Made by a program: the position numbers and the translations under genes | Notes under the pieces: model-generated | The model's database searches: none | What the model was told of the DNA's origin: nothing | The model's input: the letters and a program-made list of their open reading frames with translations, nothing else | Shown here: piece by piece, positions 1 through 64,000 of the stretch | How positions within the stretch are numbered: the stretch's first letter is position 1 | Layout of the letters: each line of letters begins with the position of its first letter | Assembly: GCA_902785065.1 (NCBI GenBank) | Contig: CACZXH010000008.1 | Span: 72-64,071 of the forward strand | Length of the DNA: 64,000 nt | Reading direction: 5' to 3' | From: an uncultured Bacteroidia bacterium | GTDB lineage: Bacteria > Bacteroidota > Bacteroidia > Bacteroidales > UBA932

Positions 1-45
1 CGAAGATACAAAAAATGCGTATCTTCGTATGGAAAGAACCCGACG

Positions 46-690
46 ATGGACAAAGTACGTATTTCGGCCGCCTGCAGGTGCCTGACCGCCCTGACGCTGA
101 CCCTCGCCCTCGCCGCCTGCCATTCTCCGGCGGAGCGCCTCCGGACGGGCGACTTGCTGTTTGTCGGTTCGTCGGAAGGGGCCGGGTCGATGGACGAGGC
201 CATCGTCGCGTCAACGGGAAACCTGACGCATGTCGCCATTATCCAGGTAGACCAGGCCGGAATACCCTGGGTCATCGACGCGACGCCCAAAAGGGGCGTG
301 AGCCGATATCCGCTGGACTCCCTGGTCCAAGCGAACTCCGGAGCGGCCTTTCTCGTTAAACGGCTCAAGGACACGACCGGCGTCTCCCGATTCGTCGAGA
401 ACGCCCTCCGTTTTGTCGGGAATCCCTACGACCTGACCTTCCTGCCCGACAATGACGCATTCTACTGTTCGGAACTGGTCCGCGATGCGTACCGTCGCCC
501 GGACGGAAGCTATCTTTTCGACGCCGCGCCGATGAACTTCCTTTCCTCGGACGGATTCTTGCCACCTTATTGGGAAGAATTGTTCGAGCGCTTGGACATG
601 CCCGTTCCGCAAGGCCTTCCGGGCACGAATCCCCAGGACATGTCCCAGTCGCCACTCCTTCGAGACATCCCCTATTCTTGGAACAAATAA
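46..690 (+). CDS. YiiX/YebB-like permuted papain-fold (NlpC/P60) amidase, lipoprotein
   Basis: GDLLF start motif, THVAI (His) preceding FYCSELV (Cys) in permuted order, GxPYD motif; lipobox LAAC. Confidence 0.8.
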   Translation: MDKVRISAACRCLTALTLTLALAACHSPAERLRTGDLLFVGSSEGAGSMDEAIVASTGNLTHVAIIQVDQAGIPWVIDATPKRGVSRYPLDSLVQANSGAAFLVKRLKDTTGVSRFVENALRFVGNPYDLTFLPDNDAFYCSELVRDAYRRPDGSYLFDAAPMNFLSSDGFLPPYWEELFERLDMPVPQGLPGTNPQDMSQSPLLRDIPYSWNK

Positions 691-702
691 CCGATTTCAT
701 CC

Positions 703-2265
703 ATGAAACACCTACGTTCAATTATCTGCATTATAGCCGCGGTGGCTGCCTGCTGCGCCTGTGCGCCGTCTGATCCGTTGGTTGTCCGGACGAAGGCCGG
801 ACTGGTCAAAGGCATCGAAGAGGAAGGCACGCTGGCCTTCAAAGGGATTCCCTATGCCACGGTAGAGCGGTTCATGCCACCGAAGCCCGTCGCCAAATGG
901 GACACCGTGATGGTCTGCGACCATTTCGGACCGCAGGTGATGCAGGGAGGCGGCCGGCGCGAAATGCCGGAAAGCGTGATGTCGGAAAAGAACTCCTGCG
1001 TCCTGAACGTATGGACCACGGACACCAAGGCGTCCAAGCCCGTGATGCTGTGGATCCATGGCGGCGGATTCGATTCGGGGTCGGCGGCCGGCAATCCCGG
1101 AATGGGCCTGGCCAAGCAGGACGTGGTGGTCGTCAGCCTCAACCACCGGCTGAACATCCTCGGTTTCCTGGACCTGTCCACCTTCGGCGAAAAGTACAAG
1201 CACTCCGGGATGTTGGGGATGCTGGACATCGTGCAGGCGCTGGAATGGATCCGGGACAATATCAAGGCCTTCGGCGGCGACCCGTCGAACGTCACCATCT
1301 TCGGCGAGTCCGGCGGGGGTGGCAAGGTCGGCACCCTGATGTGCATGCCGGCCGCCCGGGGGCTCTTCCACAAGGCCATCATCATGAGCGGCACCATCCT
1401 CAATGTCAATACCAAGGCGATGACCGAGGTGCTCGGCCGCGCCGTCGTGGAGCAGCTGGGCCTCGGTCCGGATGAGCTGGACAAGCTGGCCGACGTGCCT
1501 TATGGCGAGCTGGTCGCGGCGGGCCAGCGGGCCATGGCCGCCAGCATCGGCACCCGGACGCCGGGTACGCCGATGATGTGGGGCTTCGGCCCCGCGCCCG
1601 ACGGCGAAGTGCTGCTCCAGCAGCCTTTCCAGCCCGATTTCGCGGACATCTCTTCCGATATCCCGCTGATGATCGGCACGACCTTCAATGAACTCCAGCG
1701 CCGGGCCTACGGCACGGAAATGACGCTGGAAGAAGCCAAGGAGAAGCTGGTCCTCACCTTCGGTGACCGGGTGGAAGAATACGTGACGGCTTTCGCGGAG
1801 GCGTGGCCGGACTATACCCCGCAGGACCTCCTGTCCATCGACATGATGTTTCGTCCCAAGACCCTGATCACCGTCGATGCCGTCGCGAAGGCCCGCAAGG
1901 CCCCCACCTACCTGTATATGTTCACCTGGAAATCCCCGGCGGACCAGGGCTCGGTGCACGGGTATGAACTGAACTTCTGCTTCAATACGCCCAACCTCCA
2001 CGGGCGCATCCTTCCCGAGCCGTCCGAGGCCGACTGGAAGCTGGCCGGGAATATGAGCCGCAGCTGGGCGAACTTCGCCGCGACCGGGGATCCCAATGTC
2101 GAGGGCCTGCCGGCCTGGCAGCCCTACACGCCCGAGAACGGCGCGTGCTTCATCTTCGACTACGACTGCCGCGTCCGCAACAACTTTGACCGAACGCTGC
2201 AGGGCATCCTGAACGACTGCTGCTTCAAGCAGCTCGACGAATTCAACCGTCGCGCCGGCCGGTAA
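703..2265 (+). CDS. Carboxylesterase type B (alpha/beta hydrolase), probable lipoprotein
   Basis: HGGGF oxyanion motif, GESGG nucleophile elbow, WIRDNIxAFGGDPxNVTIFG signature, His in SVHGYEL. Confidence 0.9.
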   Translation: MKHLRSIICIIAAVAACCACAPSDPLVVRTKAGLVKGIEEEGTLAFKGIPYATVERFMPPKPVAKWDTVMVCDHFGPQVMQGGGRREMPESVMSEKNSCVLNVWTTDTKASKPVMLWIHGGGFDSGSAAGNPGMGLAKQDVVVVSLNHRLNILGFLDLSTFGEKYKHSGMLGMLDIVQALEWIRDNIKAFGGDPSNVTIFGESGGGGKVGTLMCMPAARGLFHKAIIMSGTILNVNTKAMTEVLGRAVVEQLGLGPDELDKLADVPYGELVAAGQRAMAASIGTRTPGTPMMWGFGPAPDGEVLLQQPFQPDFADISSDIPLMIGTTFNELQRRAYGTEMTLEEAKEKLVLTFGDRVEEYVTAFAEAWPDYTPQDLLSIDMMFRPKTLITVDAVAKARKAPTYLYMFTWKSPADQGSVHGYELNFCFNTPNLHGRILPEPSEADWKLAGNMSRSWANFAATGDPNVEGLPAWQPYTPENGACFIFDYDCRVRNNFDRTLQGILNDCCFKQLDEFNRRAGR

Positions 2266-4593
2266 TTACCGGACCTCCACCTGGGCGAAATAGACATCGC
2301 GAAGGGCCTTCACCGCCGGTTTTCCCCGGAGGGTGCAGATCCCTTCGAGCAGGAGGTCACGGCAGGAGGAGCCGATGCGGAAGGCGTACTCCCCCGGGGA
2401 GACGGTCCAGCCGGCGTCCGAATGCCAGGCCAGCTGATCCGCACCCACGGTAAAGGTCACCGTGCGGCGCTCGCCGGGCGCCAGAGACACCCGCTGGAAG
2501 CCCTTGAGCTGCAGCGGCTTGAGCGGCTGACCGGCCTTCGGAGAGGCATAGAGCTGGACGACTTCGTCGCCCTTCACGCTTCCGGTATTGGTCACTTGGC
2601 AGCTCACTTGGATGAGACCATTCTTGGTCTTGGCCTCGGGCTGCACGTGGATGTCACTATAGGCGAAGGTCGTGTAGGACAGACCGAAACCGAAAGGATA
2701 CAGTTCGCGGCCCGCGTCCGCGCCGGTGTTGTAACAGTATGGCTCCGTGGTCTCGCTGGCGGGCATCGTCATACAAAGCTTGCCGGAAGGATTGACCGCC
2801 CCGATGAGAATGTCGCTCACGGCGTTGCCGCCTTCCTCGCCGGGGTAGAACGCCTGCAGGATGGCGGCGCAGCCGTCGGCGATGTCGGCGATCATTTCCG
2901 GACGGCCGCTGAACATCACGAGCACGACCGGCTTACCGGTGGCGATGAGGGCCTTCACGAAGGCCTCCTGGTCGCCGGGCAGCCGGATGCCGGCCCGCCG
3001 ACGGTTCTCGCCGCACAGGTAGACGTTCTCGCCCATCGCGGCGACAATCACGTCGCTCCGGGCGGCCACATTGACGGCATCATCCCAGTTCGTGTAATCG
3101 TCTGATTCCAACTTTCTTACATTGAGCGCCCGCACGCGCTGGTCGCCACCCTGGGTAAGGCCCATATCGGCCAGGGTGCTCCAGTCAACGCCCCGGGAAT
3201 ACTCGACCTTGCCGTCATATTTCTTCCGGAAACAGTCCAGGAAGGTGGGGATGTACAGGTCGCCCGGGTCCACGTCCTTGCGGAAGAAGAACAGCTGCAT
3301 CGACGGGAAAGTGTAGTCTCCCAGCATACTCCAGACGGAATTGGCATTCGGGCCGACGACGGCGACGTTCTTGCCGGAAGCCAGCGGAAGCACGCCGTCG
3401 TTCTTGAGCAGGACCACGGACTCCGCAGCCAGGTCGTAGGCCGTCTGGCGGCTTTCGGCCGGATCCAGGTCCATCGGGCCCTCCTTGAAGTAGACGGGGT
3501 CGGGGTCGAGCAGGCCGCAGCGGGCTTTGACCGTTAGGGCGCGCTTGACCGCGCGCTCGAACGCCGCCTCGCTCACACGGCCTTCCGCCAGCAGTTCGGG
3601 CAGGTACCGGTAGGACGTATTGGAATTGAATTCCAGGTCGTTACCCGTATTGATGGCGTCGATGGCACACTGCTTCAGGAATTCCGGGCTGCGGTCGCGG
3701 CTCCCCTGCTGCACGGCGCCATAGTCGCTGACGACGATGCCGTCATAGCCCAGATAATCCCGGAGAATGACGTTGAGCAGGGTGTCGCTGCAAACGGCGT
3801 ACTGTGTGCGGAACTTGTCGTAGCAGGTCATGATGCTGCGGCTTCCCGCCTGCCGGATGATCGCTTCGTGCGGGAAAAGGACTTCCTCGTAAATCTCCTT
3901 CTCCGACAGGGAGGAGCCCCCGCCATAGCCCAGAAAGTGTTTGGTGGTGGCGGTCACGCCCGCTCGGAAACCCTCGGCCTGAAGGCCTTTGACGAAGGCG
4001 GTGCCCATGGTGGCGGTGAGGTACCCGTCCTCGCCGTAGGATTCCTCCACGCGCGACCAATGGGCGCTGCGGATGATGTCCACCATCGGCGACAGGGCGA
4101 ACTGCTCGCCCAGGTCGCGCATCGAGCGGGCGGTCTGCCGCATCTTCACGGACAGCAGCGCGGGGTCCCAGGTGCAGGCGACGGCCATCTGCTGGGGATA
4201 GGCTGTGGCGCCCTTGGCGGTCACGCCCGTGATGCACTCGTCGTGGATGACGGCCGGGATGCCGGCCGGCGTATGGTTGACCATGTAATCCTGGATATCG
4301 GCAATGAGCTGCCGCAACTCATCCGCGTTCAGGCTCTGGGAGCTGGACAGCTGGCAGATATGGCCGGCGCCGTAAGGAATCACTTCCTTGCACTTGTCGA
4401 TGGAGAAGACCCCATCGACCATCAGCTCGCTCGGGTAGATGCCAAAGAGCTGGGCCGCGCGGTCCTCCACGGAAAGTCGGTCATACACGGCGTTTACAAG
4501 CGCCTCATACTGTTTGTCCGGGTTCGGGGCGGTCTTCGTAGAACAGGCCACGGCCAGCAGGAGCGTCAGCGACAGGAAGAAGAGCTTTTTCAT
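2266..4593 (-). CDS. GH3 beta-glycosidase (beta-glucosidase/xylosidase), lipoprotein
   Basis: KHF motif, VSDYG nucleophile, ESVVLLKNDG, PFGFGLSYTTF and fibronectin-III-like C-terminus; lipobox AVAC. Confidence 0.9.
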   Translation of the reverse strand: MKKLFFLSLTLLLAVACSTKTAPNPDKQYEALVNAVYDRLSVEDRAAQLFGIYPSELMVDGVFSIDKCKEVIPYGAGHICQLSSSQSLNADELRQLIADIQDYMVNHTPAGIPAVIHDECITGVTAKGATAYPQQMAVACTWDPALLSVKMRQTARSMRDLGEQFALSPMVDIIRSAHWSRVEESYGEDGYLTATMGTAFVKGLQAEGFRAGVTATTKHFLGYGGGSSLSEKEIYEEVLFPHEAIIRQAGSRSIMTCYDKFRTQYAVCSDTLLNVILRDYLGYDGIVVSDYGAVQQGSRDRSPEFLKQCAIDAINTGNDLEFNSNTSYRYLPELLAEGRVSEAAFERAVKRALTVKARCGLLDPDPVYFKEGPMDLDPAESRQTAYDLAAESVVLLKNDGVLPLASGKNVAVVGPNANSVWSMLGDYTFPSMQLFFFRKDVDPGDLYIPTFLDCFRKKYDGKVEYSRGVDWSTLADMGLTQGGDQRVRALNVRKLESDDYTNWDDAVNVAARSDVIVAAMGENVYLCGENRRRAGIRLPGDQEAFVKALIATGKPVVLVMFSGRPEMIADIADGCAAILQAFYPGEEGGNAVSDILIGAVNPSGKLCMTMPASETTEPYCYNTGADAGRELYPFGFGLSYTTFAYSDIHVQPEAKTKNGLIQVSCQVTNTGSVKGDEVVQLYASPKAGQPLKPLQLKGFQRVSLAPGERRTVTFTVGADQLAWHSDAGWTVSPGEYAFRIGSSCRDLLLEGICTLRGKPAVKALRDVYFAQVEVR

Positions 4594-4612
4594 GGATGAC
4601 AGATTTTAATCG

Positions 4613-6052
4613 TTACTGCCGGCGCGGCAGCGGCTTGCCCATCGTGGAGGCGTCCTTGGCGCCGTCCTCGCTGAGGTCGAAGACCATGAAATCGGGCGAT
4701 TCCGGCGTATAGGCTTTCCAGCCCAGGCCGGGGTCGCCCTTCTTGGCGAAATTCGTCCAGCAGGAGACCACGTGCTCGGCGAGGTCATAATCGGCCTGGG
4801 TGAAGGGCCGGTCGCTGTGTTCCAGCGACTTGAACATGAACCAGAGTTCGGAGGAGTGGAACGCGCCCTTCATGTCGTGGGAGCCCGCCTCGTCGTCCGG
4901 CAGGGCGCGGGCGAACTGATAGGCGTAAACGGGCTTGCCGGCGGCATTGCGGAGGTCACAGAAACGGCGGATCCCCTCCTCCGGATTGCCCATGTCATCG
5001 CGCGTGTAGCCGATCATGTAGGGGATGTCCTTGATCCGGCCCCCCTGAGCCGCCTCATCGAAGCTTTCTGTCGAGACATAGCCGTCCACAACGGGCCTGG
5101 CGGCCAGCCGAAACGGGGTGCCCGTCTCGGCGGCATAGCGGTCCGCCAGCGTGAAGACCGCTTCGGTCGAGGCGCCGCGCATCTTCTCCAGGGTATCGTA
5201 GCCGGCCCAGTCAAACAGTTCCTTGGTTGCGGATCCGATGAACTGCAGCGGCGAGGCGGCGTTCTGCGGCGAGGCGAGCCGACCGGTCGGAACCCGGTTC
5301 ACGCCGCCGCCGCTCTGGATGATCGCCTTCTTGATCAGGTCGCCGGTCAACGGTGAGGACACGAGCGCCTTGACGCTGCCGGCACCCGCACTCTGGCCCA
5401 GAATCGTGATGTTGTCCGGGTCGCCGCCGAATGCGGCGATGTTGGCATGGATCCATTTGAGCGCGGCGATCTGGTCCAGGAGGCCGTAATTGCCGGATAC
5501 ATGGTTCGGGCTCTCCGCGGTCAGGAATGGATGGACCAGGAACCCGAAGACGCCGAGGCGGTAGTTGATCGTGACCAGGACGACGCCCTTCTCGGCCCAG
5601 ACCTTGCCGTCGAACTCGGGCTCGTACCCCCAGCCGCCGGTGTAGGCGCCGCCGTGGATCCACATCGCCACCGGCAGCTTCTTGCCCGGCTTGCCCGGGG
5701 CCGGGGTCCAAACATTCAGGTACAGGCAGTCCTCGCTGAATTCCGGATCCTCCCAGTAGAATTCACTGGTCCAGGGGTTGCTGGAATCGTGATTGACCTG
5801 CACGGAACCCGGACCGAAGGTATCGGCCACCTTCACGCCTTCCCAGGGAATGACGGGTTGGGGTTCCTTCCAGCGCAGGTCCCCGACGGGCGGGGCAGCG
5901 AAGGGGATTCCTTTGTAGATATAGACCCCATTGACGGAAGATTCGACTCCCTGGATCTTTCCGCCCTCGACCTCAAGAACGGGATTGGCAGGGCCGCATC
6001 CCGCTAGCGCGACAGTCAGCACGATGGCCGACAGCAATGATTCAATGCGCAT
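4613..6052 (-). CDS. Carboxylesterase type B, lipoprotein
   Basis: SEDCLYLNVW signature, HGGA, GQSAG nucleophile, GAFHSSEL His; lipobox LAGC. Confidence 0.9.
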   Translation of the reverse strand: MRIESLLSAIVLTVALAGCGPANPVLEVEGGKIQGVESSVNGVYIYKGIPFAAPPVGDLRWKEPQPVIPWEGVKVADTFGPGSVQVNHDSSNPWTSEFYWEDPEFSEDCLYLNVWTPAPGKPGKKLPVAMWIHGGAYTGGWGYEPEFDGKVWAEKGVVLVTINYRLGVFGFLVHPFLTAESPNHVSGNYGLLDQIAALKWIHANIAAFGGDPDNITILGQSAGAGSVKALVSSPLTGDLIKKAIIQSGGGVNRVPTGRLASPQNAASPLQFIGSATKELFDWAGYDTLEKMRGASTEAVFTLADRYAAETGTPFRLAARPVVDGYVSTESFDEAAQGGRIKDIPYMIGYTRDDMGNPEEGIRRFCDLRNAAGKPVYAYQFARALPDDEAGSHDMKGAFHSSELWFMFKSLEHSDRPFTQADYDLAEHVVSCWTNFAKKGDPGLGWKAYTPESPDFMVFDLSEDGAKDASTMGKPLPRRQ

Positions 6053-6072
6053 TTTGTCAAACAGTTAACAGG

Positions 6073-7308
6073 TTAATCCTCGTAAAGATATGGACAATGG
6101 CCGATAAAAACAACAGGAGGCACCCTTCCGGATGCCTCCTGCCAAGGTACGATAATCTGTTTGCCCAGCACCAGCTTGTCACCGGAGTCGTCGACCGTCC
6201 AGTACTGCGGTTTGCGGGGGCCGTTGCCCTCCACGTGGTGCACCACATAGCGGAGCTCGCCCTCGAAGGTGCGGAACAGCATGCCGTGACCGGAGTTGTT
6301 CGCGAGGAACGGTTCCGGCTCCTGCACCCACGGACCGGAGATCTTGCCGGACTCGGAGTAACACACGGCCTGGAGGTAGCGCTCCTTGCCCCAGGTGGAC
6401 CAGAGCATGCCCAGCTTGCCCGTCTGCGTACGGAACATCTGCGGGCCGTCGGTCACCCAGCCGGGCATCTTCAGGCCGAAGGTGGCCTCGCCCAGGCCGT
6501 TCATCTCGCCGCAGCAAGGCAGCTCGCTGGCGCGGAACATCGTGACCGGGTGCTCGGAGATGGTCTTGGTCAGATCCTTGGACAGCTCGATGTAGTCCAT
6601 CGTACCGTCGATGATCTGCGTCCATTCGTGGACGAAAATCATGTAGATGTGGCCGTCCTCTTCATACAGGGTGCCGTCGATGCAGTCCCAGTCATGCGGC
6701 TGGTAATCGTAGCCGGGCGTGACGGAGAAGGGGACGAACGGACCCTCGGGATTGTCCGCACGGAGCAGATAAGTCTGGTTGTGGGGCACATTGTAGCGGC
6801 GCGGGACCTGTTCGATGAGGTCGCTGTGGTCGCTCCAGGTGCCGGCGTAGTAGTAATAGTCGCCGATCTTGTGGATCTCCGCCGCGGCGGCGAAGCCCGC
6901 CTTCTCGCACCAGGTGCCGCTCAGGTCGATCACATTGTAGGGGCCCTCCCACATCACGAGGTCCTTGCTGCGGTACTGACGGCCGCCGGAGGAGGTGAGG
7001 TAGTAGGTCTTGGTGACCGGATCCGGATAGATGAACGGGTCGCTCATCGACAGGTCGTTGAAATGGACCGTGCGGATCTTGTTCATCTCTTCCCGCATCC
7101 GGCGCATGCGCTCGGCCATGCCGGTGGTGTCGCGGGGCGCGCCGGTGGCCATGCCGCCGAAGTTCTTCTGGCCGGGGTCGGCCAGCGGAGCCTGCTCGCC
7201 GGGTTCGATCTTGACCGGCTCGGCCTCCACCGGAGCCGGGGCGTTGTTGCCGCAGGAAGCAAGCGCGAGCGCTGCGAGGGCAACGATGGATAAGTTCTTG
7301 ATTTTCAT
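6073..7308 (-). CDS. GH43 five-bladed beta-propeller glycosidase (Bt1873-like subgroup), lipoprotein; last ~24 codons read through a terminator
   Basis: SDPFI, DCIDGTLY, HEW, VTDGP and GHGMLFRTF motifs; lipobox LASC. Confidence 0.85.
   Translation of the reverse strand: MKIKNLSIVALAALALASCGNNAPAPVEAEPVKIEPGEQAPLADPGQKNFGGMATGAPRDTTGMAERMRRMREEMNKIRTVHFNDLSMSDPFIYPDPVTKTYYLTSSGGRQYRSKDLVMWEGPYNVIDLSGTWCEKAGFAAAAEIHKIGDYYYYAGTWSDHSDLIEQVPRRYNVPHNQTYLLRADNPEGPFVPFSVTPGYDYQPHDWDCIDGTLYEEDGHIYMIFVHEWTQIIDGTMDYIELSKDLTKTISEHPVTMFRASELPCCGEMNGLGEATFGLKMPGWVTDGPQMFRTQTGKLGMLWSTWGKERYLQAVCYSESGKISGPWVQEPEPFLANNSGHGMLFRTFEGELRYVVHHVEGNGPRKPQYWTVDDSGDKLVLGKQIIVPWQEASGRVPPVVFIGHCPYLYED
6104..6141 (-). 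terminator. Rho-independent terminator-like hairpin inside the 3' end of the GH43 ORF
   Basis: Minus strand CAGGAGGCA-TCC-GGAA-GGG-TGCCTCCTG (9 bp perfect arms, GGAA tetraloop) followed by TTGTTTTT. Confidence 0.7.
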
Positions 7309-7333
7309 GTCTCTAAATTATTAAGTTCGCTTA

Positions 7334-8974
7334 TTACCAGCCGGGATTCTGCTTGAGGTTGGGGTTGGCGGTAATCTGCTCGAACGGGAACGGGAGCAGA
7401 TTGTACTTGTCCTGCCAGCCCTTGCCGGGACCCTCTTCCACGACGACGTTCCACTCCGTGGTGCCCGGCTTGTAGCCGAGGAACTTGTACAGCTTCTTGC
7501 CCTTGTTCGCAAGCACCGTGGGCGCATCGCCCCAGCGGACCAGGTCGAAGAAGCGCTCCTGCTCACAGAAGAGTTCGGCGCGGCGCTCGTCCTTGATGTC
7601 CTGATAGGTCATGGAGGCGAGTTCGGGAATCTGGGCGCGGCGGCGCACCTCGTTCAGGGCCTTCAGGCCGCTCTTGTCGGCGTCATTGTCCACGAGGAAC
7701 TTGGCCTCGGCGTACATGAGCAGCACTTCCGCATAGCGGAGCATGGGGGTATTGGCCTTATACCACTTCCAGAAGGGCGGGCTCGTGCCCTCGTAAGCCT
7801 CGCTGAGCCATCCAAGGCCGCGGAAAGTGAAATAACCGGCATTGTGGTAGATTACCTGATCCGGCTTCATGCCCGGCGTTACGCCAGGGGCGTAATCCAT
7901 GGCCAGCACCTGCTCGTAGGTGTGGATCGTGGACTTGAAGCGCGGCTTCTCGACGTTGCCTTCATGGGCCGCCAGGAATTCGCCGAACTCCTTGGACACG
8001 GCGTTCCAGCCCCAGCCGCCGAAGAAATCTTTCGGGAGGTTGATACCGCTCGGCCAGCCGGTCCACGTGTGGCGAAGGTCATTCGACGGGTCGCCGGGGA
8101 AACCGTCATTGTCACCGGAGTTGTGCTCGAAAAGGTATTCCTCGCAGAAGTCGCCCGCCTGACGCTCGATGATGAACATGTCGGAGACCAGGCCGTAGAG
8201 CCCGGAGTCGATCACGGTCTTGAGGTCCTTGACCGCCTCGGCCAGCACTTCCTTGTCGTTGAACTTCTGTCCATACCAGAGGGCCACCTTGCCCCGATAG
8301 GCAAGCGCCGCGTGCTTGGAGATGCGGGCGCCGAAAGCTTCCTGCTGACCCTTGCCGCCGATGGCGGGCAGCTGGTCGGCGGCCTCCTTCATCTGCTCGA
8401 GGATCCACTTGATGGAGTCCTCGGTCGGGTTGTTGGACTGGTTGTACTCATCCTGGGAGAGCAGGTGGTCCGGGAGCGGCGGGGTGCCCCACCAGCGGAC
8501 GGCGTCGAACATCGCCAGCGCACGGAGGAAGTTAGCTTCCGCCTTGACGCGGTTGATGCGGGCGTCGTTCGTCTCCGGAATCTTCTCCAGGATCAGGTTG
8601 CAATGGTACATGACGCTGTAGACGCCCTTATAGACAATCTTCGGGGCGAAGTCGGCGGAGGTGACGTTGTAGCTGCCGGCCTCCTGGTACTGGTTCGTGG
8701 CATCCGAGAAGGAGCCGCCGCCCGGATAATGGTCGTCGTCGAGGCAATTCAGGAAGAGGATCTTTTCGATGCCGTTGACGCAGGTGACGTCACGGCCGCC
8801 CCAGTACAGATGGTAAACGCTGCCGATCAGGGCCTCCGCATCTTCCGCGGTTGCATTCGTGTAGAAATCCTCGGTGGACAGGACGCTCTTCTGAGGGATG
8901 TCGAGGTTCTTCTCACAGGAGCCGGCCGCCAGGACAAGCGCAGCGATCGAAAGGGCTGTATATATTCTTTTCAT
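7334..8974 (-). CDS. susD: RagB/SusD family surface glycan-binding lipoprotein (PUL1)
   Basis: Lipobox AGSC, RYAEVLLMYAEA, ERRAEL, RFFDLVRWG, NPGW end; directly downstream of susC. Confidence 0.93.
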   Translation of the reverse strand: MKRIYTALSIAALVLAAGSCEKNLDIPQKSVLSTEDFYTNATAEDAEALIGSVYHLYWGGRDVTCVNGIEKILFLNCLDDDHYPGGGSFSDATNQYQEAGSYNVTSADFAPKIVYKGVYSVMYHCNLILEKIPETNDARINRVKAEANFLRALAMFDAVRWWGTPPLPDHLLSQDEYNQSNNPTEDSIKWILEQMKEAADQLPAIGGKGQQEAFGARISKHAALAYRGKVALWYGQKFNDKEVLAEAVKDLKTVIDSGLYGLVSDMFIIERQAGDFCEEYLFEHNSGDNDGFPGDPSNDLRHTWTGWPSGINLPKDFFGGWGWNAVSKEFGEFLAAHEGNVEKPRFKSTIHTYEQVLAMDYAPGVTPGMKPDQVIYHNAGYFTFRGLGWLSEAYEGTSPPFWKWYKANTPMLRYAEVLLMYAEAKFLVDNDADKSGLKALNEVRRRAQIPELASMTYQDIKDERRAELFCEQERFFDLVRWGDAPTVLANKGKKLYKFLGYKPGTTEWNVVVEEGPGKGWQDKYNLLPFPFEQITANPNLKQNPGW

Positions 8975-8986
8975 GACTGTACAGTA

Positions 8987-11900
8987 TTAGAAGGAAACAT
9001 TGACACCAAAGACCAGTTTCTTGGAAATCGGGTAAGAACCGTAGTCGACGCCCAGACCGGAGGCGGAGGAGCCGGCATGGCTGGTCTCCGGATCGAGGCC
9101 CGGATACTTCGTGAACGTGAACCAGTCATCCAGGGAAACATAGGCGCGGAGGGAGCTCATCGCAATCTTCTTGACGATCCTGCGCGGCAGGGTGTAACCC
9201 AGCTGGATCTGCTTGATCTTGAAGAAGGAGGCGTCATAGACACGCAGGTTGGAGCAACGGTAGAACTTGTCGCTGCTGTCCGGCTTCGGATACTTGTAGC
9301 CGGTGGAGGAGGCGTTCTGCCAGGCGTCCTTATAGAAAATCCTGAGCGTATTCTGCTGCAGCGCGTCGGCGCGGGTCACCGCGTAGAGCAGTTCGGCGCC
9401 CTGGGAACCGGCGCCCAGCACCAGCAGGTCGAATCCCTTCCAGCCCATGTTGAGCGTAACACCGTACGTGAAATCAGGAATGCCGCTGCCGGCGAAATCC
9501 CGGTCATTCGGAGTGATGGCGGGGTCGTCGTCGAAGTTCTTGTACACAGCCTCGCCGGTCTTCGGATCAATATGGTCCACCATGAAGGTGCGCAGGTACC
9601 AGAGCGGGTAGCCCTCCTCGAAGTAGGTCACGTCATAGGAGCTCCAGATCTTCTGGCCCGGGACGCGGTCCTTGGAAGTGCCCTTCACGACCTTGTTGTG
9701 GACCGTGGAGAGGTTTCCGCTGATGCCGTAGTTGAAGTCGCCGATGGTGTCTTTCCAGCCCAGCTCGAACTCAGTACCGTGGTTGTTCACGAGACCGGCG
9801 TTGACATAGACCGTCTCAGCGCCCGTGTTGGCCGGAGCCGTCGTGCTGGTGAGCAGGTCGTGCGTATTCTTGTTGTACCAGTCCACGGAGAAGGTGAGCC
9901 GCTCGCTGAACATGCGCAGGTCCATACCCACATCCACCTGGCGGGAAGTCTCCCACTTGATGTTCGGGTTCGGCAGGACCTTGGAAGGACGGACGCCCAC
10001 GATGAACGTGCCGTTCAGGTTGTAACCATAGTTCTTGTTGGTTTCCAGGGAGGAAGCGTACTGATACGCGCCCAGGGCATTGACATTACCGTTCACTCCC
10101 CAGGAAGCGCGCAGCTTGAGGAAAGAGAGGTTCAGCGCCTGCTTGACACCCTGCATGAAGGGCTCGTTGCTGACGGTCCAACCGGCGGAGACGGACGGGA
10201 AGTAACCCCATCTGTGGTTCTTGTCCAGCTTGGAGCTGTCATAGGCGTCGGCGCGGAAGTTGGCCTGGACGAAATACTTGTTCGCATAGGACCAGCCGAG
10301 ACGGCCGAAGTAGGACATGTTGGCCCGGACCTCCGGCTGACCGCCGATCGACATGTTCGCGTTGTTCACGGCGTTGTCGAGGTAGCGGAAATTGGGATCG
10401 TCGCTGGAGAGGACGTAGGCGGTGCCGCGGAGATTGTCCGTGTTGGTCTGCTGGTAGGACATACCCGCCATCGCCGTGAGCTCGTGCTTGCCGAACGCCT
10501 TGGTGTAGTTGGCGAAGTTCTCCCACTGATAGTACAGGCGGTCGTTCGTCGAGCCCGAGATGGACATGGCCTGGTTGGTCTTCGAGCTGATATACACCTC
10601 ATGGTTGTAGGTGTTGGTGTGGCTGTAGCCGCCCTGGAAGCCGAAGCGGGAGGTGATGACCAGTCCCGGAATCGGGGTGAAATTCGCATAGGCGGTACCC
10701 CGCGTACGGAAGCTCTGCGTCTCGGTGTCCGAGCGGTCCAGGATGGCCTGCGGGTGCCACATATAGCTCGTCTCGTTGAACGCGGAAATGCCATAGACAT
10801 GGCCGTTGGGATCGCGGGGGATCCTGTCGTTGATCATGGCCTGGACGCGGGCGGGGATGGCATTGTCGTCATAGATGTACGGAGTGGTAGGATCATGGAC
10901 GAACATGGCGCCCATGACGGACTCGGAAATGGAAGAGCTTTCGGAAACAGCCCGACGCACGCTCCGGTCGATGGTGGCGTTCACGCCGACGGTCAGCCAA
11001 TCCTTGACCTTGTATTCCGCATTGATCTGGCCGACCAGGCGCTTGAAGATATCCTTGTCGCCCTTGACGATACCATTATTATCGGTATAGGACAGGGAGG
11101 TGTAGAACTTGGCCCGGTCGTTGCCGCCTTCCACGCCGACGGTGTGCAAGCATGTAGTCCGTCCATTTGGTGTCGGTCTTGCCGTCGTAGCCGAAACCGT
11201 CCTGGGTCGCGGCGCCGGCGAGGATCATGTAGTCCATGTACTCCTTCGCGTTCATCATCTCGGGCAGGTGCGCGACATTCTGGATGGAGTGCTGGAAATT
11301 GTAGAAGACGCGGCCGGAGCCCTTCTGGCCCGACTTCGTCGTCACGAGCACGACACCGTTACCGGCCTCGACGCCATAGATGGCGGCGGAAGCGGCGTCC
11401 TTCAGGATTTCGATGGAGGCGATGCTCTCCGGATCCAGGTAGCTGATGTCATTGACCTTGAGGCCGTCCACGATCATCAGCGGAGAGGTCCTCGAGTTCG
11501 AGGAATAACCGCGGATCTGGATGGAGGAGGAGGCGCCCGGAGCGCCGGAGGCGTTCACAATCTGGACGCCGGCCGCCTTGCCCTGGAGGGCCTGGGCGAC
11601 ATCGGTCGTGGTGCGGTTCTCGAGGTCGGACTCCTTCACGGAAGCGATGGCGCCCGTGACGTCGCTCTTGCGCTGGACGCCGTAACCGATGACGACGGTC
11701 TCTTCCAGGAATTCCGTGTCTTCCGCCAGGACGACGTCGATGACGGAACGTCCGGCACGTGCGACTGTCTGCGTCGCGTAACCGACACAGGAGTAGATGA
11801 GGGAGGCGTTGGACGGAACACTGATCGAATAGTTTCCACCCAAATCCGTTTGCGTACCAACAGTCTGGTTACTGCTGAGCATGACCGTGGCTCCGATGAC

Positions 11901-12023
11901 AGGCTCGCCACGCGAATCTGTGACTTTTCCCTTGACCGTGACGTTCTGGGCGAAGGTTTCCGCCCCGGAAACGATCAACAGCCCTGCGAGAAAAAGGCAG
12001 CGAATGGTGTTGAAGACTTTCAT
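8987..12023 (-). pseudogene. susC: SusC-like TonB-dependent transporter (PUL1) split by a frameshift at ~11147-11150
   Basis: N-terminal part 11079-12023 has the signal peptide, VVIGYG and KDAASAAIYG..AGNGVVLVTTK plug; the barrel continues in another frame (8987-11149) ending in GVNVSF. Confidence 0.85.
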
Positions 12024-12084
12024 AAAAGTAACGTTATTAGAAGTGTTGATGTTGTTTTTTCTCGGTTAGTCTTGCTCGTTTTTG

Positions 12085-12092
12085 CAAAATTA
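12085..12092 (-). promoter_or_regulatory. Bacteroidota -7 promoter box for susC (PUL1)
   Basis: TAATTTTG on the minus strand ~60 nt upstream of the susC ATG; matches TAnnTTTG. Confidence 0.55.
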
Positions 12093-12131
12093 AGCATCTT
12101 TGCGGTGGGTCTTGTGGACAAAAAAAATGAT

Positions 12132-15065
12132 ATGGTAGACATTTTAAAAAAGCGGGTGGATTTTTTATTGACAATTTTTTTATGCCTGATTCTTCCCCCG
12201 GGAAGGCTCCAGGCCCAAACGGCTGCGGAAGACTACATCGTCATCAACCGGCTCACCCGGCAAAACGGACTTCCGGACCAGGATGTCAACAGAATCTACT
12301 TCGACAGCAAGGGCTACGCCTGGATCAGCACGTTCGGAGGCGGACTTGTCCGGTATGACGGCGATTCCTTCATCAAGTACACGGCGAAGACGGATCCGGC
12401 GTTCGTCAACGACTTCGTCAACCAGTGCAGCGAAGACGGCTTCGGCCGCCTGTGGGTCCCCACGGCTGGAGGGATGAACATCCTGGACCTGAAGTCGCTT
12501 TCCTGGGTGGATTCACTCTCCGGAATGTCCCGGGCGTGGCGGCTTTCCCATTCTCCGGGAGACGTGAACCGGGACGCCAACGGGGGGCTGTGGTTCGTGT
12601 CCGACGACGTCTTGTACCGGGTGTCGTTTGCCGACCAGGGGAACCGGGCCGTGGTCGACTCCCTGCATTGTGACGTCTCGAACGCCAGCCTCATGTCCCG
12701 GATCGACGACGTGGATGACGACGGCTCCGCGTGGATCTCCTTGGGCGGATGCTTCTTCAAGGTCCGGCATATCGCGGACAAAGGGCTGTCCCTGTCGGAA
12801 ATCCTGCCGGGCGTAGACATCGGAGAGGACAACAAGGCAACCGCCTATCTGCGCGCCGCGAACGATGTCTGGATCGGGACCCTGAAAGGCCTGTACCGGG
12901 TCAATGTCACCTCCGGGAAATATGTCTGCTTCCTGCATTCCGAATCGGACCGGCACTCCCTCCCGAACGACGAAATTACCGGCCTCTGCCTGTCTCCGGA
13001 GGGAGAAATCCTGATTGGATCCCTGGGCGGCGTCAGCATTTTCAACGCCGCCGACCAACAATTCGACACCTACAGCTCCCATCCCAATGAATACGGGAAC
13101 ACCCTCCTTCCGGGAGATCTGGTGCGGAGCATCGTGACCCGGGACAGGCAGGTCTGGGTCGGGCTGGAAGCCGAAGGGTTGGCCGTCATTCAGCGGAAAC
13201 CGCTTCCCATCACCAATCTTTCCCACATAGAATGTACCTCCTCCCCCATTCCGTCCACGCCGGTCCGGGTGTTCCTGGACAGCAAGGGCGGCCTGTGGGT
13301 GGCGCCCAAAGGATACGGACTGTGCCGACAGGTCGGGGAGGACTTATTGTTCCGCAACTACAACACGAAAAACTCTGCGCTTGCCGACAACCAGGTCACG
13401 GCCTTCTGCGAGGACGGGCGGGGCCGGATCTGGCTCGGCTCCGAGACCGGACGCCTGAACTATATCGGCCTGTCCGGCCCCGATGTCCCCCACAACCCGG
13501 AGGGATACCTGTCGGAAGCGGCCCGGAGCATCGACGTCGTTTTCGGATTGACGTATGATTCCGTCAACGACTACATCTGGGTTTCCGCCCACAACGGGCT
13601 GTACATCTACGACCTGGACAAATCCTCCTACTCGAGATATCCCGGCGAGACGACCACCTGCTTAGGAACCTGCATCACCTCGGACAAGCTCTGGGTGAGC
13701 ACCATCGAGGGCCTGGACGCCATCGACCTGAAAACCCTGGAATCCCGGCAGGTCGCGAAACTGCCGGTCTGCATGTCCCTGGTCCCGGACGGCAACACCC
13801 TTTGGGCCGGGACATACGGAAATGGCCTGTACCGGGTGGACAACTGCCTGTCCGAGAAGCCGGAGATTACGGTCCTTTCAGAAGAAGACGGGCTGGCAGA
13901 CAGTCAGATCACCGGCCTCCTGCTGGATGGAACCTATCTGTGGATCACGACCGAGAACGGCCTTTCCCGCCTGGACACGCAGGCCGGGGAGATGACCAGC
14001 TACGGCTTGGGCGACGGCCTGAAGTCCATGGCCTTCTGCGAGAACAGCGTCGTGAAAGGAAACAACGGGACCATCTACTTCGGCCAGAAAGAAGGGCTCA
14101 GCATCCTTCGCCCCAGCCTTGTCCGGCCGGAACACGGAAACGAACCCGATGTCGTCATTTCCGGGTACTGGACGAAAGGAGTCTTCCACAACCTTTCGTT
14201 CACGGACGCCATCACCAAGGAGGAGATGGATCTCGATTTCACCTTGAAATTCTCGGACCTGTCCTACTCCCCGGGGACGGACCGCCACTACGAGACCCGG
14301 ATCCTGCCGCTGGACAAGACATGGACGCCCGTCTTTGAAAACGATACCCACATTAAATACGGGCACATCCCCGGCGGGAAATACCAGATCCAAATCCGGG
14401 CCGTGGACAAAAACGGGAATGTCCTGTCCCAGGATGAAAAGACCCTGAATGTCACACCTGTGTTGTACAACCGCTGGTGGTTCCGGCTGCTTGTCCTGCT
14501 ACTCGTCGCCTACCTCGCATACCTGTTCATGCGCAGGTATACTCGCTCCCTCAAGCGGAAGAAAGACCTGCTGCAGCAGGAGGTGGATCGGCAGACGAAA
14601 GAGTTGAAAGAAAAGAAAGATGAACTGGAACGGAAGGCCGAGGAGCTCTCCGAGCAAAACGCTCTCCTTCAAAAGCAGAACGAGATGATTGCCAGTCACA
14701 ACACGCTGTTATCCAGCACCTTGTCCAACAAAGACACCGATTTCTCCGCGAATCTTCTGGAGGCCATCCAGAAAGTGTACAAGGATCCGGACCTCGACGT
14801 CCACACGCTCGCCGAGGCAATGAACACGAATCGCAGCGTCTTGAACGAGAAGATCCAGAACGCGCTCGGAATGACCACCGCGCAGTTCATCCGGACCTAC
14901 CGCCTGAACGTAGCGAAGGAGATGATCTGCAACGGCACGAACAAAGACATGAATATTTCCGAAATCGCCTATGAGGTCGGTTTCAACGACCCGAAGTATT
15001 TCACCCGCTGCTTCACCAAGGAGTTCAATGCCACGCCATCGGACTTGTTCAAGGAGCACAATTGA
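12132..15065 (+). CDS. Membrane-spanning regulator: beta-propeller sensor + Y_Y_Y + TM + coiled coil + AraC HTH, lacking histidine kinase and receiver domains (~977 aa)
   Basis: True start is the in-frame ATG at 12132 (the ORF track starts at 11109, antisense to susC). Reg_prop-like repeats (GLPD..V, D.kG..W), YGHIPGGKYQIQ Y_Y_Y-like segment, TM WWFRLLVLLLVAYLAYLF, then ISEIAYEVGFNDPKYFTRCFTKEF. Confidence 0.85.
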   Translation: MVDILKKRVDFLLTIFLCLILPPGRLQAQTAAEDYIVINRLTRQNGLPDQDVNRIYFDSKGYAWISTFGGGLVRYDGDSFIKYTAKTDPAFVNDFVNQCSEDGFGRLWVPTAGGMNILDLKSLSWVDSLSGMSRAWRLSHSPGDVNRDANGGLWFVSDDVLYRVSFADQGNRAVVDSLHCDVSNASLMSRIDDVDDDGSAWISLGGCFFKVRHIADKGLSLSEILPGVDIGEDNKATAYLRAANDVWIGTLKGLYRVNVTSGKYVCFLHSESDRHSLPNDEITGLCLSPEGEILIGSLGGVSIFNAADQQFDTYSSHPNEYGNTLLPGDLVRSIVTRDRQVWVGLEAEGLAVIQRKPLPITNLSHIECTSSPIPSTPVRVFLDSKGGLWVAPKGYGLCRQVGEDLLFRNYNTKNSALADNQVTAFCEDGRGRIWLGSETGRLNYIGLSGPDVPHNPEGYLSEAARSIDVVFGLTYDSVNDYIWVSAHNGLYIYDLDKSSYSRYPGETTTCLGTCITSDKLWVSTIEGLDAIDLKTLESRQVAKLPVCMSLVPDGNTLWAGTYGNGLYRVDNCLSEKPEITVLSEEDGLADSQITGLLLDGTYLWITTENGLSRLDTQAGEMTSYGLGDGLKSMAFCENSVVKGNNGTIYFGQKEGLSILRPSLVRPEHGNEPDVVISGYWTKGVFHNLSFTDAITKEEMDLDFTLKFSDLSYSPGTDRHYETRILPLDKTWTPVFENDTHIKYGHIPGGKYQIQIRAVDKNGNVLSQDEKTLNVTPVLYNRWWFRLLVLLLVAYLAYLFMRRYTRSLKRKKDLLQQEVDRQTKELKEKKDELERKAEELSEQNALLQKQNEMIASHNTLLSSTLSNKDTDFSANLLEAIQKVYKDPDLDVHTLAEAMNTNRSVLNEKIQNALGMTTAQFIRTYRLNVAKEMICNGTNKDMNISEIAYEVGFNDPKYFTRCFTKEFNATPSDLFKEHN

Positions 15066-15085
15066 GAATCTGTCCGAAAAAAAAC

Positions 15086-15093
15086 TATCTTTG
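15086..15093 (+). promoter_or_regulatory. -7 promoter box for mgtC
   Basis: TATCTTTG 30 nt upstream of the ATG. Confidence 0.55.
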
Positions 15094-15123
15094 TACCTGA
15101 AACGGAATTAAATACGACCCGAT

Positions 15124-15678
15124 ATGTCACCTTTGCTTGATTTGTCCATCCGCGTGCTCGCGGCCGCCTTCGTCGGCGCAATCATCGGCTACGAGCGGGA
15201 AATCCGCGCCAAGGGCGCCGGCATGCGCACGCACGTGCTTGTCGCGCTGGGCTCCGCGCTGTTCATGATCGTTTCGCAGTTCGGCTTCGAAGGCGCCCCC
15301 CGGTTCGATGCGGCCCGTGTCGCGGCCGGCGTGGTGGGCGGCCTCGGTTTCCTCGGCGGCGGCATCATCATGAAGACCAAGAACCACGTGTCCGGCCTCA
15401 CCACGGCCGCCGGCCTGTGGGTGACCGGTTCGCTGGGCCTGGCCCTGGGCTGCGGGATGTACGCGCTGAGCGGCATCTGCACCGTCCTCGTGCTCGTTTG
15501 CCTGGAAGTCCTGAACTCCAGCAGCATCAAGTTCGGAGACAAGGAAATCAACGCCGTGTTCTCCTCGCCGGACCAGGAAGCCATCAAGGAAGCCCTCACC
15601 AGCCTGGGACGCCGCGTCAAGGACTACTCGCTCTCCAAGCAGGAAAACCCCGGCGTGCAGCTGGAAAGTTTCGACTGA
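15124..15678 (+). CDS. mgtC: MgtC/SapB family membrane protein, C-terminal domain apparently shortened
   Basis: IIGYERE, AGMRTH, RVAAGVVGGLGFLGGG, GLTTAAGLW motifs. Confidence 0.85.
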   Translation: MSPLLDLSIRVLAAAFVGAIIGYEREIRAKGAGMRTHVLVALGSALFMIVSQFGFEGAPRFDAARVAAGVVGGLGFLGGGIIMKTKNHVSGLTTAAGLWVTGSLGLALGCGMYALSGICTVLVLVCLEVLNSSSIKFGDKEINAVFSSPDQEAIKEALTSLGRRVKDYSLSKQENPGVQLESFD

Positions 15679-15699
15679 TTACCCTCCCTCACCAGATCT

Positions 15700-18099
15700 T
15701 TATTCGACGGGAATCGATAAGGTGCTGTGCTTCAAATGGCGGCCGCGGACGGCAAGCCGGAGGTTGCCGGGAGTGTCGCCTGCCTGCAAGATGACGGTGA
15801 GCTGACCGCCAAAAGCATGCATACGAGGCCGATGGAAGAGGTCGAGGCTCGTGGGGTCCCCGTTGGCCGCAGCGCGAAAACGCCCGGCGCCACATACTTT
15901 AAAACGAAGAAGAGAAGCGTCCATGGGGCATAGATTGCCTTCTTTGTCCACCACTTTCACCGTCACATAGGCCAAGTCCTTCCCATCTGCCGCCAGATGC
16001 CGCACGGGGGTGGAAAGCGCCAGATGGTGAGGCTTACCGGCCGTTCGCACACAAGCGGAATCCACCGCCTCTCCATGGTCATAAGCCACGACTTTCAACG
16101 TCCCGGCCTCAAATGCCACATCCGGCCACATCAACCTGTAACGGTCCTCCAGACATTCATCCTGAAGCCCCTCCGCAGGCGCTGAGGGGCGGGCCTTGCG
16201 CCGTACCCCGTAAGAGCGGCCGTTGACGAACAGTTCGGCCTCTTCGTGGCTGGAATAGACGAAAACCGGGACCCTGTCCCCGGGAGACCAGTTCCAATGG
16301 GGCAGAATATGAAGCGTGGGTGCCGCCCGGTTCCAGACACTGCGGAAAAGATAATACCGATCCTTGGGAATCGACGCCAGGTCGATGATCCCGAACATGG
16401 AACTATGGTTGGGCCAGGAATCCACATCATAGGGACTCGGTTCGCCCAGATAATCGAAGCCGGTCCAGACGAACTGTCCCAGCGTCCAGGGATAATCTTC
16501 GGCAAGGGCGAAATCCACATCCGGAATATTGGACCAGGAGCAGGCATCCAAATCGTAGGCTGAGCACTGGTGATCGTCATCCTTGACGCTGAACCGCTTC
16601 ACGGCGGGTAGTTTGTACACACCGCGGGAACTCACCGTGGACCCGGTCTCGCTGCCCAGGATAAAACCCTGCGGGAGCGCTTCCATGGCTTCCTTGTACC
16701 GGAAAGTCCGGTAATTGATCCCGGGAATGTCCACAGTGGCCGCAAAACCGTTTTCCAACACACACGAAACCTGGTCCATACCGCAAGTCACCAACCGGGA
16801 AGGATCCTCCCGGTGACAGATTCCCTGCAGGAACGCCGCCACCTTCCACCCCTCCGGATGACACTGGGAAGGGACCTCATTGCCGATGCTCCACAGCACC
16901 ACCGACGGATGGTTGCGGTACTGGTGCAGCATGTTCACCATGTCTCTCTCTGCCCATTCGCCGAAGTGGCGGTGATAGCCGTTGGCGCACTTGGCCACAT
17001 CCCATTCGTCGAAAGGCTCCACCATCATCATCATGCCCATCTCGTCGCACAGACGCACCAGTTCCGGCGCCGGCATATTATGGGCGGTTCGGATGGCGTC
17101 GCAGCCCATGTCCTTGAGCTGCGCCATCTGATGCCGGAGAGCCGATTCGTTCACCGCCGCCCCCAGCGGACCCAGATCGTGATGGTTGCAGACGCCCTGA
17201 AACTTTCTGGGGCGGCCATTCAACAGAAATCCGCGCCCGGGGACGAAAGCGGTCTGGCGGATGCCGAAGACTGTCTCATAGCGGTCCACTTCCCGCCCCC
17301 CGAGAATCACACGGGAGACGGCCTTGTACAGGGACGGCGTCTCCGGCGACCACAGGCTGGGAGAGGGAACGGTAAACTCCTGTATCGTCTCCGCCCCGGA
17401 CACCACGGAGGAAAGAGAGGCCGCCACGGCCCCGCCGGGATCGAGGATTTCTGTTTCCAGCAGCGCGCCGTATCCCTGTTCGATTCGAGTCTCCAACCGC
17501 ACCAGGGCCCTGTCTTCCTGTACATCTGGCGTCGTCACATAGGTTCCCCAGACCGGCACATGGACCTCATCCGTAAGAATCAGATGGACATTCCGGTACA
17601 GTCCCGCGCCTGGATACCAGCGAGAGGACTGGGGAAGATTCTCCAGCCGGACCCGGAGTTCGTTTATGCCCGGGTGCACAAAAGGAGTGATGTCCACATG
17701 GAAAGAGTTGTAACCGTAAGGCCAGTAACAGACTTCTTCTCCGTTCACGGACACGCGCGCCTCGCTCATGGCCCCGTCGAAGACCAACGTCGCCCGTTTT
17801 CCGGCAGGAATGTTCAGTTTGCGCCGATACCAGCCGACGCCCACCCAGGGAAGGCCGCCGGTGCGCCCGGTCTTAAGCGATGCCTTGTTTTCCATGTTCT
17901 GCGTCACGGCCACGTTCTGAAGGTCGTTCTCGCGGTCGAAGGGGCCATAGATGGCCCAGTCGTGCGGGACGGTCACTTTTTTCCAGCGGGCCGTTCCGTC
18001 TCCCTGATGGAATTCCCACCCCGTATCCAGCAGCACTTCGCTCCGTTGAGCAAAGAGGGATACAGGCAGAAGAAGCAGGAGGCAGAGGATCTTTCTCAT
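15700..18099 (-). CDS. GH2 beta-galactosidase-type glycosidase
   Basis: WYPGAGLYRNV, GVCNHHDLGPLGAA, AIRTAHN, WSIGNE acid/base, LGSET nucleophile; signal peptide. Confidence 0.88.
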   Translation of the reverse strand: MRKILCLLLLLPVSLFAQRSEVLLDTGWEFHQGDGTARWKKVTVPHDWAIYGPFDRENDLQNVAVTQNMENKASLKTGRTGGLPWVGVGWYRRKLNIPAGKRATLVFDGAMSEARVSVNGEEVCYWPYGYNSFHVDITPFVHPGINELRVRLENLPQSSRWYPGAGLYRNVHLILTDEVHVPVWGTYVTTPDVQEDRALVRLETRIEQGYGALLETEILDPGGAVAASLSSVVSGAETIQEFTVPSPSLWSPETPSLYKAVSRVILGGREVDRYETVFGIRQTAFVPGRGFLLNGRPRKFQGVCNHHDLGPLGAAVNESALRHQMAQLKDMGCDAIRTAHNMPAPELVRLCDEMGMMMMVEPFDEWDVAKCANGYHRHFGEWAERDMVNMLHQYRNHPSVVLWSIGNEVPSQCHPEGWKVAAFLQGICHREDPSRLVTCGMDQVSCVLENGFAATVDIPGINYRTFRYKEAMEALPQGFILGSETGSTVSSRGVYKLPAVKRFSVKDDDHQCSAYDLDACSWSNIPDVDFALAEDYPWTLGQFVWTGFDYLGEPSPYDVDSWPNHSSMFGIIDLASIPKDRYYLFRSVWNRAAPTLHILPHWNWSPGDRVPVFVYSSHEEAELFVNGRSYGVRRKARPSAPAEGLQDECLEDRYRLMWPDVAFEAGTLKVVAYDHGEAVDSACVRTAGKPHHLALSTPVRHLAADGKDLAYVTVKVVDKEGNLCPMDASLLRFKVCGAGRFRAAANGDPTSLDLFHRPRMHAFGGQLTVILQAGDTPGNLRLAVRGRHLKHSTLSIPVE

Positions 18100-21000
18100 C
18101 GCAAATCCAGTTTGAGATCCTTGTCTCCCACCAGGATGTGGAATTCTCCCGGCTCGACGAAATAGCGTCCCTGCGCATCCAGATAACCCAGGTCACGGGC
18201 AGGATCGACCTCGAAACGGAACGTCTCCACAGCGCCGGCGGCAATCGGCTTCTTCTCGAAGTATTTCAGCTCACGTTCCGGCCGGGTAAGGACAGAGCAA
18301 TAGGGATCGGACACGAACCACAGCACGGCTTCCTTGCCATCCACCTCTCCGGCATTGCGTACGTCCACCTCCACCGTAAAAGGCCGGGAGAGGGACGCCG
18401 TGCCCACGACATGAGGTTCGCCATAGACATATTGCGTATAGCTGAGCCCGTGCCCAAAAGCATACAGGGGATCGGAGGTAATGTCTTTGTACACGCCCTG
18501 GGATCCGCGCCGACCGGACTTGTGCCGGCCGTAATAGATGGGAATCTGGCCTGCTGTCCAAGGAAACGTGACGGACAGTTTACCCGAAGGATTGATGCGC
18601 CCGCTCAGGATGCCGGCCAAGGCAGAGGCGCCATTGACACCTGGCTGCCAGGTCTCCACGATGGCATCGGCCCACTCGTCCACGCGAGGGATTTCCAGGG
18701 CGCGGCCGTTGGTCAACGTCACCACGACAGGTTTTCCGGTCGCCTTCAGGGCCTCCAACAAAGCTTCCTGACCCACCGGAAGCGCAATGGATGAGCGGGA
18801 AGCGTTTTCTCCGCTCCAGTTCTGCTGCTCGCCCATGCAGTAAATGACCACGTCGCTATCCCGGGCCAAGGCGACCGCTTCGTCAAACCCGTCCCGGAAT
18901 TCGGCCGGGACGTCACATCCTTGCGCATAGCGTACCAGGGCTTCCGGAAATTCGCGGACGATTCCGTCCAGGAAAACATCCACATCCTCCGGCTGGGTAT
19001 GGGCATGCCAATTGCCGCGCAGATCGGAAGGATTCTTGGCCAACGGGCCCACGACGGCAATCCGGGCTACTCCTCGCAACGGTAGGACACCGCTGTTCTT
19101 CAGCAGGACCATGGATTCGGCAGCCAGTTCACCGGCCGTCTGCATCGCTTCGGGAAGGAAGAATCGCTCTTGGGGCTGGCTTTCAGGGGTATAGGGATGC
19201 TCGAACAGGCCCAGGCGGAACTTGACCCGAAGCACACGCCTCACGGCTTCGTCCAACACGCTGCCCGGGATTTCTCCGCTTTCGACCAGCTCTTCCAAGA
19301 ACGTGTCATATCCGTGTGACATCATGTCCATGTCGACGCCGGCCTTGATCGCGGTGGCGCTGGCCGTCCGCAAATCCTTGCAGTAACCCTGATTGACAAG
19401 CTGCCTCACGGCGTCCCAGTCCGACACCATCAGTCCGTCGAAACCCCATGTGTCACGCAAAATCTCCGTGAGCGTATACCGGTTGGCCGACCCGGGCACG
19501 CCGCTGATGTCGTTGAAAGAGCTCATGAGCGAGACGGCTCCCGCCTCCAGGCTCATCCGGTAGGGCGGCAGATACACGTTCCACAGCGTGGGACGGGAAA
19601 TCTCGGTATAGACATAATCCCGACCCGCCTCGGAGGCGCCATATCCCACATAGTGCTTGAGGCATGCGGCGACCGCATCCTGGCTGCGGAGACCCGCGCC
19701 TTGGTAACCACGGACGGAAGCCGCCCCAAAAATCCCGTTGGCATAAGGATCTTCCCCATACCCTTCCGACATGCGGCCCCAGCGCGGGTCGCGGGCCACA
19801 TCGATCATCGGTGAGAAGGTCCAATCCACCCCGCTGCGTCGGGCTTCCCGGGCCGAATGGGCGCACATCCGCTCGACCAGTGCCGGATTCCACGAGCAGG
19901 CCTGACCCAGCGAAATCTGGTACAGGGTCTTGAAACCGTGGATGTCGTCATAGCCAAAGAGGATGGGAATCCCAAGCCGGGACTGCTCCACGGCCTTTTT
20001 CTGCATGGCATTCCGCAGCGTGGGGTCTGCGTCGAAATAAATGAGGGAACCGATTTCGGCCGGAATCTCCTGCACGGCTTCCCCGATATTGTTCACATTG
20101 TTGTTCCGTCCCAGTGTATACTGGTTCAGCTGCAACACCTTCTCATGGATGGTCATGCGGGAAAGGAGATCCTCCACACGCACATCTTCAGGCGCCGATG
20201 CGTCCAGATATCTCGGCCGCCCCGTGTCCGGCCTTCCCTTATAATAGGCCTCCATCACATACCAGGCCTTTTTCTTGGTGCCGTGGTCGGACAACAGGCC
20301 TTTGCGGTTGAAAAACTGCTGGTTGGCCGGATGCTGCCGATAAGGACTCAGGAAGTCGAAGAGCACCCAGGGAGAAACGCCAGCCAGATTGGGTATGCCG
20401 GCAAACATGGTCAGGTTGTCATGGTACAGCGCCGCCTGATAATCTTCGCTCCATGAACTGGCCACGTCGGCATTTCCGTGCCGCCCATCCAGGGCCTCGC
20501 AGCCGAACTCACTGATTACCAGCGGCTTGTCCACAAACACATTCCAGCGAATCTGCGACGCGGGTTTGGGCCAGGCGGCATACCATCCCATGTATTTGTT
20601 GATACCGACCAGGTCCAGTTTCCCCGCAAAACCGTCCTGCATGACGAAGCTGTCGGCGGCCGCATCAAAATGGGCCACATCGAAGGCCGACGTGAACAAC
20701 CTGGAGCCATCCAGGGAACGCCCATAATCGAGCAGCCGGCTCAGGAAAGCGTCCCGGTCCGGGGCGGGACGGGTTTCGTTGGAAATGCTCCAGAAGCCGA
20801 TGGCGCAGCGGTTTCGGTCCCGCTCGATCATCTCCCAGAGATAGGTCTCCGCTTTCCGGTACGTGTCCGCATTGGAGAAGTCGATGCCTTGCCACAGCGG
20901 AATCTCCTCCCAGATCAGCAGACCTTTTTCTTCGGCATATCGCACGATCCGCTCGCTCTGGGGATAATGTGCCAGCCGGATCGCATTGCAGCCCAAATCC

Positions 21001-22046
21001 ACCGCGGCATCCACCAACAGGCGCGCATCGGCCTCGGAGACGGCCCGCCGTTTCTGCATGGGGATTTCTTCATGGAAGGAGACACATCGCAGGAAGGTCT
21101 CCGCTCCGTTGACCAGGATCTTGGTCCCCTCGACGGCCATCCGGCGGAATCCGATCCGCTCCTCCACCCGGTCCCGGGCGGAGGTCAACTCCACCTGGTA
21201 CAGTTTGGGGTTGAGCGGCTCCCACAGGCGCAACCGGCGGGCCTTCATGACCAGACGGGCACAACCGTCCGCATCGGTAAGCGCCTTGCCCTTGAGTTTC
21301 AGTTCCGGAATGGAAAGGATTACTTCCTGCCCCTCCAGGGCCTTCGAAAGGCGCACATCGGCCACGATCTGGTCGTCGCTGCCATCCTGCAGGCGGATGA
21401 AATAACCGGCGATGTGGTTTTCCGGGACATCGAGCAGCATCACTTCGCGGGTGATGCCTCCATAGTTCCACCAATCGAAGGACATCGCAGGAATGGCGTC
21501 GGAGCGACGCTTGTTGTCGACCCGCACGGCCAAGAAGTTGTCGCCGTCCTGGAGCAGATCGGTAACATCCGCCTCAAAAGGCGTGAAAGAACCCTCGTGA
21601 GACACGACCATCCGCCCATTGAGCCAGACGTCACAACGCAGGCTTACTCCGGCGAAATACAGGATGCGGCGGCGGCCTTCCTCCCGGGCGGCCTGGAAAT
21701 GTCTGGCATACCAGACCGTCCCTTCATAGCGCTGCAGTTCAGGATCCTGATGATTCCAATCGCCGGGCACCACCAGCCTTTTGGCTCCTTCGTAGGAGAA
21801 TTCCACGAAGTCGGTCTTCCCTTCCGGCTTGCGGTCCAGGTACATCTTCTTGTCCAGACCCGTGTCATACTGGTCCACGATCGCCATCCATTCCCCGTCC
21901 AGGGACTGTCCCCCGCGGGCATAGGCATTCCCCGTCAGATGACGGGACGGCCGGAGAACTTGCCCGGAGGCACCTTCCACGGACTGGCCGGAAAGCGGCA
22001 GGACCAGCACACCCCCCAACACCATCAAAAGCAGTTTCTTCCTCAT
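18096..22046 (-). CDS. Bifunctional fusion: N-terminal GH2 beta-glucuronidase + C-terminal GH3 beta-glucosidase (~1316 aa)
   Basis: True start MRKKLLL at 22046. GH2 part: RLAHYP, WSISNE, SEFG and the glucuronidase N-x-K motif NRKG. GH3 part: RDPRWGR, KHYVGYG, SDWDAV, FGHGLSY. Confidence 0.88.
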   Translation of the reverse strand: MRKKLLLMVLGGVLVLPLSGQSVEGASGQVLRPSRHLTGNAYARGGQSLDGEWMAIVDQYDTGLDKKMYLDRKPEGKTDFVEFSYEGAKRLVVPGDWNHQDPELQRYEGTVWYARHFQAAREEGRRRILYFAGVSLRCDVWLNGRMVVSHEGSFTPFEADVTDLLQDGDNFLAVRVDNKRRSDAIPAMSFDWWNYGGITREVMLLDVPENHIAGYFIRLQDGSDDQIVADVRLSKALEGQEVILSIPELKLKGKALTDADGCARLVMKARRLRLWEPLNPKLYQVELTSARDRVEERIGFRRMAVEGTKILVNGAETFLRCVSFHEEIPMQKRRAVSEADARLLVDAAVDLGCNAIRLAHYPQSERIVRYAEEKGLLIWEEIPLWQGIDFSNADTYRKAETYLWEMIERDRNRCAIGFWSISNETRPAPDRDAFLSRLLDYGRSLDGSRLFTSAFDVAHFDAAADSFVMQDGFAGKLDLVGINKYMGWYAAWPKPASQIRWNVFVDKPLVISEFGCEALDGRHGNADVASSWSEDYQAALYHDNLTMFAGIPNLAGVSPWVLFDFLSPYRQHPANQQFFNRKGLLSDHGTKKKAWYVMEAYYKGRPDTGRPRYLDASAPEDVRVEDLLSRMTIHEKVLQLNQYTLGRNNNVNNIGEAVQEIPAEIGSLIYFDADPTLRNAMQKKAVEQSRLGIPILFGYDDIHGFKTLYQISLGQACSWNPALVERMCAHSAREARRSGVDWTFSPMIDVARDPRWGRMSEGYGEDPYANGIFGAASVRGYQGAGLRSQDAVAACLKHYVGYGASEAGRDYVYTEISRPTLWNVYLPPYRMSLEAGAVSLMSSFNDISGVPGSANRYTLTEILRDTWGFDGLMVSDWDAVRQLVNQGYCKDLRTASATAIKAGVDMDMMSHGYDTFLEELVESGEIPGSVLDEAVRRVLRVKFRLGLFEHPYTPESQPQERFFLPEAMQTAGELAAESMVLLKNSGVLPLRGVARIAVVGPLAKNPSDLRGNWHAHTQPEDVDVFLDGIVREFPEALVRYAQGCDVPAEFRDGFDEAVALARDSDVVIYCMGEQQNWSGENASRSSIALPVGQEALLEALKATGKPVVVTLTNGRALEIPRVDEWADAIVETWQPGVNGASALAGILSGRINPSGKLSVTFPWTAGQIPIYYGRHKSGRRGSQGVYKDITSDPLYAFGHGLSYTQYVYGEPHVVGTASLSRPFTVEVDVRNAGEVDGKEAVLWFVSDPYCSVLTRPERELKYFEKKPIAAGAVETFRFEVDPARDLGYLDAQGRYFVEPGEFHILVGDKDLKLDLR

Positions 22047-24073
22047 AACAGCGTATATTTGTAAAGGGCAAAAGAATTCTCTTCCTTGAGTTCGACGGCG
22101 ATGCGGCCGTCCGCATCGGTCTTCACGCGGGTGGGCCGGCCTGCGCCCACGACAGGACGGAGCGTCACATTCCGACCGGGCGGAAGATGTGTCTCCAAGC
22201 ATCCTTTCGACGACGGATGCCTCTCCCGGAACACCAGCAGATAACCCTCCTTCCCGTCCAGGATGGATTGGAATCCGGTCCAGCCATAACCGGACGGCTC
22301 TTCTCCGATGGGAAGGATGATTCCGGCGTGGAGTTCACCCATGATTTCCCGGTAACGCCGGAGGAGCGCGGCTGTCTCGAAGGCCTCCTCGGGCAGGTTG
22401 GACGCTTCCATCCAGGCCAGCGGCTGAGCGGCAAATCCGATGGCCGCCAGGTAGTCAAAGCGGTAGTTCTCCGGCGCAAGGGGGTCTCCGGCGGGGTATT
22501 TGTCGGCATTCCGCCATTTGTTCAGGAATTCGATCTGCAACCGCTGGGCGGGGACATAGCGCGAAAGCATCCACAGATTGCGAAGCGTCTGATAGGGGTA
22601 GTAGTTTCCCCAGTCCGTGTAGCGGTTTTCCAGAAAGACATTGCCGTACTCGGTAAAGTAATGGTAACCAGCCCGGCGTCCAGCCGTGGCGTCCAGGTTG
22701 AATACCACGGCGCCCCCGCTCTCCGACCGTACACGGTCGAAGAGCCGGCGCAGGTTCTCCTCGGCCTTCTTGTCGGGAATCTGCAATCCGTCGATCTTGA
22801 AAATGCGGATTCCATATTCCCGCCAGAGTCCAAGGATGGCGGCGGCATCCTTCTCCCAGTCGGCAAAGCTGTCCTGGATGCTGGGGTTGAACCAAAGGCC
22901 CAGTTCCAGGCCCAATTCCCGGGCGCGGTCCGCCACGGGAGCCAGCCCGCGGGGATATTTCACGGGGTCCGGCGTCCAGTAGTCGGGATTGTCCCAGATG
23001 TTCCGGAAAGAGCCCTTGGCCAGGATGGAGTTGGGGCTCTTCCCGCTTTGCCAGCCATCGTCGATCTGGAACACCGTCATCCCCAGGCGGGCGGCGCGTT
23101 CCAGTTCTGCCAGGCAAAAGCTTTCATTGACCTTGGAATCCTGACTCCTGTCTCCCCAGGTATTCATCATGATCATATCCTCGCTGGCGCGGACGGTATT
23201 CTGCCAGGCCCGGAGGGCCAGCAGGCCAGCGCTCCGGGAGGGTCCGTAAACGCCCAGCACACAGCCATAAAGCCGGGTCCACCGGTCCGGACGGATGTCC
23301 GCCGATTCGATGCCGATTCCCGTCACGCTGAACCCTTCGTGGTCTGCGTAGAAGTCATTCCCGCCATAATGGAGCTGCACATTGGAACAAGGTGCTTCCT
23401 TCAGGAGGAAAAAACCGCCCGCCCGATCCTGGGCAAAGAGGAGATTACCCCGATAGCCCAATTTCCGGTAAGGGATGAAACGGTCTTCAAAGACCAGCGT
23501 GTTGTTCCAATCCGTCACATCGCGGAACTCCACCGCGGTGCAGCGCCAGTGCTCACCGGGAATCGCCACCCGCTCCAGGGTCGCCCCATCCACAGCCTTG
23601 GTGGCCATATCGGCCGTCGATTCGATATTCTTGCGGTCGGCGTCGCTGTCGGTGTCCCCGGTCAGTTTCCCCAGGAAGGCTCCCCGGAGATAGGTGTCGC
23701 AGCCGATGGCCGGAACATCCTCGAAAATCCTGTATTCCCGGCGCACTTCCACAGAGCCCTGCGAGTAGTGGATGCGGACCAGCAGATGTTCCGGCCGGAG
23801 GGCCGTTCCCGGGACCGTCTCCATCTCGAACCTCCCGCCCGCGACGTCGCCCGAAGTCAGCACGAAGTCGGGCTGACGACCGGCTGCGGCGCGTACTACG
23901 CCGGTGATCCTGTCGGTTAGGGAAAGGGTGGAAACCGCCCCGCCATTCCAGGCGAAGCGGCGCTCCATGAGGTTGTTGCCCAGAATCAGCGTATCCCCTT
24001 CCAGGCGGGCATAGGGCTGGCTTTGTGCGCTCAGGCAAAGGAGCAGGGCGACGGGAATCAGCAGTTTTCTCAT
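22043..24073 (-). CDS. GH36-like alpha-galactosidase
   Basis: MNTWG, FQIDDGWQ and FKIDG motifs typical of clan GH-D barrels; signal peptide. Confidence 0.65.
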   Translation of the reverse strand: MRKLLIPVALLLCLSAQSQPYARLEGDTLILGNNLMERRFAWNGGAVSTLSLTDRITGVVRAAAGRQPDFVLTSGDVAGGRFEMETVPGTALRPEHLLVRIHYSQGSVEVRREYRIFEDVPAIGCDTYLRGAFLGKLTGDTDSDADRKNIESTADMATKAVDGATLERVAIPGEHWRCTAVEFRDVTDWNNTLVFEDRFIPYRKLGYRGNLLFAQDRAGGFFLLKEAPCSNVQLHYGGNDFYADHEGFSVTGIGIESADIRPDRWTRLYGCVLGVYGPSRSAGLLALRAWQNTVRASEDMIMMNTWGDRSQDSKVNESFCLAELERAARLGMTVFQIDDGWQSGKSPNSILAKGSFRNIWDNPDYWTPDPVKYPRGLAPVADRARELGLELGLWFNPSIQDSFADWEKDAAAILGLWREYGIRIFKIDGLQIPDKKAEENLRRLFDRVRSESGGAVVFNLDATAGRRAGYHYFTEYGNVFLENRYTDWGNYYPYQTLRNLWMLSRYVPAQRLQIEFLNKWRNADKYPAGDPLAPENYRFDYLAAIGFAAQPLAWMEASNLPEEAFETAALLRRYREIMGELHAGIILPIGEEPSGYGWTGFQSILDGKEGYLLVFRERHPSSKGCLETHLPPGRNVTLRPVVGAGRPTRVKTDADGRIAVELKEENSFALYKYTLL

Positions 24074-25920
24074 TCGGATTTCAAGGCTTTGGGCGCCGGG
24101 AGTGACGGCTGTTCATTGAAACGTTGGTTGTCCGGCAGAGGGCCCTCGACGGCCGCTCCCCTACGCATGAGTTCCTGCAGTTGCGGCAGATACTTCTGAT
24201 AGACGGCCCGGGGCAATGCATCATGCGCATGGCACACGGAAGCGGCCAGGCCGACCACCTCGCCGGCCATGCCGCAGGTGCGCATGACCCGGGTGGTTCC
24301 GAGCGCCACGTGGGTGACCGAAATGTTGCGGCCGGCCATGAACAGATTGTCCACATTGCGGGAATACAGGCAGCGGTACGGGACGGCCGCGGGATAAATG
24401 CGGTTATGGACCGTCCGCGTCTTGAATTCTTCGCCCGGGAAGTGTTCGCTGTTCTCCGGATCGGCAAAATGCAGGTCGATGCTCCAAGTCGTGGCGAATG
24501 TGGCATCCTCGTGGAAAACCCCCTTGTCGATGTCATCCTGCTTGAATACGTAGTCGCCCAGCAGGCGGCGCGACTCCCGCTTTCCGGAGATGTAGGCCAC
24601 CCATTCCAACGCACGGTCAGGGTATAGGCCCATATGGTTCTTGAGCCAGCTCCAATTGGAATAGATGACCATCAGGCCATAGTCCCGGATGTACTCGAAC
24701 TCTGCAACCATGTCGTGCTGCATGCCTGTTTCCCAGGTCCATTCACCCATGGTCACTTTCTGCGCGCTGTCGTCATGGAAAGAAAGCCCGTAATTGAATT
24801 CAGGGAACGCCGACTTACCTGCCGTCTCCCGGCTGTACCATTGGACGGAAGCGCCCATCACGGTCCTGTCGGGCTCGTCCGGGGCCATCGACTCCCCGTA
24901 TTCCTCCTTGCTCTCCCGCCCGTAACGATAGTCGGCCCCAGCCATGAAGCCCACTGCGCCATCGCCTGTGCAATCGGCAAAAAGCGGCGCCTCCAGCAAA
25001 GTCTCTCGGGCCGTTTCAATATTGGCGATCACCAAGGCTGCGATCTTTCCGGGAGCGGCCATGCGGACAGCGGTCACGCGGCTGGATGCATACAGCGTGA
25101 TGTTGGGTTCGGACTCGATCCAGTCCTGCTTCTTTCCGTCTTCATAATTGGACGCCGGCTGGGCATTCCCTCCTTTTGAATGGCCGAACTCCCGCTGCAT
25201 ACGGCCCAGGGCAGGATAAGGGCCCACCTCGATGGTTCCGCCCAAGTGTACGCGGACCTCGGCGCTGTTGTTCCCGCCAAGCACGGGCCGGTCGTTCACC
25301 AGCGCCACCCGGAGTCCCTGCCGTGCGGCGGCTACGGCCGCACACATGCCGGAAATGCCGCCTCCTGCGACGACCAAGTCGTATGACGCCCGGACGGACG
25401 GCTCGTCCGGAAGGCCCAGCATGCGGCGACGGAATTCCATCGTAGCGGAGGGCGCCACATTTTCCGTACTTAGATAGACGGCATCGCAGCGGCCGTCAAA
25501 ACCGCTCAGATCGTGCAGGGCCATCGTACCCTTTCCGGCCTTGAGCTTCACGGAACCGGCATACTGCCACTCCCACTCGTTCCCGCGGCAGCCCAGTTCG
25601 GTCTTCAGGGTCTTGCCTCCTATCTTTACCTGGAATCGACCGGGGCCGGGCAGGGTGGTCCAGGGCGCGGTCCAGTTGTACGTGCGGACCCAGACATGCC
25701 AGGTGCCGCTCTCCGGAATGGCCAGTGTCGTCTGGGCATCGGCCACGGGAACACCCATGCCGTGAGCCAGCAGATAAGGGGATCCCATCTGGTCCATGAA
25801 CTGCTGGTCCAGGACCCAGCCCCCCTTGTCCTCGAAGGATTCACATTCGACGAAAAGGCTGGCGGCGCCCAGGCTCCAGGCCCAGACGGAAAAAAACGCC
25901 AGGGTTAGTATCTTTTTCAT
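24070..25920 (-). CDS. Secreted FAD-dependent oxidoreductase (FAD_oxidored-like) with an N-terminal beta-sandwich domain
   Basis: Signal peptide, DLVVAGGGISG Rossmann motif, LGGNNSAE, DCTGDG, RESRRL, NLFMAGRNIS. Confidence 0.8.
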   Translation of the reverse strand: MKKILTLAFFSVWAWSLGAASLFVECESFEDKGGWVLDQQFMDQMGSPYLLAHGMGVPVADAQTTLAIPESGTWHVWVRTYNWTAPWTTLPGPGRFQVKIGGKTLKTELGCRGNEWEWQYAGSVKLKAGKGTMALHDLSGFDGRCDAVYLSTENVAPSATMEFRRRMLGLPDEPSVRASYDLVVAGGGISGMCAAVAAARQGLRVALVNDRPVLGGNNSAEVRVHLGGTIEVGPYPALGRMQREFGHSKGGNAQPASNYEDGKKQDWIESEPNITLYASSRVTAVRMAAPGKIAALVIANIETARETLLEAPLFADCTGDGAVGFMAGADYRYGRESKEEYGESMAPDEPDRTVMGASVQWYSRETAGKSAFPEFNYGLSFHDDSAQKVTMGEWTWETGMQHDMVAEFEYIRDYGLMVIYSNWSWLKNHMGLYPDRALEWVAYISGKRESRRLLGDYVFKQDDIDKGVFHEDATFATTWSIDLHFADPENSEHFPGEEFKTRTVHNRIYPAAVPYRCLYSRNVDNLFMAGRNISVTHVALGTTRVMRTCGMAGEVVGLAASVCHAHDALPRAVYQKYLPQLQELMRRGAAVEGPLPDNQRFNEQPSLPAPKALKSE

Positions 25921-28349
25921 AATTCGATCGTTGCGGATAGCGGAAGGCTGGCGGACGAGCCGCCGGCCAGGATTTCAAATATACCACTTTCCAAGCGGAA
26001 AGCATGTGTGTCGATATCATAAAAAGAGAAGGCGTCGGCATCAAGCAGCACACGGAAACGCTCCGTGGCACCTTTGCGGATGAGTTTCTTCTCAAAACCT
26101 TTCAATTCTTTCTCGGGTCGGACGACGGAGGATTCCACGTCGCGCACATAGACTTGGGCGCACTCCATGGCATCGCATTTTCCGGTATTGGTGACATCGA
26201 AAGAGACTTCCACCCCGGATCCGGCCTTGCGAAGCTGCAGGTTGGAATAGCGGAAACTGCTGTAACTGAGGCCATATCCGAAAGGATATAACGGGCGGAC
26301 ACCGCTGCGGTCATAGCCGCGGTAGCCCACGAAGATGCCCTCCGAATAGGTCGTCCGGTTGGTTCCGTCCGGGTTGAAATAGCTGACGGACACGGGATTG
26401 TCCTCCCATTTTTCCTCGATGGAAATCGGGAGTTTGCCGCTGGGAGACAGACGACCGGTCAGGATCTCGGCCAGGGCCGTCCCCCCTTCCTGTCCCGGAT
26501 ACCAGGCCAGGAGGATGGCTCCCGCATGGTCGCTCCAGGACTTGAATTCCACGGCGCCGCCCGCGTTCACCACCACGGTAAGACGCTTGCCGGAGAGGCG
26601 TGCTATCATGTCGAGCTGGGCGCCGGGCAGCTCGAAGGGGCGGTCGAATCCTTCTCCTTCGATGTCGCTGTTGAAACCGCCGCAATACACGACATCCGTG
26701 ACATCCGAGAGCGCCTCCGCCAGGCGGGTTTCATCCAGCATACCCGCCTCGAAGCCTACGGTAGCCTCACCCGCATGCTCGAAGAACTCGAAGCAGAGCC
26801 GATAGGTGACACCTTCCGACACCGGCACGAAGATGGTGCGGGAGCTCAGGGAATGATTGCCCCAGTCTCCACCCATGTTTTTTCCGTCCACGGTCATCCG
26901 ATACCCGTCGTCACCGGAGACCACGAAACGGAGCAGGCCGTCGGCCGAAGCCGTATAATCGCCCTCCCAACGCACGGAGAATCCGTCATTGGGAAGCTCC
27001 GGCGTGGGAGACCCGTACTGCCAGCGATGGCTGGGATCGGCTTCAGCGAGCGTCATGACGGGTTCGCCTTCCAGCCTTTCTCCCCTATAATAAGTGGCCC
27101 TGAAGCCACGCTGGCCTTCCAGGCTGATTTCCGGCAGGATGGTCCGGTAGAGTTCGTCTTCCGAAAGATACACCACACTGCGGACGGCTCTGGATTGACG
27201 GAGTCCCTCTTCCACCGATACCGTGGAAAAAGGCGTCACAAAACCGCTGCCACCTCCGGTAGGAATACTGCCGGCATTGGGGCCCAGCACCAACAGCCTG
27301 GACTTCTTGCCGAAGGGAAGGACTCCCTCGTTCTTGAGCAGCACCACTCCCTCCCGGGCGATATCCAGCGCCGTCTGGCGGGATACAGGGTTATCCTCCG
27401 GAATGCGCTCGTCCTGGCGGGGCGTATCCAGGAAACCGAAGGCGATGAACGTCTGCAGGATGTGCTGCGCCTTTTCGTCCAGGACCTTCTCGCTCACGAC
27501 GCCGTTCTCCAGCAGAGGTTTCACGCGTTCGCGGGTGAAATAGACTCCCCGCGGACATTCCAGGTCCATTCCCCCCATCAAGGCACCATATGTGCTGTAA
27601 ACCGACGTCCAATCGGACATGATCAGCCCGTCGAATCCCCACTGCCCGCGCAGGACCGTCTTGTTCAGCCAGGCATTCTCGGTCGAATGGACACTGTTCA
27701 CCAGATTGTAACTGTCCATAACGGCGCCAACGCCCGCTTCCTGCACGGCCTTCCGGAACGCCGGGAAATAGATTTCATGGAGGGTTCGTTCGTCCACATC
27801 GGAACTCATGCGATGGCGGGAACGCTCCTGGTTGTTGGCCGCGAAATGCTTTACCGTGGCCATGACCCCTTCCTCCTGCACGCCCAGGATGTATTGCACG
27901 GCGGTTTCACCAGCCAGGTAAGGATCCTCACCAAAGTATTCGTAATTGCGACCGCAAAGCGGCGCCCGGTAAATATTCACGCCAGGGCCCAGCAGGATGC
28001 TCACCCCGCGGGCTCGCGCATCCTGACCCAAAGCGTGTCCCAGTTTGCGCGCAAGGTCCCGGTTCCAGGTGGACGCCGTCAGAATTCCGCAGGGGAACAG
28101 GGTGCTCACGGTGTTGTTCCGAATGCCCTGAGGGCCGTCGGCCATCCTGATTTCCGGGATACCCAACCGGGGAACGGCGTGGGTATAGAAGGACCGGGCT
28201 CCGGCGATGAAATCAATTTTCTCGTCCAGGGTCATCTGGTTTACCAAGGAGGCGGCCCGCTGTTTATGAGCCTCGGAAATGACCACCTGTGCCCGGACGT
28301 TTTGCGCGGCCAGGCACAGGATTAGCATCATGATGGCTGTTTTTTTCAT
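25917..28349 (-). CDS. GH3 beta-glucosidase with inserted PA14 domain (~810 aa)
   Basis: True start MKKTAIM at 28349. DGPQGIR, GRNYEYFGEDP, KHFAAN, MSDW nucleophile, FSVRWEG..SGDDG PA14 insert. Confidence 0.9.
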   Translation of the reverse strand: MKKTAIMMLILCLAAQNVRAQVVISEAHKQRAASLVNQMTLDEKIDFIAGARSFYTHAVPRLGIPEIRMADGPQGIRNNTVSTLFPCGILTASTWNRDLARKLGHALGQDARARGVSILLGPGVNIYRAPLCGRNYEYFGEDPYLAGETAVQYILGVQEEGVMATVKHFAANNQERSRHRMSSDVDERTLHEIYFPAFRKAVQEAGVGAVMDSYNLVNSVHSTENAWLNKTVLRGQWGFDGLIMSDWTSVYSTYGALMGGMDLECPRGVYFTRERVKPLLENGVVSEKVLDEKAQHILQTFIAFGFLDTPRQDERIPEDNPVSRQTALDIAREGVVLLKNEGVLPFGKKSRLLVLGPNAGSIPTGGGSGFVTPFSTVSVEEGLRQSRAVRSVVYLSEDELYRTILPEISLEGQRGFRATYYRGERLEGEPVMTLAEADPSHRWQYGSPTPELPNDGFSVRWEGDYTASADGLLRFVVSGDDGYRMTVDGKNMGGDWGNHSLSSRTIFVPVSEGVTYRLCFEFFEHAGEATVGFEAGMLDETRLAEALSDVTDVVYCGGFNSDIEGEGFDRPFELPGAQLDMIARLSGKRLTVVVNAGGAVEFKSWSDHAGAILLAWYPGQEGGTALAEILTGRLSPSGKLPISIEEKWEDNPVSVSYFNPDGTNRTTYSEGIFVGYRGYDRSGVRPLYPFGYGLSYSSFRYSNLQLRKAGSGVEVSFDVTNTGKCDAMECAQVYVRDVESSVVRPEKELKGFEKKLIRKGATERFRVLLDADAFSFYDIDTHAFRLESGIFEILAGGSSASLPLSATIEL

Positions 28350-29950
28350 TCGACGGTAACTTCTGACAGTTTCATCCAGCCGTCGGCAGTCTTTTCCCGC
28401 TTGGCGGCAATTTGAATTCCGGGCACAGGGGTGCTCCGGGACAGGTCCAGGATAGCGACACCCCATTCATACCGGCCCGCCTTCACCCCGGATAGGGTGG
28501 GCGAAAACGTATATGACTTCGGCGTTCCATAGGTCCAGTCGCAGGGCTTGGCCGCATTGTCATAGAAGATGTGCACCGGTTTTCCCGTGGAAGGATCCAG
28601 GAGACCGAACCCCAAGCGGAAACGGTCCTTGAAAGGTTTGATATTGGTGGGACAGTAGGCCCAGCCCAAGTTGACCCAGCGATGCTCGATCTTGGCGGTG
28701 CTGCCAGCCGTCACCTTCTCCGGCAGGACAATCCGGTCCGGATACAGGCGATAGAACTGGGTGCGGATGGCTTCCAGCACCAGGTCGTAAGCCTCGTTGA
28801 ACCAGGACCAGGTCTCGCCCATCCCGATATTGGCATTGTAGCGGAAATCCATGGTATTGGCACAAGCGTCCCGGGCGTCGTCAAACTCGCCCCGGCGCAC
28901 CTCCGCCCAGTCTTTGTATCCGTCATTGTTGATGGCGGACATGGAATGGGAGGCCCTCACCCATCCACCCTCGGCATGGATGGGGACTTTCCATTTCTGC
29001 GTATGGATGAATCCCTTTTCCCACGAACCGTAGTAACCATGCATGCCGAAGGCTCCGCTCGTGAGGCACAAACCCTTGTCGATGCCTTTCTGAACAAGCC
29101 GCTGGCTGTCCGGATCGGTCTTGTCCCCGCTCCCGGTACCGATGGCCTTGTGGAAATTGATGCACACCGGCACCTTGTCGAAGATTTCCAGGAACAGGTC
29201 CGAGAAATAGTCGAAGACCGGTTCGCGGGGGGTCTCGTCTCCCGTGGAGTAGATACAGGAGTGATACTCACCCCACTTGCCAATGCCCCAGGAGCCCATC
29301 CAATCCACTTCATCGGGATTGTTGAACTCCTTGGCGAAAGCCCGGAGGAATTTCTCGTAGCACTGCTGGAAGACAGGGTCGTCCGGGTAGGGCGTCCAGA
29401 CCTTGGCCGATCCCGTCGTGGACTCGAAGCCCTTGGCGCCCTTGGCGCGGACATAATCCGGGCAGGCGTTCTCATGCAGGTCCCGGCTGTCGGTCCGGAG
29501 CTGGAAAATGAGTTTGAGACCGCGGGCGCGGGCGCCGTCCCGCAGCATCCGGAAGCGCCGGGCCGGCTTGGTATTGCAGGCTTCGTCCCAGAAGTAGAGA
29601 CCTTCTTCCGGCTCGGCCTGCGACCAGTTCGAACGGATCAGCAGCGCGTTGGCATAGTCGCTCACTTTCACCTTTCCCACAGCCGAGTCCATGTTGTCGT
29701 ATTCCTGCCAGAAATTGTCCGACAACCCGTCTCCCAGGCCGGAATAGATGACCCAGCCACTGAAGGGATTGCGGTACATGGTCTCCCGGTCCGGGACGAT
29801 GCTGACGGTGGCGTAAGTCGTCTCCTGTGGCCGGGAATCCCCGCCCGGTCCTTCCGCCGGCTCTTTACAGGCCGCGACCATTGCCGCCATCAAGAGTATG
29901 GCGGCAATGGAACGGGACCCAAAACTGATCGCTTGCGGATTCATCGGCAC
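28346..29950 (-). CDS. DUF4832-like lipoprotein, putative clan GH-A glycanase (copy 1)
   Basis: Lipobox VAAC; RNPFSGW, WSQAEPEEG.Y.W, GKWGEYH, AEGGW; C-terminal Ig-like module; start may be the ATG at 29944. Confidence 0.65.
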   Translation of the reverse strand: MPMNPQAISFGSRSIAAILLMAAMVAACKEPAEGPGGDSRPQETTYATVSIVPDRETMYRNPFSGWVIYSGLGDGLSDNFWQEYDNMDSAVGKVKVSDYANALLIRSNWSQAEPEEGLYFWDEACNTKPARRFRMLRDGARARGLKLIFQLRTDSRDLHENACPDYVRAKGAKGFESTTGSAKVWTPYPDDPVFQQCYEKFLRAFAKEFNNPDEVDWMGSWGIGKWGEYHSCIYSTGDETPREPVFDYFSDLFLEIFDKVPVCINFHKAIGTGSGDKTDPDSQRLVQKGIDKGLCLTSGAFGMHGYYGSWEKGFIHTQKWKVPIHAEGGWVRASHSMSAINNDGYKDWAEVRRGEFDDARDACANTMDFRYNANIGMGETWSWFNEAYDLVLEAIRTQFYRLYPDRIVLPEKVTAGSTAKIEHRWVNLGWAYCPTNIKPFKDRFRLGFGLLDPSTGKPVHIFYDNAAKPCDWTYGTPKSYTFSPTLSGVKAGRYEWGVAILDLSRSTPVPGIQIAAKREKTADGWMKLSEVTVE

Positions 29951-31575
29951 TAGCGTTTATCGAACACGACGGTCATCGCGTCAATGTTCACTTCCACATA
30001 ATTGGCGCCTTCCGGAATGACAAAGTAGGCGTAGCGGTTGTCTCCCTGGCCTCCCCGGATTTCCGAGACATCGCCCAGGGCGGGCTCGACGGTTCCGGTG
30101 TAGCTATTGCGCTTGGCTTCGGCCATAGAGCCGTAGGCATACACATTGTTCTGGATGTTGGTCACCAGGAAAGTGAGCCAGGCTGGGCCGGAAGTGGCGC
30201 CTGTGACGGAGTTCTTGGAGTTGTAGTTCCCACTCTTGCGGGGCAGCTCTTCCCCGTAATAGACGAACACGTACGGGTTGGCAAGACTCTGCTTGAGGGT
30301 GTACTGGCGCTGGAAGCCCGCAAGCAGGTCCGGATCCTTGTCCATGGCATTGAATCCGCCCCACATCCACAGCTCGGTAACCTCCTGCTGGAAAGGATTG
30401 ATTCCGGCCACGGTGTTGTTGAAGCTCACCACCTTGTTCTGAGGGTCGGTCGCCGGTGAGTAGATGGCGATGGTCTTGGCGTCGGTATCCACCACCACCC
30501 GGTAAATGCCGTCGGAGGGGATGCTCCAGTATTTGACCGAAGTCTGGCTGGTCAGGGCCTGGCCGAAGGAGACTGCCGTACCATCGGTGATTTCATGGCT
30601 GTCGGAAGCGGGGACGATGGACAGGGTCCTGGCCTCCTCGAACTCCACCGGGATGTATAATGTGCCGGCCTTCAGAGCCCCGTGGAACGCGTAAACCGCG
30701 GAGTTCTCCACCGTAGGCGGGAGAAGGACCTCCTCCTCGAGCGAGCTGCCAGCCAGATAGAGGGCGTCCGACTCGAAAATCTGGGACGACGGAATCACGG
30801 TCACCGTCTTCGTATTGAAATTCAAGGTGACGCGGTAGCTCTCCGACGAAGGAATGAGCCAGTAGGCGGCCTCGGATGCATCCTTGGCGGTAGCGGCCTG
30901 GGCCTCGCCGGTCACGGCCGTATCCTGTCCGGAAGCCGGGACGATGACGTTGTTCTCCTCGCCGTAAATCACGGGGAAATTCAGCTTGCCCGCCGCCAGG
31001 TTGCCGTTATAGACATAAAGCGCTGCGTTTTTGGGACTGGGAGCCAGTTCGACCGGGGTCGCCCCCACCGCCGTGCCGCCCATGAACACCTTGTCAGCCG
31101 CAAACTGCTTGGGGCCGTAGGTCTTGACGGTCACCACCACCGACGACATGTCGGGAATCACGATGCGGGGGCCGGAGTAACTGGCGGTCACATTGAACTT
31201 GAGCGGGACCACCGTGCTGGTCAGCTGGCCGAAATGGCCAACCAGCATGTCCTGCAGTTCCTTGTGGGTATAGCTGCGGGTGAAGCGTCCTTCGTCCTCG
31301 TATTCGCTGATGGGAGAAGCCTTGGAAGCGGAGACGTCCATGGAATACTCGTAGGTCATGATGAAATCGCTGCCATAATCGAAGGCAGGGGTCCAGGAGA
31401 CGGTGAGGGCCACCTCGTTGGGCCGGGCCTCGTCCAACACCACGGAAGGGGCCGAAGCCGAAATCTCCATGATGGCGTTGTAGTTGGACTTCTCGTTGTC
31501 GATCTGGTGTTTGTTGCAGGCGCCGGCCGCCAGAAGCGTCAGGACCGCAAGGGTAAGGTTGGTTATCGCTTTCAT
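29950..31575 (-). CDS. SusE/SusF-like surface glycan-binding lipoprotein
   Basis: Lipobox AGAC, position right after susD, repeated beta-sandwich modules (VFMGG, LYLAGS, LWMWGG; YRVTLN/YRVVVD). Confidence 0.75.
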   Translation of the reverse strand: MKAITNLTLAVLTLLAAGACNKHQIDNEKSNYNAIMEISASAPSVVLDEARPNEVALTVSWTPAFDYGSDFIMTYEYSMDVSASKASPISEYEDEGRFTRSYTHKELQDMLVGHFGQLTSTVVPLKFNVTASYSGPRIVIPDMSSVVVTVKTYGPKQFAADKVFMGGTAVGATPVELAPSPKNAALYVYNGNLAAGKLNFPVIYGEENNVIVPASGQDTAVTGEAQAATAKDASEAAYWLIPSSESYRVTLNFNTKTVTVIPSSQIFESDALYLAGSSLEEEVLLPPTVENSAVYAFHGALKAGTLYIPVEFEEARTLSIVPASDSHEITDGTAVSFGQALTSQTSVKYWSIPSDGIYRVVVDTDAKTIAIYSPATDPQNKVVSFNNTVAGINPFQQEVTELWMWGGFNAMDKDPDLLAGFQRQYTLKQSLANPYVFVYYGEELPRKSGNYNSKNSVTGATSGPAWLTFLVTNIQNNVYAYGSMAEAKRNSYTGTVEPALGDVSEIRGGQGDNRYAYFVIPEGANYVEVNIDAMTVVFDKR

Positions 31576-31579
31576 GGTA

Positions 31580-33283
31580 TCAATAGCCTTCGTTGTTCTT
31601 CAAATGGTCGTTGGAGAGTTCGATATCGTGCGTCGGGATGGGCAGGAGGTACTGGCGGGCGGGGAAATTGCGCTTGGCGCCTTCCTCACACAGGCCGGCT
31701 TCCTTCAGCGGAGCGAAATCGGCCATGCCGTCCTCGTCGATCTGAGGAGTCTGCCCCCAGAACCACTTGCCCTTGTTCACCACCTTGTCCAGGCAGTCCG
31801 CCGGAGCCAGGTTGATGTAGTTGTACTTGTTGAGCGCCTTCTCGGCCAGGCGCCAGCGGATCAGGTCGCGGTAACGAAGGCCTTCGAAGGCCAGTTCGAC
31901 GCGGCGCTCCAGACGGACCGCCTTACGGAGGGTCGCCTGATCCGCCGCCGTGACCGCGGGATACAGGTTGGTCGCCGCATGGTTCACGCCATAGGCGCGG
32001 GCGCGCACCCGGTTGATGGCTTCCCGGACGGTGTCGTCGATTTCGTTCAGTTCGATCTTGGCCTCGGCATACATCAGGAGGACGTCGGCATAGCGCATGA
32101 TGATGTAGTCGCACTGGACCTGCTTGCCATTCTCCGTCCAGGTGGCGTCCACTCCCTTCTTGAGCAGGAGACCGTTATAGCTGGCGTACTGGTTTACGGC
32201 ACGGCTGTCCTGGTTGGCCTGCATGGCCCCGGTGTTGTAATTCATCACTTGGGTGGCGGCGGGAGAAGGATCGAACTCGAAACCGCAGTGCTGGGTGTTG
32301 AACTCCACGATGGTCTTGGCGCAGCGGGGATCCCGGTTCATGAAAGGATGCAGGCTATCGAATAGCGGAGACTCGTCGATGGGCAGACCGTCCACGCACA
32401 GATAGGCGGCGAGCAGGTCCCAGGAGGGAGTATACGAGGCATAACCGCCGGCATTGCGGGGCAGGGAGTTGTTTACATACCACACGTCCAACACCATGCT
32501 GCTTTCGATGGACCGGGGAATGGCGAAGATCTTCTCTTTCACCAGGCCCGTATTCTGCCAGAAGATATTGGAATAATCGGCTTCCAGATCATATCTGTTG
32601 AGCTTGATGCAGTTGTCGGCGGCCTCGGCGGCGACGGCCCAGTCCCCGGCATAGAGGGCGTAACGGGCCTTCATCGCATAGGCGGCACCCTTGGTGAAGT
32701 GCACGGCGGACATCCCCCAGTCGACAGGCAGGCGCTCGATGGCCTTGTCGAAGTCCTCGTACATCCGGGAAATGACCTCGTCCTTGGGCATGCGGCCGTT
32801 CTGCTCGGCTTCCTGGATCGTCTGGTAATGGGCTATGTAGGGAACGTCTCCGAAGAAGGTGACGAGGTCGCCGTACTTGCATGCGCGGGCGAAATAGGCC
32901 TCGCCTTCGTAGCGCATCACTTGGTCCTCGGCCATGCCGGCTTCCCGGGCGCGGTCGATCTTGTCCAGGAGGGAGTTCGCACGGGCGATGAGCTTGTAGG
33001 CCTGCTGCCAGATGGTGTAGGCGTCATAGGACTGTCCGTTCACGGTCCCTTCCAGGATGGCGTTGCGGTTGGTGTTGCGATAGGTGAAGTTGTCGGACCA
33101 CTGCTCCTGGGCAATGAGGTAGTCCCAGTAACCCAGCACGTAGAATTCGTTCACCGCCATGTTCAGTTCAATCTCAGTGGTATACCAAGAGTCGCTGTTT
33201 CCCTGACTGAGGGGAGTCATGTCCATGGACACGCAGGAAGCGAGCGTAAGCGCTGCGGAGAGTATGATGATAGCTTTTTTCAT
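31580..33283 (-). CDS. susD: RagB/SusD family lipoprotein (PUL2)
   Basis: Lipobox LASC, MRYADVLLMYAEA, ERRVELAFEGLRYRDLIRW. Confidence 0.93.
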   Translation of the reverse strand: MKKAIIILSAALTLASCVSMDMTPLSQGNSDSWYTTEIELNMAVNEFYVLGYWDYLIAQEQWSDNFTYRNTNRNAILEGTVNGQSYDAYTIWQQAYKLIARANSLLDKIDRAREAGMAEDQVMRYEGEAYFARACKYGDLVTFFGDVPYIAHYQTIQEAEQNGRMPKDEVISRMYEDFDKAIERLPVDWGMSAVHFTKGAAYAMKARYALYAGDWAVAAEAADNCIKLNRYDLEADYSNIFWQNTGLVKEKIFAIPRSIESSMVLDVWYVNNSLPRNAGGYASYTPSWDLLAAYLCVDGLPIDESPLFDSLHPFMNRDPRCAKTIVEFNTQHCGFEFDPSPAATQVMNYNTGAMQANQDSRAVNQYASYNGLLLKKGVDATWTENGKQVQCDYIIMRYADVLLMYAEAKIELNEIDDTVREAINRVRARAYGVNHAATNLYPAVTAADQATLRKAVRLERRVELAFEGLRYRDLIRWRLAEKALNKYNYINLAPADCLDKVVNKGKWFWGQTPQIDEDGMADFAPLKEAGLCEEGAKRNFPARQYLLPIPTHDIELSNDHLKNNEGY

Positions 33284-33295
33284 GATTGCATGGTA

Positions 33296-36200
33296 TTAGA
33301 ATTTGATGGAGACGCCGGCAAGCACCGTGGTGGTGATGGGATATGAGGTGTACCCCATCTCGGGATCCCAGCCCTGAGGATAATGGCTGAGAGAGAAAAG
33401 GTCGGAGGCGCTGGCATAGATGCGCACCCGCTTCAGGGAGACCGCGTCAACCCACTTTTCGGGAAGGGTGAAGCCCAACGTGACGTTCTTCAGGCGGAAA
33501 TACGCGCCGTTGAACATCCAGTAGTCGGAAATTGCATAGTTGTTGGAGATTCCCACCTTGGTCAGGCGCGGATATACCGCAGCCGCATTCTCCTCGGCGG
33601 TATTGAAAGGGCTCCAGTACTTGCCGTCGATGATGGCGGGGATGTTGCCATAGTTGTCGCGGAGCGGCTGTACCATGGCGGAGCCGAGATAGGAGTTCTT
33701 CATGCCGATTCCCTGGAAGGCCATGGAGAAGTCGATGTTCCTCCAGGAAAGGTTCACCGTGCCGCCGTACTGGAAGCGGGGCAGCTGGTTGCCCAGCACC
33801 ACCCGGTCGTACTCCGGAGAGATCTTGCCGTCGGGGACGCCGTCGGGGCCAGAGATGTCCTTGTACTTGACATCGCCCACCGCCACCGTGCTGTTCAGCT
33901 TGGCAGAATTGACCACGTCGTCCTGGGTCAGGAAGAGACCATCGCTCTGATAGCCGTAATAGGCGTTGTAGTATTCACCGGCCCGCTGGATGGTGCTGCT
34001 GCCGATGATGTCGGCGTCGTTGAGATAATCCATCCGGGACAGGAAGTCGGACACGTTGGCATTGATGCTGTAGGCAAAGTCGCCGGCCCGGTCGTGCCAG
34101 CCCAGTTCCAGATCCCAGCCGCGGGTGCTCATGCGGCCGGCATTGGTGCGGGGATTGCTGTAACCCATCGCCCAGGGAATCTCGATGGAAAGGAGCATGC
34201 CGTCAGTGGACTTGGTGTACCAATCGAAGCCCATGGAGAGGCGGTCCTGGAAAAAAGTGGCGTCAAAACCGAGGTCAAGGGACGTGGTGGTCTCCCAAGT
34301 AATGTCCTCCACGGCCAGACCACGCTGTGAAGCCGTCTTTCCCGAGTTCACATCGCCATCCTTGTAGAAGAGCGCGTCACCGAAGCTCATCAGGGCCAGG
34401 TAAGGGAAATAGTTGTCGCCGATGCGCTCGTTGCCCAGCATGCCCCAGCTGACCCGGAACTTGAGGAAAGACAGGACGGGCTTGAGAGGCTGCATGAAGG
34501 ATTCCTCGCTCAGGACCCAGCCGGCCGATACGGACGGGAAAGTTCCCCAGCGGTATTTCCGGGCGAAACGGGAAGAGCCGTCGTGACGCACATTGGCCTG
34601 GAAAAGATAGCGGTCGGCATAATCATACATGACGCGGCCGAAGAAAGAGTTGGAGGTGTATTCGCTGCCGCTGCCAGAGTTCTCCATATAATCCTCGGGA
34701 CCCACGTTCAGGTAAGGATACTGGATCAACTCATACTGGTCACGGGCGGCCGTGAGGGATTCGCTCATCATCACGTAATTCTCAAAGCCGGCCATGGCGC
34801 TGAAGTGGTGCTTGGTCCCGAACGTGTGATTGTAGTTGACCAGGAGCTGTGACGTGACGTTGTAATTGTCGTTGCGGGTCTCGCTTAACTTATTGGTGGC
34901 GTAGGAAGAGCCGCCCCCTTCCAGCCATCCGCCGAAAGCATCGGGATCATCCATCAGCGTATAATAGACGGCATTCTTGAACTGCTTGCTCTTGGTGTAG
35001 TTGATGAAAGGCGAGACGACCGCCTGGATGCTCAGGTCCTTGATGGGTTTGAATTCAATGGTGCCCTTGCCACCCAACTGGGTGCTCCAGGAGGTGTTGT
35101 TGCCACCGTGCAGCAGCAGGCCATAGGGATTGGCGCCCGACTTGCCTTCGGCGATACGGCCGTCATCCCAGACGGCGGCATACACGGCAGGGGTCTTGCG
35201 CATGTCGCTGAACGGACTATACACGGTTGTGCGGTTCTTTCCGCGGCGGACATTGATGTCCAGCGAGGCGAAGAGCTTGTCCTTGATGATGGTGAAATCG
35301 TTGTTGGTACGCAGCATATAGCGCTGGAAACCGCGGCCTTCATACAGACCATCCACTTCGTCATAGGAGAGAGAGACCTTGGTGCGGACCGATTCGTTAC
35401 CGCCCGAGACCGACAACTGGTGGGTCGTCCGGGGGGCATAGTCCTTCATCATCAGACCGCGCCAGTCGGTGATGGGATAGTGATTGGGATCCGTCGCATT
35501 GTTCTTGACCCAGTTCTTGACCTGATCGGCTGAATAGAGCTGGAAGAATCCGGCAGAGTTGTTGTCGTTGTACAGCAGTTCATTGGACATTTCCAGGAAA
35601 CGGGTCACGCCCACCATATCGGGTTCGGCCGTGGGAATCTCCAGGCCGTACTCGCCGGTGTAGGTGAGACTCATGGCCGACTGTTCGCCTCGCTTGGTAG
35701 TGATGAGGATGACGCCTGCGGCGGCCTTTGAACCATAGATGGAAGCGGCGGCGGCATCCTTCAGGACGGAGATGCTCTGTACGTCGGAGGGGTTCACGTA
35801 GTCCATGCTGCTGACCTGAACGCCATCTACGATAATGAGCGGGTCAGACGTGCCGATGGTCGTGATACCACGTACGCGGATGCTTCCGGCCGATGCGCCC
35901 GGTGCCGAATTGTCCCGGGTAACCATCACGCCGGACATGGCGCCCTGCAAGGCGGTTGAGAGGGTGGTCGTCTTCTTTGCCTCAAGGTCTTCGCCACGCA
36001 CGGAGGCAACCGAGCCGGTGAGATCCTTGCGCTTGACCGTACCGTAACCGATCACCACCACCTCGTCAAGGAGTTTGGAATCGGGTTCCAGGGTGATTTC
36101 GACACGGGCCCTGTTTCCGGGGACCACATCCTGGTCGACATAGCCGATGTACGACACCGTGAGTGTGGCCCCCTGCGGGTAATCCAGGGTAAAGGAGCCG

Positions 36201-36382
36201 TCGACTCCGGTGGTCGTTCCAGTGGTCGTCCCTTTCACGAGCACGGCGGCTCCGATGAGCGGCTCGCCGTTTTCGTCGAAGACCACGCCGGTAAGCCTTG
36301 CGTTCTGTGCGGTGACGGCCAGAGAGGCGAGCATCAAGCACACGGTCGCGAGGATACTCAATGTACTGTGGATTTTTTTCAT
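33296..36382 (-). CDS. susC: SusC-like TonB-dependent transporter (PUL2), intact
   Basis: EVVVIGYG, VLKDAAAASIYGSKAAAGVILITTKRG plug motif, C-terminal GVSIKF. Confidence 0.95.
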   Translation of the reverse strand: MKKIHSTLSILATVCLMLASLAVTAQNARLTGVVFDENGEPLIGAAVLVKGTTTGTTTGVDGSFTLDYPQGATLTVSYIGYVDQDVVPGNRARVEITLEPDSKLLDEVVVIGYGTVKRKDLTGSVASVRGEDLEAKKTTTLSTALQGAMSGVMVTRDNSAPGASAGSIRVRGITTIGTSDPLIIVDGVQVSSMDYVNPSDVQSISVLKDAAAASIYGSKAAAGVILITTKRGEQSAMSLTYTGEYGLEIPTAEPDMVGVTRFLEMSNELLYNDNNSAGFFQLYSADQVKNWVKNNATDPNHYPITDWRGLMMKDYAPRTTHQLSVSGGNESVRTKVSLSYDEVDGLYEGRGFQRYMLRTNNDFTIIKDKLFASLDINVRRGKNRTTVYSPFSDMRKTPAVYAAVWDDGRIAEGKSGANPYGLLLHGGNNTSWSTQLGGKGTIEFKPIKDLSIQAVVSPFINYTKSKQFKNAVYYTLMDDPDAFGGWLEGGGSSYATNKLSETRNDNYNVTSQLLVNYNHTFGTKHHFSAMAGFENYVMMSESLTAARDQYELIQYPYLNVGPEDYMENSGSGSEYTSNSFFGRVMYDYADRYLFQANVRHDGSSRFARKYRWGTFPSVSAGWVLSEESFMQPLKPVLSFLKFRVSWGMLGNERIGDNYFPYLALMSFGDALFYKDGDVNSGKTASQRGLAVEDITWETTTSLDLGFDATFFQDRLSMGFDWYTKSTDGMLLSIEIPWAMGYSNPRTNAGRMSTRGWDLELGWHDRAGDFAYSINANVSDFLSRMDYLNDADIIGSSTIQRAGEYYNAYYGYQSDGLFLTQDDVVNSAKLNSTVAVGDVKYKDISGPDGVPDGKISPEYDRVVLGNQLPRFQYGGTVNLSWRNIDFSMAFQGIGMKNSYLGSAMVQPLRDNYGNIPAIIDGKYWSPFNTAEENAAAVYPRLTKVGISNNYAISDYWMFNGAYFRLKNVTLGFTLPEKWVDAVSLKRVRIYASASDLFSLSHYPQGWDPEMGYTSYPITTTVLAGVSIKF

Positions 36383-36411
36383 AATTGTTTTATTGTTTGA
36401 CAGTGATTTCT

Positions 36412-37911
36412 TTATTTAATCAGGATGGAGTTCACGCACACCCAGCCGCCTGCTTTGAGAGCGGGGTCGACCGCCACTTCCAGGCCGGGATTCTGGTCCT
36501 TCTTCCGGTCCACCAGACCGACAGCCAAGGTGTAGCGCCCTGGTGCGACACCTTCCAAGGAGACTTCCTGGGAATAGACGAAGGTTTTCCCCTGGCGCCA
36601 GTCGGACAGGACAGTGCTGTCCGATGCCCATTTGGCCACCGCATTCCCTTCCCCGTCCAGAAGCGCGACCCCGACCGTGTAACGGCCGTTCCACTGGGGA
36701 ATGTTCACCGGGCAATAGCCCCAACCCATATTCCGCCAGGCGTACCGGACTCGGAGCGTGCCGCGGGCGCTGCGAGGCGCCTTCACCCATTCGGGATAGA
36801 GGCGGTAGCCACCCTCGGCCACGAAACGCTTCACGAGGTCGAACTCCTGACCGAACCAGGAGCGTACCTCGTCGTTCACGCGCAGGTCCATCATATTCAC
36901 CCGCGCCTCACGAGCGGCCACAAACTCACCCTGACGCACATCTTCCGAGTGACCTTCGCGGTAGGCACCGGAAGGGTCGGTCCAGTAGCGGTGGTGGGCG
37001 GCGGTAATCCAGCCTCCCTCCAAGATGATGGGGCGCTTGAAATTCCATTCGGCCGCAAAGGCCTTTTCCCAATCCTGATAGTAGCCATTCATGCCAAAGG
37101 CGTCATGACGCAGGCTGTAGCCGTTGTCAATAGCCTGGCGAAGGAGCCGTTCCGACACCTCCGAGACCGGGCCCCAGCCGTCCTCGGAGACTTCCCCCAG
37201 CAGACGGTGGTAGTTGATGACCAGCGGGATTTCTGTAAAGGTACGCGCGTATAGACCGGTGATCCAGGCCATCACTTCGCTGTTCTTGCCGGGATCCTTG
37301 TAAATAAGGCTGTGGCCCTCTCCCCACTTGCCCAGGCCATAGGCATCGATGAAGTCCACCTTGTCTATGTCGTTGTACTCCTTGGCCAGCGCCTCCACGA
37401 AGCGGGAATACTTCTCCTGGAAAACCGGATCGTCGGGATAGGGAGAGCGGACCTCGCGGCTTCCCACCCGGGAAATGAAATATTCCGCGCCCGCGTCGAA
37501 CACATAGTCGGGCGTATTCTGGCCCTGGTCCCGTCCATCCACGACGATGCGGAAGGAGAGTTTCATACCCCGGTCCAGAATGGAACGGAAAAGGCGGTTG
37601 AGGCGGGACTCGGGATCCTCCCACGCGTATTTTCCTTCCTCGGGTTCGAAGGAGACCCAGCTCGTACGGACATAGGCGGTATTGGCATAGTCCGAGACCC
37701 GGACGGTCGTTCCTTCCGAGGTCGGAATCGCATCATAGCCGGATTTCTCCCAGAATGTCTCGTCCCAGTCGCGGCGGAGGTACATGACCCAGCCGTTGAG
37801 GGGGTTGCGAAGGACGGTCTTGGTATCCGGGGTGAATTCCACTTTTCCCGGAGTGCAGCTGGCGAAGAGCAACAGGGCGCTGATCAGCAGGGTGGTGTAT
37901 CGTTTCATCAT
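36412..37911 (-). CDS. DUF4832-like lipoprotein, putative clan GH-A glycanase (copy 2)
   Basis: Paralog of 28346-29950: RNPLNGW, DYAN, YPDDPVFQ, GKWGEGH, LEGGW; lipobox FASC. Confidence 0.65.
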   Translation of the reverse strand: MMKRYTTLLISALLLFASCTPGKVEFTPDTKTVLRNPLNGWVMYLRRDWDETFWEKSGYDAIPTSEGTTVRVSDYANTAYVRTSWVSFEPEEGKYAWEDPESRLNRLFRSILDRGMKLSFRIVVDGRDQGQNTPDYVFDAGAEYFISRVGSREVRSPYPDDPVFQEKYSRFVEALAKEYNDIDKVDFIDAYGLGKWGEGHSLIYKDPGKNSEVMAWITGLYARTFTEIPLVINYHRLLGEVSEDGWGPVSEVSERLLRQAIDNGYSLRHDAFGMNGYYQDWEKAFAAEWNFKRPIILEGGWITAAHHRYWTDPSGAYREGHSEDVRQGEFVAAREARVNMMDLRVNDEVRSWFGQEFDLVKRFVAEGGYRLYPEWVKAPRSARGTLRVRYAWRNMGWGYCPVNIPQWNGRYTVGVALLDGEGNAVAKWASDSTVLSDWRQGKTFVYSQEVSLEGVAPGRYTLAVGLVDRKKDQNPGLEVAVDPALKAGGWVCVNSILIK

Positions 37912-37956
37912 GGACCTTAGTTTCGTGTTCTGCCGCTAAGGTAGGAAGATCCCGAA

Positions 37957-37999
37957 GAAACCACTCCCGCTCACGTACGGAAATGGTTTCATTTTGTAC
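37957..37999. promoter_or_regulatory. Candidate HTCS operator upstream of the PUL2 operon
   Basis: Inverted repeat GAAACCA-N20-TGGTTTC and two GTAC motifs 21 bp apart (37975, 37996) in the 108 nt gap. Confidence 0.35.
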
Positions 38000-38019
38000 A
38001 CCCCCGTTTCCAGACCCTT

Positions 38020-41000
38020 CTACTGGGGATTTTCTTGTTTCTTGAATTCGGATGGAGAAAGGTTCCAGCGGCGTTTGAAGCAGACGCTGAAGTACTTTGG
38101 ATTGGCAAAACCCGTGCGGTCCGACACTTCGGCCACGGTCAGGTCGGAGTCTTTCAGCAGTTGAGCGGCCCGCTTGAGCCGGATGTCCACGATGAATTCT
38201 TTGATGGACATACCGGTCAGGTCCTTAATCTTCTGGTACAGGATGGTCCGCCCGATGGCCATGTCGAAGACGAACTCGTCCACGTCGTAGTCGTTGTTGT
38301 CCATATTCTTCTCTATGAAGGCCATCGCCCTGGATAGGAGCTGTTCGTCGAGCGAGGAGATGACCAGCTTGGCCGGTTCGGCCACGAAGCGCTTGGAGAA
38401 ATACTCCCGGAATTCCGCCTGCATACGCAGCAGACCGTCCACCTGCGAGAACAGATAGTCCATTTCGAACGGCTTTTCGATGAAGACGTTCGCCCCGCTT
38501 TCGAGGGCCTTCACCTTGCTGGAGGAGTCACCCGACAGGACGATGACCGGGATATGGCTGGACTTGAAACTGCCCCGCAGCGTACGGCACACCTCGAAGC
38601 CGTCGGTTTCGGCCATCATCAGGTCGGTGATGACCACCTGCGGACGGACCCGCTCCACGGTTTCCAAGCCTTCCGCACCACCCGAAGCGACATACACGTT
38701 AAATTTGGCGGACAGGTGCTCTTCCAAATAATTGCGGAGATCCCGGTTGTCGTCGATGACCACCACGGTATCGGACTTGCGGGAACGGCGGTCGGACCGC
38801 TCGCTCCCGGCCATCTCCTCCACGAGAGCATTGATTTCCTTCTCAACGAAGACATAGGAGTCCGATGCGTCATCTTCGTCCGTGGCCTTGCACTTCGGGA
38901 GGGGCAGGGAAACGGTGAACGTGACCCGGCTGTCGGCCGAGCGAGCGCTGATCTCCCCGCCCAACTGCGTCACCAGTTGTTTGACGATGGCCAGACCCAG
39001 GCCCGTACTGCTCTCGAACTGGGGTTCAAATCCCTTGTCCAGATTGGCCGTTCCCGTATTGGCGACACTCACGCTGACGCCTGGTCCCTCCGGCGCGCCG
39101 GACGGTCCGATGTGGACCGAAATGAGACCGGGGAGGGTGGTGTACTTGACGGCGTTGCTGAACAGGTTCGTGAATATCTTCTCGATGACCTCGTGGTCGA
39201 ACACGCTGTGATAAGACTCGAACTGGGATTGGAATTCCATCTCGATGCCCTGGCGGTTAGCATACAGTTCGAACAGGGAGAAGATGCTCTCCAGGAAACT
39301 CACCAGTTCCCCGTGGCGAGGGTGCAGAGGGAAATGCCGGCTTTCAATCTGGCGGAAAGTCAGCAGTTGCCCGATCATCCGCTGCATCCGGGTCACGCTA
39401 CGTTCGATGAGCCGGGTATATTTCGTAGCCGACGAATCCTCCGGGATATGTTCCTTGAGCTGCCGCAACGGATCCACGATCAGGGAAAGCGGGGTCTTGA
39501 GGTCGTGGGAGATGCTGGTAAAGAAATCCTCTTTCATCTTCTCCAGTTCCATCTGTTCCCGGTACACCTTCCGGTTGGTGAAATAGCGCCAGATGAAGAC
39601 GGCGATGCCCAGCAACAGAAGAAAATAGATCAGCTTGGCCCACCACGCAAGGAAAGGGGAAGGCCGGATCGTAAATGCCAGGCTCGCGATGTCGTCCCCC
39701 CAAAGGCCGTCGTTGTTGGAGGCCCGCACTTCAAAACGGTAGTTCCCGGGTTTCAGGTTGTAGTAACGCATGGACTTCTGACCGGGAGGCAGCACGGTCC
39801 AGCTGTCGTCCAAGCCGGCCAGCCGGCAGGAATAACGGTTGTTCTCCGCGCGCAGATAACTGTCCGAAGAGAATCTCAGGTCGATGTTCGACTGGTTGTA
39901 CCGAAAGTCCAACGGGACCTGCGTGCCGATGTACCGCTGGGTGGGCAGGCTCTCGTCGTTCACCCGGATGTCGGTGAAAAACACGCTGGGTTTCCAACCA
40001 TTGGTCTTGATCTCGGCCGGATTGACCATGATGAAGCCGTCTGTGCCACCAAAAAGCAGTTCTCCCCGGGAAGTCAGGAAGGCGGAGCGTACATAGAAAG
40101 CGCCGCAGTGGCTGGGATTGTTGACGGTGGACACAATAAGACGGCCATTCCGGAGACAGTGCAAACCGTCGTCGGTACTCATCCAGACATCGCCGGAGAC
40201 CGGATCTTCCAGGATTCCGAAGACCGTCCGCCCATTCATAGAAAGGTTCTCATAGCGGCCGTCCGGATGGAGGATGTTCACACCCGCCCCTTTCGTGCCG
40301 AACAGGATGTCTCCGCCGGAAGTGCGGCCATAGCAGCAAAGGTTGTTGACGGCGTAGGGCTGGTCCGGCAGATAGATGGTCCGAATCGTTTTCCTGGCAA
40401 CCGGGTCGAAAAGCTGGATGCCGGAACGGGTGATCAGCCAAAGATTTCCGTCCTCTCCCCGGAAAAAGGTTTCCACGTTGCGGCGGCGCTCGCTGCGCAT
40501 CACTTCAATTTTTCCGTTCTTCAGGTCCGCATGCATCAGGTCGGCGTCAGGATCGCTCATCCAAAGACCGCCCTGGCCGTCCGGCAGCAGTTCATACACA
40601 CTCAGGGACGGATCCCGGGGGCCACGCGTGATGGGCAGAGTCCGCCATCGACCTGTCCTGGCATCGAAAGTCTGGACGCCGGAGTTGAAGAACGCCACCC
40701 AGAGAGTGCCTTCGTCATCAACCCAGAGTTTCTTCACCAGATTGGATACCAGACCGCTCCCATCCTGCTGGGTATAATAGGAAAACTGATCCCGCTTCCT
40801 GTCCCAAACGGTGATGCCGCCACCTTCCGTCCCGACCCACAGGCGACCTTCCGCATCCTCGCAGAAGCAGCTCACGATGGGATGCCCCAGGCCGCCGGGG
40901 CTGGCCTTGAACCAATACTCGACATCGCTGTCCCACTCCGTGGCAAGGGCCAGCTTGCCCCCATACGTGCCTACCCATACGGTCCCTTCCGGACCGGGAC

Positions 41001-41877
41001 AGAAGGACCAGACGGAATTGCCCGGAAGGGAGAAGGGATACTGCAGGTTGGACCTCAGCAGTTCCGTCTTTCCGGTATTCGGACAGACGAGCATGAGGCC
41101 ATACTGCGTCCCCACCCAGATAATGCCGTCCCGATGCTGGTGCAATTGCTTGGCCGTGGAACCGCGGTCATTCTCGATGGGCAGCGTGAAACGGCGCAAG
41201 ACGGTTCCCTCCGGGGAACATTCGTACAGACCCTCCGAGAGGGTCAGCACATACACACGTTCTCCCGTATCCAGCACGTCGGCGATTGGATTGGACCCGA
41301 AATCGGCAAAGGCTTTCCACGCGGCCTCTCCGGGGGCTGACCTGAAAATCCGACCACCGGAAGCCACATACAGATGATTGCCGCTGGCATTGAGCGTCAG
41401 GCGCATCGGGTCAGGGTTCAAATCCGCCGGAAGAGGCTTCTCCCCCTGATCCAGTCCATACACTTTCCCGTCACAGATAAGCCAGACCGAAGCGTCCGCC
41501 GTGCGTTCCAGGGCGCCGATATTGCCCTCCAAGACTCTCTCAAAGCGGTTGTACCTGCTGTTGAAACGCTGCAGCCCATGGTTGGTCGCCAGATACAGCC
41601 TTCCCTCCCGGTCCGTCGTCAAGAATCCCATGCTCCAAGGCCGTTCGGGCTCCTGGCTGGTGACAAGCCTCGTCATGTTTTCGAACGAATCGCCGCCGAA
41701 ACGGAAGACGGCATCGGCTCCGCTGAACCAAAGACGTCCCAGGCTGTCGGTGGTGATGCTGTGGATTCCACCGTAATAAGAGGTTTCAGGCAAGGCGTGG
41801 AAACGGATATGCGACGATTGGGCGTGCGACAAAAGCACACCTAACAACAGGGCACAAGCGAGGACGATCCGTTTCAT
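38020..41877 (-). CDS. Hybrid two-component system (propeller sensor-Y_Y_Y-TM-HisKA-HATPase-REC-AraC)
   Basis: H-box FFTSISHDLKTPL, N-box NLFSNAVKYT, receiver IDDN..ITDLMM, AraC VAEVSDRTGFANPKYFSVCFK. Confidence 0.93.
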   Translation of the reverse strand: MKRIVLACALLLGVLLSHAQSSHIRFHALPETSYYGGIHSITTDSLGRLWFSGADAVFRFGGDSFENMTRLVTSQEPERPWSMGFLTTDREGRLYLATNHGLQRFNSRYNRFERVLEGNIGALERTADASVWLICDGKVYGLDQGEKPLPADLNPDPMRLTLNASGNHLYVASGGRIFRSAPGEAAWKAFADFGSNPIADVLDTGERVYVLTLSEGLYECSPEGTVLRRFTLPIENDRGSTAKQLHQHRDGIIWVGTQYGLMLVCPNTGKTELLRSNLQYPFSLPGNSVWSFCPGPEGTVWVGTYGGKLALATEWDSDVEYWFKASPGGLGHPIVSCFCEDAEGRLWVGTEGGGITVWDRKRDQFSYYTQQDGSGLVSNLVKKLWVDDEGTLWVAFFNSGVQTFDARTGRWRTLPITRGPRDPSLSVYELLPDGQGGLWMSDPDADLMHADLKNGKIEVMRSERRRNVETFFRGEDGNLWLITRSGIQLFDPVARKTIRTIYLPDQPYAVNNLCCYGRTSGGDILFGTKGAGVNILHPDGRYENLSMNGRTVFGILEDPVSGDVWMSTDDGLHCLRNGRLIVSTVNNPSHCGAFYVRSAFLTSRGELLFGGTDGFIMVNPAEIKTNGWKPSVFFTDIRVNDESLPTQRYIGTQVPLDFRYNQSNIDLRFSSDSYLRAENNRYSCRLAGLDDSWTVLPPGQKSMRYYNLKPGNYRFEVRASNNDGLWGDDIASLAFTIRPSPFLAWWAKLIYFLLLLGIAVFIWRYFTNRKVYREQMELEKMKEDFFTSISHDLKTPLSLIVDPLRQLKEHIPEDSSATKYTRLIERSVTRMQRMIGQLLTFRQIESRHFPLHPRHGELVSFLESIFSLFELYANRQGIEMEFQSQFESYHSVFDHEVIEKIFTNLFSNAVKYTTLPGLISVHIGPSGAPEGPGVSVSVANTGTANLDKGFEPQFESSTGLGLAIVKQLVTQLGGEISARSADSRVTFTVSLPLPKCKATDEDDASDSYVFVEKEINALVEEMAGSERSDRRSRKSDTVVVIDDNRDLRNYLEEHLSAKFNVYVASGGAEGLETVERVRPQVVITDLMMAETDGFEVCRTLRGSFKSSHIPVIVLSGDSSSKVKALESGANVFIEKPFEMDYLFSQVDGLLRMQAEFREYFSKRFVAEPAKLVISSLDEQLLSRAMAFIEKNMDNNDYDVDEFVFDMAIGRTILYQKIKDLTGMSIKEFIVDIRLKRAAQLLKDSDLTVAEVSDRTGFANPKYFSVCFKRRWNLSPSEFKKQENPQ

Positions 41878-41893
41878 AAACCACTGATTTTGG

Positions 41894-41901
41894 CAAATAT
41901 A
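41894..41901 (-). promoter_or_regulatory. -7 promoter box for the HTCS gene
   Basis: TATATTTG 16 nt upstream of the ATG. Confidence 0.55.
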
Positions 41902-41962
41902 CGAAAAAAGACCCGTTTTATGCCCCTCTCCTCCAGCGTAGCTGAAGAACTTCGAATAGGCC

Positions 41963-43924
41963 TTATTCCTGGAATGAATACCCGAAACCGGGACGCGTCA
42001 CGATGCAATCCGCGTAGGGACCGATCTTCTTGCGGATGCGGGTGATGTTCACGTCCACGGTGCGGGCCGTCACGATGACGTCGTCCGGCCAGACGGCCGA
42101 TAGGAGCTCCTCGCGGGAAAAGACCTTTCCGCGGTTTTCCAGGAACAGCTTCAGGAGCTCGTATTCGGTCTTGGTAAAGGACACGGTCTCTCCGTCCACG
42201 CTGATCTCCTTGGCGTCGGTGTCCATCTGGATGCCGCGGTAGCGGATGCCGTTGCGGATGGCGCCCAGGCGGGCCTCCACGACATTGATGATGTAGTCGC
42301 CGGTCTTCTCGCATTCGCTGAAAAGGTCGACGAACACGGTGCCCTTGTCGTAATCGTACTTGCGGGCGTCCAGGTTCTCGATGTTCTGCCGCTTGAGCTC
42401 GTTGCGGCAGGCGTTGATCCGGCGCTCCAGGTCCTCGGAGACGGCAATCCCGAAGTCCTCCTTGTGCCCGGACAGGACGGTGTTCATCCGCGTGAGCGCT
42501 TCTTCCACCAGCGTGAACATGCGCCGGATGCCTTCGTCCATTTCCGGCGTAAACACGATTTTCGTCGCCCGCTTGCGGCGCAGGATGCGGGCCAGATTGA
42601 AGCAGCTGTCGCCCACGGATTCGAGCTCACCGATCTGACGGAGCATCCCGCGAATCTTTTCCTTGGTCTCGTCGGACAGATGGGCCTCGCCGACAGCGCT
42701 CAGGTAGCGGCCGATCTCGTTCTCCATCCGGTCGCTGCCCTCCTCTCCCTTGCGGAGACGATCGAAGAGCTTGCCGAATGCCTGCTCATCCTCTGTCGCA
42801 TACAGTTCCCGCACTTGTTCGAACATCCGCTGCGTATTCTCTCCGAAGACGGCTATCTCCTTCTGCGCCTGCAGGACGGAGATTTCGGGGGTGTTCATGA
42901 TACCTACCCGGATGTACTGGAGGCGGAATTCGTCCTCATCCTCCACTTTCTTGGGCTTGATGAGGAAGCACACGAGCTTCTCGATCTGCGGGATGAACCA
43001 GATCAGGATGGCGGTGTTGATCACGTTGAAGCAGGTATGGAACGTCGCCAGCGCGAAGGAAAGCTGGGTGGGACTCTGCTCGGAGGCATTGGGGTCCAGG
43101 CCGACGATACCGCACACCATCCGCACGAACGGGAAAAAGAGTATGAGCACCCAGATGACGCCGAACACATTGAAAACCAAGTGCGCCATGGCCGTCCGCC
43201 GGGCCTGCGTATTCGCGCTCAGCGCGGCCAGGTTCGCCGTGACCGTAGTACCAATGTTCTCGCCCATGACCAGGGCAATGCCCTGGAAGATGGAAATCGC
43301 ACCGGTCGCGCACAGAACCATCGTTATCGCCATCAGCGCGGCGGAACTCTGCACCAGCGCCGTCAGGATCGTACCGATCAGGAGGAACAACAGGATGGTA
43401 CCGTAATTTGTCTTGAAGCTTGCGAAGAACGCTACCACCTCCGGCTTGCTGGCTAGGTCCATCTCCACCCCCGTCTGCTTGAGCATGCCCAGGGCGAACA
43501 GCAGGAAGGAAAGGCCGAAGAGAAAATCGCCGAAATAGCGGTGTTTACCGATCTGGATCAGGATGATGCCGATAAGGAAAGCCGGCCACACGACATTGAC
43601 GACATTGAAGGAGAAGCCCGCCGACATGATCCACGCGCTCATCGTCGTGCCGATGTTCGCACCCATGATAATCGAAATGGCTTGTGCAAGGGTAAGCAGC
43701 GCCGCGTTCACGAAAGACACCGTCATCACGGTCGTTGCCGCCGAAGACTGGACGGCGACGGTCACCAGCGCGCCGGTCGCCACGCCAGTCAGCCGGTTCG
43801 TGGTCATGGCGCCGAGAAGGTGCCGCAACTGCGGGCCCGCCATCTTCTGGAGGGCCTCGCTCATCATCTTCATTCCGAATATCAGGAGGGCGATCGAGCC
43901 CAGGAGCTTCAAGGCGATAAGCAT
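41963..43924 (-). CDS. nptA: Na+/phosphate symporter (NptA/NaPi-II family) + PhoU-like domain + C-terminal OmpR/PhoB winged-helix DNA-binding domain
   Basis: Two QSSAA repeats and GANIGTT/GENIGTT motifs; helical PhoU-like region (GELESVGD, ECEKTGDYIINVVEA); tail FTKTEYELLKLF..GKVFSREELLSAVW..RTVDVNITRIRKKIG..IVTRPGFGYSF. Confidence 0.9.
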   Translation of the reverse strand: MLIALKLLGSIALLIFGMKMMSEALQKMAGPQLRHLLGAMTTNRLTGVATGALVTVAVQSSAATTVMTVSFVNAALLTLAQAISIIMGANIGTTMSAWIMSAGFSFNVVNVVWPAFLIGIILIQIGKHRYFGDFLFGLSFLLFALGMLKQTGVEMDLASKPEVVAFFASFKTNYGTILLFLLIGTILTALVQSSAALMAITMVLCATGAISIFQGIALVMGENIGTTVTANLAALSANTQARRTAMAHLVFNVFGVIWVLILFFPFVRMVCGIVGLDPNASEQSPTQLSFALATFHTCFNVINTAILIWFIPQIEKLVCFLIKPKKVEDEDEFRLQYIRVGIMNTPEISVLQAQKEIAVFGENTQRMFEQVRELYATEDEQAFGKLFDRLRKGEEGSDRMENEIGRYLSAVGEAHLSDETKEKIRGMLRQIGELESVGDSCFNLARILRRKRATKIVFTPEMDEGIRRMFTLVEEALTRMNTVLSGHKEDFGIAVSEDLERRINACRNELKRQNIENLDARKYDYDKGTVFVDLFSECEKTGDYIINVVEARLGAIRNGIRYRGIQMDTDAKEISVDGETVSFTKTEYELLKLFLENRGKVFSREELLSAVWPDDVIVTARTVDVNITRIRKKIGPYADCIVTRPGFGYSFQE

Positions 43925-43941
43925 AGATACAGATTATACTG

Positions 43942-43973
43942 CAAAGATACGCATGTCGCCGGATTCTCTCAAA
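43942..43973 (-). promoter_or_regulatory. Complete Bacteroidota promoter (-33 TTTG, 20 nt spacer, -7 TATCTTTG) for the nptA fusion
   Basis: CAAAGATA at 43942-43949 and CAAA at 43970-43973 on the plus strand. Confidence 0.65.
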
Positions 43974-44003
43974 AAAAAGATTCCTTTGCCTTCAAAAAAA
44001 AGA
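43969..44003. repeat. 12 bp direct repeat TCAAAAAAAAGA x2 (23 bp period)
   Basis: Identical copies at 43969-43980 and 43992-44003. Confidence 0.8.
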
Positions 44004-44012
44004 AAGAGATGC

Positions 44013-44741
44013 CTACCGGCCGTCCTCGGTCAGGCGGCGGAATTCTTCCCGGGCGCGGGCGATCTGGACCCGGTAGCGGAAACTGGTCTGCAGGCGGGCG
44101 TAGCCAATGCAGGCGGCCGTGGCGCTGGCGTCCACGTCGCTTTGCCAGTGACAGCCCGCGATGACGCGGCTCTCGCCGGAGACGAAGGCACGGGCGAACA
44201 GGGCCTCGGCGGCATCCGGATTGATTTCAGAGAGCACCAGCGCAGCACTCCAGGCCCGGATCGTATGGCCGGAAGGATAGGAGCCTTCCGTGGCCAGCCA
44301 GGCATCGTCCTGCGGAAAAATGGATTCCTCCTTGAAGCGGGCATACGGGCGCATCCGGAAGTAATGGGCCTTGGGCCGGAAGCGGATCTGCTCGATGGTG
44401 GACACGCCATTGACGAAAGCGCGGTAGATTTCCGGCGTCTTTTCGGCGGAGATTTCCATGCCGAAAGGCACGCTGTAGATGGTCCGCAGGGTGTCCAAGT
44501 CCCAGACGGCATCCCGCTTGGCCACGGCGAGCCGTTCTGGATCCAGCCGCTGTGTCTTTCCCCACATATACCGCATGATATCATGCGTGAAAGCCTCGCC
44601 GATGGTATCAGGCGGCGCCGGGAGGCATTGCACCAGGTCCGGAAGTTCTTCCTCGGTCAGATACAGTTCGACAGCCGGCTGGGCGCGAAGGACAAAGGCA
44701 CCGAAAAACAGTGCGACAAAGGCTGGGATAAACGATTTCAT
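44013..44741 (-). CDS. Class A non-specific acid phosphatase (PAP2 superfamily), exported (~242 aa)
   Basis: Likely start MKSFIPA at 44741; the three PAP2 motifs KAHYFRMRP, SYPSGH and SRVIAGCHWQSDV; signal peptide. Confidence 0.9.
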   Translation of the reverse strand: MKSFIPAFVALFFGAFVLRAQPAVELYLTEEELPDLVQCLPAPPDTIGEAFTHDIMRYMWGKTQRLDPERLAVAKRDAVWDLDTLRTIYSVPFGMEISAEKTPEIYRAFVNGVSTIEQIRFRPKAHYFRMRPYARFKEESIFPQDDAWLATEGSYPSGHTIRAWSAALVLSEINPDAAEALFARAFVSGESRVIAGCHWQSDVDASATAACIGYARLQTSFRYRVQIARAREEFRRLTEDGR

Positions 44742-44758
44742 GTTGCAAAGATACACAA

Positions 44759-44780
44759 GCGGGAGAAAAAAACCTCCCGC
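44759..44780 (-). terminator. Hairpin between the DUF4421 gene and the phosphatase promoter (possible terminator)
   Basis: GCGGGAG-N8-CTCCCGC followed on the minus strand by TTGTGTATCTTT. Confidence 0.4.
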
Positions 44781-44809
44781 CGGGGAATAAATAAATACGG
44801 CTTCCGTTC

Positions 44810-45970
44810 CTAGAAACGCCACCCCAGGCGGATGGAGGTCGTCCAGCGGAAAAAAGAGCCCTCGGTCTTCACTTCATCACTCTGGAAGCCTCCGTAAACG
44901 ATGGAACTGATTCCCCTGTACGTGTGGTCGTTGTTGCTGGCGGAAAGGTTGACGGAAAACTGATTGTACGTGTATCCGATGCCGATGCGCGCGACATAGT
45001 TCACCTGCAGCTTACCGTTCCTGACGTCTTTGTCCACCCTCGTGTAAACCCCGTTTTCCAAATCATTGTAGGCCGTCGAGGAGAACTGGTTGAATAAGGT
45101 CACCATGGGCAGGAAAGTCAGGTTGATGGTCAGGTTGCGGAGACCTTTGTCCTTTTCGGCATACGGCTGCCGGTGGAATGGGACCAGGTTGTAAGAATAG
45201 CCGCCGCCGAACATCACCTGCGCAGTGGTCTGCCGGGCCTGGCCGTTTACCCAGTGGGCGATATCTTCTTCCGGGTCGATGCGGTATTCCCCCAGGATGA
45301 GCTTGGAGCCGAACATCCAGCTGCCGGAGCTGCGTTTCTGGAACAGATTCCCCCGATAGGCGGCTGAGTAGGCGAACTTCCGGCGGTTGAATGCATAGAA
45401 GGCGTCCAGGAGAAAAGACCGTATCTGTCCGGGCTTTTCGGTGACTCCGTCCTCGTCCCGGTAGGCCCAGTGCCCTTCTTCTCCGAAGACCTGATGAAAC
45501 TCCACCGGATTCGAATACCGGAAATACTGCGCCTGAAAGGCATATCCGGCGGACTGATAATCAAATGAATAGACATCGTCGGTTCTCCCGCCGCCCAGAT
45601 TCTTGCTCAAGGAAAGGCTCAAGTCCCCATAGCCGACCTGCACCCCGATTCCCGTGCCAACCTGGCCTTTCAGGTTGGCAGAAATGTTGACAGGTATTTC
45701 TTCAATGATCAATTCCCCCGAGGGTGACAGTTTGGCGGAAGGAAGGGAAAAGTCCTGTTTCTGGGAGAAACGGGCTTGTCTCAGGTCCCCTGTCAAGGCC
45801 AAAGTCCAACGTGGAGCCGGCACATAGACGGCATTCGGGTCCAGTGCCCTGGAAGAATCCAGGATTCTGTCCAACAGACGATAGGCAGCCCCTTTCTGCC
45901 CTTGCGCATGGGCAGGACAGAGGAAAGACAGGGTCGCCGACAAGACAAGGATGACACGGAGCAGACGCAT
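44810..45970 (-). CDS. DUF4421-like outer-membrane beta-barrel protein
   Basis: Signal peptide (start MRLLRVI at 45970), alternating beta-strand pattern, QKRSSGSW, GGGYSYNLV, C-terminal LGWRF. Confidence 0.65.
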   Translation of the reverse strand: MRLLRVILVLSATLSFLCPAHAQGQKGAAYRLLDRILDSSRALDPNAVYVPAPRWTLALTGDLRQARFSQKQDFSLPSAKLSPSGELIIEEIPVNISANLKGQVGTGIGVQVGYGDLSLSLSKNLGGGRTDDVYSFDYQSAGYAFQAQYFRYSNPVEFHQVFGEEGHWAYRDEDGVTEKPGQIRSFLLDAFYAFNRRKFAYSAAYRGNLFQKRSSGSWMFGSKLILGEYRIDPEEDIAHWVNGQARQTTAQVMFGGGYSYNLVPFHRQPYAEKDKGLRNLTINLTFLPMVTLFNQFSSTAYNDLENGVYTRVDKDVRNGKLQVNYVARIGIGYTYNQFSVNLSASNNDHTYRGISSIVYGGFQSDEVKTEGSFFRWTTSIRLGWRF

Positions 45971-46043
45971 GATTGATCGATTCTGATGCAAAAATACGGA
46001 TTATTTCCATATCACGCTTTCCTTGCGCCTGTTTTTCAAAGTA

Positions 46044-46925
46044 TTAAAGCGGCTCCATATGGACGATGATGTGCGACTGCGCGCCGAAGCGGTCCTTGAA
46101 GCGGCGCTCCACTTCTGAGGCTTTCTCGTGGGCCTCCGACAGGGGCAGAGAGCCGTCCAGGCGGATATGGACTTCGGCGGCGATGCGGTTGCCGATGCGG
46201 CGGGTGCGCAGGTTGTGGGGGTCCTCCACGCCCGGGACGCCGCGGATGAGGTCCAGCATTTCCTGTTCCATATCCGCCGGCAGCGAACTGTCGGTGAGCT
46301 CGCCAAAGCTCGGACCGAGCAGGTCCCAGGCCACCTTGACCAGCATCGCGCCCACGACAATGGACGCCAGCGGGTCCAGCACGGTCCAGCGGCTGCCCAG
46401 CAGGATGGCCCCGCCGATGCCGATGGCCGTGCCGACGGAGCTCAGTGCATCCGACCGGTGGTGCCACGCATTGGCCTCCAACGCCTTGGAATCCAGATGC
46501 TTACCTTTGATACGGGTGTATTGGAACAAGAACTCTTTCGCGACGATGGAGCCGAGGGCGGCCCAAAGGGCGATCTTTCCGGGGGCCGGCAGGTCCTCGC
46601 CCTGCAGCCAGCGCGCCAGTTTGCCGGCCCCGGACACGACGATGCCCACGGCCGCCGCGGCCAGCGCCAGGCCGATGAACAGCGTTGCCAGCGTTTCATA
46701 CTTGCCATGGCCGTAATCGTGGTCCTCGTCCTGCGGCCGGGCGCTCACGCGCACGAACACCAGCACGACAATGTCCGTCACGAAATCCGACAGCGAGTGC
46801 ACGGCGTCCGAAATCATCGCCGCCGAATGCCCCACGAGACCGGCCACGGCCTTCAGCCCGACCAGCAACAGGTTCACGACGCTTCCTGTCAGGGTTACCC
46901 GCGCTATCTCGTCTTCGCGTTTCAT
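46044..46925 (-). CDS. Cation diffusion facilitator (FieF-like) metal efflux transporter
   Basis: SDAVHSLSD, DHDYGHGKYE, AWHHRSDA and IIVHMEP motifs. Confidence 0.92.
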   Translation of the reverse strand: MKREDEIARVTLTGSVVNLLLVGLKAVAGLVGHSAAMISDAVHSLSDFVTDIVVLVFVRVSARPQDEDHDYGHGKYETLATLFIGLALAAAAVGIVVSGAGKLARWLQGEDLPAPGKIALWAALGSIVAKEFLFQYTRIKGKHLDSKALEANAWHHRSDALSSVGTAIGIGGAILLGSRWTVLDPLASIVVGAMLVKVAWDLLGPSFGELTDSSLPADMEQEMLDLIRGVPGVEDPHNLRTRRIGNRIAAEVHIRLDGSLPLSEAHEKASEVERRFKDRFGAQSHIIVHMEPL

Positions 46926-46983
46926 ACCGCAAAGATACGCAAACCCGCGAGAAAGTGTCCGCCGGAAGACGATTATTGCCGCA

Positions 46984-48612
46984 CTACATGTAGGAGTGCA
47001 TGCCGCCCAGCAGGAGGTTCACGCCAAAGTAGGTGACGAGGACGCACACGAAAGCGAAAATCGTGTACCCGTGGAAGAAGCTGGCGTTCCGGAAAGGCTT
47101 CAGCGCACCGCCGTGCAGGGTGAAGGCGTACACCAGCATCGTAATCAGCGCCCAGGTCTCCTTCGGGTCCCAGGCCCAGTAGCTGCCCCAGGAAATATTG
47201 GCCCAGACGGCGCCCAGGAAGGTGCCGAAGGTCAGCAAGAACACGGCCGGGTACAGCACGACGAGGCTCACGTCCCGGAGGCTTTCCTTCGCCTCACGGG
47301 AAGGGACGGCGAGGCCCATGATGCCGTTGAAGGCGACCAGGCCGAACAACGTGTACGACATCATCATGGACACGACGTGGATAGACAGCAGGGGCGACCG
47401 CAGCACCGGCATCAACGGCATGATCTGCGGACTCACACTCTCGCGGCTCGCCAGCAGCATCGTGAAGCCGGCCAGGAGGAAGCCCAGTGGCTCGATGAGC
47501 GGGAACCGCCTGTACAGCAACAGGATCGCCAGCGTGGAGAACCACGCCATCAGCATCATCACATTGTATCGGCCCACATAAGGACCCGTCCCTGAAATAT
47601 ACCACCGCAGGCCGATGACCAGCGTCAGGTATAGCCACATCAGGAGCGCAATGGCGGCACTGCCGTGCAGCACCCAGGCCGGGAACTTCCGCTTCTTGCT
47701 GATCAGCACCGCGCCCAGCACGAACAGCACGATGCCCAGCGTCAGGCATAGCATGAACTGCACTTTCGGCCGCGCGATGCCCATATACAGCTCGTTGGCC
47801 TGCACCTTCGCCTTGGAGGAGAGCATGAATTCGGGCGTACCCGCTTCCTTCCTGGGCATGCCCATCCCCTCCGGCATGGACTGGGCCGATGCCGGTGCGG
47901 GGGCAAGCACGAAGAACGCCACCGCCGCCGTCATTGTCGCGACCCGCCGCAGCGCCTTCCGGAACGCCGTATCCTTCTCGAAGAAGAACCCGATCATGGA
48001 CAGGAGCAGCAGAAGATAGCCCGCGTAGGTGATACCCACGCCCCAGGGGTCGTGGCTCACCGCAAGGATGCTGCCCTTCCCATCTTCGTCATAATCAGCC
48101 TGATAGAAACGGTAGCCGTGGTACTTGGCGATGTTGTTCATCGAAATCCGGACGGCATTTCCTTCGGGGAGAAAGGTAATGTCGGACCGATAGTCGAGCG
48201 GGCGCCGGGTGCCCTCGTAATAGTCGATGGCGAACGCCTCCAGCCGGATGCTGAAAGGCAGCGTCGCCGGCGTCTCGTCGTCCAGTTCATAGTCCGCGGT
48301 GGTCTCTCCTTCGCGCAGATGGATGCTGCCGCTCGTGGCGAAAAGGAACGTGACCAGCGCTCCCGCCAGGATGACGACGAGGCCGATGTGAAGGCCCATG
48401 GTCCACAACCGCTTGGGCGTCCCCTCCATCGCCAGGTAAATCAGCCCGGCAATGGCCGCGACGGCCCAAAGGAGGATGAACAGGGGACTGTGGTAGAACC
48501 ACTGGAACGCCACGGACGTCCCGTGCAGCCGTTCGACGACGGTGGCGGCCATCATCATCGCGATGAGGACCGCCGCCGCGCCAAAGGCCAAATACTTGCA
48601 AGTTCGTTTCAT
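46984..48612 (-). CDS. ccsA: System II cytochrome c maturation protein, ResB/CcsB-CcsA fusion, compact form
   Basis: WWD domain GAVWANISWGSYWAWDPKETWALI, SIHV, terminal GMHSY; N-terminal ResB-like IRLEAFAIDYY / ISMNNI..YHGYRFYQ. Confidence 0.85.
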   Translation of the reverse strand: MKRTCKYLAFGAAAVLIAMMMAATVVERLHGTSVAFQWFYHSPLFILLWAVAAIAGLIYLAMEGTPKRLWTMGLHIGLVVILAGALVTFLFATSGSIHLREGETTADYELDDETPATLPFSIRLEAFAIDYYEGTRRPLDYRSDITFLPEGNAVRISMNNIAKYHGYRFYQADYDEDGKGSILAVSHDPWGVGITYAGYLLLLLSMIGFFFEKDTAFRKALRRVATMTAAVAFFVLAPAPASAQSMPEGMGMPRKEAGTPEFMLSSKAKVQANELYMGIARPKVQFMLCLTLGIVLFVLGAVLISKKRKFPAWVLHGSAAIALLMWLYLTLVIGLRWYISGTGPYVGRYNVMMLMAWFSTLAILLLYRRFPLIEPLGFLLAGFTMLLASRESVSPQIMPLMPVLRSPLLSIHVVSMMMSYTLFGLVAFNGIMGLAVPSREAKESLRDVSLVVLYPAVFLLTFGTFLGAVWANISWGSYWAWDPKETWALITMLVYAFTLHGGALKPFRNASFFHGYTIFAFVCVLVTYFGVNLLLGGMHSYM

Positions 48613-48702
48613 GCAATCGAAAGGTGTTGATTGAACGCAAATTTATAAATTATCTGTTACGTACGAAGATGTGGCGAATGCATTTTTTCGTATCTTCGCC
48701 CT

Positions 48703-51084
48703 ATGATGAAGAAATTAGCACTCTTTCTGCTGGCGGCGGCGTGGACCGTGGCCGGCCAGGCCCAGGACCGTCTGTATTCCGACGAGTTCCCCCTTGGCGA
48801 TGTGAAACTGCTCGATGGCCCCCTGCAGCGGGCCCGGGATCTCAACATCCGGACCCTGTTGCAGTACGACTGCGACCGGCTCCTGGCCCCCTACCGGATC
48901 CAGGCCGGACTGGAGCCCCGGAAGAAGGCCTATCCCAACTGGGACGGCCTGGACGGCCATGTGGGCGGCCACTACCTGGCCGCGATGGCGATGAACGCTG
49001 CGACGGGCAACGAAGAGTGCCGCCGCCGGATGGAGTACATGCTTGCCGAGCTGCAGGAATGCGCCGATGCCAACGTGAAGAACCACCCCGACTGGGGCAA
49101 GGGCTACGTGGGCGGCATGCCCGACAGCGAAAACATCTGGAGCAGGTTCAAGAAGGGCGATTTCAGCGTGTATTCCCGCGCCTGGGCCCCGTTCTACAAC
49201 CTGCACAAGATGTACGCGGGCCTGCGTGACGCGTGGCTGTACTGCGGCAACGAGCAGGCCAAGGACCTGTTCCTGGGTTTCTGCGACTGGGCCATCGACC
49301 TGACGGCCGGCCTCACGGACGCCCAGATGGAGCAGATGATGGGCAACGAGCACGGCGGCATGAACGAGGTCCTGGCCGATGCCTACGCCATCACCTTGGA
49401 CCAAAAGTACCTCACCGTCGCCCGCCGCTTCTCCCACCGGATGCTGCTGGACCCGATGTCGCAGCGGGTGGACCGCCTGGACAACCTGCACGCCAATACG
49501 CAGGTTCCGAAGGCTGTCGGTTTCGCCCGCATCGCCGAGCTCGGCGGGGACGAGACCTTCAACGACGCCGCGGAGTTCTTCTGGGACGTCGTGACGGGCG
49601 AGCGCTCACTGGCGTTCGGCGGCAACAGCCGGCGCGAGCATTTCCCCAGCAAGGAAGCCTGCACGGACTTCATCAACGACATCGACGGTCCCGAGTCCTG
49701 CAACACCTTCAACATGCTGCGGCTCACGGAAGCGCTCCACCGCCGCAACCCGGACGCCCGCTACGCCGATTTCTACGAGCTGGCCACCTTCAACCACATC
49801 CTCTCCACCCAGCATCCCGAGCATGGCGGGTACGTGTACTTCACCCCGGCCCGTCCGCGCCACTACCGCAACTACTCCGCCCCGAACGAGGCGATGTGGT
49901 GCTGCGTGGGTACCGGCATGGAGAACCACGGCAAATACGGCCAGTTCATCTATACGCACAAGGGCAACGCCCTGTTCGTGAACCTCTTCGTATCTTCCGA
50001 GCTGAACTGGCGCGAAAAGGGCGTCACGCTGCGTCAAGAGACCGGTTTCCCGTACGGTGAGACGAGCCGTATCACGGTCTCGGCCGGTAAGGGAACCTTC
50101 CCGGTGCTCGTCCGCTACCCGGGCTGGGTGAAACCCGGCGAATTCAAGGTCCAGGTCAATGGGAAGCCGGTCGAGATCATCACCGGCCCCGGCAGCTACG
50201 TCACCATCGACCGCAAATGGAAGAAGGGCGATGTCATCGACGTCACCTTCCCGATGCACAACAGCGTGAAATACCTCCCGAACGTGCCGAAGTACGTGGC
50301 CCTGATGCACGGCCCCATCCTGCTGGGCATGAAGACCGGCACGGAGGACCTCGCGCACCTGATCGCCGACGACAGCCGCTTCGGCCAGTACGCCAGCGGT
50401 GCGAAACTCCCGCTGGACGGCGCTCCCATCCTGATCGACGACCACATCGACCGGATCGCCGAACACCTGAAGCCCGTCGCGGGCAAGCCCCTGCACTACA
50501 CCCTGGACGTGAAGATGGAAAATCCCATCCGGAACGAGCTCCAGCCCTTCTTCGAGATCCATGACGCCCGCTACATGATGTACTGGCTCACGCTGTCGGA
50601 GCAAGGCTACAAGGACTACCTGGAAGGCCTGGCCCGCGCCGAGAAGGAGCGTCAGGAGCTGGAAGCCCGCACCATCGACAAGGTCCAGCCCGGCGAGCAG
50701 CAGCCCGAGACCGACCACAAGATGGAGACGAACGGCTCCTCCACGGGCAACACCAACGACGTCTTCTTCCGCGACGCCCGCAACGGCCGCTTCTTCAGCT
50801 ACCTGATGAAGACGGACGGCCGCACGGACCTCTCCCTCCGCCTGCAGTTCTGGGGCGTGGGCGAGTGGAAGACGCACGAGTTCGACATCTTTGTGGACGA
50901 GGAACTGCTCACCAGCGTGAACAACACCGGCAAGTACCGCATCTCAGAGTTCAAGTACGAGACCTTCCCCATCCCCGCGTCCATGCTGGAAGGCAAGGAG
51001 CAGATCCGGGTGAAGTTCGTGGCGAAGCCGGGCAAGCAGGTCGGCGAGATCTACGGCGTCCGGCTGGTCGCGCCTCAGAAGTGA
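48703..51084 (+). CDS. GH127/GH146 beta-L-arabinofuranosidase-like glycosidase
   Basis: [32 protein letters not shown] and [11 protein letters not shown] Cys/Zn motifs; signal peptide. Confidence 0.85.
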
Positions 51085-53324
51085 GGTGAGCGCACCGGGA
51101 CGTCGGCGTTGGCGCCGGACAGGGTGCGCACCTTGTACGACGTAATGCGGCCGTCGGCCCAGTCGAAGTCCACGACGTAGCCGCCGCGGGCGCGCAGGCC
51201 GCGGACGGAGCCTTCCGTCCAGGCGGCGGGCAGCGCCGGGAGCAGCACGATCGCGTCCTCGTGGCTCTGCAGCAGCATTTCCGCGATACCGGCCGTCACG
51301 CCGAAGTTGCCGTCGATCTGGAACGGCGGGTGCGCGTCGAAGAGGTTCGGATAGGTGTTCCGTTGGAACAGGTTCTTGATGATGAGGAAGGCGTGGTCGC
51401 CATCCTGCATCCGCGCCCAGAAGTTCGTTTTCCAACCCAGGCTCCAGCCGGTGGCCCGGTCGCCGCGCTGGATCAGCGTGGTGCGCGCGGCCTCGAACAG
51501 CTCGGGCGTGCGCGTCGGGGTGATCTGGTCGGAAGGATACAGGCCGTACAGGTGCGAGATGTGGCGGTGCTGGTCGTTCGGGTCGTCCCCGTCCTCGATC
51601 CACTCCTGCAGCTGCCCGTACTGGCCCACGGCCATGGGCGGCAATTTCGCGAGCGTCTCCTGCAGCTTCGCGCGATAGTCGGCCTCGTCCAATCCTAAGA
51701 TTTCGGACGCCTGCAAGGTGCTGGAGAGGGCGTCCCGGACAATCTGCGTATCCATCGTGCAGCCGGCCGTGATGGGGGATTTCTTGCCCATCGGCCCGTG
51801 CTCCGGGCTCACGGAAGGGACGACCACCAGGTAGCCGTTGCGCGGGTCCGTCTGCAGGTAATCCAGGTAGAAGTCCGCCGTTCCCTTGATGACCGGATAC
51901 CACTCCCGGAGGAAAGCCTCGTCCTTGGAGAAGAGGTAGTGGGTCCACAGGTGCGTGGCCAGCCAGGCGCCGCCGTTGGGGTACATGCCCCAGAAGGCGC
52001 CGTCCACGGGGCCCGCGATGCGCCAGAGGTCCGTATTGTGGTGCGCCATCCAGCCGTCGCAGTCATACATCTGCCGTGCGGTAATCGCGCCGGTCTCCGA
52101 CAAATCCTTGATCATCCCGAAGAACGGGACGAGGGTCTCGTCGAGGCCGCACACATCGGCGGGCCAGTAGTTCATCTGGGCGTTGATATTGATCGTGTAC
52201 TTGCTGTCCCACGGGGCCATCACCTCGTCGTTCCAGATGCCCTGCAGGTTCGCCGGCTGGCCGCCGGGCTGCGAGGAGCTGATCAGCAGGTAGCGGCCGT
52301 AATTGAAAATCAGGGCCACCATGCCCATGTCGTCGCTGTCCTGGAAGGCTGTCTTGCGCTGGTCCGTAGGCAGAGCAGCATTCGCGCCGGAGTGCAGCTT
52401 GATGGAGCAGCGGCCGTACTGCTCGCCGTAGGCGGCCTCGTGCCGCGCGAGGAGCTTCTTGTAGGAGAGCTTTGCGGCGGCCGCCAGGCCCGCCTTCGCG
52501 GCGGCGGATTCGTCGCCGGAAATGTCGTGGTAGTTGACGAAATTCGTCGCGGCGTTCACCAGCAGGGTCACGTGCGTCGCACCGGAAATGGTCAACCGCT
52601 TGTCTTCGGCCGCCACTTTACCGTCACTGATGACCTGCGTGCGGCACTCGGCCGTAAGCCCGCCGGGAATGCCCTCGTGTTCCACGCCCTTGATGCGCGT
52701 CACGAGTGTATTCCCCTCAGTAGCAACCTCGAAGGGGAATTTGCAATCCTGCGTGAGGGAGAAGGTCAATGCGCCCTTCTTGCTGGCGTCCAGCCGGATG
52801 ACGAGGGCGCGGTCGCGCAGCGAGGCGAAAGCGCTCCGCGTGTAGCGGACGCCGTTCGCCGTGAAGCCGACCCCCGCGACGGCGCGGGTCAGGTCCAGGT
52901 CGCGGCAGTAGTCCTCGACCTCTTCCGGCATGTTCTCGAAATGCATCCGGAGGCTGCCCAGCGTGAGAAAACGCTGGCCGTGCGGACCGGGAATGAACTC
53001 CTTGTTGATGAGCGCTTCCGCTTCCTCCTCGCGTCCCGCGTAGATGAGCTGGCGGACCTCGTCGAGGTGCTGGAGCGACGTCTTGCTGTTATTGTCGTGC
53101 GGGGAACCGCTCCAGAAGGTCGATTCGTTCAGCTGGATGGTTTCGTCGGCGATGCCGCCGAACACCATCGCGGCCATCTGGCCGTTGCCCAGGGGCAGGG
53201 CTTCGAGCCATCGCCCGGCCGGGGCGTCATACCACAGGCGTTCCTGGTCTCCGGCGACCTTGGCCGGCTGCGCGCAGGCCATCATCGCGATTGCGATGGC
53301 AAAAAGGGAAAGCAGTTTCTTCAT
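51075..53324 (-). CDS. GH95 alpha-L-fucosidase/alpha-L-galactosidase
   Basis: [53 protein letters not shown]. Confidence 0.92.
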
Positions 53325-53391
53325 AACGGGTCCGTTGTTTTACTCCGGATACAAATGTAATGATTTCCAGAGATATCGGCAACGGCGAGCC

Positions 53392-54787
53392 TTACTTCAT
53401 CCGAATCGAACGGAGCAGGTACAGGATGGGGAAGATTTCCAGACGGCCGATGAGCATTTCGGTCATGCTGGTGGCCTTCAGGACGGCCGGGAAAGCCGCG
53501 AAGTTGGACATGGACCCCACCTCGCCGAAACCCGGGCCGACGTTGCCGATACAGGCGACCGAGGCGGTGACGCCCGTGGTGAAATCCAGGCCGAAGGACA
53601 GGTTGACGGCGGCGAAGACCACGACGATGAGCAGGTAGCAGAAGATGTAGCCGTAGGCGTCGTTCACCAGCTCATCCGAGCGCATCCGGCCATCGACCCG
53701 GACCGCCTGGACCCGGTGCGGGCTCACGGTGAGGCCGACTTTCCGGTAGATGCCCTTGGCGGCCAGGATGGCGCGGTCGATCTTGATGCCGCCGGATGAG
53801 CGGGGGCCACAGCGTGGTGTCCTGCGTGGCGAAGCCGGTGGTCGTGGAAATGGAGGCTATCTGGAAGGACGCGTCCCGGAGCGCCTCCCCGAAGGAATGA
53901 TACTGCCCATTGACCATTAAGTCGACCGTAACGGCGGCGATGGCCAGGACGACCAGTGACAAGAACACCTTGATGGTCTCGGACTTCCAGATGTACTTCG
54001 GACGGCCCTTAAGGAAGGCCAGGAACAGGATGCCGAAATGGATGCCGGCGGCGAGCATCGCAAAGGTCAGGACCACTTCGGCAGCCGGATTGGCGTAGAA
54101 GGCAATGCTCGTGTTCCGGGTGCAGAAACCGCAGGTACTGCAGGCCGACATCGCGTTGGTGGCGGCGTCGAACCAGCCCATCCCCGTCAGCTTCAGCGCG
54201 AAGAACGTCACCACTGTCAAAGCGATGTAGGTCAGGAACATCCGGTTGGCGAAACTGGTGCTGCGATCGCCGGCAAAGGGCTCGCGGGCCACGGTGGAGA
54301 TTTCCGCCCCGGACAGGGTCGACTTGTCTGCGCCGGCGGTAATCATCGAGAACAGCGTGACGATGCCCACGCCGCCCACCCAGGCCGTCGCGATGCGCCA
54401 GAACTGCAGGCCGCGCGGGAGCGCCTCGATGTCGTTCAGGATGGAGGCCCCGGTCGTCGTGAAGCCTGAAATGCTCTCGAAGAGGGCGTTGATGGGCGTG
54501 AACTCGCGGCCGTAGAACAGGAAAGGAAACATCCCGAACAGGCAGGCCATCAGCCAGGCGCCGACGACAATGCTGTTCCCTTCCTGGAATGTCAGCTTAT
54601 GACGGCCGCGCCGGACGAAAAGGATGGGATAGCCGCCGACAATGATCGTCAGGAAGGCGGAAAACAGCAGGGGAATCCGGCTTTCATCCCCTGGGGTCAG
54701 GCACGCGATGACCCCCGACACGGTCATCAGGGCCGCGACGAGAAGCAAGGAAACGCCGATATACCATGTGATTACCTTCCAGTTCAT
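53392..54787 (-). pseudogene. trkH: TrkH potassium uptake membrane protein, frameshifted by an apparent deletion at ~53797
   Basis: N-terminal frame has FESISGFTTTG, STCGF and STTTGF pore motifs; after WPPL the family sequence resumes in another frame as SGGIKIDR..GNVGPGFG..GRLE. Confidence 0.85.
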
Positions 54788-54859
54788 TCCTTTCGGATTC
54801 CGGGGACAAAGTTATGGCCCGGGATTGCATTTATCAACACAATTATTTTTATCTTTGCA

Positions 54860-54872
54860 TTGATAAAATCAA
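54860..54872. promoter_or_regulatory. LysR-type T-N11-A dyad TTGAT-AAA-ATCAA next to the -7 box (54850-54857) of the LysR gene
   Basis: Perfect 5 bp dyad, plus a flanking inverted repeat TTTATCAA(54830)/TTGATAAA(54860). Confidence 0.55.
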
Positions 54873-54884
54873 TCAAGCGGAACG

Positions 54885-55808
54885 ATGACCCTCCAGCAGC
54901 TGCGCTATATCGTCGCCATCGACGACCACCGGCACTTCGGGAAAGCGGCCGAGGCCTGCGGCCTCACGCAGTCCACGCTGAGCCTGATGGTCAAGAAACT
55001 GGAGGAAGAACTGGATGTCCGCATCTTCGACCGGGATGCGCATCCGGTAGCCCCCACGGCCATCGGACGCAAGATCATCGACCGGGCGAAGGTGGTCCTT
55101 TTCAATGTGGACCAGCTGGCCGAGATGACACGTTCGGAAAAGGAAACGCTTTCTGGTCCGCTTAAGGTCGCCCTCATCTCCACCGTCTCCCCCGTGCTGA
55201 CCCCCGGCTTGTTCAAGCATATCGGGCAACAGTATCCGTCCATCGCCCTGCAGACGGAAGAAATGCTCTCCGGCACCATCCTCGACAAGCTCCGGAAAGC
55301 GGAGGTGGACATGGGCATCCTCGCCGGACCGGTCCGGGAACCCGGTTTCCTGGAAATCCCGCTCTATCACGAGCGCTTCCTCGCATACGTATCTCCTGAT
55401 AATCCCGCGTACGCGCAGGAAAGCATCCGGGCGGCGTCCCTGTTTGAGCAGCCCGTCTGGATCATCCGGGAGGGCCTCCGCCTGCTGGACCCGCGGGATC
55501 TGAAAGAGGGTCCCATCACCTATGAACGTTTCTTCGAGGGCGGCCGCGTGGGCATCCTGATCCAGGTTGTCAACGACAACGGCGGCCTCACCATCATCCC
55601 GGAAACGCATACCGGCTTCATCCTGTACAGCCAGCAGCACTGCATCCGTCCCATCATCGACCCGGTCCCGAGCCGGACCATCTCCTTGGTCCTCCGCAGC
55701 GATTATATCCACGAGGCCAAGTTGAATGCCGTGGTGGATGCCGTCAAACAGATTATCCCGGGCACCATGCTGGACAACGTCCTCCGGAAAGGGCGCCTGA
55801 CTTTGTAA
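54885..55808 (+). CDS. LysR-family regulator, OxyR-like but lacking the redox cysteines
   Basis: MTLQQLRY..HRHFGKAAEAC..TQSTLS..KKLEEELDV.IFDR HTH typical of OxyR; no GHC.RDQ motif. Confidence 0.85.
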   Translation: MTLQQLRYIVAIDDHRHFGKAAEACGLTQSTLSLMVKKLEEELDVRIFDRDAHPVAPTAIGRKIIDRAKVVLFNVDQLAEMTRSEKETLSGPLKVALISTVSPVLTPGLFKHIGQQYPSIALQTEEMLSGTILDKLRKAEVDMGILAGPVREPGFLEIPLYHERFLAYVSPDNPAYAQESIRAASLFEQPVWIIREGLRLLDPRDLKEGPITYERFFEGGRVGILIQVVNDNGGLTIIPETHTGFILYSQQHCIRPIIDPVPSRTISLVLRSDYIHEAKLNAVVDAVKQIIPGTMLDNVLRKGRLTL

Positions 55809-55815
55809 AACACTT

Positions 55816-57135
55816 ATGATAAACGATATGAACTTACGTACAATCCTCTTCTCCCTGGCCGTTGCGGCAGTGACCGCAGCATGCGCGCCCAAGGCGACGC
55901 CCCTCAAGACCTGCATCTTCCCGGGCGACTACCCCGATCCGACCATCCTGCGGGACGGGAACGATTTCTACATGACGCATTCGTCGTTCACTTACTTCCC
56001 GGCCCTGCTGGTCTGGCATTCCACGGACCTCGTCCACTGGGAGCCTGTCTCCCGGGCCGTCGAGGACGGTGACTATTCCATCTTCGCCCCGGACATCTGC
56101 AAGGTGGACGGGAAGTTCTACATCTACTACCCGACGAGCAAGGGCGAGAACTATGTCGTGACGGCCGACCGGCCCGAGGGCCCCTGGTCCGCGCCGGTGA
56201 AGCTGGACGTGGGCGGCATCGACCCGGGCCATGTCGTGGCGGAGGACGGCAACCGTTATCTTTACACGAATAATGGCTTTGTGACGCCCCTGACACCCGA
56301 CGGCCTGGCCGCGGCGGGACGTCCGAAGAAGGTCTATGACGGATGGAAATTCCCCGAGGAATGGGAGACGGAAGGTTTCTGGCTGGAATCCCCCAAGCTT
56401 TTCAAGCGGGGTGACTGGTACTATCTCGTGACCGCGGAAGGCGGCACCGCCGGCCCGCCCACGAGCCACATGGTCGTCGTTGCCCGCAGCAAGTCCGCAC
56501 TCGGCCCCTGGGAGAACAGCCCGCACAACCCGCTGGTGCACACGTATTCCGCCGATGAGTTCTGGTGGTCCAAGGGCCACGGCACCCTCATCGACGATGC
56601 CGCCGGCAACTGGTACGTGCTGGGCCGCAGCACGATCATCGAGAGCGTGGAATGGACGGCCGACGGCTGGCCCGTCCTTGTGGAAAAAGACGGTGCGAAA
56701 TGGGAACAGAACGGCCTGCAGGGCGATTATTCCTATCTGCGCGACTACGACAATCCGCTCCTGTGGGCAAAGTGGCATGCCGGGTTTGACGACGGTACGC
56801 TCATGACCACGACGGCCGTGGACGAGTCCTATGAAATCAACGCCAAGTTCTCCGTCCCTGAAGGCGGAAAGGCGGGCCTGTACCTGTTCTACAATGAAGA
56901 GGCGTATTTCGGACAGGCGGGAGAAAGCCCGGAACTGGCCGTGCGCATCCGGAACGAACGCAACACGGCCAGTGTCTGGATCAAGGCCGACGACGGAGAC
57001 TGGGTCCTGGCGCAGGAAGGCGTGGACGTCTCCGGGTACCACCACAACAACTTCAAGGGCTTCTTCGCCCTCCGCCCCGCCTACCTGCTGCGCGGCGGCG
57101 CAAAACTGCTGGAATTCAAATACAAGCCGTTATGA
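55816..57135 (+). CDS. GH43 beta-xylosidase/arabinofuranosidase-like lipoprotein with C-terminal beta-sandwich
   Basis: YPDPTI, FAPD, GIDP, LESPKL, AEGGT, GHGTL motifs; lipobox TAAC (start may be 55828). Confidence 0.88.
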   Translation: MINDMNLRTILFSLAVAAVTAACAPKATPLKTCIFPGDYPDPTILRDGNDFYMTHSSFTYFPALLVWHSTDLVHWEPVSRAVEDGDYSIFAPDICKVDGKFYIYYPTSKGENYVVTADRPEGPWSAPVKLDVGGIDPGHVVAEDGNRYLYTNNGFVTPLTPDGLAAAGRPKKVYDGWKFPEEWETEGFWLESPKLFKRGDWYYLVTAEGGTAGPPTSHMVVVARSKSALGPWENSPHNPLVHTYSADEFWWSKGHGTLIDDAAGNWYVLGRSTIIESVEWTADGWPVLVEKDGAKWEQNGLQGDYSYLRDYDNPLLWAKWHAGFDDGTLMTTTAVDESYEINAKFSVPEGGKAGLYLFYNEEAYFGQAGESPELAVRIRNERNTASVWIKADDGDWVLAQEGVDVSGYHHNNFKGFFALRPAYLLRGGAKLLEFKYKPL

Positions 57136-58820
57136 AAAGACTCGTTTATCTCCTCCTTCTGACCCTCGCGGCCTGCGGCCCCGCCAAGGACGTCGAAGTC
57201 GGCCCCTACACCGTCTCCGTCATCGGCAAGAACGTGTACCACATCCAGGATTACAACCACGAGAATCCGGCCGGCGAGACGTTCGACGCCGAAGGGAAAC
57301 TCACCCACTTCAACAACTGCTCGGACATCTATCTGATTGTAGGCCAGCAGGAAGCGCTCCTGATCGACCTGTCCAACCCCATCGACTGGGCCGACAACGC
57401 CGCGGAGTCGCTGCGGGCGCTGGTCGCCGAACGCGTGGCGGGTAAGCCGCTCACGATCGCGTTCACCCATAACCACGGCGACCACACGGGCATGCTGCCA
57501 GCCTTCCTGGAGGAGGACGTCCGTTTCGCGCTGCCGGAACGCGACTTCCGGCGCTTGGCAGAACGGTTCCCGGCGGACAAGTATCGCTTCATCAACGAGG
57601 GTGAGATCTTCGACCTGGGCGGTTATCAGGTGGAGGCCATCGCCGTTCCGGGCCATACGGACGGATCGACGGTCTATCTCCTGCAGGGCCAAGACCTGCT
57701 GTTCACGGGCGACGCCATCGGCTCCGGCCACGGGGTCTGGATCTTCAACGAGAACGGCTTCAACCAGTACGTGTCCGCGGTGCCGCACCTAATCGCGGCG
57801 CTGGAGGAACGCGGCGTGAACCCGGACAAGCTGCAGGTCTATGGTGGCCACTATTGGCAGAAGGACTGGCTCAAACTCCCGAAAGGCCGCGAGCTGGGGA
57901 TGGATTACATCTGCGACATGAAAGCAGTCGTGGACGAGATCGAGGCCGGCACGGCCGCGACGGAACCGTCGAACCTGGGCCGTCCGAACCTGGACACCTA
58001 CTTCCGCCACGGCCTGGCCATCGTGACCTGGAACGCCAAGGAGGCGGAACAGCACAGCCATCAATATCCGGAGACCTTCGTCTATCGTGATGCGGACATC
58101 GTTTTCCGCCAGATCGACGAACACACCTTGGAAGGCAACGGCCACCTCGTGTACAACGAGTCCGTCTATGTGGTCGAAGGCAATGACAAAGCCCTGGTGA
58201 TCGATGCGGGAACGTCCATGCCGCACCTGGACAAGGCCGTCGCGACCCTGACCGACAAGCCCCTCATGCTCGCGCTCACCCACGGCCATGGCGACCATGT
58301 GGGCGGGGCCATCTCCTTCCCGGAGGCCTGGATACACCCGGCCGATACGTCCATGATCAGCAGAGGCGCCCGCACGTATGGGATGAAAATCAACCTCCTG
58401 TCCGACGGCGAGGTCATCGACCTGGGAGGGCGGCAGATCGAGGTGCTCCACACCCCGGGCCATACCTCCGGCTCCGTCACTTTCTTCGACAAGGAGCATC
58501 ACTACGGCTTCAGCGGCGACGCCTTCGGTTCCACGAACCTGCTGCTCTTCGCCGGCCCGTTCAGCACGCTCATCGAGACCACGTCCCGCACGGCGGACTA
58601 CATGCAGAAGAACGGCATCGAGAAGCTCTATCCCGGCCATTATCACGGCGACAACTCGGAGACGCTCCAGCGCGTGCTGGACGAGAAGAAGATGTCGGAA
58701 GAGGTCCTGAAAGGAAAGCGGAAGGGCACCCAGGACCCGTCCGCCAGCAACGGCCTCAACAGTTACCTCTACGATTACGGCGTATATATCCGCTATAACG
58801 ACCCTGAAGCACTCAAATAA
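57132..58820 (+). CDS. Lipoprotein with two tandem metallo-beta-lactamase-fold domains
   Basis: Lipobox LAAC; THNHGDH..PGHT..GDA..GGH and THGHGDH..PGHT..GDA..PGH. Confidence 0.85.
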   Translation: MKRLVYLLLLTLAACGPAKDVEVGPYTVSVIGKNVYHIQDYNHENPAGETFDAEGKLTHFNNCSDIYLIVGQQEALLIDLSNPIDWADNAAESLRALVAERVAGKPLTIAFTHNHGDHTGMLPAFLEEDVRFALPERDFRRLAERFPADKYRFINEGEIFDLGGYQVEAIAVPGHTDGSTVYLLQGQDLLFTGDAIGSGHGVWIFNENGFNQYVSAVPHLIAALEERGVNPDKLQVYGGHYWQKDWLKLPKGRELGMDYICDMKAVVDEIEAGTAATEPSNLGRPNLDTYFRHGLAIVTWNAKEAEQHSHQYPETFVYRDADIVFRQIDEHTLEGNGHLVYNESVYVVEGNDKALVIDAGTSMPHLDKAVATLTDKPLMLALTHGHGDHVGGAISFPEAWIHPADTSMISRGARTYGMKINLLSDGEVIDLGGRQIEVLHTPGHTSGSVTFFDKEHHYGFSGDAFGSTNLLLFAGPFSTLIETTSRTADYMQKNGIEKLYPGHYHGDNSETLQRVLDEKKMSEEVLKGKRKGTQDPSASNGLNSYLYDYGVYIRYNDPEALK

Positions 58821-58825
58821 CAGCC

Positions 58826-59611
58826 ATGGTTCCTACTGCAAATCTCATTGTGATGGTCGTGAACGCCCTCCTGGGCTTCGCTATCCCCGTTTTTCTTGTC
58901 TGGTGGGCGGTAAAAAAGCACCAAGCCAAGCTGTCCACGATCTTCATCGGCGCCGGCACCTTCGTCGTCTTCGCGCTGGTGCTGGAGTCGATCGTACACC
59001 AAATCGTTCTCAAGGGCCCGAGCGGGGCGGCCATCCAGGGAAAAACCCTGTACTACGCCCTCTACGGCGGCTTGATGGCCGGCCTCTTCGAGGAGACGGG
59101 GCGCTTCCTGGCCATGAAGTTCCTCCTCAAGAAGGAACCCACGGAGACCAAGCCGAGCGTCGCCTACGGCCTCGGCCACGGCGGCGTGGAAATGGCCATC
59201 ATCTTCGGCCTGTCGATGATTTCCACCCTCACGATGGCCATCATGGTCAACCTCGGGCAGACGGACACCCTGCTTTCCACAGTGCCCGCGGAAGCAAAAG
59301 ATCAGATGACGGCCACCTTCGAGCAGCTCAAGACCACCGGCGCAGGCACCTACCTCCTCGGTCTCTGGGAGCGGTTCTCCGCGATTACCCTGCAAGTGGC
59401 CCTCTCCATTCTCGTCTGGGCGGCCGTCCGGAAGGGCGGGAAGTGGCTCTGGCTCTTCCCCGCCGCCATCCTGCTGCACGCCCTAGTGGACGGCCTGGCC
59501 GTCATCCTGTCCAAGTCCGCCGGCCTGGTTACGGTGGAGATCATCGTCATGGCGCTGGCCATCGCCGTCGCCGCCCTCGCCTGGCTCGTCGCGAGGAAAG
59601 CGTTCAAATGA
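58826..59611 (+). CDS. YhfC-family (PrsW-like) intramembrane glutamic/metalloprotease
   Basis: AGLFEETGR, YGLGHGGVE, ER, AILLHALVD; multiple TM helices. Confidence 0.82.
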   Translation: MVPTANLIVMVVNALLGFAIPVFLVWWAVKKHQAKLSTIFIGAGTFVVFALVLESIVHQIVLKGPSGAAIQGKTLYYALYGGLMAGLFEETGRFLAMKFLLKKEPTETKPSVAYGLGHGGVEMAIIFGLSMISTLTMAIMVNLGQTDTLLSTVPAEAKDQMTATFEQLKTTGAGTYLLGLWERFSAITLQVALSILVWAAVRKGGKWLWLFPAAILLHALVDGLAVILSKSAGLVTVEIIVMALAIAVAALAWLVARKAFK

Positions 59612-60893
59612 TCTTCTCGAACGCCTGCGAGAGGTCGGCGATGAGGTCGTCCACGTGCTCCGTGCCGATGGACAGGCGGATCGTGCTCTGGTAAATGCCC
59701 TGGTCCGTGAGTTCCGCTTCCGTGAGCTGCGAGTGTGTGGTGGTCGCGGGGTGGATGACGAGGGATTTCACATCGGCCACATTGGCGAGGAGGGAGAAGA
59801 TTTCCAGCGAGTCAATGAACTTGAAGGCTTCGTCCTTGCCGCCCTTGATCTCGAAGGTGAAGATGGAACCGCCGCCGTTCGGGAAGTACTTCTGGTACGT
59901 CGCGTGGTCGGGATGGTCCGGCAGGGACGGGTGATTGACCTTGGCTACCTGCGGGTGCTTGGACAGGAAGTCCACGATTTTCAGTGCGTTGGCCACGTGC
60001 CGCTCGACCCGCAGGGAGAGCGTTTCCAGGCCCTGCAGGAAGATGAAGCAGCTCACCGGGGAGAGCGTGGCGCCAGTGTCCCGGAGCAGGATGGCGCGGG
60101 CGCGGGTGATGTAGGCGGCGGGGCCGACGGCATCGGCAAAAACAATCCCATGGTAGCTGTTCTCCGGCTCGGTAAACTGCGGGAACTTGCCGGATGCCTT
60201 CCAGTCGAACTTCCCGGAATCCACGATGACACCGCCGATGGTGGTGCCGTGGCCGCCGATGAACTTCGTGGCGGAATGGACCACGATGTCCGCGCCCAGC
60301 TCGATGGGCCGGAGCAGGAACGGGGTTGCAAAGGTGTTGTCCACCACGAGCGGAATCCGGTGCCGATGGGCGATGGCCGCCACCTTCTCGATGTCAATGA
60401 CGTTGCCGTTGGGATTGCCGAAGGTCTCGATGAACAGGAGTTTCGTCTCCGGACGGATGGCTTTCTCGAAGTTATCCAGGTCGGCCGGGTCCACGAAGGT
60501 GGTCGAGATGCCGTAGGGGACGAGCGTGTGCTGCAGGAGGTCGTAGGTGCCGCCGTAGATGGTCTTGGCCGCCACGACATGGTCGCCTGCACGGGTGATG
60601 TTCAGGATTGCGTAGGTGATGGCAGCGGCGCCGGAGGCCACGGCCAGCGCGCCCACGCCGCCTTCCAGCGCGGCGATGCGCTGCTCCAGGATGTCCTGGG
60701 TGGTGTTCGTCAGGCGGCTGTAAATGTTGCCGGGATCCGCCAGGCCGAACCGCGCGGCAGCGTGCGCGCTGTTATGGAAGACATAGGAGGATGTCTGGTA
60801 AATCGGAACCGCGCGGGCGTCGGATGCGGGATCGGCGTGCTCCTGACCCACGTGGAGCTGAAGAGTTTCGAAGTGGAGTTTCTGCGTTGCCAT
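59604..60893 (-). CDS. metY: O-acetylhomoserine aminocarboxypropyltransferase (sulfhydrylase), PLP-dependent
   Basis: AVPIYQTSSY, IYSRLTN, HSATKFIGGHG PLP-lysine motif, LANVADVKSLVIHPA.TTH, IRLSIG.E. Confidence 0.93.
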   Translation of the reverse strand: MATQKLHFETLQLHVGQEHADPASDARAVPIYQTSSYVFHNSAHAAARFGLADPGNIYSRLTNTTQDILEQRIAALEGGVGALAVASGAAAITYAILNITRAGDHVVAAKTIYGGTYDLLQHTLVPYGISTTFVDPADLDNFEKAIRPETKLLFIETFGNPNGNVIDIEKVAAIAHRHRIPLVVDNTFATPFLLRPIELGADIVVHSATKFIGGHGTTIGGVIVDSGKFDWKASGKFPQFTEPENSYHGIVFADAVGPAAYITRARAILLRDTGATLSPVSCFIFLQGLETLSLRVERHVANALKIVDFLSKHPQVAKVNHPSLPDHPDHATYQKYFPNGGGSIFTFEIKGGKDEAFKFIDSLEIFSLLANVADVKSLVIHPATTTHSQLTEAELTDQGIYQSTIRLSIGTEHVDDLIADLSQAFEKII

Positions 60894-60952
60894 AATTCGT
60901 ATGTTTTTCTGCTTGCAAAGTTATGGCGACTGGCGTTTTCAAACAAGAAACT

Positions 60953-60973
60953 TGGAAAAATAGGTGTTTTCCA
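60953..60973. promoter_or_regulatory. Palindromic operator candidate between the divergent metY and lrp promoters
   Basis: TGGAAAA-N7-TTTTCCA lying between -7 boxes at 60916-60923 (minus, TAACTTTG) and 60975-60982 (plus, TAAATTTG). Confidence 0.5.
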
Positions 60974-61048
60974 CTAAATTTGCCATCGGCAGCAGGGGAA
61001 CAGTTCACATAGACTGCGACTACCGCCTGCCGCGCAGAAGAATCCACT

Positions 61049-61513
61049 ATGGCCGAAACCATCGACAAGACTGACATTCAGATCCTTCGCGTCCTCCAGG
61101 AGAACGCCCGCATCACCGTCAAGGACCTCGCCCTCAAGGTCCACCTCTCCCCGACCCCCGTCTTCGAACGCCTCCACCGGCTGGAGAACGAAGGCTACAT
61201 CCGTAAGTACACGGCCGTCCTGGATGCCGCCAAACTCGGCCGCGGCTTCCTCGTCTTCTGCAGCGTCCGCCTCCGCCGCATGGGCAAGGACATCGCCAAC
61301 GACTTCGTGAACCGGGTCAAGGACATTCCGGAAGTGGCCGAGTGTTACAACATCTCCGGCGACTTCGACTACCTCCTGAAGATCTACGCCCCCGACATGC
61401 AGTACTACAACAACTTCCTCATCAACACCCTCGGCACCATCGACAGCCTCGGCTCCGTCCAGAGCTCCTTCGTGATGAGCGAAATCAAGAACAGCTGCGG
61501 CCTGCCGCTGTAA
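61049..61513 (+). CDS. Lrp/AsnC family transcriptional regulator
   Basis: IDKTDIQILRVLQENAR..LS.TPVFERLHRLE..GYI HTH; ECYNISGDFDYLLKI. Confidence 0.93.
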   Translation: MAETIDKTDIQILRVLQENARITVKDLALKVHLSPTPVFERLHRLENEGYIRKYTAVLDAAKLGRGFLVFCSVRLRRMGKDIANDFVNRVKDIPEVAECYNISGDFDYLLKIYAPDMQYYNNFLINTLGTIDSLGSVQSSFVMSEIKNSCGLPL

Positions 61514-61563
61514 CGCGGAATTGGCACGAAAAATGCGTATCTTGCAACAGAAACCTTATCGTT

Positions 61564-61902
61564 ATGGCTATGCGCGAATTCCTGTATGATACCAAGCCCC
61601 TCCCCGAGGAGCCTGACGATCTCGTGGTCATCAATCCCACCCGAGTCAACGAACCGGACGGCGCCATCCTGGTGTACCGGAAAGAAGGCGTCCTGCTGTT
61701 CGACGGCAAGCAGATTCCCATCGGGAAGATTGTCGAGGGGTATGTCTCCAACAGCAACAACAATCCCTATCTGCCGGTCGCGTACCACATCCTGCTGGGC
61801 ATGGACGACAAGAACATTGTCCATATTCCCGTGGGGCAGGACTTCGAATGGGCCCAGGAGGCCTTGAAACAGTTGCAGGCGGCGATTGCGCCCCAGGAAT
61901 AG
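61564..61902 (+). CDS. Hypothetical cytoplasmic protein (~112 aa)
   Basis: In-frame ATGs at 61564/61570 after an AT-rich leader with a TATCTTG promoter-like box; GC3-biased codons; no motif recognised. Confidence 0.6.
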   Translation: MAMREFLYDTKPLPEEPDDLVVINPTRVNEPDGAILVYRKEGVLLFDGKQIPIGKIVEGYVSNSNNNPYLPVAYHILLGMDDKNIVHIPVGQDFEWAQEALKQLQAAIAPQE

Positions 61903-61911
61903 CCGGGCGGC

Positions 61912-63099
61912 CTACGGCTTGGGCTCGGCCGGATTGGCCGGGGCGGCCGGATTGATGGGCACGGTCGGGTCCACGACGAGGGACTCGACGAGCCGGGTCA
62001 GGGAATCCAGGCGGGCCTGGATATGGTCCAGCTGCGCTTCCTTCTCCGCCATTTCGCGATCCGTCTTGTCATAGATTTCCCGGATCATCTCGTTCATTTC
62101 CTCCCCGGTCATGCCCAGGGAGTGTTCCTTGATGACCAGCTGGTTGTCCTTGATCTTGTGGGCCCGGGCCGACGCGTAAAACGCGGTCTGAGCCTCAAAG
62201 GACAGGGGCTCGCCGGTCAGGGAGATCTCTACCTTCCGTCCATGGTCGTTGTAGATGCGCCAGTCGTAGATATAGGATTGGGAAACCAGCCGGTTTTCCC
62301 GGACGAAGGCTTCGACGTTCCGCTCGAAGTTGTTGTCCTTCACCATTGCGATGGCGGAAATGATGCTCGGGATAACGACGATGGCGATGATGGTGCTCAT
62401 CATATGCCGGCGCCTGGTGGCCAGGGCCGGGTCGATACCTGTCACCGTCTTGAAGCGCAGGTACTTAACCATTACATAGGTAGCCAGGGTAATGAAGACG
62501 GCGTTGATGATGAACAGGTACATCGCCCCGAGGAAGAAGTGCATGTTCAGGCAGGACAGGCCATAACCCGCGGTGCACAGGGGCGGCATCAGGGCCGTCG
62601 CGATGGCGACGCCCGCGATGGTGGTCCCGCGCTCCTTGCGGCTGTTCTCCAGGATCCCGGCCAGGCCGCCGAACAGGGCGATTAGGACGTCGTAGATCGT
62701 CGGACTCGTGCGGGCCTCCAGCTCAGTGGGATTGATCAGGTCCAGCGGGGAGAGGAGGAAGAACAGGGTCGATGCGCCCAGCGAAATGAGCACCATCACC
62801 AGGACGTTCTTGGCCGCCTCCTTGAGCAGGTCCACATCGTTGGTCCCAAGGGCCAGTCCCGTGCCGATGATCGGCCCCATCAGCGGGGAGATGAGCATCG
62901 CACCGATGATCACCGCCGTCGAGTTCACATTCAGGCCGACGGAAGCAATGATGATCGAGAACGCGAGGATCCAGGCGTTGGGGCCCCGGAACCAGATGGC
63001 GCTCTTGATACGCTGCGCCGCGTCGTCCGTGTCGATATGGTCGTAGATGTTCGCGTAATAGCGAATCGTCCGCTTCAGATAGTTCTTATCCCACTTCAT
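61912..63099 (-). CDS. DUF389 / TIGR00341-family membrane protein
   Basis: IASVGLNVNSTAVIIGAMLISPLMGPI, GVAIATALMPPLCTAG motifs. Confidence 0.88.
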   Translation of the reverse strand: MKWDKNYLKRTIRYYANIYDHIDTDDAAQRIKSAIWFRGPNAWILAFSIIIASVGLNVNSTAVIIGAMLISPLMGPIIGTGLALGTNDVDLLKEAAKNVLVMVLISLGASTLFFLLSPLDLINPTELEARTSPTIYDVLIALFGGLAGILENSRKERGTTIAGVAIATALMPPLCTAGYGLSCLNMHFFLGAMYLFIINAVFITLATYVMVKYLRFKTVTGIDPALATRRRHMMSTIIAIVVIPSIISAIAMVKDNNFERNVEAFVRENRLVSQSYIYDWRIYNDHGRKVEISLTGEPLSFEAQTAFYASARAHKIKDNQLVIKEHSLGMTGEEMNEMIREIYDKTDREMAEKEAQLDHIQARLDSLTRLVESLVVDPTVPINPAAPANPAEPKP

Positions 63100-63156
63100 A
63101 ACGTTCGCAAGATAAGGAATTTTCGGGGCACTTGCAAAGGCAGGCGCCCCGGTCCG

Positions 63157-63999
63157 TTACAGCACGGTGATGGAATAGAGGAAGCTGTATTTGTCGCCGG
63201 GGGCGATGCAATGGATGTAGGTCCGGTCGGCTATGTCGCCGGTGAAGCCTTTCTTGTCGCAGAGACCGTTCCAGGGTTCCAGGCACACGAACGGGCAGCC
63301 TGGCTTGTAGGGCGCCCAGATACCGTACGCCTCCGCCAGCGGGCTGTCCACGCGCAGGAACGCCACACCCTCCTTGTCGCAAAGCTCCGTGGCCGCCACC
63401 TGCATTTCCTCGATGATCAGGGCGTCATGCGCGAACGTCTCGTCCGTAACCGGCATTTCAGCCGGAAGGTGCAGCGGCTCCGTCCGAGGCACGCGGTTGC
63501 CGTCGTCCAGGTCGGAGACGATGACGGGACACACGGGCCGGCCGCAGGCGTCAAAGTAGCGGACGTAGCCATGGACGGCATCCGCCGGATCGTAATCCGG
63601 CAGCGAGAATGCGGGATGCGCGCCGATTTGGGCATACAGGTCGCGCTTGTCCAGGTTCACGACCGTCCAGGTGATGTCCACCCGGTTTCCGTCCAGCTTA
63701 TACTGCGCCTCCAGGGCGAAACGGTAGGGGTAGTTCTCCGGACGGACGTCCTTCATCACCAGCAGTCCTTCCCCGGCTTCCTCGAACTCGCAGTCGCGGG
63801 CGAAGCCGTGCTGCTTCATCGTAAACACCTGGCCGTCTATGCGGATCTCGTTGTTGAACGGCTTGCCCACGGCCGGGAAAAGGATGGGCGCGCGACGGTT
63901 CCAGAACGCCGCGTCGCCGCTCCACATATACTCCCGGCCTTTCCGGACCAGGCTCACCAGCTCCGCGCCATGCGGAGCGACTTCGATGGATAATACGTT
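63157..63999 (-). CDS. Aldose 1-epimerase family (LacX-like) protein, 5' end beyond the window
   Basis: Frame open to the window edge (NVLSIEVAPHGAEL), APILFP.VG, QHGFARD, GAHPAF, FVCLEPW. Confidence 0.88.
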   Translation of the reverse strand, partial: NVLSIEVAPHGAELVSLVRKGREYMWSGDAAFWNRRAPILFPAVGKPFNNEIRIDGQVFTMKQHGFARDCEFEEAGEGLLVMKDVRPENYPYRFALEAQYKLDGNRVDITWTVVNLDKRDLYAQIGAHPAFSLPDYDPADAVHGYVRYFDACGRPVCPVIVSDLDDGNRVPRTEPLHLPAEMPVTDETFAHDALIIEEMQVAATELCDKEGVAFLRVDSPLAEAYGIWAPYKPGCPFVCLEPWNGLCDKKGFTGDIADRTYIHCIAPGDKYSFLYSITVL

Positions 64000-64000
64000 G

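Follow-up and report, generated by a model that had tools for sequence, protein, structure and literature searches.

We conclude that positions 15700-41877 of the window (the whole 64,000-nucleotide stretch of DNA analysed here, from an uncultured rumen-type Bacteroidales bacterium) form one polysaccharide utilisation locus (PUL) controlled by a hybrid two-component system (HTCS), and that the target of this PUL is probably a branched, usually O-acetylated hexuronate heteroglycan. Judged from the roles inferred for the genes, this glycan most likely contains β-linked hexuronate (GlcA and/or GalA) together with β-glucosyl and galactosyl residues. Open reading frame and Pfam analyses placed all eleven genes where a preliminary description of this DNA had put them, in a single PUL on the minus strand, confirming its view of an orphan-substrate locus with its genes on one strand. 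Spacing is tight, with neighbours overlapping or abutting, and the limits of the PUL are set by two unrelated flanking genes, MgtC and a Na/Pi-cotransporter/PhoU/wHTH fusion. Chance does not account for the cluster, since synteny of its enzymes extends to several other Bacteroidales families.

Table 1. Genes of the PUL and the two genes that bound it (positions in the window).
Feature	Coordinates	Strand	Length (aa)	Domains and signals
MgtC, bounding gene	15124-15678	+		
GH2, β-galactosidase type	15700-18099	-	799	DUF4982 and C5 domains (Pfam); Sec signal
GH2-GH3 fusion	18096-22202 (ORF); 18096-22046 (from M53)	-	1316 from M53	Pfam, NCBIfam; Sec signal
Divergent GH36-type (clan GH-D) glycosidase	22043-24073	-	676	Melibiase (Pfam); Sec signal
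PF12831 FAD_oxidored flavoprotein	24070-25920	-		Pfam, 222.8 bits; exported
GH3 with inserted PA14 and Fn3-like C-terminus (GH3-PA14)	25917-28466 (ORF); 25917-28349 (from M40)	-	810 from M40	Pfam
unkB (P0002)	28346-29950	-	534 as ORF	unkA paralogue; lipoprotein (MVAAC)
SusE-like lipoprotein	29950-31575	-	541	PF14292, SusE N-terminal domain, E=1.6e-14; lipobox AAGAC
SusD-like lipoprotein	31580-33283	-	567	SusD_RagB and SusD-like_3 (Pfam); lipobox TLASC
SusC-like TonB-dependent transporter	33296-36382	-	1028	CarbopepD_reg_2 and Plug (Pfam)
unkA (P0001)	36412-37911	-	499	divergent DUF4874/DUF4832-like; lipoprotein (LLFASC)
HTCS regulator	38020-41877	-	1285	Reg_prop, Y_Y_Y, HisKA, HATPase_c, Response_reg, HTH_18 (Pfam)
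Na/Pi-cotransporter/PhoU/wHTH fusion, bounding gene	41963-43924			

The regulator runs from a signal peptide and a periplasmic β-propeller sensor through Y_Y_Y, HisKA and HATPase_c to a receiver and an AraC-type HTH, and its orthologues (63-64% identity) head the closest related loci (L007-L011). Orthologues of the SusC-like transporter, with 60-85% identity, were present in 49 related loci. The SusE-like lipoprotein is probably a surface glycan-binding protein. Lipoboxes were recognised in this protein, the SusD-like protein, unkA and unkB, and the remaining enzymes carry Sec signals.

The two glycosidase-like proteins that the preliminary description had placed at the core of the locus proved to be paralogous, unclassified lipoproteins, unkA and unkB, which flank susC-susD-susE and are 38% identical over their full length (E=3e-108; the start of unkB is uncertain, being either GTG 29950 or ATG 29944). 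We found no sequence match for unkA in Pfam, NCBIfam or PDB, and the top Pfam scores of the pair, all sub-threshold, were to GH42 (E=0.022) and DUF4832 (E=0.19). The Pfam match of unkB to DUF4832 is weak (11.9 bits) and its orthologues elsewhere score 30-39 bits against a cut-off of 29.2; relatives are named 'DUF4832 domain-containing protein' by NCBI. The earlier label of DUF4832-like holds for both proteins as a statement of remote homology only, as each falls below every Pfam threshold. An AF2 model of unkA (pLDDT 90.6) shows a (β/α)8 barrel followed by a C-terminal β-sandwich; its top Foldseek matches were GH35, GH5, GH10 and GH157 barrels, every one with a TM of 0.40 or less, and neither protein had a close relative among solved structures. 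The Glu residues after β-4 and β-7 of unkA are invariant across 34 homologues, the candidate acid/base being E198 (GKWGEGH) and the candidate nucleophile E298 (ILEGGW). On this evidence unkA and unkB are putative glycosidases of the retaining, clan-GH-A type, from an unclassified family related to DUF4874/DUF4832.

Proteins with both domains, DUF4874 and DUF4832, are encoded by Bacteroides and by Pel loci of Gram-positive bacteria (bioRxiv 10.1101/768473). They equal unkA and unkB in size and in their barrel-plus-β-sandwich layout, have the barrel motif GxWGExH in common with them and are homologous in the C-terminal region, the part to which the hhalign match of unkA (96.8%) is confined. However, unkA and unkB fail both Pfam models, and the barrel of unkA has no significant alignment to DUF4874. 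In the literature searched we found no published activity for any DUF4874 or DUF4832 member. The position and lipidation of unkA and unkB suggest endo-activity; against this, their closest folds, with TM no higher than 0.40, are those of exo-β-galactosidases (GH35). A Pfam domain search of the eleven-gene PUL revealed no classical endo-glycanase or polysaccharide lyase, in agreement with what had been claimed before.

Among the exported enzymes, GH3-PA14 probably starts at M40, directly ahead of its Sec signal peptide; it has an SDW nucleophile motif and is predicted to be a periplasmic exo-β-glycosidase. Its top PDB matches are the GH3 β-glucosidases 7MS2, 8J9F and 2X40, and its top NCBIfam match, far under the cut-off, is to exo-α-L-arabinopyranosidase; the GH3 family includes xylosidases and arabinosidases too. 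The fusion protein likewise probably starts directly ahead of its signal peptide, at M53. Its GH2 half aligns end to end with PDB 6D8K (746 bits, ∼65% identity), also matches BuGUS-1 6D1N (514 bits), the β-galacturonidase AqGalA 7VQM (465 bits) and 6NCY, and keeps the N-x-K uronate motif (N632-R-K634); by sequence it belongs to the β-glucuronidase/galacturonidase clade of BuGUS-1, 6D8K, FsGUS and AqGalA, from which it differs in being fused to a GH3. In almost all relatives GH2 and GH3 are separate genes. Because the clade contains hybrid GUS/GalAse enzymes, with a 'YW' motif (PMC10535898), the sugar read as β-GlcA could equally be β-GalA. The fusion protein has Leu, not Tyr, ahead of the conserved Trp (placed by eye). 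The GH3 half is BglX-type, with SDW at 927 and PDB matches to 5TF0, 3U48, 5XXL, 4ZOA and 6R5I. The separate GH2 scores 813.6 bits against NCBIfam GalB (cut-off 900) and matches the β-galactosidases 5T98 and 9BEY.

The GH36-like protein is very divergent, with partial coverage of Pfam Melibiase at 30.5 bits (cut-off 27), PDB matches to GH36 α-galactosidases at just E=5e-5, and a weak match to the β-L-arabinopyranosidase BAD1528. Its motifs DDGW (338-341) and K-x-D (426-428) are invariant in 16 orthologues, but it may not be an α-galactosidase. Of the linkages in the preliminary description, β-hexuronate, β-Glc and Gal stand, whereas α-Gal was over-read. Exactly one GH36 orthologue was present in each of ten unkA-bearing genomes tested, in nine of them on the unkA contig, at most ∼11 kb from the unkA locus retrieved. 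The flavoprotein type was found in all nine genomes with the GH36 type, compared with 21 of 201 overall. This protein has a CBM6/35-like module (∼residues 20-155) and a PF12831 domain (181-583) with GxGxxG intact, together with invariant residues among its homologues. Sequence and profile searches of PDB matched the dinucleotide-binding motif and no other region. Although its model is poor overall (pLDDT 59.6), the N-terminal part is well predicted and matched CBM6 (2CDO, 2CDP) and CBM35 (2W47, 2VZP) structures in Foldseek (TMt ∼0.6), 2W47 being the structure of a CBM35 with an unsaturated uronate bound. The signal is Sec rather than Tat, and this fits poorly with a redox enzyme exported with its cofactor.

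Members of Prevotella, Muribaculaceae, Alistipes, Cryptobacteroides and Bacteroides have the whole enzyme set in synteny, with identities of 45-65%; among the carriers are Prevotella sp. P6B1, Prevotella B2-R-102, B. congonensis, Muribaculaceae and Bacteroidaceae HV4-6-C5C. Carriers come from herbivore, rodent, bird, human and termite guts and are enriched in those of herbivores. Relatives have extra genes for CE7/AXE1, DUF4886 and GDSL/BD-FAE esterases and for GH105/GH88, of which the present copy, a minimal version, has none. The CE7, DUF4886 and GH105/88 genes of the relatives indicate an O-acetylated, hexuronate-containing heteroglycan, and it is from these relatives that acetylation and unsaturated ends of the substrate are inferred.

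A further syntenic carrier is a complete 6,472,489-bp Bacteroides genome (G041), which from its gene order and length is probably B. ovatus ATCC 8483. Its order is DUF4886, GUS (57% identity to the window orthologue), CE7, GH36-like (56%), flavoprotein (60%), GH88/105, GH3-PA14 (58%), GH3 (63%), unkB (49%), unkA (45%) and SusE-like. Martens et al. 2011 (PMC3243724 Table S5) list, as uncharacterised, PUL 44 of B. ovatus ATCC 8483 (BACOVA_02102-02117) with the order blank, GH2, CE7, GH36, blank, GH105, GH3, GH3, blank, blank. This is the order of the window orthologues in G041, and BACOVA_02106, at the position of the GH36-like gene, is listed as GH36; PUL 44 thus appears, from gene order, to be the counterpart of our PUL. 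The B. ovatus version differs in its extra CE7, DUF4886 and GH105, in the lack of a GalB-type GH2 from the fetched region, in its unfused GH2 and GH3, and in a SusC and a neighbouring HTCS, the latter possibly a member of that PUL, that are each only 27% identical. None of BACOVA_02102-02117 is listed among the genes induced ≥10-fold by β-glucan, two xylans, galactomannan, glucomannan, xyloglucan or homogalacturonan, or among those induced in mice fed plant-rich chow (PMC3243724 Tables S4/S5). We found no homologous PUL assigned to a common plant glycan, an assignment that the preliminary description had named as telling against its reading.

An acidic plant glycan outside the 2011 panel (type II AGP or gum side chains, acetylated RG-I side chains, or seed or root mucilage) is a possible target, if a somewhat unlikely one. 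The β-hexuronidase, the GH2 β-galactosidase, the GH36/GH27-like enzyme with its BAD1528 match and the sub-cut-off arabinopyranosidase match of GH3-PA14 all point this way, as do the enrichment of carriers in herbivore guts and the CE7, GDSL and DUF4886 esterases of relatives; the candidate AGP/gum side chains are β-GlcA/4-O-Me-GlcA on β-1,6-galactan. So does GH105 in relatives, the family that takes unsaturated uronates off AGP and RG-I lyase products. However, GH43_24, GH30_5, GH28, GH78/106 or PL genes typical of AGP/RG-I loci are lacking from the PUL, two β-glucosidase-type GH3 are members of the core conserved across relatives, and the absence of BACOVA_02102-17 from the homogalacturonan and in vivo chow lists tells against it.

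Small plant glycosides, such as oleanane-type glucuronide saponins (soyasaponins), glycyrrhizin-like compounds or flavonoid glucuronides, on whose aglycone or sugar C-OH the flavoprotein would act, are very improbable. The preliminary description had raised saponins as well. The glycan chains of group A/B soyasaponins, made of β-GlcA, β-Gal, β-Glc and (α-L-Ara) and also found in acetylated forms, do match the enzymes and the relatives' acetyl esterases, but a system with SusC/SusD/SusE, a pair of surface lipoprotein glycosidases, a CBM6/35-like module and GH105 bears the marks of one that captures oligo- or polysaccharides, the PUL has no rhamnosidase, and the literature searched yielded no saponin PUL. 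The microbial EPS or capsule of the preliminary description (an often acetylated GlcA/Glc/Gal polymer, for example xanthan/acetan-like with acidic side chains on a cellulose backbone, cellobiuronan-type or colanic-acid-like) we consider rather unlikely. Two GH3 β-Glc exo-enzymes, a β-hexuronidase and the relatives' acetyl esterases and GH105/88 would suit an acetylated acidic EPS, the B. ovatus counterpart is unlisted for the seven plant-wall glycans and plant-rich chow, and a lyase-free xanthan route proposed for Thermogutta likewise relies on an endo-enzyme of an unconventional kind next to a GH2 β-glucuronidase and a GH36-type enzyme (PMC10881899). Yet the PUL has no α-mannosidase, rhamnosidase or fucosidase, one of which would be required for xanthan, gellan or colanic acid; the characterised B. 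intestinalis xanthan-oligosaccharide PUL is composed differently (PL, GH88, GH92, GH3); and the wide host range of carriers points to a substrate of general availability, for which a dietary origin is just as possible.

For the branched hexuronate heteroglycan that we prefer, the initial cleavage at the cell surface would probably fall to unkA and unkB, or else these two would trim a linkage that lies outside the classical families. Fragments would be bound by the SusE-like and SusD proteins, imported by SusC and taken apart in the periplasm by the Sec-exported exo-enzymes. The GH2 half of the fusion would remove β-GlcA/GalA, its GH3 half and GH3-PA14 β-Glc (or a related sugar), the GH2 β-galactosidase β-Gal, and the divergent GH36 an α-linked (Gal-type) residue; the CBM6/35-flavoprotein, which co-occurs with the GH36, may work on the same oligosaccharide. 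Released oligosaccharide would be sensed by the HTCS propeller domain, inducing the operon. This logic of surface endo-cut, import and periplasmic exo-trimming resembles that of classical Bacteroides hemicellulose PULs such as the xyloglucan locus of B. ovatus, BACOVA_02640-59 (GH5, GH9, GH2, two GH3, GH31, GH43, SusC/D, HTCS), as do HTCS control, SusC/D with a surface binding protein, two β-glucosidase-type GH3, a GH2 β-galactosidase and a clan GH-D α-glycosidase. In contrast, our PUL has two unclassified GH-A-like lipoproteins in place of a GH5, GH9 or GH16 endo-glucanase and, in addition, a β-hexuronidase and the CBM-flavoprotein, and xyloglucan is not a listed inducer of BACOVA_02102-17. 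The PUL is a member of a conserved but uncharacterised family that occurs in Bacteroidales of gut and rumen, very probably with B. ovatus among them, and it depends on three enzyme types uncharacterised so far.

Comparison of the sequence with its relatives supports the view that this locus is a bona fide, conserved and orphan PUL. Its 11 genes abut or overlap on the minus strand, from 41877 down to 15700 in the ORF listing. Since the flanking genes on both sides are unrelated, the limits of 15700-41877 assigned in the preliminary description are those of the locus. The susC-like and susD-like genes are adjacent, and two GH3, two GH2 and one GH36-like gene are co-oriented with the HTCS on a single strand, so that the locus qualifies as a PUL on both counts. 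At their N-termini unkA, unkB, SusD and SusE bear lipoboxes; the other five enzymes have Sec-type signals. Two ORF starts had been called too early, the signal peptides beginning at M53 (position 22046) in the fusion and at M40 (position 28349) in GH3-PA14.

Features of the locus and its surroundings, in window coordinates
Feature	Position	Strand	Assignment
Na/Pi-cotransporter/PhoU/winged-helix fusion	41963-43924	-	Flanking, unrelated
Complete HTCS (hybrid two-component system)	38020-41877	-	Pfam
unkA lipoprotein	36412-37911	-	
SusC-like TonB-dependent transporter	33296-36382	-	Plug, CarbopepD_reg_2 (Pfam)
SusD-like lipoprotein	31580-33283	-	SusD_RagB, SusD-like_3 (Pfam)
SusE-like protein		-	Pfam, NCBIfam
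unkB lipoprotein	28346-29950	-	
GH3-PA14	25917-28349	-	GH3 with inserted PA14 (Pfam, NCBIfam)
PF12831 'FAD dependent oxidoreductase' (flavoprotein)	24070-25920	-	Pfam, 222.8 bits over 181-583
GH36-like protein	22043-24073	-	
GH2-GH3 fusion	18096-22046	-	
GalB-type GH2 beta-galactosidase		-	NCBIfam
MgtC	15124-15678	Opposite to PUL	Flanking, unrelated
Large HTCS-like regulator	11109-15065	+	Reg_prop, Y_Y_Y, AraC HTH_18 (Pfam)
Second PUL	~2266-11149		GH3, carboxylesterase, GH43, SusD, TonB-dependent receptor

The flanking Na/Pi-cotransporter gene is a single 653-aa ORF comprising two Na/Pi-cotransporter repeats, PhoU and a C-terminal OmpR/PhoB-type winged-helix DNA-binding domain, an unusual combination of transporter and regulator. 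The large HTCS-like regulator, which is divergent from the second PUL, had no Pfam match to HisKA, HATPase_c or receiver domains.

The lipoproteins unkA and unkB are paralogues (38% identity over their full length) and the sole two copies of their family in the window's 2.74-Mb genome. More than 1000 homologues occur among 5.8 billion proteins, nearly all supplied by gut or rumen metagenomes, and some carry the NCBI name 'DUF4832 domain-containing protein'. No Pfam or NCBIfam model matched unkA or unkB at normal thresholds, the best sub-threshold matches being GH42 (E=0.022) and DUF4832 (E=0.19). Measured against the Pfam gathering threshold of 29.2 bits for DUF4832 (PF16116), unkB scored 11.9 bits and unkA gave no match; neither protein matched DUF4874 (PF16173; threshold 30.1 bits) in Pfam. 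Orthologues elsewhere score 30-39 bits on DUF4832, confined to model positions ~66-203. When a profile of the unkA/unkB-type family was aligned by hhalign with one of canonical DUF4874+DUF4832 two-domain proteins, a probability of 96.8% was obtained over the C-terminal 165 columns only (last helix and beta-sandwich). The barrels gave no significant alignment, and GxWGExH is common to that of unkA/unkB and to the canonical proteins, which were taken from Bacteroides genomes. Because the Pfam scores fall below threshold and the hhalign link is C-terminal only, the earlier label 'DUF4832-like' stands as a statement of remote homology in the C-terminal part but not of family membership. We found no published activity for DUF4832 or DUF4874 in the literature searched.

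An AlphaFold (AF2) model of unkA, with 34 homologues in the alignment (pLDDT 90.6), has an eight-stranded barrel followed by a beta-sandwich, the barrel being of the (beta/alpha)8 type of clan GH-A. Foldseek searches of PDB with this model returned GH35 beta-galactosidases, a GH5 mannanase, a GH10 xylanase, beta-amylase and GH157; the probability was 1.0 to the GH35, GH5, GH10 and GH157 barrels, yet all matches had TM<=0.40 and ~10% identity. PDB sequence searches with unkA and unkB found no meaningful relative. As modelled, unkA thus has a clear predicted fold class without a close solved relative. The residues invariant among the aligned homologues include W85-x3-E89-P-x-E92-G, which we take to be a GH35/GH42-like motif, G194-x-W-G-E198-x-H after strand 4 and E298-G-G-W after strand 7. 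E198 and E298, which come after predicted strands 185-189 and 295-297 and do not vary among 34 sequences, are the candidate acid/base and candidate nucleophile, respectively. Separately, the unkA family has expanded in the window's genus, a 2.2 Mb genome of which (G164) has seven paralogues of 39-54% identity on contigs C25, C20, C2 and C3, as against two in the window's genome.

In the flavoprotein the dinucleotide-binding GxGxxG is intact (G186, G188 and G191 invariant), as expected of PF12831. Its orthologues are abundant and are named only 'FAD-dependent oxidoreductase', and nothing in PDB sequence and profile searches matched beyond the 40-residue dinucleotide-binding motif. Our structural model came from a shallow alignment, was poor overall (pLDDT 59.6) and can be used only in its N-terminal CBM-like region and its Rossmann core. 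Prediction quality is good over residues ~60-190. The N-terminal module is structurally similar to CBM6 and CBM35 (TMt ~0.6), one of the CBM35 structures having been solved with unsaturated galacturonate; for the catalytic part the fold search gave generic flavoproteins. Because of this module the modelled protein looks carbohydrate-targeted. Its signal peptide is plain Sec-type (MKKILTLAFFSVWAWSLGAAS), with no twin-arginine (Tat) motif, which is awkward for a Rossmann-type FAD protein as the cofactor would have to be acquired after export. Functional data for PF12831 or FAD_oxidored together with PUL were not found in the literature searched. A relationship of PF12831 to the Paenibacillus xanthan lyase XalA was considered and dropped, XalA (AAG24953.1) being a PL8 enzyme (PMC10881899).

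The GH36-like protein is very divergent. Its Melibiase match scores 30.5 bits (cut-off 27) and extends over just 95 of 347 model positions, and this family-model match together with D338-D339-G-W and K426-x-D428, both invariant in 16 orthologues, places it in GH36 (clan GH-D). The segment expected to provide the GGGR-x-D acid/base context reads ATAGRRAGY and the Asp is missing at that place; D461 and D487 are conserved alternatives. PDB alpha-galactosidases match the protein only at E=5e-5. The GH2 half of the fusion shows ~65% identity to PDB 6D8K (E=2.7e-223), has further relatives in BuGUS-1, FsGUS (6NCY) and the beta-galacturonidase AqGalA, and has the N-x-K uronate (carboxylate-binding) motif of the GUS group as N632-R-K634. 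BuGUS-1 and FsGUS are described in a review as hybrid glucuronidase/galacturonidase enzymes, and a table of that review assigns 6D8K to B. ovatus (PMC10535898); the exact source of 6D8K was not found in 151 Bacteroides species genomes (best identity 87%). Both GH3 modules have N- and C-terminal domains, with SDW at 284 (GH3-PA14) and 927 (fusion). The fusion GH3 half resembles BglX-type beta-glucosidases (5TF0, 3U48, periplasmic 5XXL, the Lin1840 structure 4ZOA, and 6R5I), GH3-PA14 resembles generic beta-glucosidases in PDB, and the last GH2 has PDB likenesses in the beta-galactosidases 5T98 and 9BEY.

Scanning the prokaryotes, with each species represented by a single genome, identified 280 loci with an unkA relative. 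The closest (69-79% identity) are in rumen MAGs (RGIG, RUG and UBA4360), and further carriers are Cryptobacteroides, Alistipes, Muribaculaceae/Duncaniella, Prevotella/Segatella and, within Bacteroides, B. congonensis, B. reticulotermitis and Bacteroides sp. GM023. TBLASTN analysis of 79 loci with the window's 11 proteins revealed a recurrent core, unkA-SusC-SusD-SusE-unkB-flavoprotein; six loci were extended, and among them the series that comes next (GH36-like, GUS-type GH2, GH3, GalB-type GH2 and GH3-PA14) was seen in full, at 51-65% identity, in Prevotella sp. P6B1, Muribaculaceae, Bacteroidaceae HV4-6-C5C and Prevotella B2-R-102. In B. congonensis it was traced as far as GH3, where the examined stretch ends. 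The regulator varies, with HTCS in the window's clade and ECF sigma/FecR plus an STN-bearing SusC in ~40 loci. Among 201 evenly drawn Bacteroidales genomes, unkA-type proteins (E<=1e-60) had 4 carriers, the GH36 type 9 and the flavoprotein type 21, the last being present in 9/9 GH36-type carriers. From these counts the locus family is recurrent but patchy, and the flavoprotein and GH36 types, which are coupled, occur more widely than unkA.

The same GH2-GH3 fusion was found in one other locus, that of Cryptobacteroides onthequi (L076). In the nearest relatives with data (L014 and L016) the GH2 and GH3 genes are adjacent but separate, with a 4-bp overlap in L014, and the GH3 of Prevotella and Muribaculaceae is joined to a DUF4886 esterase instead of GH2. 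The fusion thus appears to be derived within its PUL family; a one-base assembly error of the MAG may alternatively be its source. In B. reticulotermitis JCM 10512 (L050 and L091) the GUS-type GH2 and GH3 genes are each in at least two ORFs (257+324 aa and 299+307 aa), through either gene decay or draft-assembly frameshifts.

To survey accessory genes, 901 ORFs of related loci were clustered and recurrent clusters annotated with Pfam. We identified DUF4886 SGNH-type esterases (free or fused), AXE1/CE7 esterases, a GDSL+BD-FAE esterase, GH88/GH105-type unsaturated uronyl hydrolases and a recurrent T9SS-anchored beta-helix protein, none of which is encoded inside the window's locus. Among the genes of related loci that were annotated, none showed a polysaccharide lyase domain. 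DUF4886 has no known activity (PMC9487903), and functional data were not found in the literature searched either for it or for CE7 with GH88, GH36 and B. ovatus. The esterases and GH88/105 enzymes of the relatives argue that the natural substrate of the PUL family would be O-acetylated and that some PUL versions would receive 4,5-unsaturated uronate ends. The sole GH88/105-like gene of the window's genome, 50% identical to the PUL copy of L020, lies beside a second GalB-type GH2 (38% identical) on a short contig (region G000 C42:211-7207) and may belong to the same pathway as an accessory gene that has become detached. The right-handed beta-helix protein (515 aa, with a gingipain-type T9SS C-terminal domain, e.g. 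L052:4372-5919) is encoded upstream of ECF sigma/FecR genes in 21 Muribaculaceae/Prevotella-type loci, has no PDB relative that we could find, and might act at the surface as a lyase or hydrolase in the ECF-type PUL version. Since its gene is absent from the window's whole genome, it was excluded as the missing lyase of the window's PUL and has no part in the mechanism of this locus.

In a complete Bacteroides genome of 6,472,489 bp (G041) the gene order is DUF4886, GUS-type GH2, CE7, GH36-like, flavoprotein, GH88/105, GH3-PA14, GH3, unkB-like, unkA-like, SusE-like. Table S5 of Martens et al. 2011 describes the HTCS-type PUL 44 of B. ovatus ATCC 8483, listing BACOVA_02104 as GH2, BACOVA_02105 as CE7, BACOVA_02106 (which matches the window's GH36-like gene in position) as GH36, BACOVA_02108 as GH105, BACOVA_02109 and BACOVA_02110 each as GH3, BACOVA_02115 as susC-like and BACOVA_02116 as susD-like, with blanks for BACOVA_02103, BACOVA_02107, BACOVA_02111 and BACOVA_02112 (PMC3243724). 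Because the nine-gene order is identical, the G041 locus is very probably PUL 44. None of BACOVA_02102-02117 appears in Table S4 of that study, which holds genes changed >=10-fold on seven glycans (beta-glucan, oat-spelt xylan, wheat arabinoxylan, galactomannan, glucomannan, xyloglucan and homogalacturonan) or in mice on plant-rich chow, nor in its table of PULs common to B. thetaiotaomicron (PMC3243724). The SusC of the probable B. ovatus counterpart is only 27% identical to the window's, as is a neighbouring HTCS, a candidate member of that PUL, and the fragment sensed may therefore differ between the two.

Taken as a set, the predicted enzymes support a hexuronate-containing, usually acetylated heteroglycan as the target, with unclassified enzymes probably occupying the place usual for an endo-glycanase or lyase. 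On this evidence the polymer may be either microbial or plant-derived. The proposal of the preliminary description, a microbial exopolysaccharide, stays alive because the probable B. ovatus counterpart is not listed as induced by the seven plant-wall glycans. Arabinogalactan-protein (AGP)/gum, RG-I side chains, mucilage or saponin fit about as well, since the enzyme set suits them too and they lie outside the seven-glycan panel. It is also conceivable, though in our judgement unlikely, that the unkA/unkB-type lipoproteins, the CBM6/35-flavoprotein and the divergent GH36 form a new enzymatic route, which would open a hexuronate-bearing, acetylated glycan resistant to classical GH/PL families. 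In its boldest version, included in that estimate, the Sec-exported flavoprotein would not be a conventional oxidoreductase and would act on a 4-O-substituted uronate by a flavin-assisted or an eliminative reaction. It would then create the unsaturated ends that the GH105/88 enzymes of related loci remove, and this would explain the lack of a polysaccharide lyase domain among the annotated genes of those loci.

PULs are the means by which gut Bacteroidota feed, and to our knowledge the substrates of most of them are still not known. The same enzyme set recurs here from rumen MAGs through Cryptobacteroides, Alistipes, Muribaculaceae and Prevotella/Segatella to Bacteroides. A characterised relative is lacking for at least three core enzymes, namely the DUF4874/4832-like barrels, the CBM-flavoprotein and the very divergent GH36, and the DUF4886 esterase of the relatives is a fourth. 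In the glycan locus of a strict anaerobe, a flavoprotein that is exported and carries a carbohydrate-binding module would be of particular mechanistic interest. Because the carriers in culture include B. congonensis, Prevotella sp. P6B1, Bacteroides sp. GM023 and very probably also B. ovatus ATCC 8483, which is genetically tractable, the substrate can be tested directly, as can up to four new CAZyme activities.

Follow-up and report, generated by a model that had tools for sequence, protein, structure and literature searches.

A single uninterrupted open reading frame of 653 codons plus stop occupies positions 41963..43924 on the minus strand of the window (the whole stretch of 64,000 nt of Bacteroidales DNA that was analyzed). 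The preliminary description of this DNA had reported this unbroken frame in the list of open reading frames and had proposed a Pfam search for three domains, all of which are present: Na_Pi_cotrans (PF02690, 3e-52) and PhoU (PF01895, 3.4e-12), each in two stretches, and Trans_reg_C (PF00486, 2.1e-22) at residues 578-651. Its product, according to Pfam and NCBIfam, is a NaPi-II/NptA-type transporter, a PhoU-like domain and a PhoB-type DNA-binding effector domain in a single polypeptide. Directly upstream, on the same strand and 88 nt away, lies a gene for a PAP2-family acid phosphatase (44013..44822, PF01569). This adjacency was considered as a conserved phosphate module and rejected, since tblastn found the synteny only in L021-23, L055 and L056, which are the nearest relatives.

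Domain organization of the fusion protein

Residues 1-325 (42950..43924, minus strand) form the NaPi-II/NptA membrane core with its two inverted repeats (PF02690, TIGR00704). NCBIfam likewise assigns this part to the Na/Pi symporters, with 214.5 bits for TIGR00704 (cut-off 210.1 bits) and 186.7 bits for NF037997. The two QSS motifs of the core, which had been noticed before, are Q59 S60 S61 and Q192 S193 S194; they are invariant across 50 homologues, and both Na_Pi_cotrans repeats can be aligned to the SLC34A2 structures 9z60-66. Family membership predicts that the fusion protein imports Pi coupled to Na+. The suspected PhoU-like helical domain (PF01895, in two stretches) is recovered as a cytoplasmic domain of six long helices at residues 346-553 (42266..42889, minus strand), which AF2 models at a pLDDT of 85-95. 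Its ExxxD motifs, E435-D439 and E539-D543, occupy invariant columns in the homologue alignment.

A short linker of six residues, G-A-I-R-N-G (residues 554-559; 42248..42265, minus strand), marks the fusion junction, which was located by alignment of the fused proteins with unfused NptA and PhoB, by an nptA-phoB-phoR operon (L087, see below) and by contigs that span it. The winged-helix part, expected from about 42270, begins at residue 555 (nt 42262), and the OmpR/PhoB-type winged-helix DNA-binding domain proper covers residues 560-653 (41966..42247, minus strand; PF00486, NF053854, AF2/Foldseek). Its recognition helix RTVDVNITRIRKKI (residues 621-634, nt 42023-42064, minus strand) and its wing TRPGFGY (residues 643-649, nt 41978-41998, minus strand) lie as they had been read. 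Of the Bacteroidetes PhoB model NF053854, the C-terminus covers only the DNA-binding half (positions 131-225, 124.8 bits), and the protein has no Response_reg match in Pfam. It is therefore devoid of a receiver domain, as had been claimed, and of the phospho-acceptor aspartate. In the AF2 model of the fusion protein (pTM 0.51) the C-terminal domain adopts a winged-helix fold with a four-stranded sheet, three helices and a wing. The best Foldseek matches of the domain are 1GXQ and 1GXP (TM 0.83-0.85), the effector domain of E. coli PhoB free and bound to pho-box DNA, respectively. A polytopic transporter core and an OmpR-type winged helix are thus encoded within one frame, and homology predicts that the core is inserted in the membrane.

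Conservation of the fusion

A survey of other Bacteroidales for the same architecture, which the preliminary description had advised, recovered the full-length fusion with one common junction in 41 species-level rumen genomes from many studies, and more than 120 protein clusters contain all three domains. When 400 genomes were screened for fusions elsewhere in the phylum, the window's genome was the only one to have it, and a search of 1.84 billion proteins returned only fragments of the same fusion family. Longer NptA homologues (696-786 aa) were considered as further fusions and rejected, as their extra length consists of N-terminal extensions and includes no winged helix. The interval 42240-42300, singled out beforehand as the place where a chimera would show, is crossed with zero differences by contigs of independent metagenome runs, among them X1 (840 nt) and X5 (27.6 kb), and by contigs of the rumen metatranscriptomes X25, X26 and X33; the DNA runs with such contigs number at least 4 and the RNA runs 3. 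Across orthologues with saturated synonymous sites, the winged helix and the transporter both have a dN/dS of 0.061, and the PhoU domain has one of 0.076. Purifying selection at the codon level thus continues across the junction. Although the source genomes are metagenome-assembled and nptA-phoB adjacency is present in relatives, the idea that an assembly or binning chimera joined nptA to a separate response-regulator gene is refuted by the DNA and RNA runs that cross the junction and by the identity of the junction in 41 independently assembled genomes; the selection across the junction also speaks against it.

Origin of the fusion

The separate genes from which the fusion could have arisen are still found side by side. 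In L087, nptA is followed after 18 nt by phoB and then by a short phoR, and the winged helix of this PhoB is 61% identical to the fused one; in G402, 24 nt separate nptA from phoB-phoR, and in G506 nptA is divergent from phoBR. When fused proteins, unfused NptA and PhoB are aligned, all that is left of the PhoB receiver at the junction is the last part of helix alpha5; the linker is a remnant of this part, joined to the last NptA helix. Unfused homologues that are 75-87% identical over residues 1-554 terminate within a few residues of the same point. The DNA-binding domain is a derivative of PhoB. The fusion had a single origin, in a lineage of rumen Bacteroidales, and started from an nptA-phoB-phoR operon. 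A deletion that kept the reading frame took out the stop codon of nptA, the short spacer behind it and PhoB up to about residue 117, thereby joining the last helix of NptA (..NVVEARLG) to the terminal part of helix alpha5 of PhoB (..VVARVGA..).

In a tree built without the winged-helix columns, the fused forms are basal and the unfused forms nested, which indicates one gain and about 7 losses of the winged helix. L055 is a natural allele of this kind: it is 96% identical to the window's copy and its winged helix is deleted. X14 contains variants that diverge exactly at the junction.

Distribution of PhoB, PhoR and Pst

To the sample of 151 genomes of the family, fusion genomes contribute 9, from three genera, and other genomes 142. 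PhoB was found in 0 of the 9 fusion genomes versus 118 of the 142 others (Fisher p = 4e-7, uncorrected for shared ancestry, with fusions in three genera). For PhoR, the model NF053855 found nothing in all 9 fusion genomes, and PstA/C are absent from every tested genome of the three fusion genera. In the window's genome, PstS, PstC, PstA, PhoU, PhoB and PhoR were not found; tblastn for PhoR returned only generic kinases at about 25% identity, and the only other OmpR-type fragment is RprY-like. This distribution fits the idea that the fusion stands in for PhoR/PhoB in the species that carry it, of which there are at least 41. The Pst transporter was lost before the fusion arose, and PhoB and PhoR after it. 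Some two dozen family members lack both the fusion and PhoB; together with the repeated loss of the winged helix, this implies that the regulator is dispensable in the rumen.

A predicted Pho box in orthologous promoters

Of about 38 fused orthologous loci, 28 have the direct repeat GTTAAAATTCTGTTACAATT of 20 bp at a distance of 80 (±1) nt upstream of the ATG, whereas 0 of 24 loci of older unfused paralogues have it. L055, the recent deletion allele, retains a decayed copy. The predicted operator consists of 11-bp direct repeats (GTTAAAA-N4-GTTACAA), and 19 of 26 promoters have a second element that lies in helical phase. A weight matrix was built from the fused-locus sites, with four PhoB-bearing relatives excluded from building. 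Its single best match in each of these four is a pst, nptA or phoBR promoter (28.7 bits in L094, 22.9 in L096, 19.8 in L099 and 17.1 in L097). Because the matrix was trained on related sequences, only these matches count as independent tests, and since the same motif stands at the pst, nptA and phoBR promoters of PhoB-bearing relatives, it can be regarded as the Pho box of the family.

The predicted operator also co-varies with the recognition helix: 27 of 29 loci with the canonical helix have the box, and so do 0 of 10 loci with a diverged helix. The ten fused orthologues that lack the box have drifted recognition helices. We also searched the 9 fusion genomes for a wider regulon, allowing exact and one-mismatch boxes. 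This recovered the fusion genes' own promoters in G520 and G422; the few sites beyond own promoters were no commoner than the control and did not reveal a clear regulon. The two other exact sites, one between susD and susC and one near recF, look like chance.

The copy in the window

The 88-nt region upstream of the fusion gene (43925..44012, minus strand) was compared with 60 orthologous upstream regions and with L021 and L055. Unlike the orthologues, which have the box at their 80-nt position, it contains no Pho box, and the window's copy has lost the box through an upstream deletion. What the region does contain is a Bacteroidetes-type -7 box, TATCTTTG, at 43942-43949, and two T-rich 12-mers at 43969-43980 and 43992-44003. 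We rejected these 12-mers as an operator: no orthologue conserves them, they replace the Pho box after the deletion, they are unlike the PhoB half-site, and one lies within a T-run of variable length. Searching the window and its genome for the operator pattern with 3 mismatches yielded 1 match versus 3 expected by chance, and the best score of the matrix in the genome was 16.7 bits versus 25-40 bits at true sites. Of two loose half-site matches, one follows a phosphoesterase gene that neighbors radA, and the other overlaps the start codon of the gene for ribosomal protein L16. All of these matches were judged to be due to chance. A second fused copy in the same genome is also without a box and has a drifted recognition helix.

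With the promoter box lost and no recognizable box in the genome, the regulatory role is less certain here than in relatives. The main function of the window's copy is probably that of its transporter half. Its regulatory half would either be recently orphaned or act on unrecognized sites, and may thus be decaying or retargeted. The proposal of one-component phosphate regulation without PhoR/PhoB therefore has to be divided. What speaks for it is a real, conserved architecture with a PhoB-type winged helix in a genome that lacks PhoB, PhoR, PstSCA and PhoU, and the Pho box in orthologous promoters; for the source organism itself, the loss of the box from its promoter and genome speaks against it.

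Proposed mechanism and alternative explanations

The reading that we favor, with a probability of roughly two in three, is that of a real fusion which arose by deletion within nptA-phoB-phoR and acts as a membrane-tethered, autoregulated one-component phosphate regulator. The fusion protein would reside in the membrane and import Pi, and its PhoU-like domain, rather than signaling to PhoR, would communicate Pi or the transport state straight to the winged helix to which it is attached. This DNA-binding domain would then bind the predicted Pho box that immediately precedes the -33/-7 promoter of its own gene, resulting in positive autoregulation. The analysis shows the architecture, origin and distribution of the fusion, the loss of PhoBR, the purifying selection on the winged helix and a conserved operator that varies together with the recognition helix. 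DNA binding at the membrane, the sign of the regulation and the gating by Pi are what we infer here. For the gating, the one set of experiments that helps comes from S. aureus, where the PhoU domain of NptA signals to PhoPR and modulates its activity (PMC13170248). That the whole phosphate pathway has collapsed into one chain, in which the transporter is the sensor, the PhoU-like domain the transducer that gates the PhoB effector, and the own promoter is activated from the membrane, seems to us an evenly balanced proposition.

The alternative that survives best, although it is unlikely, is that the winged helix is an evolutionary leftover, a passenger without a regulatory role on a Pi transporter. 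It would account for the promoter and genome of the window being devoid of a Pho box, for the drift of recognition helices where the box is absent, for about 7 losses of the winged helix, one of them in a 96%-identical allele, and for rumen genomes that have neither PhoB nor the fusion. A passenger, however, would not be expected to keep the dN/dS of its transporter (0.06, across orthologues with saturated synonymous sites), to be retained with its junction in 41 species, or to co-vary with a Pho box at a fixed position. As an account of the whole family this alternative is weak; it may apply to the window's own copy.

Rather less probable is that regulated proteolysis at the short linker frees the winged helix, which would then work in solution as a PhoB effector domain without a receiver. 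In E. coli, PhoB effector domains on their own are constitutively active, and residues 554-559 form an exposed six-residue linker in the AF2 model. The membrane regulator CadC is described as being activated by proteolysis (PMC11484849). On the other hand, tethered regulators of the ToxR/CadC type are able to bind DNA from the membrane. The very short linker is conserved together with the helix end to which it belongs, and a protease site, a partner protease gene or a conserved cleavage motif was not found.

We consider it still more doubtful that the fusion protein represses its own promoter in negative feedback, or activates it constitutively without sensing Pi. The operator is essentially confined to the fusion gene's own promoter, which fits homeostatic feedback. 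Yet the box sits upstream of the -33 element and overlaps neither this element nor the -7 element or the start site, which is the position of a PhoB-type activator. The same box precedes the pst and phoBR operons of relatives, where PhoB is by homology an activator, and a PhoU-like domain with invariant ExxxD motifs has been kept beside the DNA-binding domain.

Significance

It has long been asked how PhoU-type domains relay the phosphate signal of a transporter to the Pho regulator, and short-lived contacts among several proteins make this difficult to study. In the fusion family, a conserved six-residue linker connects the PhoU-like domain with the PhoB effector, which makes their coupling directly testable. 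Natural controls are provided by relatives with separate nptA-phoB-phoR genes, by alleles in which the winged helix is deleted, by paralogues with a drifted recognition helix and by a defined 20-bp operator. If the membrane-tethered regulator is real, it would demonstrate, with an example from nature, that neither a kinase nor a receiver is needed for a PhoU domain to control a DNA-binding output. It would also show that a two-component system can become a one-component system through a single in-frame deletion of the phosphorylation switch, with intermediates (nptA-phoB-phoR operons) and reversions (alleles without the winged helix) persisting in the rumen. The family would thus record the stepwise conversion of a two-component into a membrane-tethered one-component system, and a full secondary transporter would be an added kind of sensor among transmembrane transcription regulators. 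Fusion proteins are currently annotated only as "Na/Pi symporter", so that annotations do not reveal what would be the only Pho-type regulator in a widespread group of rumen Bacteroidales.

Comparison with known systems

Our literature searches found no description of a transporter-PhoU-winged-helix architecture, consistent with the earlier remark that no such protein had been characterized; its parts, by contrast, belong to known families. The fusion resembles PhoB in its PhoB-type winged helix (NF053854 positions 131-225; 1GXQ, 1GXP) and in a predicted operator, the 11-bp direct repeat, that is common to the pst and phoBR promoters of relatives. It differs from PhoB/PhoR in lacking a receiver, a phospho-acceptor aspartate and PhoR, so that any control must be phosphorylation-independent, and in being covalently attached to a polytopic transporter. 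[quoted passage not shown] However, PhoU is the last domain of the known members, and any signal that they send goes to a separate two-component system, whereas the fusion carries the output domain of such a system within the transporter.

Like ToxR, CadC and TcpP, the fusion would be a one-component regulator that needs no phosphorylation, with an OmpR-family winged helix at the cytoplasmic face of the membrane, where it is predicted to be located. In those proteins, the winged helix is N-terminal and is followed by one transmembrane helix and a periplasmic sensor, whereas in the fusion it is C-terminal and follows a multi-helix transporter of about 325 residues and a cytoplasmic PhoU domain. 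A survey of transmembrane regulators and its supplements (PMC10269533) make no mention of Na_Pi_cotrans or PhoU. Finally, trigger transporters such as PstSCAB-PhoU with PhoR, or LysP with CadC, resemble the proposed system in that the state of a transporter is read as a transcriptional signal. There, the reading depends on non-covalent contact between separate polypeptides, whereas in the fusion the transporter, the accessory domain and the DNA-binding output are one chain.

Domain architecture and occurrence of the fusion

The minus strand of the window encodes, at 41963..43924, a single unbroken open reading frame of 653 aa in which Pfam recognizes Na_Pi_cotrans (two stretches, 3e-52), PhoU (two stretches, 3.4e-12) and Trans_reg_C (aa 578-651, 2.1e-22). 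The NCBIfam models TIGR00704 and NF037997 designate aa 1-325 as a Na/Pi symporter, and of NF053854, the Bacteroidetes PhoB model, the C-terminus matches only the effector half (positions 131-225; 124.8 bits); neither Pfam nor NCBIfam detected a receiver domain in the protein. Aligning 50 homologues revealed no variation in either QSS motif or in two ExxxD motifs of the PhoU-like domain, and both transporter repeats align in sequence with the solved structures of SLC34A2. In the AlphaFold2 model (mean pLDDT 79.9, pTM 0.51) the helical transporter is followed by a PhoU-like bundle of six helices (aa 346-553), which a linker of 6 residues (554-559) joins to a canonical winged helix of the OmpR/PhoB type; the latter has three helices, a four-strand sheet and a wing, with the recognition helix at ~620-633. 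In the PDB, the structures that match best are those of the E. coli PhoB effector domain, both alone and in complex with pho-box DNA (1GXQ, 1GXP; TM 0.83-0.85). All elements named in the preliminary description, namely the NptA core, the PhoU-like domain, the winged helix and the lack of a receiver, are present, and its coordinates were correct.

At least 120 clusters of ~653 aa, 71-96% identical and with all three Pfam domains, were retrieved from 5.8 billion proteins; they come from many independent assemblies and, where named, are annotated only as "Na/Pi symporter". The preliminary description had proposed looking for the same architecture in other Bacteroidales and checking coverage of the junction. 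Of the species-representative genomes, 41 carry a full-length fusion, all with the junction ..NVVEARLGA(I/V)RNGIR.. in common. These are metagenome-assembled genomes of rumen Bacteroidales, the hosts being cattle, sheep, goat, buffalo, yak, deer and reindeer; some are recorded as Candidatus Cryptobacteroides. The junction (nt 42263) is spanned without differences by contigs of independent metagenome runs, one of them 27.6 kb long and from a different study, and it is also crossed by contigs from three rumen metatranscriptomes, which shows that the fusion is not an artefact. One 4-kb contig with a typical Bacteroidales fusion gene (L030, JAFVGH010000039.1) is filed under a Fibrobacter sp. metagenome-assembled genome, probably through a binning error, and the Prevotella sp. 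label of locus L087 may deserve the same caution. Two further proteins were encountered: P0249, from a search of 1.84 billion proteins, has 692 aa and consists solely of six tandem Trans_reg_C winged helices (Pfam 2.5e-83, 6 stretches), and P0206 (786 aa) is an NptA-PhoU homologue with an N-terminal extension; the match of this extension to the N-terminal domain of purple acid phosphatase is weak (28.3 bits, just short of the Pfam cut-off of 30), and the protein may be a phosphatase-transporter fusion.

Replacement of PhoBR by the fusion

In the window's genome (2.74 Mb, 95% complete) nothing scores above the PhoB model cut-off, the best matches being its two fusions, and the sole further OmpR-type fragment is RprY-like. 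Using the pstS, pstCAB, phoU, phoB and phoR proteins of the family relative G414 as tblastn queries, we found no PstS, PstC, PstA or PhoU in this genome, and the PstB and PhoR queries retrieved only generic ABC ATPases and generic kinases, respectively. PhoB is present in 118 of 151 family genomes but in none of the 9 that bear a fusion (Fisher p = 4e-7, ignoring shared ancestry; the fusions occur in three genera), and PhoR is absent from all 9. Because PstA/C is missing from every tested genome of the three fusion genera, including those that keep PhoBR, and PhoB and PhoR are missing from the fusion genomes, we conclude that the clade first lost high-affinity Pst and linked PhoBR to nptA, and that part of it then swapped PhoBR for the fusion. 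About two dozen family genomes contain neither PhoB nor the fusion; the absence of both regulators fits the phosphate-rich rumen.

Gain and repeated loss of the winged helix

The state before the fusion is preserved in the relatives L087, G402 and G506. At L087, nptA (product ending in ..GDYVVNVVQARFGK) is followed after 18 nt by phoB and a short phoR; G402 has nptA, a gap of 24 nt and phoB-phoR, and in G506 phoB-phoR and nptA are divergent. The L087 PhoB has ..REVVARVGAVLKRN.. in helix alpha5; its winged helix shares 61% identity with that of the fusion, and its recognition helix, RTVDVNITRLRKKLG, is near-identical. PhoB alpha5 aligns over the last NptA helix, and the fused proteins change over after (V)VEARLG, at the following A, the simplest history being a single in-frame deletion between these two similar helix ends. 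Where relatives without Pst encode PhoR next to nptA (L087:7420-8358, L096:4394-5617 and L099:285-1517), this kinase is short, with 312-410 aa compared to the 580 aa of G414's canonical Bacteroidetes PhoR. [quoted passage not shown] Since junction remnants, such as ..EARLGAIKEI or ..EARLGASH, still end unfused proteins, the winged helix was acquired a single time and subsequently lost several times over, often from one of two paralogues. A very recent loss is seen at L055:3599-5281 (CAMVPS010000099.1), where a gene 96% identical to that of the window has a clean ~290-nt deletion that takes exactly the winged helix and leaves the end ..EARLGASH. Contig variants in a sheep metagenome run (X14) diverge at the same breakpoint, exactly at window nt 42262-42264. 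These losses might invite the view that the winged helix is a non-functional passenger domain. For the family as a whole this is unlikely, as the domain is under purifying selection, although the window's own copy may be such a case: dN/dS over 14 orthologues, whose synonymous sites are saturated, is 0.061 in the winged helix, 0.061 in the transporter and 0.076 in the PhoU domain. Between the window gene and L021, synonymous divergence falls to 0.07 in the winged-helix segment (41966-42262), versus 0.39 in the transporter and 0.32 in PhoU, which suggests that the 3' end of the gene recently recombined between strains.

A conserved Pho box upstream of the fusion

The upstream regions of the orthologues diverge freely with the sole exception of a 20-bp direct repeat, GTTAAAATTCTGTTACAATT, made of two units of 11 bp each and located 80 (+/-1) nt 5' of the ATG in 28 of ~38 fused loci. 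It lies a few bases 5' of a Bacteroidetes-type -33/-7 (TAnnTTTG) promoter, a position that, judged from the sequence, is activator-like. The repeat is found at none of 24 loci of older unfused paralogues, and L055 has a decayed copy (5 mismatches, 22 bits). A second element, TTTC-N5-G(A/G)TTACAA, precedes the repeat by two helical turns in 19 of 26 promoters, which brings four half-sites into phase.

A weight matrix was built from box sites other than those of four relatives with canonical PhoB, in each of which its single best match is the expected promoter: 5' of pstCAB-phoU-phoBR in G414 (28.7 bits), 5' of nptA-phoB-phoR in G402 (22.9 bits), between phoBR and nptA in G506 (19.8 bits) and 5' of phoB in G459 (17.1 bits). 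L087 scores 25.0 bits, but was in the training set. These matches at pst, nptA and phoBR promoters of PhoB-bearing relatives identify the motif as the predicted Pho box of the family. In fusion genomes, no PhoB-type DNA-binding domain other than that of the fusion protein is there to read it. The box accompanies the helix RT(V/I)DVNIT(R/H)IR(K/R)KIG at 27 of 29 loci and diverged helices at 0 of 10, a pattern of co-variation between recognition helix and box. Box searches of the fusion genomes revealed no convincing targets beyond the fusion genes' own promoters, which makes the core circuit look autoregulatory. A second perfect Pho box occurs at L043:2086-2105, 2.9 kb 5' of the fusion gene, where it lies at the 3' end of a gene for a permease that has a heavy-metal-associated domain.

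The copy in the window and its paralogue

The window copy is atypical among the orthologues. In its closest relatives, L021-23 (97% identical), the fusion gene is preceded by a cation-efflux gene, then PAP2, then a small, divergently oriented lipoprotein gene and finally the Pho box. In the window, a DUF4421 gene (44810-45991) that these relatives lack at the locus separates the cation-efflux gene from PAP2, whose start it overlaps by 13 nt; this is a local rearrangement specific to the window's genome. Compared to the same relatives, ~500 nt between PAP2 and the fusion gene are gone, Pho box included, and the remaining 88 nt contain a -7 box and a duplicated T-rich 12-mer, an arrangement found in several independent samples. 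The copies of this 12-mer, TCTTTTTTTTGA, at 43992-44003 and 43969-43980 (23 nt apart), take the place of the Pho-box region and are conserved in no orthologue; one T-run varies in length across samples (1-nt deletion at 43994 in run X5). Pattern and matrix scans detected no Pho box anywhere in the window's genome. The winged helix is intact and its recognition helix canonical.

A second fused paralogue of 652 aa (79% identical, all three domains) is encoded outside the window at C13:45623-47581 (= L095:7624-9582). Its recognition helix is diverged (RVVDTYINRLRRKIG), and its sister group in the tree is a clade of unfused paralogues. The gene lacks its own promoter and begins 15 nt past the gene for a 942-aa M28-peptidase-domain protein, with which it is, given this spacing, probably co-transcribed. 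Together with the box loss in the window and the L055 deletion, the diverged helix makes it look as if this sub-lineage is dismantling or retargeting the regulatory half. The one-component phosphate regulation without PhoR/PhoB that had been proposed from the window gene is partly supported, strongly so at the family level, by the PhoBR loss, the Pho box and selection, but weakened for the window gene itself because its operator is lost.

Proposed mechanism and comparison with known systems

Since the effector domain of E. coli PhoB is active when freed from its receiver, a regulator that lacks a receiver is plausible. Release of the winged helix by proteolysis would likewise yield a free effector domain, but we regard such cleavage as quite improbable. 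A fusion that represses, or that gives signal-independent feedback, might also suit an autoregulatory circuit; considering the activator-like position of the box, this appears very improbable. We favor a membrane-embedded fusion protein that would bind its own promoter, with the PhoU-like domain acting directly on the attached effector domain; by homology, both domains are predicted to be cytoplasmic. The PhoU-like domain could occlude the recognition helix, or it could control protomer pairing and thereby let two winged helices fill the direct repeats. In S. aureus, the PhoU domain of NptA modulates PhoPR (PMC13170248).

According to the preliminary description, no characterised protein is known to have this architecture, and our literature searches for an NptA-PhoU-winged-helix protein likewise found none. 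A survey of >50,000 transmembrane regulators and its supplements mention neither Na_Pi_cotrans nor PhoU (PMC10269533), and the 2026 study of the NptA PhoU domain mentions neither a fusion nor DNA binding (PMC13170248). The fusion belongs to the NptA/NaPi-II family, in which the PhoU domain is typical for its clade. With the PhoB response regulators it shares the effector domain, whereas their defining receiver and kinase are missing. The fusion would work like the ToxR/CadC transmembrane transcription regulators, but its architecture is not theirs: the winged helix stands at the C-terminus, the accessory domain is cytoplasmic, and a polytopic transporter replaces the single transmembrane helix. 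We rate the fusion as a putative one-component regulator, tethered to the membrane, in which a complete transporter serves as the sensor, and its path from a two-component to a one-component system is unusually well documented.
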